Source: a virus
Taxonomy: Duplodnaviria; Heunggongvirae; Uroviricota; Caudoviricetes
DNA: 19,518 nucleotides
IMG/VR virus record: IMGVR_UViG_2541047681_000004
Reading direction: 5' to 3' (one strand)
Shown here: piece after piece, positions 1-19,518 of the stretch
Layout: every line of letters starts with the position of its first letter
How positions within the stretch are numbered: the first letter of the stretch is position 1
Made by a program: the position numbers and the translations under genes
Notes under the pieces: generated by a model
Told to the model about the DNA's origin: nothing
Database searches by the model: none
The model's input: the letters and a program-made list of their open reading frames with translations, nothing else

Positions 1-390
1 TTACTCTTTTTTCTCCGTATCTGCATCGGGTTCATCAGCAAATAGCTTGCCCTGCATCCGATCCAGTTCTTCTTTTCTTACCCGCTTAACCACGCTGTAG
101 ACCCACTGAAGCGAAACACCAAATTTGCGGGCCAGTTCGTGGTGGTTGCGTCCGTTAAACTCCCTGAAGATTTCCCGGTCGCGCTGACTGACCTTCCATA
201 CCATGCCCATCGGGAAATAAACGTTTTGCCCGCCCCAGACCTGCATCATTCGGTTCGCGACGGCCTGACCAATCTGGTCGGCAACTTCGGGCTCAATATC
301 AATAATCTCGCGAACGGTCTCAGAGGTATGCTGTGCCAGTTCCACCAGGAGTTCCGGCCCCTTACTTCGAAACTGATTCAGGTCGCTCAT
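1..390 (-). CDS. mor: Mor/C-family transcriptional activator (Mu middle/late activator-like), 129 aa
   Basis: Complete ORF with stop at window nt 1-3. Length and C-terminal pattern (GGQxVYxP...FNGRN..EL...GVS...VY) match my recollection of the Mu Mor family. Last gene of the leftward early operon. Confidence 0.75.
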   Translation of the reverse strand: MSDLNQFRSKGPELLVELAQHTSETVREIIDIEPEVADQIGQAVANRMMQVWGGQNVYFPMGMVWKVSQRDREIFREFNGRNHHELARKFGVSLQWVYSVVKRVRKEELDRMQGKLFADEPDADTEKKE

Positions 391-814
391 GTTTGACTCC
401 CGCAGCTCTGCGCTGCCACTTCTTCAGTTTCTCAATAACACTGCTTGCCTGTTCAGTACTGAGCCAGCGCAGGGCGCTGATGCCCGTTTCCCGCTTGATC
501 CACCCCGCTAATGCATTTTCTGAACGGTCACGAACAATGCCGGCAGCAGCCATTTCAAGCCATAGCGCACGAATTTTCCTGGACTGCGGATGGTTATCCA
601 GCGGTAAACCGGAGCTGGCTTTTCTGGCTGGTTTAACGCGAAAGCCTTTCTTTTTCATGGATTCCAGCACGCAGTTTAGTTGTGTGGTATCCATTCCTTT
701 GGTTGAGGCTTTACCGGTCAGCCCCTGTAACATCTGGCGGTAGGTGTCTTCATCCATACCCAGTTCATTACGGGCAATATGAATGAGCTGGATAAGACGT
801 TGTTTAGTCATCAT
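362..814 (-). CDS. GemA-like early protein (Mu gp16/DUF1018-like), ~150 aa
   Basis: Track ORF 362..853; I prefer the ATG at 814 because an AAGGAG sits 5 nt upstream (RC of 820-825). N-terminus MMTKQRLIQLIHIA resembles the GemA family. Its 3' end overlaps the mor start. Confidence 0.65.
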   Translation of the reverse strand: MMTKQRLIQLIHIARNELGMDEDTYRQMLQGLTGKASTKGMDTTQLNCVLESMKKKGFRVKPARKASSGLPLDNHPQSRKIRALWLEMAAAGIVRDRSENALAGWIKRETGISALRWLSTEQASSVIEKLKKWQRRAAGVKHERPESVSK

Positions 815-1019
815 CGTTGCTCCTTTTACCTGCGCCACCGATATAATCGACATATAAAGGAAGCGCCACAGGCCAGTACAGGAACATCACCGACCAACTA
901 ATCCAGTAGCCGGCACCACTGTAACGTGAATAAAACCCTGAACGGCGGTGCAGTTCAGCAGTACACCAACCGACAAAACAATACCAGAACAGGGCACATA
1001 CAACAGATTCAGCAGTCAT
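804..1019 (-). CDS. small hydrophobic protein, ~71 aa
   Basis: Internal start of track ORF 804..1175; ATG at 1019 is preceded by GGGGGA. Trp/Phe-rich hydrophobic stretch. Stop overlaps the GemA ribosome-binding site. Confidence 0.35.
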   Translation of the reverse strand: MTAESVVCALFWYCFVGWCTAELHRRSGFYSRYSGAGYWISWSVMFLYWPVALPLYVDYIGGAGKRSNDDD

Positions 1020-1239
1020 TCTGAATATCCCCCCAACTGATATGAATATTACGGGCAGCAATGACAGGGTCGTTATTCCACCATGCACCTGACATGTATT
1101 TTTCAACCTGTTCGCGTCCGGCAATAACACCAATTGTGATCCCCGGCCTGACGTTCTTAAAAAAGGCGCGGGCAAAAAGGTATCTGGCAGATATTCGGCA
1201 GGCTTTTAATTTCCGGCTGTTACCTGATAGCGTAATCAT
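1009..1239 (-). CDS. hypothetical early protein, 76 aa
   Basis: ORF whose ATG overlaps the upstream stop (ATGA at 1236-1239); GGAGG 4 nt upstream. No family recognised. Confidence 0.4.
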   Translation of the reverse strand: MITLSGNSRKLKACRISARYLFARAFFKNVRPGITIGVIAGREQVEKYMSGAWWNNDPVIAARNIHISWGDIQNDC

Positions 1240-1919
1240 CTGGCCTCCAGTTTCTGTTGTTCCTGCCCACTGACCGGGCGGTGCAGTCTGACGTTCTGCC
1301 CTTCACGAAACCCCGCATAGCGCGAGGCGTCGCCATTGCGGCTTCTTCCCGGTTTACGCGCCCTGGTGGTTTGCGTCTGCGGGTATTTATGTTCCAGCCA
1401 CTGCTGCATCAGTTCACGTTCGTCATCGGTCAAGGCGAAGGACTGTATTTCACTGATAACGGCCAGCACCCAGCCTTCAGCAAACTGGTCTCCACGGCTG
1501 GTGCGGGTGGCGGTTTTTATTCTTTTGTTCTGTGCACTGATATACTGCTGACGCGCCTTTTTCAGCTGACGGGCCAGCACTTCCCAGGTGTACGCGGCCA
1601 GTGCGGCCCGTTCCCGGTTGCCGTAGAACCCCACACCCGGATATGTGCCGGGGTGAATGATGGAGTTAACACCAAATGCCTCGCGGATGATGTTCATCAG
1701 GCCCAGCATGTAGCGCGGCGGACGGAGGCTGCCTGTCGGCCAGTAGTGACTGATGGTTTCATCAATATCACTCATGGCGATGTCGGAATGTGTGATGCCG
1801 TGAACATCCATCAGTTTACGGGCGCGGCGCAGTGCCAGAGCAGCCTCATTCGGGTTGCCGGATGCTGCCAGCGCCAGCAACTTTTTCAGTTTCTCAATGT
1901 GCTTATCCTGGTCTGTCAT
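1236..1919 (-). CDS. DUF2786-like phage protein, 227 aa
   Basis: N-terminus (KLKKLLALAASGNPNEAALALRRARKLM) matches the DUF2786 signature as I recall it. Start overlaps upstream stop (ATGA at 1916-1919). Confidence 0.55.
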   Translation of the reverse strand: MTDQDKHIEKLKKLLALAASGNPNEAALALRRARKLMDVHGITHSDIAMSDIDETISHYWPTGSLRPPRYMLGLMNIIREAFGVNSIIHPGTYPGVGFYGNRERAALAAYTWEVLARQLKKARQQYISAQNKRIKTATRTSRGDQFAEGWVLAVISEIQSFALTDDERELMQQWLEHKYPQTQTTRARKPGRSRNGDASRYAGFREGQNVRLHRPVSGQEQQKLEAR

Positions 1920-2221
1920 TGTTCAGTATCTCCGGTGTACATGACGCCCAGCCGTGCGGCAAGGCGTTCCAGTTTTTTCTGTTTGTGGAAGTCAATCAGC
2001 CGGTCCATTCCCTGAAGGCGCAGCTGCTCTGTCATGATTTCCACGTCTGCCAGCTCTGCCGCGAGGTCACTTTCGCTGCCCTGTCCGTTCAGGTTGCGGG
2101 CGGCACTGGCCGCCAGTTCAGCAGCCTCTTCTGTCAGTTTCAGGGCCTGTGCATCCGGACCGAAACGCTGCAGGGCCAGACGGTAGAGGGCGGTGCGGGT
2201 GAGTTCGGTGTTCCGTGTCAT
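1916..2221 (-). CDS. MazG-like nucleotide pyrophosphohydrolase-domain protein, 101 aa
   Basis: EExxE...ExxD arrangement (LTEEAAEL ... ELADVEIM) typical of small all-alpha MazG/HisE-type NTP pyrophosphatases. GAGGG ribosome-binding site 7 nt upstream. Confidence 0.45.
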   Translation of the reverse strand: MTRNTELTRTALYRLALQRFGPDAQALKLTEEAAELAASAARNLNGQGSESDLAAELADVEIMTEQLRLQGMDRLIDFHKQKKLERLAARLGVMYTGDTEQ

Positions 2222-2230
2222 GCCGCGCCC

Positions 2231-2503
2231 TCAGTGTTTCCGGTCGACGGTGATGTTCAGGCCGCCTTCTGCAGTGGTTTCCACCCGGTACGGCACCTCG
2301 TGCTCTGCCGTGTGGGTGAGTGTGTTCATCAGTACCTGCAGGGCAGCCGCCTTTCCGTTGGTTGCCACAATGGCCTGAGCGGCAATGCTGATTAACGCCG
2401 TCAGGACGTGCTTCACATCGGTGAGGTCGCGGCATTCACACTCGTTGACATAGTGTTCAACAAGGGTTCGGGTGCGCTGTCGTGCTTCCTGTGGGGTAAT
2501 CAT
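2231..2503 (-). CDS. hypothetical early protein, 90 aa
   Basis: ORF in the coupled operon (ATGA overlap at 2500-2503 with the upstream gene). No family recognised. Confidence 0.45.
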   Translation of the reverse strand: MITPQEARQRTRTLVEHYVNECECRDLTDVKHVLTALISIAAQAIVATNGKAAALQVLMNTLTHTAEHEVPYRVETTAEGGLNITVDRKH

Positions 2504-2694
2504 TGCGCGTCCTCCCTGTCAGGGCGGGAGAATTCCATGACGGGCACGTCCGCCGAAAAATGCTGGCTGCAGTACGGACAGACCAGGGTGACACGTACTG
2601 CAGGTACGTGGTACTTACCGGACATCACGGCGATGGCGCTGTGAAAACGCAGGGCTGTTATATCCCTCTCGCACTGAATACATTTAAATATCAT
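2500..2694 (-). CDS. small zinc-ribbon protein (CxxC...CxxC), 64 aa
   Basis: Two CxxC pairs (CIQC ... CPYC). GAGGAG ribosome-binding site upstream (RC of 2703-2708). Confidence 0.5.
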   Translation of the reverse strand: MIFKCIQCERDITALRFHSAIAVMSGKYHVPAVRVTLVCPYCSQHFSADVPVMEFSRPDREDAQ

Positions 2695-2712
2695 AATTTA
2701 ATTCTCCTCTGT

Positions 2713-2749
2713 TTCCGGCGTGCAGAAGCCCACGGCGCTGACGCCGGAA
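2713..2749. other. intergenic stem-loop (9-bp stem, 19-nt loop) beside an AT-rich tract
   Basis: TTCCGGCGT (2713-2721) pairs with ACGCCGGAA (2741-2749). Lies between gam and the Zn-ribbon gene next to an A/T-rich stretch (2750-2791). Possibly an internal promoter or RNA processing element. Confidence 0.3.
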
Positions 2750-2791
2750 TAAAAAAGAAAATGTTTTTATTAAATAATTAACGTGGTGTGT

Positions 2792-3322
2792 TTACTGCAC
2801 ATCCTGCTCAAAAGGAATTATTGAAAAATCCTCAATATCACTTTTTATGGTAATACCGGGAATATTTTTCACGGCGTCCTTTTCATTCAGGATAGCGTCT
2901 TTATTTATTTCCTCTTTTACACGAATAAAGCGCTCAAGCCCCAGACGTCTCAGTAATTCAATAACATTATCCGCCCCACGGATACTGACTGATGGCGGAC
3001 GGTTTCGTCACTGCACCTCGCCGGTGGTGAGGTTAGCGAACTTCACCTTCCCGTTGCCGGTCAGTTCATCACGGTGTGCCTCACACCATGTCTGAATACC
3101 GGACTGCAGTTCGGCCATGCGTTTTTTCAGGCTCTCGGTGAGCGGGGCATAACGTGCGGTGATATCGCCAATGGCGTCATTCATTTCTGTTTCAGCCCTG
3201 ACCAGTTCACGTTGTGCGTCACCGAGTAGTCTGATTCCCTCAATGACCTCTTCACGTGTCCCCGGCACCCAGAGTGCTGCTGCGGCCTTGATACGTTTTG
3301 CACCTTTTGTACTTTTTGCCAT
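2792..3322 (-). pseudogene. gam: Gam-like host-nuclease inhibitor, interrupted by an in-frame TGA at 3008-3010
   Basis: The N-terminal 104 codons (3011..3322) and the following 71 codons (2795..3007) are in the same frame, and both resemble Mu Gam as I recall it. They are separated only by one TGA; the downstream segment has no further stops until TAA at 2792-2794. Confidence 0.7.
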
Positions 3323-3349
3323 TTTTTATGATTTCTCCAGTTGTGCTGA

Positions 3350-3619
3350 TTACCACAAAGATTCCGGCCACACGACGCGACAGCCGTGCAGTTCGAAAAC
3401 GCCCTGACGGAAATATCCCCTGTGGTCATGTCCGGTATACAGATAACAGGCCTTTCCCTGCTCAAGCATGCGCATGCAATGCGCACTCCGGGAAACGCGG
3501 ATGACAGGTTTGTTACCCCTGATGGTGATGCTCTGTACATCCGTGTTCGTCGCCTTAAGCGCCATAATGGCTGACTGCACTTTGCTGATTTGCTGGTTGA
3601 TACCTGTGGTGGATTTCAT
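3350..3619 (-). CDS. hypothetical early protein, 89 aa (occupies the position of Mu kil)
   Basis: ORF directly downstream of the B-like gene with a GGGG ribosome-binding site. No family recognised; the kil comparison is positional only. Confidence 0.45.
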   Translation of the reverse strand: MKSTTGINQQISKVQSAIMALKATNTDVQSITIRGNKPVIRVSRSAHCMRMLEQGKACYLYTGHDHRGYFRQGVFELHGCRVVWPESLW

Positions 3620-3621
3620 TA

Positions 3622-4788
3622 TTAAACCCCTTTGACAACGTCAGCGTTGACCTGTGGAACCCCGATTTCAGCGGCCAGATTCATGGCGGCTATTACCAGG
3701 TTACTGACGGCCAGCGGATACAGCAGGCTGACCATATTTTTACGGTGACTTCCCGGATTGCTCAGGCGGGCACGTATGGCATCCACTGCACCGGCGTCCA
3801 TAATGTCCGTCAGCTGTTTACCGGCCCGTTGCAGTTTGAACGTCAGAAATTCTTCAAGGTTATTGTCCAGAGGCAGAAGTTCGACCACCTCACAGCGCTG
3901 AACGACTTCACGGACTTCCATATTGCGTTCAGACAGTTTTGTCGCCAGTTCCGGCTGGCCAATCAGCACGATGGACAGCAGTTTTTTGAAACCGGACTCC
4001 AGCTCAAAAAAGCGTTTGAGGTGTTTCAGTGTCGGAATGGGCAGACTGTGGGCCTCCTCAATCACCAGAACGTGGCTGAACCCCGCCTGGCTGCTGTCTT
4101 TCAGGACGCGATGCAACTGGCGAAAACGGGCGTCCTGACTGCGTCTGATGCTTTCCAGTGGTGCGATGGTACTGATAATGGCTTCGGCAATCGCTGCTGC
4201 CTTCAGGGTTTTCCCTTTCACATCGTTGTCTTCCATAGCGATGATGTATGGCTCGATAACAATTACCGGCGCATTCTCGCGGTTGATACGTTCAGTCAGG
4301 TCGCGGCGCAGCGTGGATTTACCCGCACCGGACTCACCGATGACGGCCATAAACCCACCATGACGGGCTGTCTGGTACAGCGCCTCACGCACGTAGCGAA
4401 TATCCGGGGTGGTGAACACATCATCAGAACCCTGCATGGCTTCGTCGGCGAACGGGTCACGGAAAAGACCAAACGCTTTTTTGGTTGCTGGAAATAACAC
4501 CTGTTTTTTGAGTAACATATTCTCTTCCTCACTGAGGCTCGTTTTATCTGTGGTACCCGCTGTACGGGGCGTGGCCGCGCCCTGTACAGCATCAAAACTC
4601 TTCGTTGTATCAATCCCCTGACTTTCCAGCCAGGACGCAAGACGCCGGCGCACTTCTCCGGGGCTGGTGCGGGGCCACGCGTTATGATTCACAATCTGGG
4701 CCAGCGTGGCCTCAGAAACATCGACAGCTCTCGCCACCACCGCCTGTGGAATACGGGCCTCTTTCAGTTGCTGCTTCAGTACCAGCAT
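3622..4788 (-). CDS. Mu B-like transposition/target-DNA activator, AAA+ ATPase, ~388 aa
   Basis: Walker A GESGAGKST and Walker B-like VLVIEEAH, with an N-terminal HTH-like region. Preferred start is ATG 4788, which has a GAGGAGG site 5 nt upstream overlapping the transposase stop; the track ORF extends to 4827. Confidence 0.8.
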   Translation of the reverse strand: MLVLKQQLKEARIPQAVVARAVDVSEATLAQIVNHNAWPRTSPGEVRRRLASWLESQGIDTTKSFDAVQGAATPRTAGTTDKTSLSEEENMLLKKQVLFPATKKAFGLFRDPFADEAMQGSDDVFTTPDIRYVREALYQTARHGGFMAVIGESGAGKSTLRRDLTERINRENAPVIVIEPYIIAMEDNDVKGKTLKAAAIAEAIISTIAPLESIRRSQDARFRQLHRVLKDSSQAGFSHVLVIEEAHSLPIPTLKHLKRFFELESGFKKLLSIVLIGQPELATKLSERNMEVREVVQRCEVVELLPLDNNLEEFLTFKLQRAGKQLTDIMDAGAVDAIRARLSNPGSHRKNMVSLLYPLAVSNLVIAAMNLAAEIGVPQVNADVVKGV

Positions 4789-4798
4789 GTTTCCCTCC

Positions 4799-6568
4799 TC
4801 AGTTGCCGTTAACAATGCTGATAACACTGCTGCGGGCCGGTGTGGTCAGCGTGGCCATGACTTCATCCAGTGCGGCTTCCGGTACGCCGTCCGGGTACTG
4901 TGCCGTTAACTGGCGGTAATGTTCCGGCGTCCAGGTAAGGCCGTCGGCGCTGAACTTATCGCGCAGGGCTTTCGCGGCCTCCACATGAGTCATGGGACGT
5001 TGTTCAGTGCGCGGCCCGCGTACGTCAGAGGCCTGACCACGCTTCGGCATATAGGCCGGAAGTGTGGTGTCGTCGATATGTTTATACGGGTCAAGCCGCC
5101 CGCCGAACGGCAGCGCCTTCGCCTTGCGTGCGGCGGCTGCATCTGCGGCGTTGTCTGTACCGGTAACCAGCGCTTCGGTTTCTTTTGCCGCCATCTGTGC
5201 CGGGGTTTCCGGCAGGGCTTTGTAACTTTCGCCAAATACCGCCGCGCCTTCAGCAAAGCCAAACTCGTTCTTTCTGACCTCTTCGACCAGGAAGAACGTC
5301 TCGTGGCCGTCCTCACCGGTCAGAACCACCTGTGCCACATCGCTGCGCCATGGGTTACGGGTAATCATCAGTTTTTCACCAACCAGTACGCCCGGTACCG
5401 TTGATACGTCAAATTCAGTGCCCCGGAACGAGACACGAAGTTTTGGCGTGACTTTGCGGAGTTCTGGTGCCGCCACAGCCAGTTCACGACATACCTCAAC
5501 GGGAGGCGCTTTTTTCAGCTGCTCAGCAGTAATCTTCAGCCAGATATCCGTGCGGGTTTTACCGTGGCGGCTGTGAACAGCCGTGGCGTTAAAGTGGCTG
5601 CGCCATTTCGCGGCCAGCGCGTTGAGTTCTTCCAGACTGTGAACCGGCCGGAACTTCAGACCCGGCTCCAGCTTGCGTTCGATAATGTCCCGCGCCTTTT
5701 CCACCTGTCCGGTGGCGCGGGCGTTATGCGGCTTGTGCGCTATCAGGTCGATGCCCAGTGAGCGGCACATGTTTTTCGTCATACCCGCGGTGTTTGCCGA
5801 GCCGGGGTCGAGATAGAGTATTTTCGGCACGCCGTGCAGCACGTCTGCGCCGCCACGCTCCTGCATGGCGTTGATAAGCACAGAACACAGGTTCTCACCG
5901 GATTCCGCGCCCGTCACATACTCAACGTAAATCCAGCCGCTGGCATGGTCGGTAATCTCGTAACTCCACACGCGGTCACTGGCGATACGGGCAAGGTTAG
6001 CGGGCTTGTTCTTGTAGAACTTCGCGCTGTCCATCACCTGCAGCCCTTTATGTCCATTGCTCAGGTAGTAAAGCGTGCAGAGTGAGGCGTCAATCTGCCA
6101 GACATGATTGGGATGCAGACTGGCCACTTCGGTATGTGGTGCAGGGGCATCCAGTTGTTCCGGGTGCAGGCCATAGTTACGCAGAGCACGGCTGATGGCA
6201 TCTTCAGACAACGGGAAAAACTCACCGGTGGTTTCATCTGTTCTGCCTGCGGTGATAAAGCCGTTAGCCCGCAGGGTTTCCACTGCATCTGCGATGGAAT
6301 AGAGACGCTTACCGTTCTTGCGGGTGGCCTCACGCAGTGTGGCAGATATCAGCGCGGCTTCGTCGCGGGTCAGGGCGCTGCGCCCGGCATCGGCGCGTTT
6401 TTTGCGTTTATCAGTCACAGAGACCTCCTTCAGCCTGCGCAGCAGAGTGGCGCGGGACATGCCAAGTTCAGCACAGGCAGCGTCGTATATTGCACCGCGT
6501 TTACCATGCCCCGCGTCACGTGCCGCGCGGGCGACATAAACCAGTCGTTCAGTCAGGGCAGCATTCAT
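4799..6568 (-). CDS. DDE transposase with integrase-like core (transposable-phage TnpA), 589 aa
   Basis: N-terminal HTH-like region, a central core with Asp-containing motifs (WQIDAS, LYLDPGS) consistent with an rve/DDE fold, and a B-like ATPase gene immediately downstream as in Mu A-B. Confidence 0.85.
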   Translation of the reverse strand: MNAALTERLVYVARAARDAGHGKRGAIYDAACAELGMSRATLLRRLKEVSVTDKRKKRADAGRSALTRDEAALISATLREATRKNGKRLYSIADAVETLRANGFITAGRTDETTGEFFPLSEDAISRALRNYGLHPEQLDAPAPHTEVASLHPNHVWQIDASLCTLYYLSNGHKGLQVMDSAKFYKNKPANLARIASDRVWSYEITDHASGWIYVEYVTGAESGENLCSVLINAMQERGGADVLHGVPKILYLDPGSANTAGMTKNMCRSLGIDLIAHKPHNARATGQVEKARDIIERKLEPGLKFRPVHSLEELNALAAKWRSHFNATAVHSRHGKTRTDIWLKITAEQLKKAPPVEVCRELAVAAPELRKVTPKLRVSFRGTEFDVSTVPGVLVGEKLMITRNPWRSDVAQVVLTGEDGHETFFLVEEVRKNEFGFAEGAAVFGESYKALPETPAQMAAKETEALVTGTDNAADAAAARKAKALPFGGRLDPYKHIDDTTLPAYMPKRGQASDVRGPRTEQRPMTHVEAAKALRDKFSADGLTWTPEHYRQLTAQYPDGVPEAALDEVMATLTTPARSSVISIVNGN

Positions 6569-6571
6569 TGG

Positions 6572-7483
6572 TTATGCCTCCAGCCCGTTAATCTGTGGCG
6601 TCGGCTCAGTCAGCCATGAAGGCGCTGCATTGCCTGTTGGCTCGTCCGGCAGGTCAAATGTGGAGCGCAGGCTACGCGCTGTGCTTTCCAGTTGACAGAC
6701 CAGGCCTGCCATGAAGTCTCTGGGGGTATCAATCATGTTTTCAGCACAATATGCGCACAGTGTCTCAAAAGCGCTGGACAGTCGAACGGCGATGGCAGAT
6801 TCCGCCTCAACCGCTAATGCTGTCACTTCCGCCCGCAGCTTCTTAACCTCCTCATCAGGCTCAGGCAGCTGAATACGGGATTTCTTTTCCAGTCTGGTAG
6901 AGAGAGAATCAATTTTTTCATTTTTATCGGCGAGTACGCGCTGTTGTGCTGCGTTGGTTTCGCGCGCTTCGCGCAGGGCCTGGCGAAGTTCGCGTACTGA
7001 CATGCGATCAACGTCGTCAAGCGTCAGGCCGGCAACAGTGCCACCATCAGCCAGTTCGGCAAGGTTTTCATCGTCTTCCGTCATTAACTCGAATAATTTG
7101 GCTTTTCCTAAAAGCGCAAACGTCTGCGCTTTTGACTCAAGTTGTGGTGATAAATATTTTATTGATGCCTGCATCATTACCTGTGCAGTACGCTTTGACA
7201 TTGATAATTCAGACTCGACAATATTTATGAAATCACCATATGGTTCATTTTCTTTCAGTATTATCAGTCGTTTACCTGCCTCTAGCATGGCCTCAGCACT
7301 TTGTGCCATATAAAAGCGTGCTTCGTGAACAATGCGATCACGTTCATAAGGCAGACCATCGCCGAACTGCTGCATGATCTCCACGCGGTGTTGTGCCATG
7401 GTATTAAGACTGATGTTGAGATCATCAGACAGCGGCACCTCAGCATTCAGATCAGTGGACATTGGTGATTTGGTACGTCCCAT
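6572..7483 (-). CDS. conserved early protein, 303 aa, coiled-coil rich
   Basis: Long ORF immediately upstream of the transposase, with AAGGAG 7 nt upstream. No confident family; possibly one of the DUF-type early proteins of transposable phages. Confidence 0.55.
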   Translation of the reverse strand: MGRTKSPMSTDLNAEVPLSDDLNISLNTMAQHRVEIMQQFGDGLPYERDRIVHEARFYMAQSAEAMLEAGKRLIILKENEPYGDFINIVESELSMSKRTAQVMMQASIKYLSPQLESKAQTFALLGKAKLFELMTEDDENLAELADGGTVAGLTLDDVDRMSVRELRQALREARETNAAQQRVLADKNEKIDSLSTRLEKKSRIQLPEPDEEVKKLRAEVTALAVEAESAIAVRLSSAFETLCAYCAENMIDTPRDFMAGLVCQLESTARSLRSTFDLPDEPTGNAAPSWLTEPTPQINGLEA

Positions 7484-7493
7484 TGATTACTCC

Positions 7494-7802
7494 TTATAAA
7501 CGACTACCTGAAATGACACGTTGGTTGATTTCGTTAATACGATCCTGCGCTCGTGCCATCTCGTTACTGTGAGCCATGGCGATCTGCAGTAACTGGATGC
7601 CCGGTGCAAAACGTCCATTCTCCAGTTTCAGGGCCAGCCCTTCTTCAATGAGGGTGTTGAGTGCCCGATTAATGTTTGCTGGTGACTCGTGCAGTGCTGC
7701 CGCCAGTTCACCGTTGGAGATACCGTTCAGAGCGTGGCCACGTAACGCCTTAAGAACACGCAAAATACGGGTACCTGCGCTTGATGTATTTGGTTTATTC
7801 AT
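7494..7802 (-). CDS. winged-helix DNA-binding protein (IclR N-terminal HTH-like), 102 aa
   Basis: RILRVLKAL...GISNGELAAAL...SPANINRALNTLIEEG resembles the IclR-type HTH. Second gene of the early operon. Confidence 0.45.
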   Translation of the reverse strand: MNKPNTSSAGTRILRVLKALRGHALNGISNGELAAALHESPANINRALNTLIEEGLALKLENGRFAPGIQLLQIAMAHSNEMARAQDRINEINQRVISGSRL

Positions 7803-8023
7803 GACACCTCCTTAAGGATACCGGGGGTAACTTCTTTACCTATTGCAACCGATAGATCTCGCAAAATCCGATAAGTCAAACGACCACGTGGTAGTTCACT
7901 TTTACCAGCCCAGCGACTGACTGCCTGTGTGACTGTTCGTGGCTCATAGCCTGCGTTAAGCGCGAACTGGCGCAAGCTACTGCCTCGTTCAACTAGTCGT
8001 GCCCGAACTTGTTGTTTATTCAT
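7799..8023 (-). CDS. small HTH DNA-binding early regulator (Ner/Cro-like by position), 74 aa
   Basis: First gene of the leftward early operon, divergent from the repressor. HTH-like segment SLRQFALNAGYEPRTVTQAVSR. Confidence 0.5.
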   Translation of the reverse strand: MNKQQVRARLVERGSSLRQFALNAGYEPRTVTQAVSRWAGKSELPRGRLTYRILRDLSVAIGKEVTPGILKEVS

Positions 8024-8096
8024 ATGCGGATAGTTCCAGTTGGGTTATCATGTACTCAATATGAATAAATGTACTTATTCAAAATAAATAAATCAA
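8024..8096. promoter_or_regulatory. divergent early/repressor promoter region with candidate operator
   Basis: AT-rich 73-bp spacer between divergent genes. Inverted repeat TGAATAA-N6-TTATTCA at 8062-8081; ATGTACT occurs at 8050-8056 and 8069-8075. Candidate minus-strand promoter TTGATT-N17-TACATT overlaps the repeat. Confidence 0.5.
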
Positions 8097-8528
8097 GTGG
8101 AATTACGCAAAATGAATAACAAAGATGTTAACGCTGTGCTTTCCCGGTTAATGTCACTATTCCAAGCAGAGAATGATAGTGAGTTGGCAAGAGCGCTTAA
8201 CGTCAATAGGCAGACACTTGCAAGTTGGAGGAAGCGTGATTCTGTGCCTTATGCAATTTGCATAAACATCGCAGAAGAAAAGGGGGTTTCTTTAGATTGG
8301 TTGCTAACAGGTAGAAAACAAGGTTTATCAAAAGAAGTAGACGTAACTCCGACGCAAGTGCAGTTTAGCCAAGCTGACCTTACTATGCTTGAGCTTTTAA
8401 AGCAGCTAGACCCCGAGGTTCGTAACGATCTTCTGCGAGGCGCTGCGGAAAAACAGCGAGTGATCGAGATGGAAAAACAACTGAAGGAATTATCCGCAAC
8501 GATTGAGCGGTTAAAAAATGTGGGTTAA
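8097..8528 (+). CDS. CI-type phage repressor
   Basis: N-terminal HTH (LARALNVNRQTLASWRKR) with a coiled-coil C-terminus, typical of CI-like repressors. Divergent from the early operon. Start uncertain: GTG 8097 or ATG 8112. Confidence 0.7.
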   Translation: MELRKMNNKDVNAVLSRLMSLFQAENDSELARALNVNRQTLASWRKRDSVPYAICINIAEEKGVSLDWLLTGRKQGLSKEVDVTPTQVQFSQADLTMLELLKQLDPEVRNDLLRGAAEKQRVIEMEKQLKELSATIERLKNVG

Positions 8529-8548
8529 TCTATTCCCAATGAGAACAA

Positions 8549-8580
8549 TTGACAAGGTTATCAAACCTCTTCGTTATATG
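8549..8580 (+). promoter_or_regulatory. possible sigma70-type promoter for the downstream cassette
   Basis: TTGACA at 8549-8554 followed 17-20 bp later by a weak -10-like TATA-rich segment (8572-8580). The cassette may also be read through from the repressor promoter. Confidence 0.25.
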
Positions 8581-8650
8581 CGCTGATTTAAACAGTAGGA
8601 TGTGCTGTTTGCACTAACCATCTGAACTTTCCGCGTTAAGGATTAATCGT

Positions 8651-9544
8651 ATGAGTGGTGATGTGAGAAATTATCGTATTGAGTTTCATCAGCTATCGTT
8701 TAAGGCCACAGATCAGCTGGCAAATCTCGGAGATGCTTTTCAATCTGTAATTGATAAACAGAGCCCTTCCTCTTCAAACCATGAGGGTTTTACTAGAGAA
8801 ATTTGGGGGTTGAAAAAACGCGCGGATGGTTCTTTTAGTGGAGAGTTGAGAAAATTTCGCAACTCGAACATTCCGGATAAAGGTGCACCAGGGAAACAGT
8901 CTACCCCTATTCCACTTGCCAAGGATGAAGGGATCATTGAGCGCAATTTCTTTGTATTCTATCCTCGAATCAATGTTATAGGTTGGCACTATAATCATAT
9001 GGCTTGTGGTATAAGCCGTTTTAGTGCATTTCTTTCAACTATCTTTGGTTCAAAGGTTAAGCCCGCACCTTTGCTGGAAAAAGATGCAATCGCTAGGCTT
9101 ATGAGAGGAGATGTCAAAATGAAAAAAATCCAGTTGACGATTCCTCGCCCCCGTAATCCTGAGTTTTACCCTGATACTGATTTCAGTCAAAAGACACTAC
9201 AACTGCTTGGTGATGCAGGTGCCGATACAATGCAAATTGTAATGGGGATTAATACTCGCCGTGGCGATAGTGATGGTAGGCTTAAGCAGAATATAAAATT
9301 TGCTATGCAAGAGTTAGTCGAGTTTGGGGCGAAAAAGGCTGTAATTGATGTGTTCGATGCTGATGGTGTTGTCCATCCTGTGGATTTGATTGCCGAGCGT
9401 ATTTCGTCCTATCAATCGGTAGTTACTGACGCTCGTTTCCCTCCAGCCGAAACCATGTACCGTCTAATCGATACTGCGTATGCTGAAAACCGGGAGAGTA
9501 TCAATGCATATATTGGAGAAGATGAACTCGGCCCTATTGCTTAG
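8651..9544 (+). CDS. unknown soluble protein, 297 aa; candidate RexA-like component of a repressor-linked exclusion module
   Basis: AAGGA 9 nt upstream. No hydrophobic segments. AT-rich codon usage unlike the flanking phage genes. Sits directly after the CI-type repressor on the same strand. Function is inferred from context only. Confidence 0.6.
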   Translation: MSGDVRNYRIEFHQLSFKATDQLANLGDAFQSVIDKQSPSSSNHEGFTREIWGLKKRADGSFSGELRKFRNSNIPDKGAPGKQSTPIPLAKDEGIIERNFFVFYPRINVIGWHYNHMACGISRFSAFLSTIFGSKVKPAPLLEKDAIARLMRGDVKMKKIQLTIPRPRNPEFYPDTDFSQKTLQLLGDAGADTMQIVMGINTRRGDSDGRLKQNIKFAMQELVEFGAKKAVIDVFDADGVVHPVDLIAERISSYQSVVTDARFPPAETMYRLIDTAYAENRESINAYIGEDELGPIA

Positions 9545-9941
9545 TTTATTGATTGGATGTGGGATTGGTTTTCTCTACTGGTTCAAGTTGCCCCATATGC
9601 CAGTAGCCGCAATCCCAAACTTCATGACTACATTGTCCAGTGTCTTTGCAACGTTGTTAGGTTTTATTATTACAGCAATTGCACTACTTGCATCATTGCT
9701 TGATAAACCGTTACTTAAAAACATGCAAAAAACCGGACATTACAAGCGTCTGATGACCGATGCATTCTACACTTGCTTAGTTTTGCTAGTGTTGGTGTTG
9801 ACATGTTTGATTGGGTTGATGCTGCAAAGTAAGCATCAAGAGATTGTAGCCGCTATTCTCATTGGGCTTGTTGTTATGTCTATGTTGTGTTTATTACAAA
9901 CAGGTAGGCGATTATTCAATATAATCAAAGTGATATCATAA
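9504..9941 (+). CDS. small polytopic membrane protein, ~145 aa, 4 predicted TM helices; candidate RexB-like partner
   Basis: GGGAGAG 5 nt upstream of ATG 9504; start overlaps the upstream gene by 41 nt. Four hydrophobic segments (ALLLSLLIGCGIGFLYWF, LSSVFATLLGFIITAIALLASLL, AFYTCLVLLVLVLTCLIGLML, IVAAILIGLVVMSMLCLL). Alternative start ATG 9522. Confidence 0.6.
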   Translation: MHILEKMNSALLLSLLIGCGIGFLYWFKLPHMPVAAIPNFMTTLSSVFATLLGFIITAIALLASLLDKPLLKNMQKTGHYKRLMTDAFYTCLVLLVLVLTCLIGLMLQSKHQEIVAAILIGLVVMSMLCLLQTGRRLFNIIKVIS

Positions 9942-9965
9942 CAATGCACCATCAGGTGCATTGTT
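9940..9965. terminator. perfect 11-bp hairpin between convergent genes (candidate bidirectional terminator)
   Basis: AACAATGCACC-atca-GGTGCATTGTT; begins at the membrane-protein stop and lies 29 nt from the dam stop on the other strand. No long U tract, so intrinsic termination is uncertain. Confidence 0.4.
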
Positions 9966-9993
9966 ATGCAAGACTACTTACCTCCTTCTGAGC

Positions 9994-10761
9994 CTACTCT
10001 AAATTACTTACAATAAGTTCGCGCCGTAGTGTTCCCTTTCCTGCAAGACTGTAGTTGACCTTCACACAGTGAATGTTCAGACCGTTAAAAACCTGCCGCA
10101 TTTCCGGGATATCGTTGACCGATATAATCATCTTTCCTCTGATGCACCGGGCCAGCTCTGCCAGCCGCGAGTAGTTCCCTTCAGGAAAATCCACACCATA
10201 GCCTTCCGTACCCAGGTACGGTGGGTCGCAGTAGAACAGCGTGTGCGGACGATCATAACGCTCAATGCACTGTTGCCAGTCCATGTGTTCTATGACTGTT
10301 CTGGAAAGCCGCAGGTGTGCCGCTGACAGTTCTTCTTCAATACGCAGCAGGTTGAAGCGTGGCGGGGATGTGGTGGAGGTACCGAAGCTGTGCTCTGCCA
10401 CCTTGCCGCCAAACGCCTGCTTCTGAAGGTAGTAAAACCGTGCCGCACGCTGGATATCCGTCAGTGTTTCTTCCGGGGTGATCTGCAGCCATTTGTAGAT
10501 CTGACGGCTGACCAGCGCCCATTTGAACTGGCGGACAAATTCTTCCAGGTGATGCTTTACCACCCGGTACAGATTCACCAGTTCACCGTTGATATCATTG
10601 ATGACTTCGATCTTGCCGGGTGTCTTAAGAAAATAGAGCGCTGCTGCCCCACAAAACGGCTCCACATAACATTCATGCGCCGGAAACAGCGGCAGGATGT
10701 GTTTTGCAAGGCGGCGTTTGCCACCAATCCATGGAACGATGGGTAATGTCTGCATTTTCAT
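9994..10761 (-). CDS. DNA N6-adenine methyltransferase (Dam-like), 255 aa
   Basis: Motif I-like FCGAAA and catalytic DPPY (FYCDPPYLGTEGYG) in the order seen in Dam-family enzymes. No restriction endonuclease partner visible. Confidence 0.8.
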   Translation of the reverse strand: MKMQTLPIVPWIGGKRRLAKHILPLFPAHECYVEPFCGAAALYFLKTPGKIEVINDINGELVNLYRVVKHHLEEFVRQFKWALVSRQIYKWLQITPEETLTDIQRAARFYYLQKQAFGGKVAEHSFGTSTTSPPRFNLLRIEEELSAAHLRLSRTVIEHMDWQQCIERYDRPHTLFYCDPPYLGTEGYGVDFPEGNYSRLAELARCIRGKMIISVNDIPEMRQVFNGLNIHCVKVNYSLAGKGTLRRELIVSNLE

Positions 10762-10830
10762 AATCTGTAAGCCTTTTACAATTATAAAAAATATGGCAGG
10801 CTAGTCTGGTCTCGCGAGACTGACTGAACC
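10762..10830 (-). promoter_or_regulatory. putative dam promoter with upstream 12-bp palindrome
   Basis: On the minus strand a consensus TATAAT (RC of 10781-10786) lies ~20 nt upstream of the dam ATG. Perfect palindrome GTCTCGCGAGAC at 10809-10820 just upstream. Confidence 0.3.
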
Positions 10831-10866
10831 TTGGTCGGCTCACAGCGCATTCCTGTGGGGCGATGG

Positions 10867-10894
10867 CCAGCCCGGTGTTCGGGTACCGGGCTGG
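10867..10894 (+). other. GC-rich hairpin (9-bp stem, 10-nt loop)
   Basis: CCAGCCCGG-tgttcgggta-CCGGGCTGG, followed on the plus strand by TCGTTCTTTC. Lies in the 190-bp gap between dam and the 71-aa ORF; could be a terminator-like or regulatory structure. Confidence 0.3.
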
Positions 10895-10950
10895 TCGTTC
10901 TTTCATGATGCGGCAGGGATGGCGGGATTTCTGTTAATGTGGTTTAGGGA

Positions 10951-11166
10951 TTATCCGGGGCGATTTTCTGACCTTATCCGGTCCAGGGCATAAGTAATAC
11001 CTTCTGCAAAAACAGAAGTATCAAACTGCTTTTGTATTCCCTGAAAATGAAAAGCGGCACGACAGACACTCAGTTCTCCGCGGTATAACCGGATAATATC
11101 TTCCAGAACATTGTTCACTGCTTCAGCACGGCGCTGATGTTCTGTTAACGTTAATCGGGGATTCAT
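10951..11166 (-). CDS. hypothetical protein, 71 aa
   Basis: Strong AAGGAG 6 nt upstream of the ATG (RC of 11173-11178). No family recognised. Confidence 0.4.
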   Translation of the reverse strand: MNPRLTLTEHQRRAEAVNNVLEDIIRLYRGELSVCRAAFHFQGIQKQFDTSVFAEGITYALDRIRSENRPG

Positions 11167-11167
11167 G

Positions 11168-11569
11168 ATGCACTCCTTAAATGATGATTTTTATGTACTC
11201 ACCGGCAAAATATTCTGCCGATTACTGAACACGCATCCGGCACCTCAGGTTTTGATTTATTCTGGTTTTTTCGATATCCCGGACCAGGTTGATCACGACC
11301 AGAAAAAGTGCCGGTGTTTTATTGATACGCTGATATGGCTTCGGGATAACAGCTATATTCGTTACTCTCAGTTGCTGGCTGTGGGAGCGGCTGATGTCGT
11401 CCTCACGGAAAAAACGCTCTGTCTGCTCAATGCCATGCCGACCTTTCTGCAGCCCCGGCCCGTACCATTTAAAGAGTCACTTCTGGATGCAGTAAAAACC
11501 GGTGAAAATGCAGTCATCGCTGAATGCGTATCCCGGATTATGCGTTACGTGTTTAATGAACGTAAGTGA
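11168..11569 (+). CDS. hypothetical protein, ~133 aa
   Basis: GGGGA 6 nt upstream of ATG 11168 (track start 11165). Its 5' end is back-to-back with the 71-aa ORF and its 3' end overlaps the convergent NTPase gene by 25 nt. No family recognised. Confidence 0.35.
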   Translation: MHSLNDDFYVLTGKIFCRLLNTHPAPQVLIYSGFFDIPDQVDHDQKKCRCFIDTLIWLRDNSYIRYSQLLAVGAADVVLTEKTLCLLNAMPTFLQPRPVPFKESLLDAVKTGENAVIAECVSRIMRYVFNERK

Positions 11570-12273
11570 GGTTTATCCGCTGTCTGCATAATCCCGATAG
11601 CCAGTGCGAGGGGAAGTAATTCCGGGGAAACTCTTTCAAACAGCGATGCCCATTCTCCTCTCGCCATCACTCTGTCCAGCCCGCCCCCCAACTGCATTTC
11701 AGCAATCTTCCTGATTTCCCGGAACAACGCCGCTTTGATCTCTTCATGCTCAGCTTTATTTTCCGGTGTCAGAAGGTATTCGTCGAAGAACCGGGGAGGC
11801 TGGTTAATCGGGATGTGTTCCTGTTTGCCGTACTTCGGGGACGAACAACATTCTGTTGACTGACCAGTGAGTTTACGTAACTCCTTCATGAGCAGCTCCT
11901 GATCGTAAACTGTCATCAGTGCCGCAATGGTGGCATGCAGTGCATCGGGCAGTATCCAGGGTTGCCGGCCCGTGGGGCATATAACATCCAGCAGCTCATT
12001 CGTCCGACAGATACGCTCCTCGCCGTATGACAACAGGCCCTGTCCCGTGTATTCCTCCAGCCTGATCACTGTGCCAGCCCGTGGTTTCTGCCATGTGCTC
12101 AGATCATCCCCACTCATACGGCGCTCACCGTCCACGTCTGCGGCGTCGACAATGACGCTGTTTCCGAATTCCTGTTTCACCACTTCCTCTATCCGCGCCA
12201 ATATGTAACTTTTACCGCTGCCCACAGGACCGGACACGGTGACAGTGATGACCGGATTCAGTGTCTGCGTCAT
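11545..12273 (-). CDS. P-loop NTPase-domain protein, 242 aa
   Basis: Walker A GPVGSGKS near the N-terminus. GAGGAG 8 nt upstream. Divergent from the late lysis operon. C-terminal half unrecognised. Confidence 0.6.
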   Translation of the reverse strand: MTQTLNPVITVTVSGPVGSGKSYILARIEEVVKQEFGNSVIVDAADVDGERRMSGDDLSTWQKPRAGTVIRLEEYTGQGLLSYGEERICRTNELLDVICPTGRQPWILPDALHATIAALMTVYDQELLMKELRKLTGQSTECCSSPKYGKQEHIPINQPPRFFDEYLLTPENKAEHEEIKAALFREIRKIAEMQLGGGLDRVMARGEWASLFERVSPELLPLALAIGIMQTADKPHLRSLNT

Positions 12274-12403
12274 ATCGTATTCTCCTCTGTGAATAATTCA
12301 TCGTTTATCCTGCACATCCCGTATCCCCGGCTCTCTTAACGCGCTTTAAAATCCTTCGCGCCCTGTATTTGTGATGCTGTCTCCACCAGATAAGGAGACA
12401 CAC
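12274..12403. promoter_or_regulatory. divergent promoter region (NTPase gene leftward, late lysis/packaging operon rightward)
   Basis: 130-bp gap between divergently oriented genes that both have strong ribosome-binding sites. By analogy with Mu, the rightward late promoter may depend on the Mor-like activator. No motif assigned. Confidence 0.3.
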
Positions 12404-12754
12404 ATGAAAAACCTGAAAAAATTCATTCCCCCTGTTAAAAAACCTCGCCTCAGCGGCTGGCTGCTGACCTCAGTGCTGTTGCTGGGCATCATCGCTCTGG
12501 TCTCGCCACAGCAGTTGCCTGTTGTGATCTACAAGCTGGCACTCATCACGCTGGCAGCAGTGCTGGGGTACTGGCTTGACCGTTCGCTCTTCCCCAAAGC
12601 CCGTCCCGGTCAGTACCTGAAACATGAAGACAGGCTGATGGCTGAAGGGCGTTTCCCGGTGCAGACCGGCCTTCACCTTGTATTTTCTGCTGCGTTAATC
12701 CGCCGTGCACTGATTGTTGCAGCTGTCTGTCTGGCTGTTGCGATGGGGCTTTAA
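12404..12754 (+). CDS. putative holin, ~116 aa, 3 hydrophobic helices
   Basis: AAGGAG 6 nt upstream of ATG 12404 (track ORF begins at GTG 12371). Three hydrophobic segments, positioned immediately upstream of the endolysin. Confidence 0.5.
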   Translation: MKNLKKFIPPVKKPRLSGWLLTSVLLLGIIALVSPQQLPVVIYKLALITLAAVLGYWLDRSLFPKARPGQYLKHEDRLMAEGRFPVQTGLHLVFSAALIRRALIVAAVCLAVAMGL

Positions 12755-12756
12755 TC

Positions 12757-13497
12757 ATGAACTGGCCGCAGATCACCTGGATTGTATGCATGTCCCTGAA
12801 ACTGGCTTTCGAAGCCTTTCGGGTCTTCATCAGAACCGAACGCCTGTCAGTCCGCGCCGGGACCTTTCTGGTTCATATGGCATGGGTATTCTTTGTCGCA
12901 ATGTTGCTCTGGTGTGGCGGCTTTTTCAGCCAGGCATGCGCAGCGCAGCCTCCGCAGGTTGCGCTGCAGTATCGCGATGATGTGATCCGTAATGCCCGGC
13001 TTGAATGGGGACTGTCTGCGCCGGTGGCCGACTTCGCCGCGCAGCTGCATCAGGAAAGCGGCTGGCGACCTGATGCGATCTCGCCGGCTGGCGCTCAGGG
13101 ACTGGCGCAGTTCATGCCTGCCACTGCCGACTGGATAAGCCAGTTGATACCGATGCTGAGCAGTCGTGAGCCGTTTAATCCGGCATGGGCTATCCGGGCG
13201 CTGGTCAGCTATGACCGCTGGCTGTGGCAGCGTGTCAGCGCCGCCAGTGACTGCGAGCGTATGGCCATGACGCTGTCGGGCTATAACGGTGGTCTGGGCT
13301 GGGTACAGCGGGACAGACGGCTGGCCTCACAGCAGGGGCTGGACAGCACCCGCTGGTTCGGACATGTCGCCACGGTGAATGCCGGACGCAATGCGGCCAG
13401 CTGGCGGGAGAACCGCCATTATCCGCAGCGCATCCTGCGCGAACTGGCACCGCGATATCTCACATGGGGAGGCAGCAGTTGTGTGGCATCTGGTTAA
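12757..13497 (+). CDS. lytic transglycosylase endolysin (SLT domain) with N-terminal hydrophobic anchor/signal, 246 aa
   Basis: SLT signature QESGWRP ... AQGLAQFMPATA. N-terminal hydrophobic stretch VHMAWVFFVAMLLWCGGFF, consistent with a signal-anchor-release or secreted endolysin. Start adjoins the holin stop. Confidence 0.8.
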   Translation: MNWPQITWIVCMSLKLAFEAFRVFIRTERLSVRAGTFLVHMAWVFFVAMLLWCGGFFSQACAAQPPQVALQYRDDVIRNARLEWGLSAPVADFAAQLHQESGWRPDAISPAGAQGLAQFMPATADWISQLIPMLSSREPFNPAWAIRALVSYDRWLWQRVSAASDCERMAMTLSGYNGGLGWVQRDRRLASQQGLDSTRWFGHVATVNAGRNAASWRENRHYPQRILRELAPRYLTWGGSSCVASG

Positions 13498-14131
13498 AAA
13501 GCTGCCGTGGCGCGGCATTCTGCTGGCCATTCTTATCAATGCCTTTCTGGTCGGCCTGTATGCCATGGGATACAGAAGTGGTCATGACTCTGCAAAGCGT
13601 GACGGTGATACCGCGCTCAGTCAGTTGCAGTCAGCGTTCGACGCGTACAAAACGGAGCAGGCAACGCTTGAGAATGCTGCGCTGCGGGCCTGGGCCAGAC
13701 GGTATCAGGAGCAGGTGGCCGCCGGGCAGCGGGCTGAAGCCGGTTATCTTGAGCAGATTGCTCAACTGGAGAGCCGGAATAAACAACTACAGGGGCAAAT
13801 TAACGATGTCACACAGCGCTGGATTGATGAAAAAGGTAAGAGCCATCCCATTGAGTGCGTGTTTACTCGCGGTTTCGTGCGCCAGTACAACGCCGCACTC
13901 GGATATGACAACGCATCCGTCGACACCGGTCATTCAGACTCAGTTGCCGCCGCTGGCACCCGCTCTGGCACAGCGACCGGGCAACCTGAAACCACTGACA
14001 CCCGGTTACGCGATTCGGGTGTCTCCCAGCGTGACGTTCTCGCCAACATCATCGACAACGCAGGACAATGTCGTCGCTGGCGGAACCAGATAAACGCGTT
14101 ACTGGATGAACGGGAAGGATTACAGAAATGA
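13481..14131 (+). CDS. i-spanin (Rz-like), ~216 aa
   Basis: GTG 13481 with GGGGAGG 8 nt upstream. N-terminal TM (WRGILLAILINAFLVGLYAMGY) followed by coiled-coil sequence. The track ORF start at 13379 lies inside the endolysin. Confidence 0.55.
   Translation: MWHLVKKLPWRGILLAILINAFLVGLYAMGYRSGHDSAKRDGDTALSQLQSAFDAYKTEQATLENAALRAWARRYQEQVAAGQRAEAGYLEQIAQLESRNKQLQGQINDVTQRWIDEKGKSHPIECVFTRGFVRQYNAALGYDNASVDTGHSDSVAAAGTRSGTATGQPETTDTRLRDSGVSQRDVLANIIDNAGQCRRWRNQINALLDEREGLQK
13827..14093 (+). CDS. o-spanin (Rz1-like lipoprotein), 88 aa, nested in the +1 frame of the i-spanin gene
   Basis: MKKVRAIPLSACLLAVSCAS signal/lipobox-like N-terminus followed by a Pro/Thr/Ser-rich body, nested entirely within the Rz-like gene. 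Alternative start ATG 13806. Confidence 0.55.
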   Translation: MKKVRAIPLSACLLAVSCASTTPHSDMTTHPSTPVIQTQLPPLAPALAQRPGNLKPLTPGYAIRVSPSVTFSPTSSTTQDNVVAGGTR

Positions 14132-14454
14132 CACTGCAGGTTGAATTCTGGACGGTGGTGAGTTTTCTGCTCACCTTCATGGGGTTTGTGGGAGGGCTCG
14201 CCAAATGGTTGTTCAGTAAAACAGAAGAACGCCAGGCGGCACGATTCGCCTCCCTTGAACAGGCCCTGCAACAATCCGCCTCCAACTGGGGCGAGCTGGA
14301 AAAAGAATTTATGCGATTTAAAGCGGATTTACCGCTGAATTATGTCCGTCGAGAGGATTATATCCGTGGCCAGACAGTCATTGAGGCCAAACTGGACGCG
14401 CTTTATAACAAACTGGAAGTGGTACAGCAGTACCGCAATACCGGAGGTCAATAA
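14128..14454 (+). CDS. DUF2730-like small membrane-anchored phage protein, 108 aa
   Basis: N-terminal TM helix then coiled-coil; a common Mu-like late gene in this position. Start overlaps the Rz stop (ATGA). Confidence 0.5.
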   Translation: MTLQVEFWTVVSFLLTFMGFVGGLAKWLFSKTEERQAARFASLEQALQQSASNWGELEKEFMRFKADLPLNYVRREDYIRGQTVIEAKLDALYNKLEVVQQYRNTGGQ

Positions 14455-14765
14455 TGGTCGATATTACCCGGGTACGCCGCGAATCCCTGCGCTGGAGTCT
14501 GCTGGTTGCCCTGAACAAGACCCGCCCTTACACCGCCAGCGAGACGCTGCTGCTGGATGTGTCCCGTGCCATCTACCCGGACACCACACCGCTGGAACTG
14601 CGACGCGAACTGGATTATCTGGCTGACCGTAAAATGGTTGATCTGGAGAAAAAACCTTCTGGCGACTGGTTTGCTGACCTGACCCGCCTCGGCGTAGACC
14701 TGGTGGAATACACCGTGGAATGTGGTCCGGGTATTGCCCGCCCGGAAAAGTACTGGAGTGAATAA
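14454..14765 (+). CDS. conserved hypothetical late protein, 103 aa
   Basis: Coupled start (TAATG overlap at 14452-14456), located between the lysis and packaging genes. No family recognised. Confidence 0.5.
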   Translation: MVDITRVRRESLRWSLLVALNKTRPYTASETLLLDVSRAIYPDTTPLELRRELDYLADRKMVDLEKKPSGDWFADLTRLGVDLVEYTVECGPGIARPEKYWSE

Positions 14766-15268
14766 TGGCCAGACGCAGCACAATAGAAAAGCTGCCGGAA
14801 GATGTGCGCCGCTGGCTTGAACGGGCGCTGACTGAATCCGGCTTCAGCGGGTATAACGAGTTGGAGTCCCTGCTGCGTGAGCGGGGGTACGTCATCAGCA
14901 AATCCGCTATCCATCGCTATGGACAGAAGATTGAGCGCCGCTATGGTGCTATCCGTGCGGCAACAGAAGCGGCCCGCATGCTGACCGAAGGCGCAGCAGA
15001 CGATCAGGATGCGCGTTCGGAGGCTGTGATAGCCCTTATTCAGACCGAGCTGTTCGAGAGTATTGTCCAGTTGCAGGAGGCGGAAGAAGGCGAAGTCGAT
15101 CCTAAAGAACGCGTGGCCCTGCTGTCGAAGGTGGCGAAGAATGTGGCTACGCTGTCCCGCGCGTCCGTCAACCTCAAAAAGTTCCAGTCTGAAGTACGGG
15201 CCAGAGCGCAGCAGGCAGCCAGCAACGCCGAGAAAATTGCCCGTAAGGGGGGTATGAGACGACAATAA
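14765..15268 (+). CDS. small terminase subunit-like protein (Mu gp27/DUF3486-like), 167 aa
   Basis: Size, helical/charged composition and position immediately upstream of terL (before the IS) fit Mu gp27-type proteins. Coupled start (TAATG). Confidence 0.55.
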   Translation: MARRSTIEKLPEDVRRWLERALTESGFSGYNELESLLRERGYVISKSAIHRYGQKIERRYGAIRAATEAARMLTEGAADDQDARSEAVIALIQTELFESIVQLQEAEEGEVDPKERVALLSKVAKNVATLSRASVNLKKFQSEVRARAQQAASNAEKIARKGGMRRQ

Positions 15269-15345
15269 CTCAGTCCGCCTGGCGCCGATTATTCTGGCCG
15301 GTTTTGTAACCTGAGTGTCATTTACATGATCCAACAGGAAATGGC

Positions 15346-16845
15346 GTGACGCTCAATACTTCTCAGGTCAGTTACTATATGACTCAGCGTAAGAAAGGTA
15401 TAACTCAGCATATCTCGGCCATGAAGGCTGGTATCTCAGTCCGTTCTGGTCGTCGGATCGAAAAAGGAGAGTGGGCAAAAAACAGTGTTCGGCACTGGCG
15501 CACACGCAAAGATCCTCTGGAAGCTGTGTGGGACAGCATGCTTGTTCCTCTGTTGAAAGAGAGGCCGGCTCTGACACCAACAACTCTGCTGGAGATGCTA
15601 CAGGATAAATATCCCGGCCAGTACCCCAACAGCCTTCGAAGAACAATGCAACGGCGGGTCCGCGAATGGAAGCTACAGTATGGTGCAGAGCAGGAGGTCA
15701 TGTTCCGCCAGCGACATCAGCCCGGTCTGCGAGGTCTGTCGGACTTTACTGAACTGAAAGGTGTAGTTGTCACCATCGCCGGTAAGTTGTTGGCGCATAA
15801 GTTGTATCACTTCCGTCTGGAATGGAGCCACTGGAGCTGGATGCGGGTTGTGCTGGGTGGTGAGAGCTTCTCTGCTCTGGCTGAAGGTCTGCAGGAAGCC
15901 CTCGGACAACTGGGCGGAGTGCCGGTAGAACATAAAACGGACAGCCTGAGGGCAGCATGGAAACAACAGGGCGAAGATGGACGCCGCGAGCTGACTGAGC
16001 GTTATGCTGCTCTCTGTCAGCACTACGGAATGCAGGGCGTACACAATAATGCCGGTCGGGGCCACGAAAATGGCTCGGTTGAAAGTGCCCACGGACATCT
16101 GAAAAGGCGTATCTGTCAGGCGCTGATACTGCGGGGCAGTAACGACTTCAGCACCATAGAAGAATATCAGGCCTTCATCACTCAGCAGGTTATGCGGCAC
16201 AACCGTAACAATCAGGATCTGGTCAAGGAAGAACGTCTTCATCTGAAACCGCTGCCGCTTCGTCGCAGTGCTGACTATGATGAGCTGACTGTGAGGGTTA
16301 GCCGCAGCAGTACCATCAATGTGAAGCACGTCGTCTACAGCGTACCTTCCCGGCTTGTAGGTCAACTGTTACGGGTCCGGTTATGGGACGATCGTCTGAG
16401 CTGTTACGTTGGCAGCAGCGAGGTCATGAGCTGCCCACGTGTCAGACCAGAAAAAGGGAAGACGCGGGCCCGTCGTATCGACTTCCGACATGTGATCGAC
16501 AGTCTGGCAAAAAAGCCCGGTGCGTTCTGCCATGCAACGCTGAGAAATGACATCCTGCCAGACGATGAATGGCGGAGGCTGTGGCGTCGCTTATGTAATC
16601 ATCTGGAACCCGACATGGCAGGCAGGCTGATGGTACATGCTCTGAAACTGGCTGCAGGATACGACGATATCTCAGTCGTGGCAAAAGGTATGGAGCAGAT
16701 GCTGAATACCCCGGGAAACGTGGATCTGCACCGGCTGATGCGCTTCCTGGGTATAAAGGAAAAGGCGTTGCCGGTAGTCAATGTGAAACAGCATAACCTG
16801 AGCAGTTATGAGCAACTACTGCGTGGCAAGGGAGGTTCGCAGTGA
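15346..16845 (+). CDS. istA: IS21-family transposase IstA, 499 aa from GTG 15346
   Basis: N-terminal HTH (ISAMKAGISVRSGRR), integrase-type catalytic core, conserved HENGSVESAHGHLKRR segment. AGGAA 5 nt upstream of GTG 15346; alternative ATG 15379. Confidence 0.85.
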   Translation: MTLNTSQVSYYMTQRKKGITQHISAMKAGISVRSGRRIEKGEWAKNSVRHWRTRKDPLEAVWDSMLVPLLKERPALTPTTLLEMLQDKYPGQYPNSLRRTMQRRVREWKLQYGAEQEVMFRQRHQPGLRGLSDFTELKGVVVTIAGKLLAHKLYHFRLEWSHWSWMRVVLGGESFSALAEGLQEALGQLGGVPVEHKTDSLRAAWKQQGEDGRRELTERYAALCQHYGMQGVHNNAGRGHENGSVESAHGHLKRRICQALILRGSNDFSTIEEYQAFITQQVMRHNRNNQDLVKEERLHLKPLPLRRSADYDELTVRVSRSSTINVKHVVYSVPSRLVGQLLRVRLWDDRLSCYVGSSEVMSCPRVRPEKGKTRARRIDFRHVIDSLAKKPGAFCHATLRNDILPDDEWRRLWRRLCNHLEPDMAGRLMVHALKLAAGYDDISVVAKGMEQMLNTPGNVDLHRLMRFLGIKEKALPVVNVKQHNLSSYEQLLRGKGGSQ

Positions 16846-17597
16846 GCAATATCCATCACCTTGAACGCAGCCTGCGTAAACTACGCCTGACACGAGTTGG
16901 AGCTGAATGGCACGCTCTGGAAAAACGAGCACTGGCAGAAGGCTGGACACCATCGCGCTATCTTCTGACGCTATGCAATGAAGAACTCCTGTGGCGCGAG
17001 AGTGAAAAACTGCGTCGTTATAAAAAGGAGGCCCGGTTGCCAGTTGCCAAAACGCTAAGCGAATACGACTTCAGTCAGGTGCCGGAACTGAATGGAGCTC
17101 AGTTCCGGCAACTCTGTGAAACGACAGACTGGGTTGATGCAGGAGAAAACGTTCTGCTGTTCGGAGCCAGCGGGTTGGGGAAAAGCCATCTGGCGGCAGC
17201 GATCGTGGATGGCGTAGTAGGCCAGGGCTACCGGGCCCGGTTCTACAGCGCAGGAGAGTTGTTGCAGGAACTACGTAAAGCCAGAGCGCAGTTGAAACTG
17301 AATGAGCTGCTACTGAAACTGGATCGCTACCGGGTGATAGTGGTGGATGATCTTGGCTATGTCAAACGCGACAGCGCCGAAACGGGAGTACTGTTCGAGT
17401 TAATAGCGCATCGCTATGAACGTGGGAGCCTGGTGATAACCAGTAACCATCCGTTCAGCATGTGGGGCAGCATCTTCGTGGATGAGACTATGGCGGTGGC
17501 GGCGGCAGACCGGCTGATCCATCACGGATATATGTTCGAACTGAAAGGTGAAAGCTACAGGAAAAAGACAGCGAAGGCAGTAACAAGCGCGACTTGA
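16842..17597 (+). CDS. istB: IS21-family helper ATPase IstB, 251 aa
   Basis: Walker A GASGLGKSH, Walker B VIVVDDLGY and the IstB-like tail HHGYMFELKGESYR. GTG start overlaps the istA stop. Confidence 0.9.
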   Translation: MSNIHHLERSLRKLRLTRVGAEWHALEKRALAEGWTPSRYLLTLCNEELLWRESEKLRRYKKEARLPVAKTLSEYDFSQVPELNGAQFRQLCETTDWVDAGENVLLFGASGLGKSHLAAAIVDGVVGQGYRARFYSAGELLQELRKARAQLKLNELLLKLDRYRVIVVDDLGYVKRDSAETGVLFELIAHRYERGSLVITSNHPFSMWGSIFVDETMAVAAADRLIHHGYMFELKGESYRKKTAKAVTSAT

Positions 17598-17722
17598 TGT
17601 CGCACTGAAGGGTGCGGCCAGTATAGTTGGCGCGAGTCGGCAAAACTAGTTGACGTCTAATAGGGGGGACTGTCAAGCGACGCAGTACAGGCGCTTCGTC
17701 GCGAGATTCTGGGGATTGCCAC

Positions 17723-19318
17723 ATGACAAAATCATCCGGAGTGATTTTAAACGCCGCTGGCGGTGGCCCCGAAGGGATGAGTCCCATGGACGGGAGGAAT
17801 AACCTTGCTCCCGTTTTGCCTGATACCTCGGCGCTGGATGCTCCTCCCGTTCTGTTGCCTTACCAGCAGCGCTGGGTGGCAGACACCTCTCCGCTTAAGG
17901 TGATAGAAAAGAGCCGTCGTACCGGTATTACATGGGCTGAGGCATCCGATAACGTACTGACCGCCGCCTCTTCTGCGCCAGCAGGCGGGATGAATGTGTA
18001 TTACATCGCTTATAACCAGGACATGACCGTCGAATACATTCAGGCGTGTGCGATGTGGGCACGGGCATTCAACTATGCGGCCAGTGAAATTGAAGAAGGA
18101 TTCTGGGAAGAGGACGACGACGACAAACACATCAGGACTTACACCATCAAATTTCCTGACTCCGGCTTTCGTATTGTTGCGCTCTCCAGCCGCCCGTCTA
18201 ACCTGCGTGGCCGTCAGGGTATTATTGTTATCGACGAAGCGGCGTTCCATGAGCAACTGGACGAACTGCTGAAAGCGGCGCTGGCGATGCTTATCTGGGG
18301 GGGAAAGGTACGCGTTATCTCCACCCATGACGGTGACGACAATCCGTTCAATACGCTTATCGGGGATATCCGTGCCGGACGTCAGGGAGGCAGCATACAT
18401 CGCATCACTTTCCGGGAAGCCGTATCTGAGGGGCTGTTCCGGCGCGTCTGTCTGCGCACCGGGAAGGAATGGTCGGAGGCATCCGAGCAGGCCTGGATGG
18501 CATCGGTGTACAAATTCTACGGTGCCGGCGCATCCGAAGAGCTTGACTGTATTCCGGCCAACGGTGGCGGTGCCTGGCTGTCCCGTGCCCTGATAGAGTC
18601 CCGCATGTCCGCTGATACGCCGGTATTGCGTCTGACCTGCAAGGAAGGTTATGAACTGCTGTCTGATGAGGTTCGCTTCCGCGAGACGCAGGACTGGCTT
18701 GATGAGTATCTGAAACCCTTGCTGGAGGCACTCCCCACTGATGCCCGCTCTTTCCTGGGGCGCGACTTTGGCCGTAGCGGTGATTTGTCGGTGGACTATC
18801 CCCTGCTGCAGGAGAAGAACCTGGTACGACGCGTGCCATTCGTACTGGAGCTGCGTAACGTGCCGTTCAGACAGCAGGAGCAAATCACCTGGTATCTGAT
18901 GGATGGCCTGCCCGGTCTGCTGGGTGCAGCGTTTGATGCCCGTGGTAATGGTGCCTATCTGGCTGAATACGCCATGCAGCGCTACGGCTCCGGCCGGGTT
19001 CAGCAGGTGATGCCAACCGAAGGCTGGTACCGGGAGCATATGCCTCCGGTCAAAGCTGCACTGGAAGACGGTAACCTGGTGGACTTACCAAAGGATGAAG
19101 ACACACTGGATGACCTGCGGGCCGTTCAGGTGGTGAACGGTGTCCCCCGCGTACCGGAGCAACGCTCAAAAGCAAAGGCTGACGGTGGTAAACGCCACGG
19201 GGATTCAGCCATCGCACTGGCGCTGGCGTATTTCGCCAGCCGTGAAATTAACAAAGGGCCGGTGAAGGCAAGCTCACGCCGTCGTCGTCAGGCGGCCCGT
19301 ATGCTGGAGGGATTCTGA
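17723..19318 (+). CDS. large terminase subunit (Mu gp28-like), 531 aa
   Basis: Large acidic protein immediately followed by a portal-like gene; its motifs resemble Mu-type TerL as I recall them. Separated from terS by the IS21 element. The N-terminal ~30 residues could be affected by the insertion. Confidence 0.7.
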   Translation: MTKSSGVILNAAGGGPEGMSPMDGRNNLAPVLPDTSALDAPPVLLPYQQRWVADTSPLKVIEKSRRTGITWAEASDNVLTAASSAPAGGMNVYYIAYNQDMTVEYIQACAMWARAFNYAASEIEEGFWEEDDDDKHIRTYTIKFPDSGFRIVALSSRPSNLRGRQGIIVIDEAAFHEQLDELLKAALAMLIWGGKVRVISTHDGDDNPFNTLIGDIRAGRQGGSIHRITFREAVSEGLFRRVCLRTGKEWSEASEQAWMASVYKFYGAGASEELDCIPANGGGAWLSRALIESRMSADTPVLRLTCKEGYELLSDEVRFRETQDWLDEYLKPLLEALPTDARSFLGRDFGRSGDLSVDYPLLQEKNLVRRVPFVLELRNVPFRQQEQITWYLMDGLPGLLGAAFDARGNGAYLAEYAMQRYGSGRVQQVMPTEGWYREHMPPVKAALEDGNLVDLPKDEDTLDDLRAVQVVNGVPRVPEQRSKAKADGGKRHGDSAIALALAYFASREINKGPVKASSRRRRQAARMLEGF

Positions 19319-19518
19319 TGGCGAGGGGTATCTGGGTTTCACCCGATGAATTTGTTGCTTTTTCTGAGCCTCAGAAATCACTGACCGCGCAGATTGCCTC
19401 CCGCAGCCGCGCGATCGACTTTTACGGACTGGGCATGTATCTGCCCAATCCTGATCCCATTCTCAAGGCTCAGGGACGGGATATCCGTATCTACCGCGAA
19501 CTGCGCACCGACCCGCTG
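19318..19518 (+). CDS. portal protein (Mu gp29/DUF935-like), N-terminal fragment truncated by the window end
   Basis: Start overlaps the terL stop (ATGG/TGA at 19316-19320); the ORF runs to the window edge. Assignment rests mainly on position after terL. Confidence 0.45.
   Translation, partial: MARGIWVSPDEFVAFSEPQKSLTAQIASRSRAIDFYGLGMYLPNPDPILKAQGRDIRIYRELRTDPL

What the first reader, a model, noticed from the sequence alone, without database searches (positions are those of the whole stretch)
1..19518. Divergent early-left/late-right organisation typical of BcepMu-type rather than Mu-type transposable phages
In Mu the repressor sits at the left end and early, middle and late genes all run rightward. 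Here the early operon (Ner-like through Mor) runs leftward and the late operon (lysis through terminase) runs rightward from a central immunity/accessory region, with a membrane-anchored transglycosylase endolysin. That matches what I recall of the BcepMu-like group. The window therefore contains no prophage end, and I found no Mu-type terminal repeats.
Basis: partly seen in the sequence, partly recalled or inferred. Interest (0 to 1): 0.45.

Follow-up and report, generated by a model that had tools for sequence, protein, structure and literature searches.

The report
BcepMu-type transposable prophage, left half
The window is the left half of a common E. coli transposable prophage built like Burkholderia phage BcepMu rather than like Mu, which is already known; this copy also carries an insertion sequence in its small-terminase gene, a nonsense mutation in gam, and a previously unlabelled RexAB-like gene pair beside its repressor.

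Summary

- **Early arm:** fifteen genes on the minus strand (8023 down to 1) run from a weakly Ner-like gene through an rve transposase, an ExeA-type ATPase, Gam and GemA to Mor.
- **Central region:** a CI-type repressor starts divergently at 8112. A mosaic accessory region follows, to 12273.
- **Late arm:** holin, SLT endolysin, Rz/Rz1, TerS, TerL and portal run rightward from 12404.
- **Synteny:** every conserved gene is colinear and co-oriented with BcepMu (34-71% amino-acid identity). In Mu the Mor, GemA and Gam homologues lie on the same strand as TerL.
- **Ends:** near-identical prophages sit at four different loci in four complete E. coli genomes; both ends were read in three of them and each carries a 6-bp target duplication. 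In those relatives the left end lies 163 bp beyond window position 1. This window therefore most likely contains no prophage end.

ISEc10 (15253-17661) truncates TerS. gam carries W105*. Genes 8651-9941 look like a RexA/RexB exclusion pair, by predicted fold and membrane topology only.

Interest in the stated finding is low.

The parts
1..390 (-). Mor/C-family transcription activator. It is the last gene of the leftward early operon.
   Evidence: Pfam PF08765, E 1.3e-43. 54% identity to BcepMu gp01 and 30% to Mu Mor.
362..811 (-). GemA (Mu gp16 family).
   Evidence: PF06252, E 3.4e-41. 44% to BcepMu gp02 and 36% to Mu GemA.
804..2694 (-). Six small or unknown early genes: 804-1019, 1009-1239, 1236-1919 (DUF2786/DUF7168), 1916-2221, 2231-2503, 2500-2694.
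   Evidence: ORFs, RefSeq annotation of relatives and Pfam. None has a BcepMu or Mu homologue.
2792..3322 (-). gam pseudogene. Codon 105 is TGG->TGA (W105*) at 3008-3010.
   Evidence: Translation compared with intact copies in CP028744 and PhiKM. PF07352 matches the N-terminal 104 aa. 56% identity to Mu Gam. The same lesion is annotated as a pseudogene in CP069500.
3350..3619 (-). Small early gene of unknown function.
   Evidence: ORF. Annotated in relatives.
3622..4788 (-). ExeA/AAA_22 ATPase, the presumed MuB-analogous transposition helper.
   Evidence: PF13401, E 3.6e-20. 59% to BcepMu gp08 and no match in Mu. The helper function is inferred from its position next to the transposase.
4799..6568 (-). 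DDE (rve) transposase of the BcepMu/Tn552-IS1604 type.
   Evidence: PF00665 is the only Pfam hit. 68% to BcepMu gp09 over 577 aa, with no match to MuA.
6572..7483 (-). DUF3102 protein (BcepMu gp10 homologue).
7494..7802 (-). Winged-HTH regulator (BcepMu gp12 homologue).
   Evidence: HTH_IclR, E 3.5e-6. phrog_1368, transcriptional regulator. 34% to gp12.
7799..8023 (-). First early gene, weakly Ner-like.
   Evidence: PF13693 HTH_35, E 0.007, below the curated cut-off. BLASTP to Mu Ner gives 33% over 42 aa, E 5e-4. phrog_769, transcriptional repressor, E 5e-5.
8024..8111 (.). 88-bp AT-rich divergent control region between the early operon and the repressor gene. TGAATAA/TTATTCA occurs four times in and next to it, at 8016, 8062, 8075 and 8113.
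   Evidence: The promoter scan is not above chance, so the promoter and operator roles are inferred from position only.
8112..8528 (+). CI-type repressor.
   Evidence: PF07022 Phage_CI_repr, E 1.2e-17. Same position as BcepMu gp17, but not detectably homologous to it.
8651..9544 (+). RexA-like protein. Its relatives carry DUF6731.
9504..9941 (+). RexB-like protein: 145 aa with four hydrophobic segments.
   Evidence: The hydropathy segments lie at the same positions as in lambda RexB (144 aa). The pair is conserved next to DUF6731 genes in lambdoid prophages. hhalign is not significant.
9994..10761 (-). Dam-type N6-adenine methyltransferase.
   Evidence: PF02086, E 8e-30. PADLOC MTase_II, E 1e-112.
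10951..12273 (.). Three accessory genes of unknown function: 10951-11166 (-), 11165-11569 (+), and 11545-12273 (-), which carries a Walker-A motif.
   Evidence: PHROGs families of unknown function. Sequences. Absent from BcepMu.
12337..12354 (+). Candidate activator-dependent late-promoter element, TAACGCGCTTTAAAATCC, 50 nt upstream of the holin ATG.
   Evidence: A related element lies upstream of the head operon in the E. coli relative. In BcepMu the 19-mer TAAAGCCGATTAAAAGACC occurs exactly twice, upstream of the holin gene gp21 and of gp32. The function is inferred.
12404..12754 (+). Holin.
   Evidence: PF13272 Holin_2-3, E 9e-42. 50% to BcepMu gp21.
12757..13497 (+). SLT lytic transglycosylase endolysin with an N-terminal hydrophobic anchor or signal segment.
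   Evidence: PF01464, E 2e-14. 61% to BcepMu gp22. Hydropathy peak at about residues 36-63.
13481..14131 (+). Rz (i-spanin), with Rz1 (o-spanin lipoprotein) embedded at 13827-14093 in the +1 frame.
   Evidence: 32-34% to BcepMu Rz and Rz1. N-terminal TM segment in Rz. Lipobox LLAVSC and a proline-rich sequence in Rz1.
14128..14765 (+). Two conserved small late genes, homologues of BcepMu gp25 and gp26.
   Evidence: 52% and 57% identity. phrog_462 and phrog_436.
14765..15268 (+). Small terminase (Mu gp27/DUF3486 family), truncated from 181 aa to 163 native residues plus MRRQ.
   Evidence: PF11985, E 5e-50. Compared with the intact copy.
15253..17661 (+). ISEc10 (IS21 family, 2409 bp): istA 15346-16845, istB 16842-17597. 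7-bp target duplication AGGGGGG at 15246-15252 and 17662-17668.
   Evidence: Breakpoints from alignment to the uninterrupted prophage. 100% identical to annotated ISEc10 copies, for example in CFT073. IstB_IS21, E 9.5e-62. Imperfect terminal inverted repeats.
17723..19318 (+). Large terminase.
   Evidence: 63% to BcepMu gp28 and 49% to Mu gp28.
19318..19518 (+). N-terminus of the portal protein (DUF935, Mu gp29 family). It runs off the window.
   Evidence: 71% to BcepMu gp29. Annotated in relatives.

Best explanation
The window is the left ~17 kb of a ~38-kb BcepMu-type transposable myovirus prophage of E. coli, plus a 2.4-kb IS.

Shown:
- Gene content, strand layout and colinearity with BcepMu.
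- Independent insertions of the same element at different chromosomal sites in relatives, with TG...CA ends and 6-bp duplications.
- The ISEc10 insertion and the gam nonsense codon in this copy.

Inferred mechanism:
1. In the lysogen the CI-type repressor (8112-8528) binds the 88-bp divergent region. This shuts the leftward early promoter. The two RexAB-like genes downstream of the repressor are probably expressed in this state.
2. On induction the early operon is read leftward. It makes the Ner-like and HTH regulators, the rve transposase and the ExeA-type ATPase that drive replicative transposition, then Gam, GemA and finally Mor.
3. Mor is the only Mor/C-family protein found. It acts in trans on promoters marked by a conserved TAAAGC..ATTAAAA element, at 12337-12354 and again before the head genes. 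This turns on the rightward late operons: holin, signal-anchored SLT endolysin, Rz/Rz1, terminase, portal, head and a P2-like tail.

State of this copy. TerS has lost its last 18 residues. A 2.4-kb IS now separates TerL and everything downstream from the lysis-operon promoter. gam is truncated. The prophage is therefore probably impaired in packaging and particle production.
For: - Layout and domains.
- Colinear, co-oriented homology to BcepMu, with the early block inverted relative to Mu.
- In the full-length E. coli relative, 35 of 50 BcepMu proteins are colinear on the same strands.
- Published description of the BcepMu layout and its Tn552-type transposase: PMC2771037.
- Four related copies at four different loci: the nagE-glnS interval, rlmI, downstream of yaaU, and a DUF2300 gene.
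- Left end TGATTAGACTTGAGATAAATG..., right end ...CGCGCGGCGCATCA. Both carry two GAGATAWWT-like repeats, as the BcepMu ends do.
- 6-bp duplications CTTCTC, GCTTTT and GCCACG.
- Isolated phages PhiKM, KP12 and Phi06_2974 B share the module.
- The transposition module is present in 638 of 5426 complete E. coli genomes.
- Late-promoter element conserved between the E. coli phage and BcepMu at both operon starts.
- IS and gam lesions.
Against: - No flank of this particular genome was available, so its own ends and insertion site are unverified. A junction search of genome contigs found nothing.
- The repressor and most small early genes have no BcepMu homologue.
- Nucleotide similarity to BcepMu is only about 18%.
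- The sigma-70 promoter scan is no better than chance, so the promoter assignments rest on position and conservation.
- Nothing here tests whether the truncated TerS or IS polarity actually abolishes packaging.
- Relatives carry a Gin-like invertase and an invertible tail-fibre segment. PMC2771037 reports no tail-fibre inversion system in BcepMu.
Confidence: 0.93

Rival explanations
1. A Mu-type phage whose early region was inverted by a local rearrangement or by an assembly error in this genome.
For: Mor, GemA, Gam and TerL do have Mu homologues, and the first three are inverted relative to TerL.
Against: The same arrangement is present in 23 complete E. coli genomes, in isolated phages and in BcepMu itself. 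The transposase and ATPase are not MuA or MuB. The ends and the 6-bp duplication bracket the whole element.
Confidence: 0.01
2. Two independent elements lie side by side: a Tn552-like transposon or early-gene fragment next to a separate lysis/packaging fragment of a P2- or Mu-like phage.
For: The central region (8651-12273) has low GC of 0.41-0.46 and mixed strands, and it differs from PhiKM between about 7730 and 10037.
Against: Only one pair of inverted ends and one target duplication flank the whole 38 kb in each of three genomes. The two arms are colinear with the two arms of BcepMu. The variable centre is an immunity and moron hotspot inside one phage.
Confidence: 0.02
3. This copy is still a fully functional, inducible phage. 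The IS insertion and the gam stop would then be tolerated.
For: TerS keeps 163 of 181 residues and most of the Pfam domain (model positions 1-159 of 173). The IS genes are co-oriented with the late operon, so read-through is conceivable. The gam stop is shared by a whole lineage.
Against: In the PhiKM annotation TerS and TerL overlap by 4 nt. A 2.4-kb insertion now separates them, and TerL lies 2.4 kb further from the presumed promoter. IS-disrupted prophages are usually defective (general knowledge).
Confidence: 0.25

Closest known systems
Burkholderia phage BcepMu (AY539836) and the 'BcepMu-like viruses' (Summer et al. 2004; Lavigne et al. 2009, PMC2771037)
   Same: - Bottom-strand early cluster ending in GemA and Mor at the left end.
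- Tn552-type rve transposase plus ExeA-type ATPase.
- Control region at the strand switch.
- Holin, SLT, Rz/Rz1, gp25, gp26, TerS, TerL and portal on the top strand, at 34-71% amino-acid identity and strictly colinear.
- TG...CA ends with paired GAGATAWWT-like repeats.
- The same candidate late-promoter element.
   Different: - Only about 18% nucleotide similarity.
- Repressor, Ner-like gene and most small early genes are not homologous.
- A Mu-type Gam is present here (56% identity to Mu Gam). BcepMu has no gene that matches it and encodes SSB and HU proteins that have no counterpart here.
- The central region here carries Dam, a RexAB-like pair and three unknown genes, some on the minus strand.
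- Relatives have a Gin-like invertase and an invertible tail-fibre segment.
- The hosts are Enterobacteriaceae.
Escherichia phage PhiKM (PQ738613, filed under Bcepmuvirus), Klebsiella phage KP12, Escherichia phage Phi06_2974 B, and prophages in complete E. coli genomes (e.g. NZ_CP069500)
   Same: 87-99.7% nucleotide identity over the phage part, with the same genes in the same order.
   Different: None of the copies aligned or listed here (CP069500, PhiKM and the top-scoring complete genomes) has the ISEc10 insertion in TerS. PhiKM has a different immunity segment (about 7730-10037) and an intact gam.
Escherichia phage Mu (AF083977)
   Same: A transposable myovirus with homologous Mor, GemA, Gam, TerS-family, TerL and portal genes.
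   Different: - In Mu the repressor is at the left end and everything else runs rightward.
- Mu has MuA/MuB rather than rve/ExeA.
- Mu has two activators, Mor then C.
- Mu has a SAR lysozyme-type endolysin rather than an SLT (Mu annotation).
- Mu makes a 5-bp duplication (established knowledge of Mu); relatives of this phage make 6 bp.
Phage lambda cI-rexA-rexB, and RexABpp of a P. putida prophage (PMC11077077, PMC12894663)
   Same: - It is followed by a 145-aa protein with four hydrophobic segments.
- Both lie directly downstream of a CI-type repressor and are co-oriented with it.
   Different: There is no detectable sequence similarity, and no Pfam or PADLOC Rex model matches. The host element is a transposable phage. 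The function is untested.

Membership tests
BcepMu-type transposable phages (organisational group) | Two opposed gene clusters: early/regulatory/transposition genes on the bottom strand, and repressor through morphogenesis genes on the top strand. | tested here: met
   against the description in PMC2771037. Three accessory genes in the centre are on the bottom strand.
BcepMu-type transposable phages (organisational group) | Transposase of the Tn552/IS1604 rve type, unrelated to MuA, with an adjacent ExeA-type ATPase. | tested here: met
   68% to gp09 and 59% to gp08. rve is the only Pfam domain. No tblastn match in Mu.
BcepMu-type transposable phages (organisational group) | Lysis cassette (holin, SLT endolysin, Rz/Rz1) placed between the control region and the terminase genes. 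| tested here: met
BcepMu-type transposable phages (organisational group) | Transposon-like TG...CA ends, insertion at many sites, target-site duplication. | tested here: met
   Met in relatives only. Four insertion loci were seen and both ends were read in three genomes, each with a 6-bp duplication. Not testable for this window's own genome, which has no flank.
BcepMu-type transposable phages (organisational group) | Mu-related TerL and head genes with a P2-like tail module. | tested here: met
   TerL is 63% to BcepMu and 49% to Mu. The tail module is colinear in the full-length relative, outside the window.
Genus Bcepmuvirus in the strict ICTV sense (about 70% nucleotide identity over the genome; criterion recalled from my own knowledge) | Nucleotide similarity to the type phage BcepMu at or above the genus threshold. 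| tested here: not met
   27% of the phage part aligns at about 68% identity, giving roughly 18% overall. GenBank nevertheless files the near-identical PhiKM under Bcepmuvirus.
Mu-type phages (Muvirus) | Repressor at the left end with all other genes rightward; MuA/MuB; 5-bp duplication. | tested here: not met
IS21 family / ISEc10 | Consecutive, slightly overlapping istA and istB genes, terminal inverted repeats, a short target duplication, and identity to named copies. | tested here: met
RexAB-type exclusion systems | RexA-fold DNA-binding protein. | tested here: met
   [not shown]
RexAB-type exclusion systems | Adjacent ~16-kDa four-TM partner, downstream of the immunity repressor and co-oriented with it. 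| tested here: met
   Layout as in lambda (PMC11077077).
RexAB-type exclusion systems | Sequence homology to RexA/RexB (Pfam or PADLOC models, profile comparison). | tested here: not met
RexAB-type exclusion systems | Exclusion of superinfecting phage; RexA-RexB interaction; membrane depolarisation. | not testable with these tools
   Needs experiments.

The most novel reading that the evidence does not exclude
The DUF6731-family gene (8651-9544) and its four-TM partner (9504-9941) may be an unrecognised, sequence-divergent RexAB-type abortive-infection or exclusion module. It would be co-expressed with the repressor of a transposable phage, and it also travels as a moron in lambdoid prophages of Enterobacteriaceae. 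Current defence-system HMMs (PADLOC) and Pfam Rex models miss it.
Probability: 0.5. Interest if true: 0.4.

Novelty: already known. Interest (0 to 1): 0.15.

Why it matters
The stated finding matters little for discovery. It correctly classifies a common E. coli prophage type, whose transposition module is present in about 12% of complete genomes, as BcepMu-like rather than Mu-like.

That classification does guide annotation:
- The transposase and ATPase are not MuA/MuB.
- The target duplication is 6 bp.
- The left end lies just beyond Mor.
- The 499-aa and 251-aa ORFs in the late arm are ISEc10 genes, not phage genes.

Two by-products are more useful:
- A conserved candidate late-promoter element is shared with BcepMu. 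It gives a testable target for the single Mor-family activator.
- A RexAB-like pair sits beside the repressor. If confirmed, it would extend this classic exclusion system to transposable phages and to a DUF family that no paper in the searched library mentions.

Tried and rejected
- **Source genome:** an exact search of genome contigs for the ISEc10/TerS junction found no match, so the source genome and its flanks could not be recovered.
- **Promoters and terminators:** the sigma-70 promoter and terminator scan of the whole window gave counts equal to shuffled expectation. No promoter claim rests on it.
- **RNA genes:** Rfam and tRNA scans found nothing.
- **Accessory genes:** PADLOC gave only the methyltransferase and two weak chance-level hits for 11545-12273. 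PHROGs gave only families of unknown function.
- **Sequence-level tests of the Rex idea:** all were negative. This covers hhalign of the g17 family against lambda RexA (probability 3%), hhalign of the g18 family against RexB (2%), and a profile search of PDB sequences (no hit).
- **afdb50 fold library:** not available.
- **Summer et al. 2004 (the BcepMu paper):** not held. Its content is cited only through PMC2771037.
- **Rival readings:** a rearranged Mu and two juxtaposed fragments were both considered and rejected on synteny and on the single pair of ends.

Full report
**What is in the window**

ORF listing, Pfam scans and the RefSeq annotation of a 99.7%-identical prophage in E. coli FDAARGOS_1258 give one consistent map.

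- **Early arm, 8023 down to 1 (minus strand, 15 consecutive genes):**
  - a small protein, 7799-8023, that is weakly Ner-like (HTH_35 E 0.007, below cut-off; 33% to Mu Ner over 42 aa, E 5e-4);
  - a winged-HTH regulator (7494-7802);
  - DUF3102 (6572-7483);
  - an rve transposase (4799-6568);
  - an AAA_22/ExeA ATPase (3622-4788);
  - a small gene (3350-3619);
  - Gam (2792-3322);
  - six small or unknown genes, one of them DUF2786/DUF7168;
  - GemA (362-811);
  - Mor (1-390), whose stop codon is window bases 1-3.
- **Control region:** after an 88-bp AT-rich gap, a CI-type repressor (PF07022) starts at 8112 on the plus strand.
- **Accessory region, 8651-12273:** it has low GC, 0.41-0.46, and mixed strands. 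It holds two plus-strand genes, a Dam methylase on the minus strand, and three further unknown genes.
- **Late arm, from 12404 (all plus strand):**
  - holin (PF13272);
  - an SLT transglycosylase with one N-terminal hydrophobic segment;
  - Rz, with an embedded proline-rich lipoprotein Rz1;
  - two small conserved genes;
  - TerS of the Mu gp27 family;
  - TerL;
  - the start of the portal.

**Comparison with the references**

I fetched BcepMu (AY539836) and Mu (AF083977) and ran tblastn with every window protein.

- Against BcepMu, the matches are strictly colinear and on the same strands. They run from Mor (BcepMu 368-721, minus) through GemA, gp08, gp09 (68%), gp10 and gp12, then holin, SLT, Rz/Rz1, gp25, gp26, TerS, TerL and portal (15819-16013, plus).
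- Against Mu, only Mor, GemA, Gam and TerL match, and in Mu all four are on the plus strand.
- At the DNA level, Mu gam aligns in reverse orientation while TerL aligns forward.
- The transposase and ATPase have no detectable counterpart in Mu.

Lavigne et al. 2009 (PMC2771037) describe this organisation for BcepMu. Genes 1-13 are on the bottom strand, the control region is at genes 16/17, and the lysis cassette and morphogenesis genes follow on the top strand. The transposase is Tn552/IS1604-type and the ends carry CA dinucleotides. GenBank files the 96.7%-identical phage PhiKM under Bcepmuvirus. Nucleotide similarity to BcepMu itself is only about 18%. By the 70% genus rule, which I recall from my own knowledge, this would be a different genus of the same organisational type.

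**One phage, not two fragments; where the ends are**

- The same contiguous arrangement covers at least 80% of the query in 23 complete E. coli genomes.
- The four copies I examined sit at four different places: between nagE and an island before glnS, inside rlmI, downstream of yaaU, and inside a DUF2300 gene. A fifth site appears in a Logan contig.
- Aligning the left flanks shows that similarity begins sharply at TGATTAGACTTGAGATAAATGAC. This point is 163 bp to the left of the base equivalent to window position 1.
- The right end is ...ATTTATCGCGCGGCGCATCA.
- Both ends carry two GAGATAWWT-like repeats about 22 nt apart, as the two ends of BcepMu do.
- Three genomes give 6-bp target duplications: CTTCTC, GCTTTT and GCCACG. 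The duplication is therefore 6 bp, not Mu's 5 bp.
- The element is 37.8-38.2 kb long.
- In the full-length relative, 35 of 50 BcepMu proteins are colinear on the same strands, including the P2-like tail genes.

The end motifs do not occur in the window. 'No prophage end in the window' is thus correct but narrow, and it rests on homology. I could not recover this genome's own flanks.

1. **ISEc10 in TerS.** Alignment to the uninterrupted prophage breaks at 15252 and 17662, with a 7-bp overlap. The intervening 2409 bp are 100% identical to annotated ISEc10 copies, for example in CFT073. They encode IstA (15346-16845) and IstB (16842-17597; PF01695, E 9.5e-62). The element has imperfect terminal inverted repeats and is flanked by AGGGGGG on both sides. 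The insertion truncates TerS from 181 aa to 163 native residues plus four IS-encoded ones. It also separates TerL from TerS; in the PhiKM annotation the two genes overlap by 4 nt. The two largest ORFs in the 'late operon' between TerS and TerL are therefore not phage genes.
2. **gam nonsense codon.** gam carries TGG->TGA at codon 105 (3008-3010). The closest E. coli lineage shares this change. CP028744, PhiKM and a Logan contig do not.

I infer from these two lesions that this copy is probably impaired in particle production. That is not shown.

**How it most likely works**

*Shown:* gene content, orientation, homology, and transposon-like insertion in relatives.

*Inferred:*
- The repressor acts on the 88-bp divergent region, where TGAATAA/TTATTCA recurs four times. 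The consensus promoter scan is uninformative here.
- De-repression gives a leftward early transcript that ends with Mor.
- Mor is the only Mor/C-family protein detected. It would act in trans on late promoters.

Support for the last step comes from a conserved element. TAACGCGCTTTAAAATCC lies at 12337-12354, 50 nt before the holin ATG. TAAAGCAGATTAAAATCG lies before the head operon of the E. coli relative. In BcepMu the 19-mer TAAAGCCGATTAAAAGACC occurs exactly twice, before holin gene gp21 and before gp32. In the 38-kb E. coli prophage, TTAAAATC occurs only three times on both strands, and two of those are at these operon starts.

**A by-product in the accessory region**

- **The first gene.** The 297-aa protein directly downstream of the repressor has no Pfam, PHROG-function or PADLOC assignment. 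Its relatives carry DUF6731, which no paper in the searched library mentions.
- **The second gene.** It slightly overlaps the first and encodes 145 aa. Its four hydrophobic segments lie at the same positions as those of lambda RexB, which is 144 aa.
- **Conservation of the pair.** The same pair occurs as a moron next to the Q antiterminator gene in lambdoid prophages.
- **The evidence against.** All sequence-level tests here were negative.

I rate the RexAB-type reading at about 0.5.

**Verdict**

The kind is already known and is common: the transposition module is present in 638 of 5426 complete E. coli genomes. Interest in the stated finding is low. The IS insertion, the gam lesion, the 6-bp duplication, the candidate late-promoter element and the RexAB-like pair are the points worth recording.

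Noticed in passing
window 15253-17661 (target duplication at 15246-15252 and 17662-17668): ISEc10 (IS21 family, istA and istB) is inserted in the 3' end of the small-terminase gene. It is 100% identical to copies in CFT073 and other strains. None of the related prophages aligned or listed here has it.
   Followed up: yes
window 3008-3010 (gam, 2792-3322, minus strand): Nonsense mutation W105* (TGG->TGA) in the Mu-type gam gene. The closest E. coli lineage (CP069500) shares it. It is intact in CP028744, PhiKM and a Logan contig.
   Followed up: yes
[not shown]
   Followed up: partly
window 12337-12354; L002 about 35813; BcepMu (L003) about 11486 and 18813: A conserved element, TAA(A/C)GC-NN-(A/T)TTAAAA(T/G)(C/A), lies immediately upstream of both the lysis and the head operons in the E. 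coli phage and in BcepMu. In BcepMu it is an exact 19-mer that occurs only twice. It is a candidate target of the Mor-family activator.
   Followed up: partly
L002 15838 (163 bp left of window position 1); L006 783; L010 1447; L015: Prophage ends in relatives are TG...CA with paired GAGATAWWT-like repeats resembling the BcepMu ends. The target duplication is 6 bp in three of three genomes (CTTCTC, GCTTTT, GCCACG), not Mu's 5 bp.
   Followed up: yes
L005 4339-6105; L010 294-1369; L015 376-1493 (right end of related prophages, outside the window): Relatives carry opposed partial tail-fibre and assembly genes next to a Gin-like serine recombinase. This looks like an invertible host-range segment as in Mu. 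PMC2771037 reports that BcepMu has no such inversion system.
   Followed up: no
window 8016-8119: TGAATAA/TTATTCA occurs four times, in alternating orientation, in and around the 88-bp divergent control region. These are candidate operator half-sites. The region is AT-rich, so chance cannot be excluded.
   Followed up: partly
window 11545-12273 (minus strand): A 242-aa protein with an N-terminal Walker-A motif (GPVGSGKS). It belongs to phrog_3787 (unknown function), is conserved in PhiKM and is absent from BcepMu. It sits just upstream of the late promoter region, on the opposite strand.
   Followed up: no
L001 (PhiKM record) 20200-20739: The PhiKM GenBank record joins the tail-fibre end to the Mor end through about 500 bp that include a host-like 'Fe2+ ABC transporter permease' fragment. 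The record is permuted and contains non-phage DNA at the junction of the two phage ends.
   Followed up: no

What the first reader, a model, noticed from the sequence alone, without database searches (positions are those of the whole stretch)
2792..3322. gam interrupted by a single in-frame TGA with intact homology on both sides
The Gam-like reading frame continues in the same frame on both sides of one TGA (3008-3010), and the downstream 71 codons still look like Gam C-terminus (…FIRVKEEINKDAIL…GITIKSDIEDFSIIPFEQ). In Mu Gam as I recall it this position is a Trp, so a TGG-to-TGA change is likely. Possibilities are a recent nonsense mutation (prophage decay), a sequencing error, or low-level readthrough.
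Basis: partly seen in the sequence, partly recalled or inferred. Interest (0 to 1): 0.55.

Follow-up and report, generated by a model that had tools for sequence, protein, structure and literature searches.

The report
Nonsense mutation in prophage gam gene
A Mu-like prophage of E. coli carries a real single-base change that turns a conserved tryptophan codon of its DNA-end-protecting gam gene into a stop codon. This is an ordinary, already annotated pseudogene allele, although the phage carrying it has still managed to move to a new chromosomal site.

Summary
Close relatives have TGG there, and Trp105 is invariant in 41 intact Gam homologues, so this is a TGG-to-TGA nonsense change. It is not a sequencing error. 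Five complete E. coli genomes from five countries have the identical allele, which RefSeq annotates as a pseudogene with an "internal stop", against 615 with TGG. The exact 104-aa product is recorded on 620 public contigs.

It is also not just a mark of a dead prophage. The same 38,199-bp prophage (2 SNPs) sits at two different chromosomal sites, each with its own 6-bp target duplication. The allele also occurs at two further sites in prophages with different repressors. I found no SECIS and no unusual RNA structure, and the stop is not conserved, so programmed recoding is not supported. Low-level tRNA-Trp readthrough at this UGA-C would restore wild-type Gam, but I could not test that.

In this window the prophage also carries an ISEc10 insertion in its small terminase gene. 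Verdict: an ordinary, known nonsense allele of a probably dispensable accessory gene. Low interest.

The parts
3011..3322 (-). gam codons 1-104. This is the open reading frame actually terminated in this allele (product 104 aa, 11.4 kDa).
   Evidence: ORF 3008..3322; Pfam PF07352 profile positions 1-81, E = 3.5e-19; mass. In the AlphaFold model of an intact 98%-identical homologue it covers the long helix 23-82, helix 84-87, strand 95-98 and part of strand 101-107.
3008..3010 (-). In-frame TGA at codon 105, which is TGG (Trp) in relatives. The next base is C, giving a UGA-C context.
   Evidence: G-to-A at gene nt 315 relative to E-1246 and PhiKM. Trp invariant in alignments A1 and A2. A 55-mer centred on this base is found in 5 complete E. 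coli genomes, and the TGG version in 615.
2795..3007 (-). gam codons 106-176, the 71 codons stranded behind the stop. They are still intact.
   Evidence: Pfam PF07352 positions 83-148, E = 3.5e-14. Identical in protein sequence to intact Gam. No additional stop or frameshift in any TGA-bearing copy examined. The only in-frame ATG/GTG/TTG codons are at 151 and 175, so re-initiation giving a useful C-terminal fragment is unlikely.
2792..2794 (-). Natural TAA stop codon of gam.
   Evidence: The RefSeq pseudogene feature in CP095086 spans the corresponding 531 bases.
3350..3619 (-). 89-aa early gene directly upstream of gam (WP_000843446.1, 'HI_1482 family protein'). It is part of the same leftward early operon.
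3622..4788 (-). MuB-like AAA+ ATPase gene (annotated 'ExeA family protein', 388 aa).
   Evidence: Pfam AAA_22.
4799..6568 (-). Transposase gene (rve integrase catalytic domain, 589 aa). It places gam in the early operon of a transposable phage.

Best explanation
This is a genuine TGG-to-TGA nonsense polymorphism at the invariant Trp105 of gam. Gam is the Ku-like protein that binds double-strand DNA ends and blocks RecBCD, here encoded by a BcepMu-like transposable prophage of E. coli. Translation mostly ends at codon 105 and gives an 11.4-kDa fragment: the long N-terminal helix and about one and a half beta strands, without the rest of the domain. That fragment is most likely non-functional (inferred). 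Full-length Gam can arise only when Trp-tRNA(Trp) misreads the UGA. That event would restore the exact wild-type protein, probably at a few percent or less of normal dosage (inferred from published K-12 values, not tested here). The phage tolerates the defect because gam is probably an accessory early gene, as in Mu. The allele has been inherited vertically in a lysogen lineage with the prophage next to nagE, found in four countries. It has also passed through at least one complete transfer to a new host site. It is a tolerated loss-of-function or strongly hypomorphic allele, not a recoding device.
For: Shown:
- The stop and the intact downstream frame.
- G in relatives versus A here.
- Trp invariant in 6 phage Gams at 41-98% identity, including Mu, and in 35 further homologues.
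- The family is 172-176 aa long, so it does not normally end here.
- RefSeq annotates the locus as a pseudogene with 'internal stop' in all five complete genomes that carry it.
- 5 complete genomes have TGA versus 615 with TGG.
- The exact 104-aa product is on 620 contigs.
- In four of the five complete genomes the prophage lies next to nagE (China, USA, Japan, UK). In M22546 (Argentina) the same 38,199-bp prophage, 2 SNPs apart, splits an amidohydrolase gene near sthA. Each site has its own 6-bp target duplication, CTTCTC versus GTCAGA. M22546 has only one copy of this gam.
- Two more host flanks, in prophages with different repressor genes, carry the allele.
- The AlphaFold model places codon 105 inside strand 101-107, with three strands and the C-terminal helices after it.

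From the literature:
- Mu Gam binds DNA ends and blocks RecBCD (PMC3809393).
- Mu's semi-essential region, in which Mu gam lies by my own knowledge, can be deleted with phage still recovered (PMC3325207).
- UGA readthrough by Trp-tRNA(Trp) against RF2 is about 2% at 37 C and 4% at 25 C in a K-12 reporter (PMC10570021).
Against: No expression or protein data exist for this allele. Non-function of the 104-aa fragment is inferred from a monomer model of only moderate confidence (pTM 0.46), and that model found no significant structural match in the PDB. Dispensability of gam is taken from Mu, which is 61% identical in Gam and differs in genome layout, not from this phage. Transfer to new sites could have been helped by a co-resident gam+ relative, since some genomes hold 2-3 copies of the family. 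For the two mosaic prophages (L010, L012), gene conversion rather than whole-phage movement could have spread the allele. The readthrough percentages come from K-12, whose RF2 is unusually weak at UGA (my own knowledge), so clinical isolates may read through much less.
Confidence: 0.8

Rival explanations
1. Adaptive loss or attenuation. Reduced Gam is favoured because Gam blocks RecBCD, and RecBCD-dependent repair is needed to recover Mu lysogens. A gam-down phage would therefore kill fewer infected cells and leave more lysogens, which would explain why the allele is common.
For: recA and recB/recBCD mutants are defective in Mu lysogen recovery. Deleting the semi-essential region raised lysogen recovery and host viability to 100% for a MuBam phage (PMC3325207). 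Prolonged Gam production lowers E. coli viability (PMC3809393). The allele is on 620 contigs and at four or more integration sites. Other independent gam lesions exist: TAG at codon 104 in L019, a 1-nt deletion in L031, and IS1 insertions at two positions in CP196276 and CP076697.
Against: Only 5 of 620 complete genomes with this gam carry it. 22 of the 24 contigs read are at the single nagE site, so its abundance is mostly clonal inheritance. The benefit of deleting the semi-essential region in Mu is attributed there to kil or unknown ORFs, not shown for gam. The other lesions are singletons, and TAG104 is absent from complete genomes. Trp105 and the whole protein are strongly conserved across the family, which indicates purifying selection in general.
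Confidence: 0.12
2. Functional leaky stop. The UGA-C acts as a dosage attenuator, and the few percent of readthrough product (true wild-type Gam, because Trp is inserted) is what the phage uses. This would work like the UGA readthrough that makes the Q-beta A1 protein.
For: The mutated codon is a Trp codon, and UGA is the one stop that tRNA-Trp misreads (PMC10570021). The following base is C, the weakest UGA context in E. coli according to Poole, Brown and Tate 1995 (my own knowledge; that paper could not be opened). The downstream 71 codons are intact in every TGA copy, across two 3' haplotypes. The phage remained mobile.
Against: The stop is not conserved: 615 of 620 complete genomes, all 15 in-frame IMG/VR copies at this codon, and all 41 intact homologues have Trp. 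The RNA around the stop is not unusually structured (z = +0.63) and there is no Rfam match. Intact downstream codons carry no weight, because the roughly 1.5-kb block around the mutation (gene positions -1057 to +408) is nearly identical in the TGA copies compared and in PhiKM, with two variable sites apart from the mutation itself. There has been no time for decay.
Confidence: 0.06
3. Sequencing or assembly error. The true sequence would be TGG.
For: None beyond the prior that single-base errors occur.
Against: The 55-mer with the A is identical in five complete genomes from China, USA, Japan, Argentina and the UK. It is also present in additional NCBI and ENA assemblies. The exact 104-aa product is on 620 contigs from several sources. 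The site is not a homopolymer.
Confidence: 0.01
4. Recoding of UGA as selenocysteine, or an alternative genetic code.
For: A short CCGCC...GGCGG hairpin can form downstream of the UGA.
Against: There is no SECIS or any other Rfam family at gathering threshold in the window, and nothing near the stop at E up to 10. The fold energy is no better than shuffled sequence. The same downstream sequence is present in TGG alleles. The host is E. coli, which uses the standard code, and neighbouring genes end normally.
Confidence: 0.01

Closest known systems
Bacteriophage Mu Gam (Pfam PF07352 Phage_Mu_Gam; Ku-like double-strand-end binding protein; solved relative PDB 2p2u)
   Same: 61% identical to Mu Gam over the repaired frame, with the same length class of 172-176 aa. 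Pfam match E = 4e-41 over the whole profile. Sequence match to 2p2u, 'Host-nuclease inhibitor protein Gam, putative', E = 4.4e-8. Same position in the early operon, downstream of the transposase and the MuB-like ATPase.
   Different: The frame is broken at the invariant Trp105. The host phage is BcepMu-like: the nearest phage record, PhiKM, is classified in Bcepmuvirus. Its early operon runs to the prophage end, and its target duplications are 6 bp.
Intact allele of the same gene: WP_001140133.1 (E. coli E-1246) and XRL29421.1 (Escherichia phage PhiKM)
   Same: 98.9-99.1% identical DNA. PhiKM differs from the TGA prophage L012 at a single base, the G/A of codon 105, across 2,466 aligned bases.
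   Different: TGG instead of TGA. These are annotated as a normal 176-aa protein.
Near-cognate UGA readthrough by tRNA-Trp in E. coli (for example the Q-beta coat/A1 readthrough, from my own knowledge, and reporter studies in PMC10570021)
   Same: A UGA followed by C, where Trp insertion is the expected misreading. Here Trp is also the ancestral residue, so the readthrough product would be wild type.
   Different: The stop is not conserved, no stimulatory element was found, and no evidence shows the extended product is needed. Here readthrough would be incidental, not programmed.

Membership tests
Phage_Mu_Gam (PF07352) host-nuclease inhibitor family | Significant match to the family profile over its full length | tested here: met
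   Repaired frame: 140.9 bits against a cut-off of 28.3, profile positions 1-148 of 149. The two halves match positions 1-81 and 83-148 separately.
Phage_Mu_Gam (PF07352) host-nuclease inhibitor family | Uninterrupted ORF of about 170-176 codons | tested here: not met
   In-frame TGA at codon 105. Homologues are 172-176 aa. By descent it is a gam gene, but as encoded it is a pseudogene or nonsense allele.
Phage_Mu_Gam (PF07352) host-nuclease inhibitor family | Invariant Trp in the TGEVQW-R-RPPSV motif | tested here: not met
   W105 is invariant in A1 (6 intact sequences) and A2 (35 sequences). Here the codon is a stop.
Phage_Mu_Gam (PF07352) host-nuclease inhibitor family | Location in the early operon of a transposable (Mu-like) phage | tested here: met
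   Transposase, MuB-like ATPase, an 89-aa ORF, gam and then on to mor, all on one strand. The prophage has TG...CA ends and 6-bp target duplications.
Phage_Mu_Gam (PF07352) host-nuclease inhibitor family | Binds double-strand DNA ends and blocks RecBCD | not testable with these tools
   Needs the lambda red gam plaque assay or a UV-sensitivity assay, as in PMC3809393.
Programmed stop-codon readthrough | The stop codon is conserved among relatives while the downstream frame is kept | tested here: not met
   5 TGA versus 615 TGG among complete E. coli genomes. Trp in all 41 intact homologues aligned.
Programmed stop-codon readthrough | Leaky stop context or a stimulatory RNA element | tested here: inconclusive
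   The context is UGA-C, reputedly weak in E. coli (my own knowledge). There is no unusual structure (z = +0.63) and no Rfam element.
Programmed stop-codon readthrough | Extended product is made and required | not testable with these tools
   Needs a western blot, mass spectrometry or a reporter assay.
Selenocysteine UGA recoding | Bacterial SECIS hairpin immediately 3' of the UGA | tested here: not met
   No Rfam hit, and the fold is not better than shuffles.
Pseudogene of a decaying (cryptic) prophage | Further disabling lesions in the same prophage | tested here: inconclusive
   In this window, yes: ISEc10 sits in the small terminase gene. In the five complete genomes gam is the only gene flagged for an internal stop. 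The other flagged feature is a partial tail-fibre segment beside a recombinase gene, which I read as an invertible-segment cassette (my own inference).
Pseudogene of a decaying (cryptic) prophage | Loss of mobility | tested here: not met
   The same prophage (2 SNPs in 38,199 bp) is at two sites with separate 6-bp target duplications. Four distinct host flanks were found in all.
Pseudogene of a decaying (cryptic) prophage | Substitutions accumulating downstream of the stop | tested here: not met
   No private changes in codons 106-176 of any TGA copy. The only differences are a haplotype shared with TGG alleles.

The most novel reading that the evidence does not exclude
The UGA-C at Trp105 is a selected 'dimmer switch'. 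tRNA-Trp readthrough yields a few percent of true wild-type Gam. That would be enough to protect phage ends but too little to poison RecBCD-dependent repair of the integration intermediate, raising lysogenisation and host survival. This would explain why one nonsense allele, and not an assortment of others, has spread to several sites and mosaic backgrounds.
Probability: 0.06. Interest if true: 0.45.

Novelty: already known. Interest (0 to 1): 0.15.

Why it matters
It matters little beyond correct annotation. The locus should be labelled a gam pseudogene or nonsense allele, not two genes and not a recoding site. The modest point of interest is natural evidence that a BcepMu-like phage can complete at least one transfer and integration with gam interrupted. 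That agrees with gam being an accessory function in Mu. Gam antagonises the RecBCD pathway that Mu needs to establish lysogens, so the allele would be a convenient natural starting point for asking whether less Gam favours lysogeny.

Tried and rejected
- **Structure search:** Foldseek of the AlphaFold model against the PDB gave no match with E <= 0.001. The monomer model (pTM 0.46) has one straight 60-residue helix and is not good enough for fold matching. I used only its secondary-structure order.
- **Structure prediction of the repaired protein:** I modelled a 98%-identical intact homologue instead.
- **IMG/VR scan for the TGA 29-mer:** 0 hits. A shared gam 30-mer found 16 contigs, none with TGA. 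That is consistent with a frequency near 1% and otherwise uninformative.
- **SECIS or other RNA element:** none.
- **Re-initiation after the stop:** no in-frame start before codon 151.
- **Selection test on the stranded 71 codons:** no power, because the block around the mutation is almost invariant among all copies.
- **Poole et al. 1995:** the paper could not be opened, so the weakness of UGA-C in E. coli rests on my own knowledge.
- **TAG104 allele:** a second nonsense allele seen in one IMG/VR contig is absent from complete genomes, so recurrent nonsense at this spot is not a general pattern.
- **Two literature searches** failed on term length and were rerun.

Full report
**1. What is in the sequence**

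The feature lies on the minus strand. Translating 3322 down to 2780 gives a single frame, MAKSTKG...NLTTGEVQ*RNRPPSVSIRGADNVIELL...DFSIIPFEQDVQ*. The other two frames are littered with stops. The codons around the break are GTG CAG TGA CGA AAC. The TGA is therefore codon 105 at window 3008-3010, followed by 71 open codons and the natural TAA at 2792-2794.

The downstream similarity is real:
- The 71-residue tail alone matches Pfam PF07352 (Phage_Mu_Gam) at E = 3.5e-14, profile positions 83-148.
- The 104-residue head matches positions 1-81 at E = 3.5e-19.
- The frame with Trp restored matches 1-148 of 149 at E = 4e-41.

**2. Which residue is expected**

The same gene is present in 624 of 5,426 complete E. 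coli genomes. The nearest phage record is Escherichia phage PhiKM, classified in Bcepmuvirus. In E. coli E-1246 and in PhiKM the gene is an uninterrupted 176-codon ORF, annotated as a Gam-family protein. Gene nucleotide 315 is G there (TGG, Trp) where the window has A.

Trp occupies this column in Gam of Mu, Pseudomonas phage MP42, Haemophilus phage SuMu, Rhizobium phage RR1-B and Rhodobacter phage RcWaterboi, which are 41-66% identical. W105 is also invariant in 35 further homologues, which are 55-77% identical to the first sequence of that alignment. Family members are 172-176 aa long, so Gam does not normally end here. This is a TGG-to-TGA transition.

**3. Not an error**

I used a 55-mer with the variant base at position 28. 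With megablast's 28-base word, such a query can only find copies that share that base.
- The TGA version is found in exactly five complete genomes.
- The TGG version is found in 615.

The five carriers come from China, the USA, Japan, Argentina and the UK. RefSeq marks the locus as a pseudogene with 'internal stop' in each of them. The exact 104-aa product is recorded on 620 contigs from NCBI, JGI, ENA and Logan, for example EOV11421.1 from E. coli KTE195. So the allele is real, heritable and already in the databases.

**4. The allele has moved**

The prophage in CP095086 is about 38 kb. Its early operon runs mor <- ... <- gam <- MuB-like ATPase <- transposase, and it has a full set of lysis, head and tail genes. 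Apart from gam, the only flagged feature is a partial tail-fibre segment beside a recombinase gene, which I read as an invertible-segment cassette (my own inference).

In four of the five complete genomes the prophage lies next to nagE. In M22546 it splits an amidohydrolase gene between fabR and sthA. The two copies are 38,199 bp long and differ at 2 positions. Both start TGATTAGAC and end GCGCATCA. They are flanked by different 6-bp duplications, CTTCTC and GTCAGA. M22546 has only this one copy of the gene. The whole phage, already carrying the TGA, therefore integrated independently at least twice.

Looking up contigs that encode the 104-aa product gave 24 contigs. Of these, 22 are at nagE. 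The others are at two further sites, one next to an aldo-keto reductase and hrpA, the other next to an M48 peptidase, cmk and rpsA. Those prophages have different repressor genes and a different set of small early genes. All show the same prophage end followed by different host DNA.

Two 3' haplotypes of gam carry the TGA. The switch between them lies between gene nucleotides 408 and 444. One of the mosaic prophages (L012) differs from PhiKM at only the codon-105 base across 2,466 aligned bases. A single origin followed by recombination is the simplest reading. For these two mosaics, gene conversion between co-resident relatives is also possible.

The abundance of the allele is mostly clonal (the nagE lineage), but it is not confined to a dead element.

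**5. What the mutation does (inference)**

An AlphaFold model of a 98%-identical intact homologue (mean pLDDT 80, pTM 0.46) has these elements in order:
- helix 23-82 and helix 84-87;
- strands 95-98, 101-107 and 111-114;
- helix 117-126 and helices 141-151;
- strands 157-160 and 164-170.

The stop falls inside the second strand. It removes three strands and the C-terminal helices, leaving an 11.4-kDa fragment instead of 19.7 kDa. The sequence relative with a solved structure, PDB 2p2u, aligns across residues 35-156, which spans the break. The model itself found no significant PDB match, so I use it only for the order of elements. I infer that the fragment cannot form the end-binding domain.

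There is no in-frame start codon after the stop before codon 151. No Rfam family, SECIS included, matches. The local RNA folds no better than shuffled sequence (z = +0.63).

The only route to full-length protein is near-cognate decoding of UGA by Trp-tRNA(Trp). In E. coli K-12 reporters this runs at about 2% at 37 C and 4% at 25 C, in competition with RF2 (PMC10570021). Because the ancestral residue is Trp, that product would be wild-type Gam. The following C is reputedly the weakest UGA context in E. coli (Poole, Brown and Tate 1995). This rests on my own knowledge, because the paper could not be opened. None of this was tested here. K-12 values are probably an upper bound for natural isolates, again from my own knowledge of the K-12 RF2 variant.

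**6. Why the phage tolerates it**

Mu Gam binds double-strand ends and blocks RecBCD, and prolonged production lowers host viability (PMC3809393). In Mu, by my own knowledge, gam lies in the semi-essential early region. That region can be deleted with phage still recovered, and deleting it raised lysogen recovery and host survival for a MuBam phage. recA and recB/recBCD hosts are defective in Mu lysogen recovery (PMC3325207). A gam-null or gam-low phage is therefore expected to be viable and might even lysogenise better. The second point is speculative here, since the Mu effect was not assigned to gam.

Other gam lesions do occur in this prophage family:
- CAG-to-TAG at codon 104 in one IMG/VR contig, and a 1-nt deletion in another;
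- IS1 insertions at two different positions in two complete genomes.

All of these are rare, and TAG104 is absent from complete genomes. With Trp105 and the whole protein strongly conserved, the family as a whole is under purifying selection.

**7. This particular copy**

The window matches none of the five complete genomes exactly.
- It has 47 substitutions and one single-base gap, mostly in two clusters (10,696-10,885 and 12,489-13,639).
- It has a 2,409-bp insertion at 15,253-17,661 with a 7-bp duplication, AGGGGGG.

The insertion is ISEc10 (IS21 family; istA 15,346-16,845 and istB 16,842-17,597). It is 100% identical to copies in CFT073 and other strains. It sits near the 3' end of the small terminase gene (PHROG 426, DUF3486) and separates the late genes upstream from the gene at 17,723-19,318, which I take to be the large terminase. 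No complete genome has this insertion at this site. So this copy shows a second, independent sign of decay.

**8. Comparison and verdict**

By descent this is gam of a BcepMu-like transposable phage. As encoded it fails two defining features of the family, an uninterrupted ORF and the invariant Trp. It is properly a nonsense allele or pseudogene, which is exactly how RefSeq labels it.

It does not meet the tests for programmed readthrough: the stop is not conserved and no stimulatory element was found. It does not meet the test for selenocysteine recoding either.

Sequencing error is excluded, and 'prophage decay' has to be qualified by the evidence that the allele travelled with a mobile phage. 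It is already known and ordinary, so interest is low. The one reading with some novelty is a selected leaky stop that tunes Gam dosage. My evidence does not exclude it, but nothing here requires it.

Noticed in passing
window 15253-17661: A 2,409-bp ISEc10 element (IS21 family; istA 15346-16845, istB 16842-17597) with a 7-bp target duplication AGGGGGG. It is inserted near the 3' end of the prophage small terminase gene (PHROG 426 / DUF3486). That gene's ORF is cut to 167 aa from 181. The element is 100% identical to copies in CFT073. No complete E. coli genome has it at this site.
   Followed up: yes
window 10696-10885 and 12489-13639: Relative to the five complete genomes with the same gam allele, the window's 47 substitutions fall mostly into two tight clusters. 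That pattern suggests recombination patches rather than clock-like divergence. A single-base indel at about 10785 lies between genes.
   Followed up: partly
L009 (NZ_CP133927.1, strain M22546) 2493-40691 versus L004 (NZ_CP095086.1) 4244-42442: The same 38,199-bp prophage (2 SNPs) is at two chromosomal sites, with 6-bp target duplications GTCAGA and CTTCTC and ends TGATTAGAC...GCGCATCA. This documents recent transposition or lysogenisation by this BcepMu-like phage.
   Followed up: yes
L019 (IMGVR_UViG_2551306053_000005), gam codon 104; L031 (IMGVR_UViG_642979344_000011), near gam codon 26: These are independent gam lesions in related prophages. L019 has CAG-to-TAG at codon 104, next to the codon studied here but on a different haplotype. 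L031 has a 1-nt deletion (GAGG to GAG). TAG104 is not found in complete E. coli genomes, so either lesion could be a sequencing error in an old assembly.
   Followed up: partly
L035 (NZ_CP196276.1) and L036 (NZ_CP076697.1): IS1 is inserted in the 3' part of gam at two different positions in two complete genomes, from Australia and the UK. One leaves a 102-nt C-terminal remnant that is annotated as a partial pseudogene.
   Followed up: partly
L010 and L012 (loci), about 500-2750 and 7100-7630: Prophages carrying the same gam allele have different repressor genes (HTH_31, HTH_3 or Phage_CI_repr types). Their small early genes also differ (98 + 71 aa versus 101 aa). This shows modular mosaicism around a nearly invariant block running from the MuB-like ATPase gene to gam.
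   Followed up: no
window 1-390: The window begins at the stop codon of the mor gene (minus strand). The prophage end and host junction, about 160 bp further out in the complete genomes, are therefore not in the window. The integration site of this copy cannot be determined.
   Followed up: no

Follow-up and report, generated by a model that had tools for sequence, protein, structure and literature searches.

How RexA of phage lambda senses and how RexB opens are still unexplained about 70 years after the discovery of T4 rII exclusion, and this puzzle persists partly because very few homologues are known; a paper of 2026 counted five Rex-like systems in total. R219 and K221 of RexA have been shown to be needed both to exclude T4rII and to bind DNA in vitro. 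Lambda RexA has, in addition, an activity independent of RexB: it stabilises the lytic state and binds to both the repressor and DNA. The RexA-like proteins of actinobacteriophages dimerise and bind DNA, and in the RexABpp system of Pseudomonas putida overexpression of the soluble protein is toxic only together with the membrane protein, to which the suppressor mutations map; membrane depolarisation or uptake of SYTOX/propidium iodide has been reported for this system.

We analysed a pair of genes, A and B, within a window of 19,518 nucleotides (the whole stretch of viral DNA under study, IMG/VR record IMGVR_UViG_2541047681_000004). The original prediction had described two overlapping genes, encoding a 297-aa soluble protein and a protein of about 145 aa with four hydrophobic helices, which directly follow a CI-type repressor on the same strand within a Mu-like transposable prophage and parallel lambda cI-rexA-rexB in order, size and membrane topology. 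Our examination bore out this arrangement in each of these points, and we consider it rather likely, by analogy with the described systems, that the pair is a Rex-type two-component exclusion (abortive-infection) module of a prophage, too divergent in sequence for existing models. The features of the locus are as follows.

7799 to 8023, minus strand: Ner/Cro-like HTH gene of 74 aa (phrog_8503 at E 1e-34, weak HTH_35 match)
7803 to 10036, no strand: replaceable immunity-plus-cargo segment of 2.2 kb (flank comparison with sibling prophages, composition)
8053 to 8121, no strand: three copies of an 18-nt A/T-rich repeat, TAYTCAAWATRAATAA-like (repeat family D1, inverted repeats I2 and I6)
8097 or 8112 to 8528, plus strand: CI-type HTH repressor gene (PF07022 at E 1.2e-17, repressor PHROGs, RefSeq annotation)
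8529 to 8650, plus strand: gap between the repressor gene and gene A (promoter/terminator scan, RNA folding)
8651 to 9544, plus strand: gene A, 297-aa soluble protein (ORF call)
9504 to 9941, plus strand: gene B, 145-aa four-helix integral membrane protein, as predicted (ORF, start-site conservation, hydropathy, AF2)
9937 to 9968, no strand: hairpin at the 3' end of the cassette (fold energy -21.5 kcal/mol, z = -6.0)

When the two genes were compared with their orthologues in a 94%-identical cassette (L008), dN/dS was 0.09 for gene A and 0.04 for gene B, and purifying selection acts on both genes. Gene A also has 1051 relatives among cluster representatives at 50% identity. Based on these values, both ORFs of the cassette are real genes, and a chance-ORF reading was set below the Rex-type reading or rejected. 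The frame of gene B is open from 9480 to 9941 on the plus strand and could encode 153 aa at most. Its best-supported start is the ATG at 9504, which has GGGAG 7 nt upstream and gives a gene that overlaps gene A by 41 nt; residues M1, I3 and L4 of the resulting protein do not vary among 13 homologues, of which the most distant has 61% identity. Alternative starts lie at 9480, 9522 and 9597, the last of which is the RefSeq/PGAP call of 114 aa, with which the first hydrophobic helix would be lost.

The host element is a BcepMu-like transposable prophage of E. coli. It carries the genes for Mor, Gam, a DDE/rve transposase and a MuB-like AAA protein, together with Mu gp27, a Mu-type portal and Mu F, and the same prophage adjoins nagE in one genome and lies within a lysR-type gene in another. 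The Ner/Cro-like gene opens the leftward early (transposition) operon and is divergent from the repressor gene. The repressor comprises 143 aa when read from the GTG at 8097 and 138 aa from the ATG at 8112, which is the RefSeq annotation, and contains an HTH without the S24 protease domain. The divergent promoter region between these two genes is occupied by the three 18-nt repeats, which, judging from the sequence, are candidate operators of the immunity switch and may drive the cassette as well.

Gene A follows the repressor gene in the same direction of transcription at a spacing of 122 nt. Neither a consensus promoter or terminator nor significant RNA structure was found in this gap. The gap does contain a TTGACA hexamer (8549-8554), which the L008 cassette does not share and which is followed, 19 nt further on, by no more than a poor -10 element, and consensus scans found no convincing cassette promoter at this locus or in one Salmonella lambdoid context. 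Co-transcription of the cassette with the repressor is plausible. At the 3' end, gene B and the Dam methylase gene converge, and the hairpin between them extends over the stop codon of gene B. Its 14-bp stem is perfect and its loop measures 4 nt, and none of 200 shuffles folded equally well. It has no T-run, and a canonical terminator was not called there; the hairpin delimits the cassette on the 3' side and is likely a transcription or RNA-stability element.

The 2.2-kb segment holds the Ner-like gene, the repressor gene and the cassette. Sibling prophages, for example that of the ST131 strain JJ1887, contain only 0.85 kb at this slot, with another Ner gene and another repressor and without the cassette; when the sibling prophages were compared with this one, the flanks were 98-99% identical and the interior had no similarity. 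The GC content, which is 0.54-0.56 in the main early and late regions of the prophage, falls to 0.50 in the Ner-like gene and the gene beside it and to 0.41 across the repressor and cassette. Among complete E. coli genomes, 23 of 5426 contain the cassette and 527 of 5426 the neighbouring Dam gene.

The product of gene A has a mass of 33.3 kDa and a pI of 7.8. Direct searches of A and B with Pfam, NCBIfam and PADLOC HMMs returned nothing informative, and the protein scores below hmmscan reporting for DUF6731 (PF20505). Proteins matched by PF20505 do, however, share 72-76% identity with it over 96-99% of its length, and 15 of 17 aligned relatives match this model (best E 3.4e-14); by this close homology we assign gene A to DUF6731. 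A full-text literature search found no paper that mentions DUF6731. Family-wide invariant positions in A are R70, E97, F101, P167 and D245-L246-x3-R250. Among PDB sequences, phmmer returned no match to the 297-aa protein. Marginal matches to eIF2-alpha (E 0.02), obtained when a 138-sequence profile was searched against the PDB by hmmsearch, were taken as chance.

In order of secondary structure, the model of A has seven strands and two helices, an insert at 144-245 with four strands and three helices, and then one strand and a C-terminal helix, which is the order of the published RexA topology. The model thus predicts a two-domain fold of the RexA/RdgC type, in which a split globular beta-sheet domain carries an inserted four-strand dimerisation domain, as in the DNA clamp of RdgC; the middle domain was modelled at moderate confidence (pLDDT 60-70). 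RexA had been named in the original prediction as the protein with which A should be compared structurally, and it ranks first in two independent structure-comparison methods (48,164 and 350,542 chains). The TM-scores are low (0.38-0.40), as is expected for a hinged two-domain protein. A fold search of BFVD yielded mostly unnamed phage proteins.

In another reading, A would be a phage RdgC-type modulator of recombination and replication, which limits RecA or protects DNA ends while B only tethers or regulates it at the membrane, with no abortive infection involved. We regard this as improbable. RexA outscores RdgC in both structure methods, and no Pfam RdgC match was found. Moreover, RdgC acts without a membrane partner, whereas the partner is universal here and translationally coupled, and the presence of both a bona fide RdgC gene and the cassette in one Salmonella lambdoid prophage argues against a redundant function.

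Returning to the Rex-type reading, we compared the DUF6731 profile with the RexA profile using hhalign. A profile search against RexA had also been called for, and similarity was found in part: the alignment is collinear over 219 columns (14-260 against 2-236) with E 1.3e-4, but its probability is only 54%, the usual standard being at least 90%, and the RexA family HMMs (Pfam PF15969, PADLOC PDLC02339, phrog_12654) do not match A. The score was 37.5, compared with 18.1 for the reversed profile and at most 18.4 in 30 column shuffles. Shared aligned motifs are L-x-x-DE-[SG]-L, the hinge region and D-[IL]-L near the domain return. The 54% value needed the RexA family profile, and alignment of A with the single RexA sequence reached a probability of 2-3%. 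The identity between A and RexA is about 13%, and no basic residues of A are aligned at the positions of R219 and K221. The RexA HMMs also miss the relatives of A (17 scanned against Pfam, three against PADLOC), while lambda RexA, the PADLOC positive control, was detected at 9e-110. Taken together, these comparisons suggest a moderate profile-level similarity of A to RexA.

Protein B (145 aa) has nearly the length of RexB (144 aa). Its hydropathy stretches at 3-29, 40-70 and 83-134 nearly superimpose on the hydrophobic blocks of RexB at 4-27, 44-69 and 79-140, and the AlphaFold (AF2) model, although poor (pLDDT 63), contains four long helices at 2-28, 36-65, 79-106 and 112-144, so that the third stretch is split in two. 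The central loop contains four K/R residues in B and four in RexB. In B, this basic loop between helices 2 and 3 carries the conserved motif (K/R)-T-G-H, which is invariant across the family together with a C-terminal arginine-rich (GRRF-like) segment. By its length of about 145 aa, four predicted helices, basic cytoplasmic central loop and position immediately 3' of A, protein B fits an operational definition of a RexB-like protein.

As with A, a profile similarity of B to RexB was looked for and obtained in part. The hhalign alignment is collinear over 116 columns and scores 24.3 against at most 15.8 in controls, although the column shuffle, which breaks up the pattern of helices, is lenient as a control where membrane proteins are concerned; the alignment is, however, weak (E 3e-3, probability 10%), and the RexB family HMMs (Pfam PF15968, PADLOC PDLC02340, phrog_14878) match neither B nor 17 partner proteins. 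The PADLOC positive control, lambda RexB, was detected at 8.6e-61. BLASTP of B against RexB was not significant (E 0.49). The PHROG matches of B are phrog_8552 and phrog_17119, the latter of which is weakly matched by both B and RexB.

Here, we need to consider that the likeness to Rex might be convergent or a modelling artefact and that the pair might be an unrelated membrane-associated accessory module, for example one for superinfection exclusion at DNA entry or a moron acting on host physiology. The missing Rex HMM matches, the low TM-scores and the statistically insecure similarity of B to RexB are in line with this idea. On the contrary, two structure methods place RexA first, the collinear profile alignment of A scores twice as high as its controls, and B independently matches RexB in length and hydropathy pattern. 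Based on these observations, convergence or artefact appears very unlikely, and we suggest that the DUF6731 family is probably a hidden branch of the Rex phage-exclusion system.

We then examined the distribution of the family. A and B are adjacent or overlapping in all 40 of the 40 family loci with downstream DNA, and this adjacency spans Enterobacteria to Bacteroidota (MAGs), down to 21-28% identity. Megablast against isolated phage genomes found nothing, and tblastn gave only two phage matches, both distant. The lambda-like order of cro, cI (S24), A and B occurs in a viral contig (L022) and in the isolated Pseudomonas phage AUS531phi. In Vreelandella (L049) and Idiomarina (L065) the gene directly upstream of the pair also encodes an S24-type repressor, and such a repressor lies at a distance of one or two genes in P. 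putida NBRC 14671 (L058) and in L010. The repressors beside the cassette are unrelated to each other, being CI-HTH only, HTH_31 or S24 type. The cassette is remote from the repressor in the majority of lambdoid, P2-like and Mu-head contexts. Its slots there are the interval from Q to the lysis genes (in most lambdoid prophages, with the cassette on the opposite strand), the vicinity of P2-type portal/terminase genes, or a place among Mu-type head genes, and in some cases the pair in moron slots is insulated by terminators. Repressor linkage is recurrent, yet it does not define the family. The cassette had been called an unusual cargo for an immunity region; the context of a transposable phage is indeed new, but the principle is not.

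These contexts bear on the possibility that the cassette mainly tunes the lysis-lysogeny switch of its own phage, with A being RexA-like, B a modulator, and exclusion secondary or absent. The RexB-independent activity of lambda RexA is a precedent, an unrelated repressor lies upstream on the same strand here and in at least six other contexts (directly or at one to two genes), and scans of the gap ahead of gene A revealed neither a separate promoter nor a terminator. However, the slots at Q-lysis (on the opposite strand), P2 portal/terminase and Mu head genes are far from any switch. One would expect an accessory of the switch to move together with the repressor to which it belongs, but the repressors vary; furthermore, the membrane partner is always retained, while a switch function at the DNA level would not need B. 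We therefore judge this account unlikely as the main role.

The preferred Rex-type reading can be extended from this locus to the family. It is quite possible, and we propose it tentatively, that A and B form a large branch of the Rex superfamily that has so far escaped recognition, with A as sensor and B as channel in abortive infection, and that this cassette hops between immunity regions and moron slots. The branch so claimed would comprise more than 1000 clusters at 50% identity in Gamma- and Betaproteobacteria, reaching Bacteroidota, and in Mu-like, lambdoid and P2-like prophages. As a bolder extension, recurrent capture behind unrelated repressors might mean that the pair, like RexA, additionally stabilises the lytic switch of its respective host phage.

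The mechanism we propose is modelled by analogy on lambda RexAB and the validated RexABpp of P. putida, and we infer in this way lysogen expression, dimerisation and DNA binding of A, the interaction of A with B, channel activity of B, and exclusion. The pair would be made in the lysogen, here probably from the repressor transcript, with translation of B coupled to that of A. A dimer of A, the putative sensor and DNA-binding subunit, would sense a superinfecting phage through phage DNA, protein-DNA intermediates of replication or recombination, or a phage protein. It would then engage an oligomeric channel of B, the putative RexB-like effector, and the loss of membrane potential or integrity would stop growth and abort the infection.

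The roles might also be reversed or toxin-antitoxin-like, with A as the toxic effector that B sequesters or neutralises until infection. Mycobacteriophage Butters gp30/gp31 has been described in such terms, and gene overlap with tight coupling is typical of toxin-antidote pairs. In the Sbash, CarolAnn and P. putida systems, however, the membrane protein is described as the effector, and no sequence or structural feature of an enzymatic toxin was seen in A. We regard a reversal of roles or a toxin-antitoxin pair as unlikely.

If the pair is of the Rex type, Rex-like defence would be a widespread prophage cargo and no longer a curiosity of lambda. It would also reveal a blind spot of annotation, as PADLOC v2 detects lambda RexAB and none of these pairs. 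The family would further provide a deep and diverse alignment of both subunits whose conserved positions are open to mutagenesis, and the invariant positions of A and B would mark the functional core of Rex signalling. The present example is native to E. coli and genetically tractable, and the ST131 siblings that lack the cassette are natural isogenic controls.

Finally, we compared the pair with known systems. The defence system Kiwa combines KwaA, a small protein that crosses the membrane several times (four helices), with KwaB (DUF4868), a soluble protein of about 300 aa. Its gene order is reversed, PADLOC scans of the window proteins and relatives gave no match of any kind and thus none to the Kiwa models, which PADLOC-DB v2 presumably includes, and no Kiwa chain is among the top structural matches listed for A. 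A Kiwa reading was set below the Rex-type reading or rejected. RdgC (PDB 2OWL), a chromosomal protein that stands alone and lacks a partner in the membrane, differs from A also by an additional tip domain. In RexABpp of prophage P1 of P. putida KT2440 (PP_5643/PP_5644), RexApp-His is 37.5 kDa and RexBpp has at least 181 residues, compared with 33 kDa and 145 aa here (Rosendahl et al., Sci Rep 2026, PMC12894663). The termini deduced from the RexABpp primers (MHRTATFV... and ...VYNKQSRLMV) are unlike DUF6731, and the primer sequence is absent from all family loci examined; judged by the sizes and these termini, RexABpp is probably another branch of the superfamily.

The actinobacteriophage pairs Sbash gp30/gp31, CarolAnn gp44/gp43 and Butters gp30/gp31 likewise combine a soluble RexA-like protein with a membrane partner in temperate phages, and their placement is mixed as for the DUF6731 cassette, some lying beside the immunity repressor and others elsewhere. 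They differ in their Gram-positive hosts and, by description, in their sequence families, and in Butters the roles are reversed. Lambda RexA/RexB (PDB 8TWQ; PF15969, PF15968) differs by a 15-nt gap between the genes in place of the 41-nt overlap, by YGYM in the loop of RexB in place of (K/R)TGH, and by its host, since the pair described here lies in a Mu-like transposable element behind a repressor without the S24 domain; to these are added the identity of about 13%, the lack of Rex HMM matches, and R219 and K221 of RexA, which are not conserved here. Nevertheless, both systems consist of two genes, for a soluble protein of about 280-300 aa and then a four-helix protein of about 145 aa, in both soluble proteins, A being judged from its model, a beta-sheet dimerisation domain interrupts a globular one, and in both temperate phages the pair lies directly downstream of the repressor on the same strand.

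The window holds the left part of a transposable Escherichia coli prophage, with the following genes:

leftward from ~8023, minus strand: early operon (Ner/Cro-like HTH, second HTH gene, DUF3102, DDE/rve transposase, MuB-like AAA protein, Gam, gp16, Mor)
8097/8112-8528, plus strand: repressor with a PF07022 CI-type HTH (E 1.2e-17)
8651-9544, plus strand: gene A, soluble protein of 297 aa
within 9994-12273: orphan Dam-type (D12 class) adenine methylase (PADLOC MTase_II, E 1e-112)
within 9994-12273: two small proteins, function unassigned (phrog_4490, phrog_2266)
within 9994-12273: 242-aa protein with an N-terminal P-loop (phrog_3787, weak AAA_30/KAP matches)
rightward from ~12370, plus strand: lysis genes and Mu-type head genes
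15346-16845: IS21-family IstA-like protein, 499 aa
16842-17597: IS21-family IstB, 251 aa

Three plus-strand genes lie between the early and late arms, and the original prediction had described them correctly in every particular: a repressor, the 297-aa ORF and an overlapping membrane-protein ORF (gene B) reaching 9941. The repressor is directly 5' of the pair on the same strand, across a gap of 122 nt. In strain FDAARGOS_1258 the same prophage adjoins nagE, and in strain MEI3O-23 it interrupts a lysR-type gene next to yeeZ; these two different host sites indicate that it inserts by transposition. The conserved block 9994-12273, which separates the cassette from the lysis genes, is common to sibling prophages in ~10% of complete E. 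coli genomes. The IS21-family element (2.4 kb, 15253-17661) is extra relative to sibling prophages, being absent from FDAARGOS_1258, MEI3O-23 and ST131 strain JJ1887, and its junction shows an overlap of ~7 bp that looks like a target duplication. Because the Mu gp27-like (DUF3486) gene, which immediately precedes the large terminase, has an altered 3' end as a result of the insertion, this prophage copy may be packaging-defective. The Mu Gam-like gene (2792-3322, minus strand) is interrupted, leaving open only an N-terminal 104-aa ORF (3008-3322); in FDAARGOS_1258 RefSeq lists it as a pseudogene, with a stop codon inside it, and in MEI3O-23 it is intact.

Within this prophage lineage the cassette is an accessory element. 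We found it in 23 of the 5426 complete E. coli genomes, and the adjoining Dam gene in 527 of them. When we compared JJ1887 with the window, the prophage flanks were 98-99% identical, and 0.85 kb with a different Ner gene and repressor, without the cassette, replaced 7803-10036 (2.2 kb). The GC content of the repressor and cassette was 0.41, against 0.54-0.56 in the main early and late regions.

ATG 9504 is the most likely start codon of gene B, for a product of 145 aa. GGGAG stands 7 nt 5' of this codon, the N-terminus is conserved across 13 homologues, and metagenome gene callers and conservation favour this form, while PGAP/RefSeq gives 114 aa from 9597 (WP_128915888.1), which would drop the first predicted transmembrane helix. 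Annotation also varies elsewhere: the partner gene is uncalled in Scandinavium (L003) and called in near-identical L004. Both cassette genes are under strong purifying selection, with dN/dS values of 0.09 (soluble gene) and 0.04 (membrane gene) against the orthologous, 94%-identical pair L008. In the 122-nt gap, a scan for consensus promoters and terminators found neither signal, and folding gave nothing significant. The gap contains a TTGACA hexamer at 8549, which L008 does not share. At the other end, a hairpin with a perfect 14-bp stem (9937-9968, z = -6) separates the cassette from the Dam gene, which runs towards it. The simplest reading is putative co-transcription of the cassette with the repressor.

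The soluble protein had no match in Pfam, NCBIfam, PADLOC or PDB sequences, and its sole match was phrog_7651 (function unassigned). Pfam DUF6731 is assigned to its relatives at 72-76% identity, and 15 of 17 aligned relatives match that model. Exhaustive HMMER searching of 50%-identity cluster representatives yielded 1051 relatives, almost all of them single-domain proteins of ~290 aa; a full-text search of the literature library found no mention of DUF6731. The AlphaFold2 model from 17 input sequences (pLDDT 75, pTM 0.73) had RexA as its top Foldseek match among 350,542 chains (E 8.3e-8, probability 1.00), and Adams et al. reported the same set of structural neighbours for RexA itself. The model shows a seven-stranded N-terminal sheet, an insert (144-245) of four strands and three helices, a return strand and a C-terminal helix; this order equals the published RexA topology, a split globular domain with an inserted dimerisation domain and a hinge. 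The global TM-score against RexA was low (0.38-0.40), as a hinged two-domain protein would give. Based on this model, the protein is predicted to have the RexA fold. A single RexA sequence gave no sequence-level signal; the profile search proposed in the original prediction, comparing 138 DUF6731 with 29 RexA sequences, gave moderate similarity (E 1.3e-4, probability 54%, 219 collinear columns), scoring 37.5, whereas the reversed profile scored 18.1 and none of 30 column shuffles exceeded 18.4. This sequence signal is weaker than the fold match. We regard remote homology to RexA as probable, with good support that falls short of proof.

The membrane protein matched only compositional hits and phrog_8552 and phrog_17119 (both function unassigned), the latter also touched by RexB. 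It is close to RexB in length (145 and 144 aa) and hydrophobic blocks (3-29, 40-70 and 83-134; 4-27, 44-69 and 79-140 in RexB), each protein having four K/R residues in the central loop. An AlphaFold2 model, too poor for fold search, gives four long helices, in keeping with the expected transmembrane topology. The same kind of profile search gave a weak result for RexB (E 3e-3, probability 10%, 116 collinear columns), setting the conserved KTGHY loop on the conserved YGYM loop of RexB; the score was 24.3 against at most 15.8 in controls, the shuffle control being lenient for membrane proteins. The membrane protein looks like RexB, on weaker evidence than the soluble protein resembles RexA.

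The pair is a conserved mobile cassette. Among 40 family loci with downstream DNA, from viral contigs, GTDB genomes and the isolated Pseudomonas phage AUS531phi, all 40 had a membrane-type partner 3' of the DUF6731 gene (139-179 aa, three to five predicted helices), usually overlapping it, and many partners retain a (K/R)(T/S)GH motif. The loci extend to 21-28% identity and reach Halomonas, Stenotrophomonas, Paraburkholderia, Pseudoalteromonas, Idiomarina, Hydrogenophaga and Bacteroidota MAGs. In BcepMu-like prophages the cassette follows the repressor; in the relative L010 (4336-5864, cassette 76% identical) the repressor is a different one (HTH_31, 168 aa), and two additional genes (194 and 132 aa), which had no match in a Pfam search, separate it from the cassette, mirroring the CI repressor, two genes and rexAB of Pseudomonas putida P1. 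Locus L022 and AUS531phi have exactly the lambda order, with cro leftward and cI (S24 type), A and B rightward; an S24-type repressor also immediately precedes the pair in Vreelandella and Idiomarina, and sits at a distance of one gene in P. putida NBRC 14671. In lambdoid prophages the cassette is on the opposite strand, with Q on one side and methylase or lysis genes on the other; a Salmonella prophage has terminators flanking it. Further loci have it next to genes for a P2-type portal and terminase, or in the midst of head genes of Mu type. In Halomonas colorata (L047, 3020-4743) it follows an umuD-like S24 protein and an impB/umuC-family polymerase gene in place of a phage repressor. Repressor linkage, to unrelated repressors, is therefore recurrent but not obligatory, a mixed pattern also described for actinophage Rex-like systems. 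The Salmonella lambdoid prophage with the cassette between Q and the lysis genes has, in addition, a bona fide RdgC-family protein (PF04381) just past its cI repressor (L005, 15990-16885; L006, 10184-11079), so that one phage holds two proteins with the RexA/RdgC fold. The Scandinavium prophage (L003) has a HicA/HicB toxin-antitoxin pair (2816-3470) at ~4.5 kb from its cassette, and the validated rexABpp of P. putida P1 likewise neighbours hicAB2; this proximity may be coincidence or a shared accessory-gene hotspot.

The original Rex hypothesis is supported. Gene A encodes a protein that has diverged in sequence from RexA and resembles it in structure, gene B encodes the RexB-like partner, and the family to which they belong is large and uncharacterised; by analogy we infer a putative exclusion function and mechanism for the cassette. 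The main rival readings are that the pair acts in the prophage's own switch, that it plays an RdgC-like part in DNA metabolism, or that the two proteins have their roles reversed. PADLOC RexA/RexB models detected the lambda proteins, used as positive control, and matched none of the DUF6731 pairs scanned. RexABpp differs from the DUF6731 pair in protein sizes and primer-deduced termini, so it is probably a different branch.

What the first reader, a model, noticed from the sequence alone, without database searches (positions are those of the whole stretch)
10951..12273. Accessory trio between immunity and late regions: P-loop NTPase plus two small ORFs with back-to-back starts
The 242-aa P-loop protein (GPVGSGKS) has a strong ribosome-binding site and is transcribed away from the late operon. 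The 71-aa and ~133-aa ORFs start within 2 nt of each other on opposite strands, each with its own Shine-Dalgarno-like sequence, leaving no room for separate promoters, and the 133-aa ORF overlaps the NTPase 3' end. This compact, partly antisense layout is unusual and could be a small toxin/antitoxin-like or defence/anti-defence module; alternatively one small ORF is not real.
Basis: inference. Interest (0 to 1): 0.5.

Follow-up and report, generated by a model that had tools for sequence, protein, structure and literature searches.

The report
Head-to-head phage gene pair sharing CATG
In a Mu-like E. coli prophage, two small real genes start back-to-back on opposite strands in a shared CATG, an arrangement conserved in two unrelated phage families and so probably functional, though its job and that of the adjacent Walker-A protein are unknown.

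Summary
The window is a BcepMu-like E. coli prophage. The 71-aa (-), 134-aa (+) and 242-aa (-) ORFs lie exactly as described, and all three are real genes.

The trio is two separable parts.

(1) The 71/134-aa pair is a conserved mobile cassette. About 50 loci keep the two start codons overlapping in CATG. These loci are E. coli and Serratia BcepMu-like prophages and P2-like phages, where the cassette sits in the cos-proximal defence hotspot beside swapping defence systems. Both genes are under purifying selection (dN/dS 0.14 and 0.08).

(2) The "NTPase" is a mosaic protein. Its 75-aa N-terminal module carries a Walker A motif, also occurs as stand-alone 68-90-aa phage proteins, and is joined to shuffled C-terminal modules. 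No complete NTPase fold is detectable. Serratia keeps only the C-terminal domain, as an 89-aa gene.

No protein matches a Pfam (above cut-off), NCBIfam or PADLOC family or a solved structure. Both AlphaFold models were poor.

Most likely, each gene's ribosome site and promoter lie inside the other's 5' end, which would give 5'-overlapping antisense transcripts and reciprocal expression. The 134-aa protein may be winged-helix-like. A toxin-antitoxin or defence role is neither shown nor excluded.

The parts
10951..11166 (-). Small gene (71 aa, predicted helical and soluble; PHROG 4490). It is one half of the head-to-head pair.
   Evidence: ORF; RefSeq WP_001069611; PHROG. 31% identical to the Serratia 73-aa partner at the same position. 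Present in 499 of 5426 complete E. coli genomes. The P2-type counterpart (63-64 aa, PHROG 2454) has dN/dS 0.14 but no detectable homology to this protein (hhalign probability 0.1%).
11165..11569 (+). Big gene (134 aa; PHROG 2266), possibly winged-helix-like. It is the other half of the pair.
   Evidence: 52% identical to the Serratia 139-aa protein and about 30% to the P2-like 143-aa proteins. dN/dS 0.076 in the P2-type set. Present in 492 E. coli genomes. The best solved-structure match is the recognition-helix/wing region of the MarR-family regulator FabT (6jbx), which is not significant at E=0.14. The AlphaFold model is poor, pLDDT 47.
11164..11170 (.). CATGATG junction. The minus-strand ATG (11166-11164) and the plus-strand ATG (11165-11167) overlap. 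A second in-frame plus-strand ATG lies at 11168.
   Evidence: Read directly. The same CATGATG is found in Serratia, and CATG in all P2-type loci.
11157..11178 (.). Reciprocally embedded ribosome-binding sites. GGGGA (11157-11161, + strand) for the big gene lies in codons 2-4 of the small gene. AAGGAG (11173-11178, - strand) for the small gene lies in codons 3-5 of the big gene.
   Evidence: Sequence; equivalent motifs in Serratia and P2-type loci. Synonymous diversity is lower in codons 2-16 of both ORFs in the P2-type set (0.25 against 0.37, combined Mann-Whitney p=0.003).
11545..12273 (-). Mosaic 242-aa protein (PHROG 3787). It is the first gene of the leftward unit that diverges from the lysis operon.
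   Evidence: The same position next to the holin gene is kept in BcepMu-like prophages with and without the pair. C-terminal modules are shuffled among homologues. Within-E. coli pN/pS is 0.25.
12049..12273 (-). N-terminal 75-aa module carrying Walker A (GPVGSGKS at 12208-12231).
   Evidence: The exhaustive search found 58 cluster representatives, most of which match only residues 1-75. In the alignment of 23 of them, G20 and K21 are invariant and S22 is at least 90% conserved. Only the P-loop plus the first helix matches solved NTPases. Stand-alone 68-89-aa versions lie inside long viral contigs. Some members have GAESSGKN instead of the canonical motif.
11548..11763 (-). C-terminal domain of the 242-aa protein (about residues 171-242). 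It is inherited as a block with the pair.
   Evidence: 46% identical to the 89-aa stand-alone Serratia gene that occupies the same place and also overlaps the 3' end of the big gene. Present in 499 E. coli genomes, matching the pair.
11545..11569 (.). 25-nt convergent 3' overlap of the big gene and the 242-aa gene.
   Evidence: The overlap is 37 nt in Serratia. The overlapped codons encode non-conserved tails in both proteins.
10789..10904 (+). Conserved structured plus-strand RNA element ending in an intrinsic terminator. Hairpins at 10842-10857 and 10865-10896, then a T-rich tail. It lies between dam and the small gene and may be a small RNA or a leader/attenuator of the plus-strand unit that includes the big gene.
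   Evidence: Promoter-like TTTTCA-16-TACAAT at 10755-10782. Strong terminator at the same spot in Serratia. Six-sequence alignment and RNAalifold: 33 pairs, 6 with compensatory changes, mostly in the terminator stem. In L013 and L047 the element directly precedes a plus-strand cargo gene. No Rfam hit.

Best explanation
The region holds two separable accessory modules of a BcepMu-like temperate phage.

Module A is the 71-aa (-) / 134-aa (+) pair. It is a conserved, horizontally mobile two-gene cassette whose start codons overlap in CATG. There is no intergenic DNA, so each gene's Shine-Dalgarno site lies in the first codons of the other. This is shown.

Each gene's promoter must also lie inside or beyond the other's coding sequence. 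This is inferred, most clearly in P2-like phages, where each gene has its own downstream terminator.

The two mRNAs therefore have complementary 5' ends covering both ribosome-binding sites. The promoters face each other. I propose that expression is reciprocal, through promoter interference and 5' antisense pairing. That would make the cassette a miniature toggle, topologically like the face-to-face promoter switches of P2 (C/Cox) and phage 186 (CI/Apl).

In this proposal the 134-aa protein, weakly MarR/winged-helix-like, is the binding or regulatory partner, and the small helical protein is its antagonist or effector. All of this is inferred.

In the window, the minus-strand unit would run: 242-aa gene, then antisense of the big gene, then the small gene. 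The plus-strand unit would run: structured leader with terminator, then antisense of the small gene, then the big gene.

Module B is the 242-aa protein. It is a mosaic of a 75-aa Walker-A phosphate-binding module, a middle module, and a C-terminal domain that travels with the pair. It is probably a nucleotide- or phosphate-binding accessory protein rather than a conventional enzyme of phage replication.

The biological role of both modules is most likely in phage-host or phage-phage conflict, or in the control of neighbouring cargo.
For: The genes are real and the arrangement is conserved: about 50 loci, 40 distinct pairs, CATG kept; dN/dS 0.14 and 0.076.

The ribosome-binding sites are embedded reciprocally. 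Synonymous variation is reduced in codons 2-16 of both ORFs.

In phage Midge the small gene has its own minus-strand terminator and the big gene has a 3' hairpin. This leaves only the partner's ORF as room for a promoter.

The modules are separable.

Natural deletions remove the big gene's codons 19 to the end while keeping the small gene and the 242-aa gene (about 7 genomes by the difference).

The P2-type pair stays constant next to swapping, PADLOC-confirmed defence cargo in the gpA-gpQ hotspot (hotspot defined in PMC9122126).

The P-loop protein is mosaic and its N-module also stands alone.

Hints of a winged helix: (FabT, E=0.14); the LTAKGLEVLN motif in a solo paralogue; the depositor's annotation 'putative transcriptional regulator'.
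Against: - No sigma-70-like promoter was found inside either ORF by the consensus scans, whose hit counts did not exceed chance.
- No transcript data could be consulted, so the antisense/toggle step is pure inference.
- The winged-helix assignment is below significance. Pfam MarR, DUF2513 and HTH models do not hit.
- The big proteins are acidic to neutral (pI 4.7-6.8), which is unusual for a DNA-binding repressor.
- The small proteins of the two lineages share no detectable homology, so the partner may not be the same protein.
- Relatives of the big protein occur solo in co-directional operons: L013, phage NrS-1 and a Helicobacter pullorum prophage. The big protein therefore does not always need a divergent partner.
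- Within E. coli, the constraint on the small gene is weak (pN/pS 0.50), and one antisense frame scores similarly.
Confidence: 0.4

Rival explanations
1. Toxin-antitoxin-like or abortive-infection defence (or anti-defence) cassette. One protein of the pair is a growth-arresting or anti-phage effector and the other neutralises it. The head-to-head overlap serves to set their ratio.
For: - The sizes are typical of two-gene toxin-antitoxin or defence cassettes (63-73 aa plus 134-143 aa).
- The pair is mobile between unrelated temperate phages.
- The P2-type pair lies in the validated gpA-gpQ defence hotspot beside retron, Fic, DUF262, metallo-beta-lactamase-fold and AAA systems.
- Natural deletions and frameshifts hit the big gene while the small gene is retained. 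This fits a dispensable effector with a retained neutraliser.
- The acidic big protein (pI 4.7 in P2-type) would also fit an anti-defence decoy.
Against: - No hit to any PADLOC model, Pfam toxin or antitoxin family, or NCBIfam.
- Type II toxin-antitoxin genes are co-directional and co-transcribed, whereas these are divergent.
- The pair stays constant while the true defence cargo next to it swaps. That looks more like a resident regulator or flank than like cargo.
- Homologues of the big protein exist alone.
Confidence: 0.25
2. A three-component system. The C-terminal domain of the 242-aa protein (a stand-alone 89-aa gene in Serratia) works together with the pair. In E. coli the Walker-A module is an added sensor or energy module.
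For: - The C-terminal domain, the big gene and the small gene co-occur almost perfectly in complete E. coli genomes: 499, 492 and 499 genomes, or 530, 520 and 529 places.
- The same three-gene order, with a 3' overlap, is kept in Serratia at 31-52% identity.
- Alleles of the P-loop gene that lack the C-terminal domain occur in prophages that also lack the pair (L041-L046 and L049).
Against: - Co-occurrence within one species may simply reflect physical linkage.
- P2-like phages carry the pair with no homologue of the C-terminal domain.
- The mosaic homologues P0060 and P0064 carry this C-terminal module, but their genomic context could not be examined, so it is not known whether they lie next to a pair.
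- The 3' overlap covers only non-conserved tails.
Confidence: 0.15
3. There is no functional coupling. The overlap is only genome compaction in a size-limited phage, and the three genes are unrelated morons. Alternatively, one small ORF is a spurious ORF.
For: - Phage genomes are compact.
- The 3' overlap does look like mere compaction.
- Promoter scans find nothing special.
- Within E. coli, pN/pS of the small gene is only 0.50.
Against: - The exact CATG start overlap is retained in lineages whose big proteins are only about 30% identical and which sit in two unrelated phage families and different genomic neighbourhoods. Drift would not preserve this.
- Both ORFs are under purifying selection in 33 distinct P2-type pairs.
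- Both have conserved ribosome-binding sites.
Confidence: 0.07
4. The 242-aa protein is a conventional housekeeping phage NTPase or kinase, for example a nucleotide kinase, a helicase loader or a packaging ATPase.
For: A canonical Walker A motif, GPVGSGKS. Sub-threshold Pfam hits to AAA_30, KAP_NTPase, Zeta_toxin and cobW.
Against: - All Pfam, NCBIfam and PDB matches cover only about 30-40 residues around the P-loop and fall below the curated cut-offs.
- The conserved module is 75 aa, has no conserved Walker B acid, exists as 68-90-aa stand-alone proteins, and is fused to shuffled, unrelated C-termini.
- Some members have a degenerate motif, GAESSGKN.
- Natural alleles delete residues 52-124.
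- The gene lies in a variable cargo slot and is missing from related phages: Klebsiella phage KP12 and Phi06_2974 B share only the flanks.
Confidence: 0.05

Closest known systems
Face-to-face promoter genetic switches of temperate phages (P2 C/Cox with Pc/Pe; coliphage 186 CI/Apl with pL/pR). Cited from my own knowledge of the literature.
   Same: Two divergently oriented small genes. Their promoters fire towards each other, so the 5' ends of the transcripts overlap and interfere, giving mutually exclusive expression. Found in temperate phages of enterobacteria, including P2-like ones.
   Different: - In those switches the promoters lie in an intergenic region. Here the intergenic distance is negative (CATG is shared), so promoters and ribosome sites would sit inside the partner's ORF.
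- The proteins are not homologous to C, Cox, CI or Apl.
- No operator or promoter has been identified.
- The cassette lies in accessory regions, not at the immunity locus. The window has its own CI-type repressor at 8097-8528.
Type I toxin-antitoxin loci and other cis-antisense pairs whose RNAs overlap at the 5' ends (for example symE/SymR and zor/orz). Cited from my own knowledge.
   Same: A divergent transcript is complementary to the translation-initiation region of its partner. The loci are compact and are found on mobile elements.
   Different: Here both transcripts encode conserved proteins. Neither product is a small hydrophobic toxin (GRAVY -0.5 to 0.05). No RNA-only partner is evident.
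MarR-family / winged-helix regulators encoded divergently from their target gene
   Same: About 140 aa, with a predicted helix / winged-helix-like / helix order. Motif L..NGYI...(wing)...LTEKxLxxLN. The best PDB match is the MarR-family regulator FabT over its recognition helix, wing and C-terminal helix. Divergent orientation to a small gene.
   Different: The match is not significant (E=0.14). There are no Pfam MarR, HTH or DUF2513 hits. The proteins are acidic. No operator is known.
Accessory cargo of the P2 gpA-gpQ (old/tin) hotspot and other prophage defence hotspots (Rousset et al. 2022, PMC9122126)
   Same: The P2-type homologous pair sits in exactly that hotspot, next to PADLOC-recognised defence systems. 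The window's copy also sits in a variable cargo slot of its prophage.
   Different: The pair matches no known or candidate defence family. It stays constant while the neighbouring systems swap.
P-loop NTPases, and minimal beta-(P-loop)-alpha 'phosphate-loop' prototype proteins (PDB 6c2u)
   Same: A Walker A motif between a beta strand and a helix. Invariant glycine and lysine. The module profile hits ABC transporters, kinases and the designed phosphate-loop protein over that element.
   Different: - The whole conserved module is about 75 aa.
- There is no conserved Walker B.
- No additional core strands are detectable.
- It is found as a natural stand-alone 68-90-aa phage protein and as the N-terminus of mosaic proteins.
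- Its activity is untested.

Membership tests
P-loop NTPase fold (Walker-type) | Walker A motif GxxxxGK[ST] between strand beta-1 and helix alpha-1 | tested here: met
   GPVGSGKS at residues 15-22. G20 and K21 are invariant and S22 is at least 90% conserved in 23 diverse homologues. A few members are degenerate (GAESSGKN).
P-loop NTPase fold (Walker-type) | Walker B (hhhhD/E) and a complete alpha/beta core of at least five strands, recognised by a family profile | tested here: not met
   The acid after the second strand is not conserved. Pfam and NCBIfam hits are all below cut-off and cover only about 30-40 residues. The PDB profile search aligns only the P-loop and helix. The module is 75 aa and also stands alone at 68-90 aa. 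The AlphaFold model is too poor to judge (pLDDT 48).
Type II toxin-antitoxin system | Two co-directional, co-transcribed genes, usually with the antitoxin first | tested here: not met
   The genes are divergent, with overlapping start codons.
Type II toxin-antitoxin system | Homology of either protein to a known toxin or antitoxin family | tested here: not met
   No Pfam, NCBIfam or PADLOC hit for either pair protein in three lineages. Zeta_toxin scores only E=0.17 on the P-loop of the 242-aa protein.
Type II toxin-antitoxin system | The toxin arrests growth and is neutralised by its partner | not testable with these tools
   This needs expression assays. Indirect evidence only: natural alleles lose the big gene but keep the small one.
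Known or candidate anti-phage defence systems (PADLOC 2.0) | A significant match of a component to a defence-system model | tested here: not met
   Zero families for the small and big proteins of the E. coli, Serratia and P2 types and for the solo paralogue. Only weak P-loop-level hits (E of at least 0.001) for the 242-aa protein and its mosaic relatives. Neighbouring P2 cargo run as a positive control scores up to 1e-116.
MarR / winged-helix transcription regulators | A profile match to a winged helix-turn-helix family, or a confident structural match | tested here: inconclusive
   Pfam gives none. The PDB profile search gives FabT (6jbx) at E=0.14 over the recognition helix and wing. The motif LTEK/LTAKG..LN is present. 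The structure model is unusable.
DUF2513 (label given by UniRef to the Serratia homologue) | A match to the Pfam DUF2513 model | tested here: not met
   No DUF2513 hit for the window protein, the Serratia protein or the P2-type protein, even at E of 1 to 5.
T7 gp5.5 / gp5.7 (H-NS inhibitor; suggested in the phage Midge annotation) | Detectable profile similarity to T7 gp5.5 or gp5.7 | tested here: not met
   hhalign of the 13-sequence family profile against gp5.5 and gp5.7 gives probability 0.2% for each. The templates were single sequences, so this is a weak test.
Face-to-face promoter switch (P2 C/Cox, 186 CI/Apl type) | Divergent genes whose promoters face each other, so that the transcripts overlap at their 5' ends | tested here: inconclusive
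   The topology is forced by the zero intergenic distance, and in phage Midge by each gene having its own terminator. However, no promoter was detected by consensus scans, and no transcript data were available.
Face-to-face promoter switch (P2 C/Cox, 186 CI/Apl type) | Both products are DNA-binding regulators acting on shared operators | not testable with these tools
   There is only a weak winged-helix hint for the big protein, and nothing for the small one.
Rfam RNA families (for the structured element at 10789-10904) | A covariance-model match | tested here: not met
   No hit at the gathering score or at E up to 5.

The most novel reading that the evidence does not exclude
The CATG head-to-head pair is a previously undescribed kind of self-contained genetic toggle. 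It would be two protein-coding genes whose promoters and ribosome-binding sites are each embedded in the other's first codons. The two mRNAs would then be obligate mutual antisense regulators and only one product could be made at a time. Temperate phages of two families would use this toggle to gate accessory or defence cargo between lysogeny and lytic growth.

Separately, the 75-aa Walker-A module may be a natural minimal phosphate-binding domain. It works alone at 68-90 aa and as a portable N-terminal module, which would make it relevant to ideas on the origin of P-loop proteins.
Probability: 0.15. Interest if true: 0.8.

Novelty: new variant of a known kind. Interest (0 to 1): 0.5.

Why it matters
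Divergent genes that share their start codons are usually dismissed as annotation errors. Here the arrangement is kept in about 50 loci, with the big protein down to about 30% identity, in two unrelated temperate phage families. About 9% of complete E. coli genomes carry it, and cluster records list E. coli O25b:H4-ST131 among the carriers. In P2-like phages it sits at the edge of the best-studied phage defence hotspot.

If the overlap enforces reciprocal expression, it would be a very compact natural switch, and possibly the regulator of what defence hotspots express. If it is a defence or anti-defence pair, it would be a new one.

The 75-aa Walker-A module is an uncatalogued small domain family with stand-alone members. 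That makes it interesting for the evolution of P-loop proteins.

All of this can be tested with simple experiments.

Tried and rejected
- **Structure route.** AlphaFold2 on the 134-aa and 242-aa proteins with their shallow alignments gave pLDDT 47 and 48. I therefore ran no fold search, because matches would be meaningless.
- **Family searches.** Pfam, NCBIfam, PADLOC and PHROGs gave only unnamed PHROGs.
- **DUF2513 label and T7 gp5.5/5.7 hint.** Neither was reproduced.
- **PDB profile searches.** Nothing for a 6-sequence profile of the big protein. Only E=0.14 for a 13-sequence profile. Only P-loop-level hits for the N-terminal module.
- **Homology between the two kinds of small protein.** None found.
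- **Promoter and terminator scans.** Counts were at chance level and no internal promoters were found.
- **Rfam.** Nothing.
- **Genome-contig scans.** None for the big protein. For the N-terminal module, three loci were returned, of which two were false relatives, a PilT-like ATPase and a SARP/AAA protein.
- **Metagenome scan.** No new lineage.
- **Literature.** No paper mentions the accessions or this arrangement. The P2 hotspot papers do not discuss the pair in the passages retrieved by my term searches; I did not read them in full.
- **Within-E. coli pN/pS.** It does not discriminate the coding strand well, because one antisense frame scores similarly. I rely on the cross-lineage data instead.
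- **A functional antisense role for the 3' overlap with the 242-aa gene.** Rejected, because only non-conserved tails overlap.
Full report
**Context.** The window is 99% identical to Escherichia phage PhiKM, genus Bcepmuvirus. The query region (window 10700-12500) matched 636 of 5426 complete E. coli genomes, mostly as prophage copies. The RefSeq annotation of one such prophage and family scans give this map:
- A leftward early operon: Mor, Gam, transposase at 4799-6568, and a Ner-like HTH gene.
- A CI-type repressor at 8097-8528 (+).
- Two plus-strand cargo genes, of 297 aa and of 153 aa (membrane protein). PhiKM lacks both.
- A Dam methylase at 9994-10761 (-).
- The three ORFs of the finding.
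- The holin, SLT, Rz and head genes (+).

**The observation.** Every coordinate is right.
- The 242-aa ORF (11545-12273, -) has GPVGSGKS and an AGGAG ribosome site. It diverges from the lysis operon.
- The 71-aa ORF (10951-11166, -) and the 134-aa ORF (11165-11569, +) share the sequence CATGATG.
- The AAGGAG of the small gene lies in codons 3-5 of the big gene. The GGGGA of the big gene lies in codons 2-4 of the small gene.
- The 134-aa ORF overlaps the 3' end of the 242-aa ORF by 25 nt.

The window holds 83 ORFs of at least 70 aa in six frames, so reality has to be shown by conservation.

**All three are genes.** Each has a PHROG of unknown function (3787, 2266, 4490) and a RefSeq protein.

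Serratia BcepMu-like prophages keep the same layout: Dam (-), a 73-aa gene (-), CATGATG, a 139-aa gene (+), then an 89-aa gene (-) overlapping its 3' end by 37 nt, then the holin gene. Identities to the window proteins are 31% for the small protein, 52% for the big protein, and 46% between the 89-aa protein and the C-terminal 70 residues of the 242-aa protein.

A tblastn search of phage genomes then found the big protein at about 31% identity in P2-like phages: Midge, ST147-VIM1phi7.1 and FSL SP-004. In every one of them the depositors had annotated a 63-64-aa gene on the other strand whose start overlaps it by 2 nt.

I scanned IMG/VR with a family alignment and checked the loci by script. 49 of 50 loci examined have a small ORF of 63-73 aa (86 aa in one, L081) starting in the same CATG as the big ORF, giving 40 distinct protein pairs. 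The one exception, L091, is a rearranged locus with a 46-aa small ORF and an extended big ORF. In 33 distinct P2-type DNA pairs the median dN/dS is 0.14 for the small gene and 0.076 for the big gene.

The reading that one small ORF is not real is therefore refuted. An arrangement that survives to about 30% protein identity, in two unrelated phage families and in different neighbourhoods, is not drift.

**What the overlap implies.** There is no intergenic DNA, so each ribosome-binding site is inside the partner's first codons. This is shown directly by the sequence. Consistent with double constraint, synonymous diversity in the P2-type set is lower in codons 2-16 of both ORFs than elsewhere (0.25 against 0.37; combined one-sided Mann-Whitney p=0.003).

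In phage Midge the small gene is followed by its own strong minus-strand terminator, and the big gene by a 3' hairpin that lies before the convergent dinI-like gene. Each gene therefore looks like a separate monocistronic unit whose promoter can only lie inside the partner. This is an inference.

That arrangement gives face-to-face promoters and mRNAs whose complementary 5' ends cover both ribosome sites. The topology is that of the P2 Pc/Pe and phage 186 pL/pR switches (my own knowledge), but compressed to a negative spacer.

The consensus promoter scans found nothing above chance, and I had no transcript data. The reciprocal-expression mechanism is therefore my best inference, not a result.

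**The window's own wiring.** On the minus strand, the promoter in the 100-bp region between the 242-aa gene and the holin gene would transcribe the 242-aa gene, then the antisense of the big gene, then the small gene.

On the plus strand, a conserved element lies between dam and the small gene. It comprises:
- a promoter-like TTTTCA-16-TACAAT at 10755-10782;
- two hairpins, at 10842-10857 and 10865-10896;
- a T-rich tail.

Serratia has a textbook terminator at the same place. An alignment of six copies shows compensatory changes in the terminator stem.

In two other prophages this element directly precedes a plus-strand cargo gene. In L013 that gene is a solo paralogue of the big protein. In L047 it is an unrelated 113-aa gene. 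The element may therefore be a small RNA, or a leader/attenuator for the plus-strand unit that ends in the big gene. It has no Rfam match.

**The proteins of the pair.** Neither matches Pfam, NCBIfam or PADLOC in any lineage.
- The UniRef label 'DUF2513' on the Serratia protein is not reproduced by Pfam.
- The HHpred hint to T7 gp5.5/5.7 in the Midge annotation is not reproduced by hhalign (probability 0.2%).
- The AlphaFold model of the big protein is poor (pLDDT 47) but all-helical, with a helix / gap / helices order.
- A 13-sequence profile finds as its best solved structure the MarR-family regulator FabT, over the recognition helix, wing and C-terminal helix. This is not significant at E=0.14.
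- The family motif L..NGYI..(wing)..LTEK.L..LN, which reads LTAKGLEVLN in the solo paralogue, looks like a winged-helix wing.

I therefore call the big protein 'possibly winged-helix-like'. Against a classical repressor, these proteins are acidic to neutral (pI 4.7-6.8).

The small proteins are soluble and look helical from their sequence; no structure or secondary-structure prediction was run on them. The BcepMu-type and P2-type small proteins share no detectable homology. They diverge fast: 31% identity where the big proteins are 52% identical. Lost signal and true non-homology therefore cannot be told apart.

More distant relatives of the big protein occur alone, in co-directional operons, in Nitratiruptor phage NrS-1 and in a Helicobacter pullorum prophage.

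**The 'NTPase'.** The word-index search found only E. coli relatives. They include alleles with residues 52-124 deleted (182 aa) and alleles with a different, shorter C-terminus (141 aa).

The exhaustive search found 58 cluster representatives, and most match only residues 1-75. Their sequences show one conserved N-terminal module followed by shuffled, unrelated modules, in proteins of 74-364 aa. Viral contigs carry complete stand-alone genes of 68-89 aa.

In an alignment of 23 diverse modules:
- the P-loop glycine and lysine are invariant and the serine nearly so;
- the acid after the second strand is not conserved;
- a tryptophan and an E-R/K pair are conserved.

Some members have GAESSGKN. 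Pfam and PDB profiles match only the strand, P-loop and helix element, all below family cut-offs. The AlphaFold model is unusable.

The Walker A motif is therefore real and selected, but membership in a conventional NTPase family fails. The module is better described as a small phosphate- or nucleotide-binding domain of unknown activity.

The gene always occupies the first position divergent from the holin gene in BcepMu-like prophages, whether or not the pair is present.

**Is it a trio?** Counts in complete E. coli genomes:

| Segment | Genomes (of 5426) |
|---|---|
| Small gene | 499 |
| Interior of the big gene | 492 |
| C-terminal domain of the 242-aa protein | 499 |
| N-terminal Walker-A module | 570 |

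The C-terminal domain, the big gene and the small gene thus form one inherited block, as they do in Serratia. The Walker-A module is wider and separable.

P2-like phages have the pair without any homologue of the C-terminal domain.

Natural variants (L019, L020) have lost the big gene's codons 19 to the end but keep the small gene and the 242-aa gene. That leaves a tidy minus-strand operon. The big gene is therefore dispensable in a prophage, which argues against it being an essential antitoxin.

The 3' overlap with the 242-aa gene covers only the non-conserved tails of both proteins.

**Neighbourhoods.** In P2-like phages the pair lies between gpQ/cos and gpA. This is the hotspot shown by Rousset et al. 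2022 to hold anti-phage systems (PMC9122126).

Across 34 loci the pair is constant while its neighbours swap. PADLOC recognises those neighbours as a type VI retron reverse transcriptase (3e-104), Fic (PDC-S04/SoFic), a metallo-beta-lactamase-fold protein (PDC-M48B), a DUF262 protein (Orf5/HEC-06, 2e-116) and an AriA-like ATPase.

This fits a role in conflict or in control of cargo, but it does not prove one.

**Verdict.**
But this is not one obligate trio and not a conventional NTPase, and no toxin-antitoxin or defence function is shown.
- The best-supported explanation is a mobile two-gene cassette with reciprocally embedded translation and transcription signals, and hence probably reciprocal expression. 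Next to it lies a mosaic Walker-A accessory protein.
- I hold the anatomy and evolution with high confidence (about 0.85) and the mechanism with about 0.4.
- The families are catalogued only as hypothetical proteins. I found no paper describing the arrangement.

Noticed in passing
window 10755-10908 (+); also L003 5640-5776, L013 2960-3110 and 3600-3740, L047, L050: A conserved structured plus-strand RNA element between dam and the small gene. It has a promoter-like site, two hairpins and an intrinsic terminator, with compensatory base changes in the terminator stem. It has no Rfam match. In some prophages it directly precedes a plus-strand cargo gene, so it may be a small RNA or a leader/attenuator.
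   Followed up: partly
window 8651-9544 (+) and 9480-9941 (+): Two genes just downstream of the CI-type repressor on the same strand, positioned much as rexAB follows cI in phage lambda. One encodes 297 aa (PHROG 7651, unknown function) and the other a 153-aa multi-pass membrane protein. Phage PhiKM lacks both, so they are variable cargo. Neither has a Pfam or PADLOC hit. They are a candidate lysogen-expressed exclusion or defence pair.
   Followed up: partly
L019 and L020, 4001-4060 (equivalent to window 11165-11545): Natural deletion alleles that remove the 134-aa gene from codon 19 to just before the stop codon of the 242-aa gene. The small gene and the 242-aa gene stay intact. About 7 of roughly 499 E. 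coli genomes carry this, judging by the difference in counts.
   Followed up: partly
L013 3157-3537 (+): A second, solo paralogue of the big protein (126 aa, 27-32% identity, motif LTAKGLEVLN). It is inserted between dam and a duplicated dam 5' remnant, directly after a copy of the structured element. It has no divergent small partner; the minus-strand ORF from its CCATGG start is only 11 codons.
   Followed up: partly
window about 11800-11830 (codons about 150-158 of the 242-aa gene): The window's allele has 242 aa, and so does L008. Five of the six other alleles checked have 247 aa, with a tandem five-residue repeat (IPVNT-IPVNQ). The window lacks one repeat unit.
   Followed up: no
window 12274-12385; L003 6654-6784: The roughly 110-bp divergent control region between the 242-aa gene and the holin gene has a block conserved between E. 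coli and Serratia (CTCTTAA.G..CTTTAAAA). It probably holds the Mor-dependent late promoter and the leftward promoter. The holin gene probably starts at ATG 12386, after AAGGAG, rather than at GTG 12371.
   Followed up: no
L054 4992-5240; also L051-L055: Stand-alone 68-89-aa Walker-A mini-proteins in high-GC phage contigs. In L054 the gene sits among small early genes upstream of an RNase H-like gene and a primase/helicase-like gene.
   Followed up: partly
L021 44-316 (+), phage Midge: The annotated 'hypothetical protein' next to cos contains a strong minus-strand terminator (198-174) that probably ends the small gene's transcript. This ORF, whose length varies between phages, may not be a real gene.
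   Followed up: no

What the first reader, a model, noticed from the sequence alone, without database searches (positions are those of the whole stretch)
15269..17722. IS21-family element inserted between terS-like and terL in the packaging operon
A complete istA-istB pair sits in what should be a short terS-terL junction, separating the large terminase gene from its operon by about 2.4 kb. This likely makes the prophage packaging-defective or changes late-gene expression. Flanking AGTC motifs (15272-15275 and 17636-17639) are a possible but unconvincing target duplication.
Basis: partly seen in the sequence, partly recalled or inferred. Interest (0 to 1): 0.6.

Follow-up and report, generated by a model that had tools for sequence, protein, structure and literature searches.

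The report
ISEc10 insertion truncating a prophage terminase gene
A common, intact E. coli jumping gene (ISEc10, IS21 family) has landed in the last 18 codons of the small-terminase-like gene of a Mu-like prophage, just upstream of the large terminase gene; this is ordinary prophage decay and probably stops the phage from packaging its DNA.

Summary
The element is ISEc10 (IS21 family), window 15253-17662, 2410 bp. It is identical base for base to copies in five other E. coli replicons. It has imperfect 48-nt terminal inverted repeats and a perfect 6-bp target duplication, GGGGGG, at 15247-15252 and 17663-17668.

Removing the IS and one GGGGGG rebuilds a sequence that matches 526 complete E. coli genomes end to end without gaps (best rows 99.9%). 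It also matches the isolated Escherichia phage PhiKM (Bcepmuvirus).

The insertion is not in an intergenic junction. It lies inside the Mu gp27/DUF3486 (TerS-like) gene, after codon 163 of 181. It replaces a family-conserved C-terminal tail with MRRQ* and breaks the native ATGA stop/start overlap with terL. terL itself is intact.

A packaging defect is a reasonable inference, about 0.6, but it was not tested. The kind of event is already known and interest is low.

The parts
14765..15268 (+). Chimeric gp27/DUF3486 (small-terminase-like) ORF, 167 aa. Codons 1-163 are native; the last 4 codons (MRRQ) and the stop are read from the IS left end.
   Evidence: Pfam PF11985 Phage_Mu_Gp27 E = 5.2e-50, covering only profile positions 1-159 of 173. 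PHROG 426 'terminase small subunit' 3.7e-55. The native 181-aa protein in L001/PhiKM covers the profile 1-173/173 at 192 bits.
15247..15252 (.). Left copy of the 6-bp target-site duplication GGGGGG
   Evidence: The empty site in L001 and PhiKM holds one GGGGGG. Other ISEc10 copies also carry 6-bp duplications.
15253..17662 (+). ISEc10 (IS21 family), complete, 2410 bp
   Evidence: Matches of 99.9-100% in the 20 rows listed. 1708 places in 1200 of 5426 complete E. coli genomes; 762 records have a best place at >=99% identity. Bounds fixed by six other copies. 0 mismatches over 2410 nt against five of them.
15253..15300 (+). Left terminal inverted repeat (IRL), starting TATGAGACGACAA
   Evidence: the repeat finder I1: 48-nt arms, 71% complementary. 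End-to-end comparison.
15346..16845 (+). istA, IS21-family transposase, 499 aa, GTG start
   Evidence: NCBIfam NF033546, 227 bits (cut-off 160). Pfam Mu-transpos_C_2 8.8e-08. The identical copies are annotated in RefSeq as WP_000174402.1, 'IS21-like element ISEc10 family transposase'.
16842..17597 (+). istB, AAA+ helper ATPase, 251 aa; its start overlaps the istA stop by 4 nt
   Evidence: PF01695 9.5e-62. NF038214, 266.7 bits (cut-off 200). IS5376 IstB structures 8q3w/5bq5, E = 5e-45.
17615..17662 (-). Right terminal inverted repeat (IRR), ending ...GTTGACGTCTAATA
17663..17668 (.). Right copy of the target-site duplication GGGGGG
17669..17726 (+). Orphaned 3' remnant of gp27: the last base of codon 163, codons 164-181 (LSSDAVQALRREILGIAT) and the TGA. 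It is preceded in frame by the stops TAA TAG and has no start codon.
   Evidence: Three-frame translation. Identical to the native 3' end in L001/PhiKM.
17723..19318 (+). terL (Mu gp28-like large terminase), 531 aa, intact. In the native state its ATG overlaps the gp27 TGA (ATGA).
   Evidence: PHROG 2 'terminase large subunit' 5.2e-39. Pfam Terminase_6N is a weak hit below its cut-off. Window 17662-19518 is 100% identical to the uninterrupted prophage L001. PhiKM annotates the same 531-aa terL overlapping terS.

Best explanation
A complete, apparently transposition-competent copy of ISEc10 (IS21 family: IstA DDE transposase plus IstB AAA+ target-capture ATPase) inserted by simple transposition into a run of six G's. 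The site is near the 3' end of the gp27/DUF3486 small-terminase-like gene of a BcepMu-type transposable prophage of E. coli, and the insertion duplicated the 6-bp target.

Shown:
- The exact bounds of the element, the duplication and the empty site.
- The resulting TerS-like protein loses its last 18 residues, a tail conserved across Mu-like phages, and gains MRRQ.
- The native ATGA stop/start overlap with terL is destroyed, and terL now lies 2.4 kb further from the late genes upstream.
- terL itself is intact. The IS genes point the same way as the late operon.

Inferred (about 0.6): the prophage can no longer package DNA efficiently, for three reasons.
(i) In lambda and P22 the TerS C-terminal region is the TerL-binding and DNA-binding part.
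(ii) terL translation is uncoupled, and its transcription must read through the IS.
(iii) If this phage packages by headful as Mu does, 2.4 kb of extra DNA uses up most of the slack, which in Mu is normally filled by host DNA at the right end.

The event is ordinary prophage inactivation by an IS.
For: IS identity and copy number. Matches of 99.9-100% in the listed rows; 1708 places in 1200 of 5426 complete E. coli genomes, annotated ISEc10 istA/istB. The window copy is 2410/2410 identical to five other copies. Curated family models are passed, and IstB matches the IS5376 IstB structures.

Bounds and duplication. Six other copies all begin TATGAGACG and end CGTCTAATA. Five of them carry 6-bp direct repeats. 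The window has GGGGGG on both sides.

Empty site. The window flanks joined with a single GGGGGG match 526 genomes over at least 80% of their length. The 25 listed rows cover all 1200 nt in one piece at 99.9%. Against L001 the only mismatch is 392 nt from the junction. Isolated phage PhiKM is identical across the junction stretch compared (99.4% over 1090 nt).

Truncation. The native protein is 181 aa and the window protein is 167 aa. The Pfam gp27 profile is covered 1-173 in the native protein against 1-159 in the window protein, and the score drops from 192 to 171 bits. The motif G-L-S-x6-(I/L)-(R/K)-x3-L-G-I is kept in most of seven phages that are only 30-67% identical, infecting Burkholderia, Pseudomonas, Stenotrophomonas, Leptolyngbya, Pasteurella and Shewanella.

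Coupling. The terS stop and the terL start overlap or abut, from a 4-nt overlap to a 1-nt gap, in all seven of those phages and in PhiKM. In the window the remnant frame is closed by TAA TAG and has no start codon.

The TerS C-terminal region binds TerL in lambda and P22, and deleting the P22 tail abolishes DNA binding and TerL association (review PMC9611059).

Mu packages only a few hundred bp up to 2-3 kb of host DNA at its right end (PMC5977238).

ISEc10 transposes in E. coli CFT073, and insertions upstream or downstream of lpp lower lpp expression 6-10 fold (PMC7482066).

Independent support for the junction. The chimeric 167-aa protein, with the first 29 nt of the IS behind it, is also on a contig from an unrelated sequencing run, ERR11147551.
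Against: No functional data exist for this prophage. gp27 of Mu-type phages is called TerS by annotation and homology, not by any test made here.

The IS is co-oriented with the operon, and no convincing intrinsic terminator was found on the + strand within it. Terminator-like sites number 5, against 2.9 +/- 1.7 in shuffles, and the only + strand site is weak. Read-through into terL is therefore possible.

terL keeps its own GGGGA Shine-Dalgarno-like sequence 7 nt upstream of the ATG.

163 of 181 TerS residues remain, including the whole N-terminal region.

The insertion allele occurs in several samples (2 + 5). It is therefore stably inherited, which says nothing either way about phage viability.
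Confidence: 0.9

Rival explanations
1. The insertion is real but harmless. The truncated TerS-like protein still works, terL is expressed by read-through from the late promoter using its own ribosome-binding site, and the prophage still makes infectious particles.
For: The IS is co-oriented with the operon and has no strong + strand terminator. The terL SD-like GGGGA is retained. terL is 100% identical to that of intact prophages. 163 of 181 residues of gp27 are kept. The allele persists in several samples.
Against: The lost tail is the conserved end of the Pfam family profile and is kept across distant Mu-like phages. In lambda and P22 the equivalent region is needed for TerL binding (PMC9611059). 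The stop/start overlap is conserved in all relatives examined. 2.4 kb of extra DNA would strain a Mu-type headful (PMC5977238). ISEc10 insertions lowered expression of a neighbouring gene 6-10 fold (PMC7482066).
Confidence: 0.3
2. The istA/istB-like genes are native components of this phage lineage, for example an accessory transposition or replication module, rather than a secondary insertion.
For: The phage is itself transposable and encodes its own DDE transposase and AAA+ partner (window 4799-6568 and 3622-4827), so such genes would not look out of place.
Against: 526 E. coli genomes and phage PhiKM have the uninterrupted site. The same 2410-bp unit occurs at unrelated chromosomal and plasmid sites with its own 6-bp duplications. 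A perfect duplication flanks it here. Relatives in seven other phages have terS abutting terL.
Confidence: 0.01
3. Assembly artefact: a repeated IS was placed wrongly in a draft scaffold. The source assembly is a scaffold with N gaps.
For: The source record KE698830.1 contains runs of N close by, and the window ends at one. IS copies are a classic cause of misjoins.
Against: Both junctions are present with a perfect 6-bp duplication of a target that is single-copy in the empty site. A misjoin would not create that. The left junction is independently assembled from a different run, ERR11147551.
Confidence: 0.02
4. Selected domestication: the insertion is retained because a packaging-dead but immunity-proficient Mu-like prophage benefits the host. 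The host keeps the repressor and accessory genes and cannot lose cells to productive induction.
For: The allele is found in 2 + 5 samples. The prophage copies differ by clustered recombination patches but are identical from 13640 up to the junction. The prophage carries a distinct low-GC immunity and accessory module.
Against: Seven samples of probably one lineage are equally explained by neutral clonal inheritance. None of 5426 complete genomes carries it. If the early and lysis genes are intact, induction would still kill the cell.
Confidence: 0.05

Closest known systems
ISEc10 (IS21 family) copies annotated in RefSeq E. coli genomes and plasmids (IstA WP_000174402.1, IstB WP_000065240.1)
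   Same: 2410/2410 nt identical to copies in pTHO-008-1, an AR_0019 plasmid, pEC316_KPC, the USVAST219 chromosome and the CMZE120 chromosome. Same ends. The 6-bp duplication is the same length as in five of the six copies examined.
   Different: Only the location differs. No complete E. coli genome in the collection has it at this site.
IS21 / IS5376 (prototype IS21-family elements; IstB structures 5bq5, 8q3w)
   Same: Two consecutive overlapping genes, istA and istB; a AAA+ IstB (E = 5e-45 to IS5376 IstB); long imperfect terminal repeats; a short target duplication.
   Different: Distant in sequence. IstA gives no PDB sequence hit. The element ends are TA...TA with TG at positions 3-4 of the left end only, not the TG...CA I recall as typical (from memory).
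Escherichia phage PhiKM (PQ738613, Bcepmuvirus) and the BcepMu-type prophage present in about 10% of complete E. coli genomes
   Same: 99.4% nt identity across terS-terL. Collinear with the uninterrupted prophage in strain AR_0067 at 98-100% over most of the window, with the same gene order from Mor through transposase, lysis genes, gp27 and terL.
   Different: The window prophage has the IS. It also has a different immunity region (7731-10036) and lacks a 0.3-kb gene next to the transposase gene.
Classical IS and transposon insertions in phage Mu (Mu X mutants, Mu derivatives carrying Tn insertions) - recalled from the literature, not checked here
   Same: A host mobile element inserted into a transposable phage makes it defective or forces compensating changes because of headful packaging.
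   Different: Those cases affect early genes or were engineered. This one is a natural hit in the small-terminase-like gene.

Membership tests
IS21 family insertion sequence | IstA transposase matching the curated family model | tested here: met
   NCBIfam NF033546 'IS21 family transposase', 227 bits against a cut-off of 160, profile 2-293/294
IS21 family insertion sequence | IstB AAA+ helper ATPase encoded immediately downstream on the same strand | tested here: met
   NF038214, 266.7 bits against a cut-off of 200. PF01695 9.5e-62. IS5376 IstB structures, E = 5e-45. The istB start at 16842 overlaps the istA stop at 16845.
IS21 family insertion sequence | Imperfect terminal inverted repeats at the element ends | tested here: met
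   48-nt arms 15253-15300 and 17615-17662, 71% complementary. 11 of the terminal 13 nt match, with a second conserved block at about nt 29-48.
IS21 family insertion sequence | Short direct target duplication generated on insertion (4-8 bp for the family, from memory) | tested here: met
   GGGGGG on both sides here and single in the empty site. 6-bp duplications flank 5 of 6 other copies.
IS21 family insertion sequence | Terminal dinucleotides 5'-TG...CA-3' (typical of many members; recalled from memory, not a curated criterion) | tested here: inconclusive
   The duplication-defined ends read TATGAG... and ...CTAATA. TG is at positions 3-4 of the left end only. I could not check the ISfinder definition.
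IS21 family insertion sequence | Mobility: identical copies at many unrelated sites; transposition observed | tested here: met
   1708 places in 1200 genomes, on chromosomes and plasmids. New ISEc10 insertions were selected in CFT073 (PMC7482066; literature, not tested here).
Mu-like (Bcepmuvirus-type) transposable prophage | Mu-type gene set: Mor, DDE transposase A, AAA+ B-like protein, Gam, gp27, gp28/terL, Mu portal and Mu F | tested here: met
   RefSeq annotation of the collinear uninterrupted prophage. Pfam hits on window and source-contig genes: rve, Phage_Mu_Gp27, Portal_Mu, Phage_Mu_F. 99.4% nt identity to phage PhiKM, classified Bcepmuvirus.
Small terminase (TerS) function of gp27/DUF3486 | Binds pac DNA and recruits or regulates TerL | not testable with these tools
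   Only annotation and homology are available: PHROG 426 'terminase small subunit' 3.7e-55, the BcepMu gp27 record note 'TerS', and the conserved position directly upstream of terL.

The most novel reading that the evidence does not exclude
The IS-truncated TerS plus an uncoupled but intact TerL could leave a prophage that still replicates by transposition and lyses the cell but packages with relaxed or altered specificity. It might, for example, package host DNA in a GTA-like or generalized-transducing manner. Alternatively, the allele could be kept by selection as a domesticated immunity and accessory module. Nothing in the data excludes either reading, but nothing specifically supports either one.
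Probability: 0.04. Interest if true: 0.45.

Novelty: already known. Interest (0 to 1): 0.1.

Why it matters
It matters little beyond annotation. It shows that this copy of a widespread BcepMu-type E. coli prophage is probably packaging-dead. It also corrects the gene model: the 167-aa 'DUF3486' protein is a chimera whose last four residues and stop codon come from the IS. It gives exact ends and a 6-bp duplication for ISEc10, an element that is active in clinical E. coli and is known to change expression of neighbouring genes. For prophage-activity predictions on the source strain, this prophage should be scored as likely defective.

Tried and rejected
1. AGTC as the target duplication. Rejected: both copies lie inside the terminal inverted repeats.

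2. Alternative IS bounds with 4- or 5-bp duplications. The G-run makes these formally possible, and the megablast hit ends shifted between query positions 52-2463 and 54-2466. Resolved by reading the flanks of six other copies, which fix the ends at TATGAG.../...CTAATA and show 6-bp duplications in five of them.

3. A second disruption in the portal gene. Gene calls on the source contig show a split portal, but the split is a run of 280 N in the scaffold, not biology.

4. Independent hits at a hotspot versus one inherited event. The Logan contig differs from the window at 43 positions, clustered in three patches. It is identical from 13640 up to the junction, which favours one event plus recombination.

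5. Promoter and terminator scan of 14000-18000. Counts are not above the shuffled expectation. There is no convincing + strand terminator in the IS and no outward hybrid promoter. A -35-like TTGACG at 17650-17655 has no matching -10 in the flank.

6. PDB sequence search for IstA: no hit.

7. Rfam on the whole window: nothing.

8. PADLOC on the low-GC accessory ORFs: nothing.

9. The Pfam profile coverage and the nine-sequence alignment already show that the lost tail is conserved.
Full report
**What is in the window**

The window is most of the left two-thirds of a Mu-like transposable prophage of E. coli.
- On the minus strand are the early genes: a Mor activator, a Gam-like protein, an AAA+ B-like protein (3622-4827) and a DDE transposase (4799-6568).
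- On the plus strand, from about 12.4 kb, are the late genes: holin, SLT transglycosylase, spanin-like and lipoprotein genes, a Mu gp27/DUF3486 gene (14765-15268), and after a 2.4-kb interval a large terminase gene (17723-19318).
- The window is collinear at 98-100% identity over most of its length with an annotated prophage in E. coli AR_0067 (locus L001). Across terS-terL it is 99.4% identical to the isolated Escherichia phage PhiKM, classified in Bcepmuvirus.
- It is 100% identical over 14,754 nt to scaffold KE698830.1 of assembly GCA_000456065.1, which is evidently its source.

**Checking the observation**

The interval holds two co-oriented, overlapping ORFs.
- The first (15346-16845, 499 aa) passes NCBI's curated IS21-family transposase model: NF033546, 227 bits against a cut-off of 160.
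- The second (16842-17597, 251 aa) passes the IstB helper ATPase model (NF038214, 266.7 bits against 200; Pfam PF01695 E = 9.5e-62). It also matches the solved IS5376 IstB structures at E = 5e-45.

So a complete istA-istB pair is there.

**Exact anatomy of the element**

- A megablast of 15200-17800 against 5,426 complete E. coli genomes found 1,708 places in 1,200 genomes. They are annotated 'IS21-like element ISEc10 family', and the 20 listed rows are 99.9-100% identical. All matches stop at about 15253 and 17664.
- The insertion lies in a G-run, so the ends were ambiguous. I read the flanks of six other copies.
- All six begin TATGAGACG and end CGTCTAATA, 2410 bp apart. Five of them carry different 6-bp direct repeats: GGGATT, GGCTCC, GATGTG, ATCTGG and GATGAG.
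- In the window the element is therefore 15253-17662, flanked by GGGGGG at 15247-15252 and 17663-17668.
- The window copy has no mismatch over 2410 nt to five of those copies, so it is intact and presumably active.
- The ends form 48-nt imperfect inverted repeats at 71% complementarity. 11 of the terminal 13 nt match, and there is a second conserved block further in.

**Proof that it is an insertion**

- I joined 600 nt of left flank to 600 nt of right flank with a single GGGGGG. That sequence matches 526 complete E. coli genomes over at least 80% of its length. The listed rows cover all 1200 nt in one piece at 99.9%.
- Against L001 the only mismatch is 392 nt from the junction.
- PhiKM is identical across the junction stretch compared.
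- No complete genome in the collection has the IS at this site: the best coverage of the junction-spanning query was 93%.
The requested terminal repeats and duplication are present.

**Where it landed**

It did not land in an intergenic junction.
- In the empty site the gp27/DUF3486 gene is 546 nt (181 aa), and its TGA overlaps the terL ATG (ATGA).
- The IS sits after codon 163, 54 nt upstream of that ATG.
- The window ORF 14765-15268 is consequently a chimera: 163 native residues, then MRRQ and a stop read from the IS left end.
- The orphaned 3' remnant (17669-17726, LSSDAVQALRREILGIAT*) is preceded in frame by TAA TAG and has no start codon.

**How important the lost tail is**

- The native protein covers the Pfam Phage_Mu_Gp27 profile 1-173/173 at 192 bits. 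The truncated protein covers 1-159 at 171 bits.
- tblastn alignments to 48 of 49 matching phage records cover at least 80% of the query, and in the listed rows they reach residue 177-181.
- I aligned the protein with BcepMu, B3, JBD67, phiSHP3, Lsp-JY19, Pmp9 and MuM16-1, which are 67% down to 30% identical. Most keep a G-L-S-x6-(I/L)-(R/K)-x3-L-G-I motif at the very C-terminus. The invariant Gly163 is the residue at the insertion point.
- In all seven of these phages, and in PhiKM, the terS stop and the terL start overlap or abut, from a 4-nt overlap to a 1-nt gap.

**Likely consequence (inference, not shown)**

- In lambda and P22 the C-terminal region of TerS binds TerL. [quoted passage not shown] By analogy, the truncated gp27 is likely to be impaired in recruiting TerL.
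- terL translation is no longer coupled to gp27, although a GGGGA sequence 7 nt upstream of the ATG remains.
- terL transcription must now traverse 2.4 kb of IS. The IS is co-oriented, and no convincing + strand intrinsic terminator was found: site counts are not above the shuffled expectation. Read-through is therefore possible.
- ISEc10 insertions upstream or downstream of lpp lowered lpp expression 6-10 fold in CFT073 (PMC7482066).
- Mu-type phages package a headful that normally includes only a few hundred bp to 2-3 kb of host DNA at the right end (PMC5977238). If this phage behaves like Mu, an extra 2,416 bp would consume most of that slack, so many heads would lack the right prophage end.
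- I put the probability that the prophage is packaging-defective at about 0.6. The main rival, a tolerated insertion, is at about 0.3.

**Is the junction real?**

The source is a draft scaffold with N gaps; the window ends at a 280-N gap, which also explains an apparent split portal in the gene calls. Two things argue against a misjoin. A misjoin would not create a perfect duplication of a single-copy target. And the exact chimeric protein, with the first 29 nt of the IS behind it, is assembled independently from run ERR11147551. That contig is recorded in five samples and the NCBI contig in two. The Logan contig differs from the window at 43 positions, clustered in three patches (6725-6867, 10696-10885, 12489-13639). 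It is identical from 13640 up to the junction, which fits one insertion event followed by recombination.

**Comparison with what is known**

- The element is ISEc10 as annotated in RefSeq. It meets the IS21-family features I could test: IstA and IstB models, gene order and overlap, imperfect terminal repeats, a short target duplication, and many identical copies at unrelated sites.
- I recall a TG...CA terminus as typical of the family. It is not literally present, since the ends read TA...TA. I could not consult ISfinder, so I list that point as inconclusive.
- PMC8764528 mentions a '2,530-bp ISEc10 insertion'. The duplication-defined unit here is 2410 bp, and I cannot resolve the difference.
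- IS hits in prophage structural genes are commonplace. In one search other ISEc10 copies lie in or next to genes annotated as Lom family, portal and tail completion proteins.

**Verdict**

The functional claim is plausible but untested. This is a known element doing a known thing. Novelty: already known. Interest: 0.1.

Noticed in passing
window 7731-10036: The immunity region is swapped relative to the uninterrupted prophage L001. It is a low-GC (about 40%) segment with a CI-type repressor (8097-8528, PF07022) followed by two ORFs of unknown function: 8651-9544 (phrog_7651) and 9480-9941 (phrog_8552, probably membrane). Neither has a PADLOC hit. They could be a moron or superinfection-exclusion cargo expressed with the repressor.
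   Followed up: partly
window 17650-17655: A -35-like TTGACG sits 7 nt inside the IS right end and points outward. This is the arrangement known for IS21, where a promoter forms at IS-IS junctions (from memory). The flanking phage DNA offers no good -10 at 16-18 nt, so no hybrid promoter for terL is evident.
   Followed up: partly
window end 19518; L016 14757-15036 and 18313-18542: The window ends exactly at a 280-N scaffold gap of the source assembly (KE698830.1). The apparent split of the portal and head genes in that record's gene calls is an assembly gap, not a mutation.
   Followed up: yes
L007 (NZ_CP120633.1 5058277-5060688): This ISEc10 copy has no target duplication (flanks gcgcca / ggccgc), unlike the five other copies examined. 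That suggests an IS-mediated deletion or a recombination between two copies in that genome.
   Followed up: no
window 17723 vs 17777; L001 15709: RefSeq/PGAP starts terL 54 nt downstream (513 aa) in the uninterrupted prophage. PhiKM and seven related phages annotate a start that overlaps or abuts the terS stop. The upstream ATG (17723) fits the conserved arrangement better.
   Followed up: partly
window 6556-6693 (L001 7952-8424): The window prophage lacks a roughly 0.3-kb hypothetical gene that lies between the transposase gene and the DUF3102 gene in L001. The DUF3102 gene region itself is only about 80% identical, so this is a mosaic segment.
   Followed up: no
window 17747-19039, minus strand: A 430-aa antisense ORF lies entirely within terL. 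It is most likely a spurious open frame in a 56-59% GC coding region.
   Followed up: no
L017 vs window 6725-6867, 10696-10885, 12489-13639: A second carrier of the same insertion allele differs from the window only in three clustered patches, 43 differences in total. This indicates gene-conversion-like recombination among co-circulating BcepMu-type prophages.
   Followed up: partly
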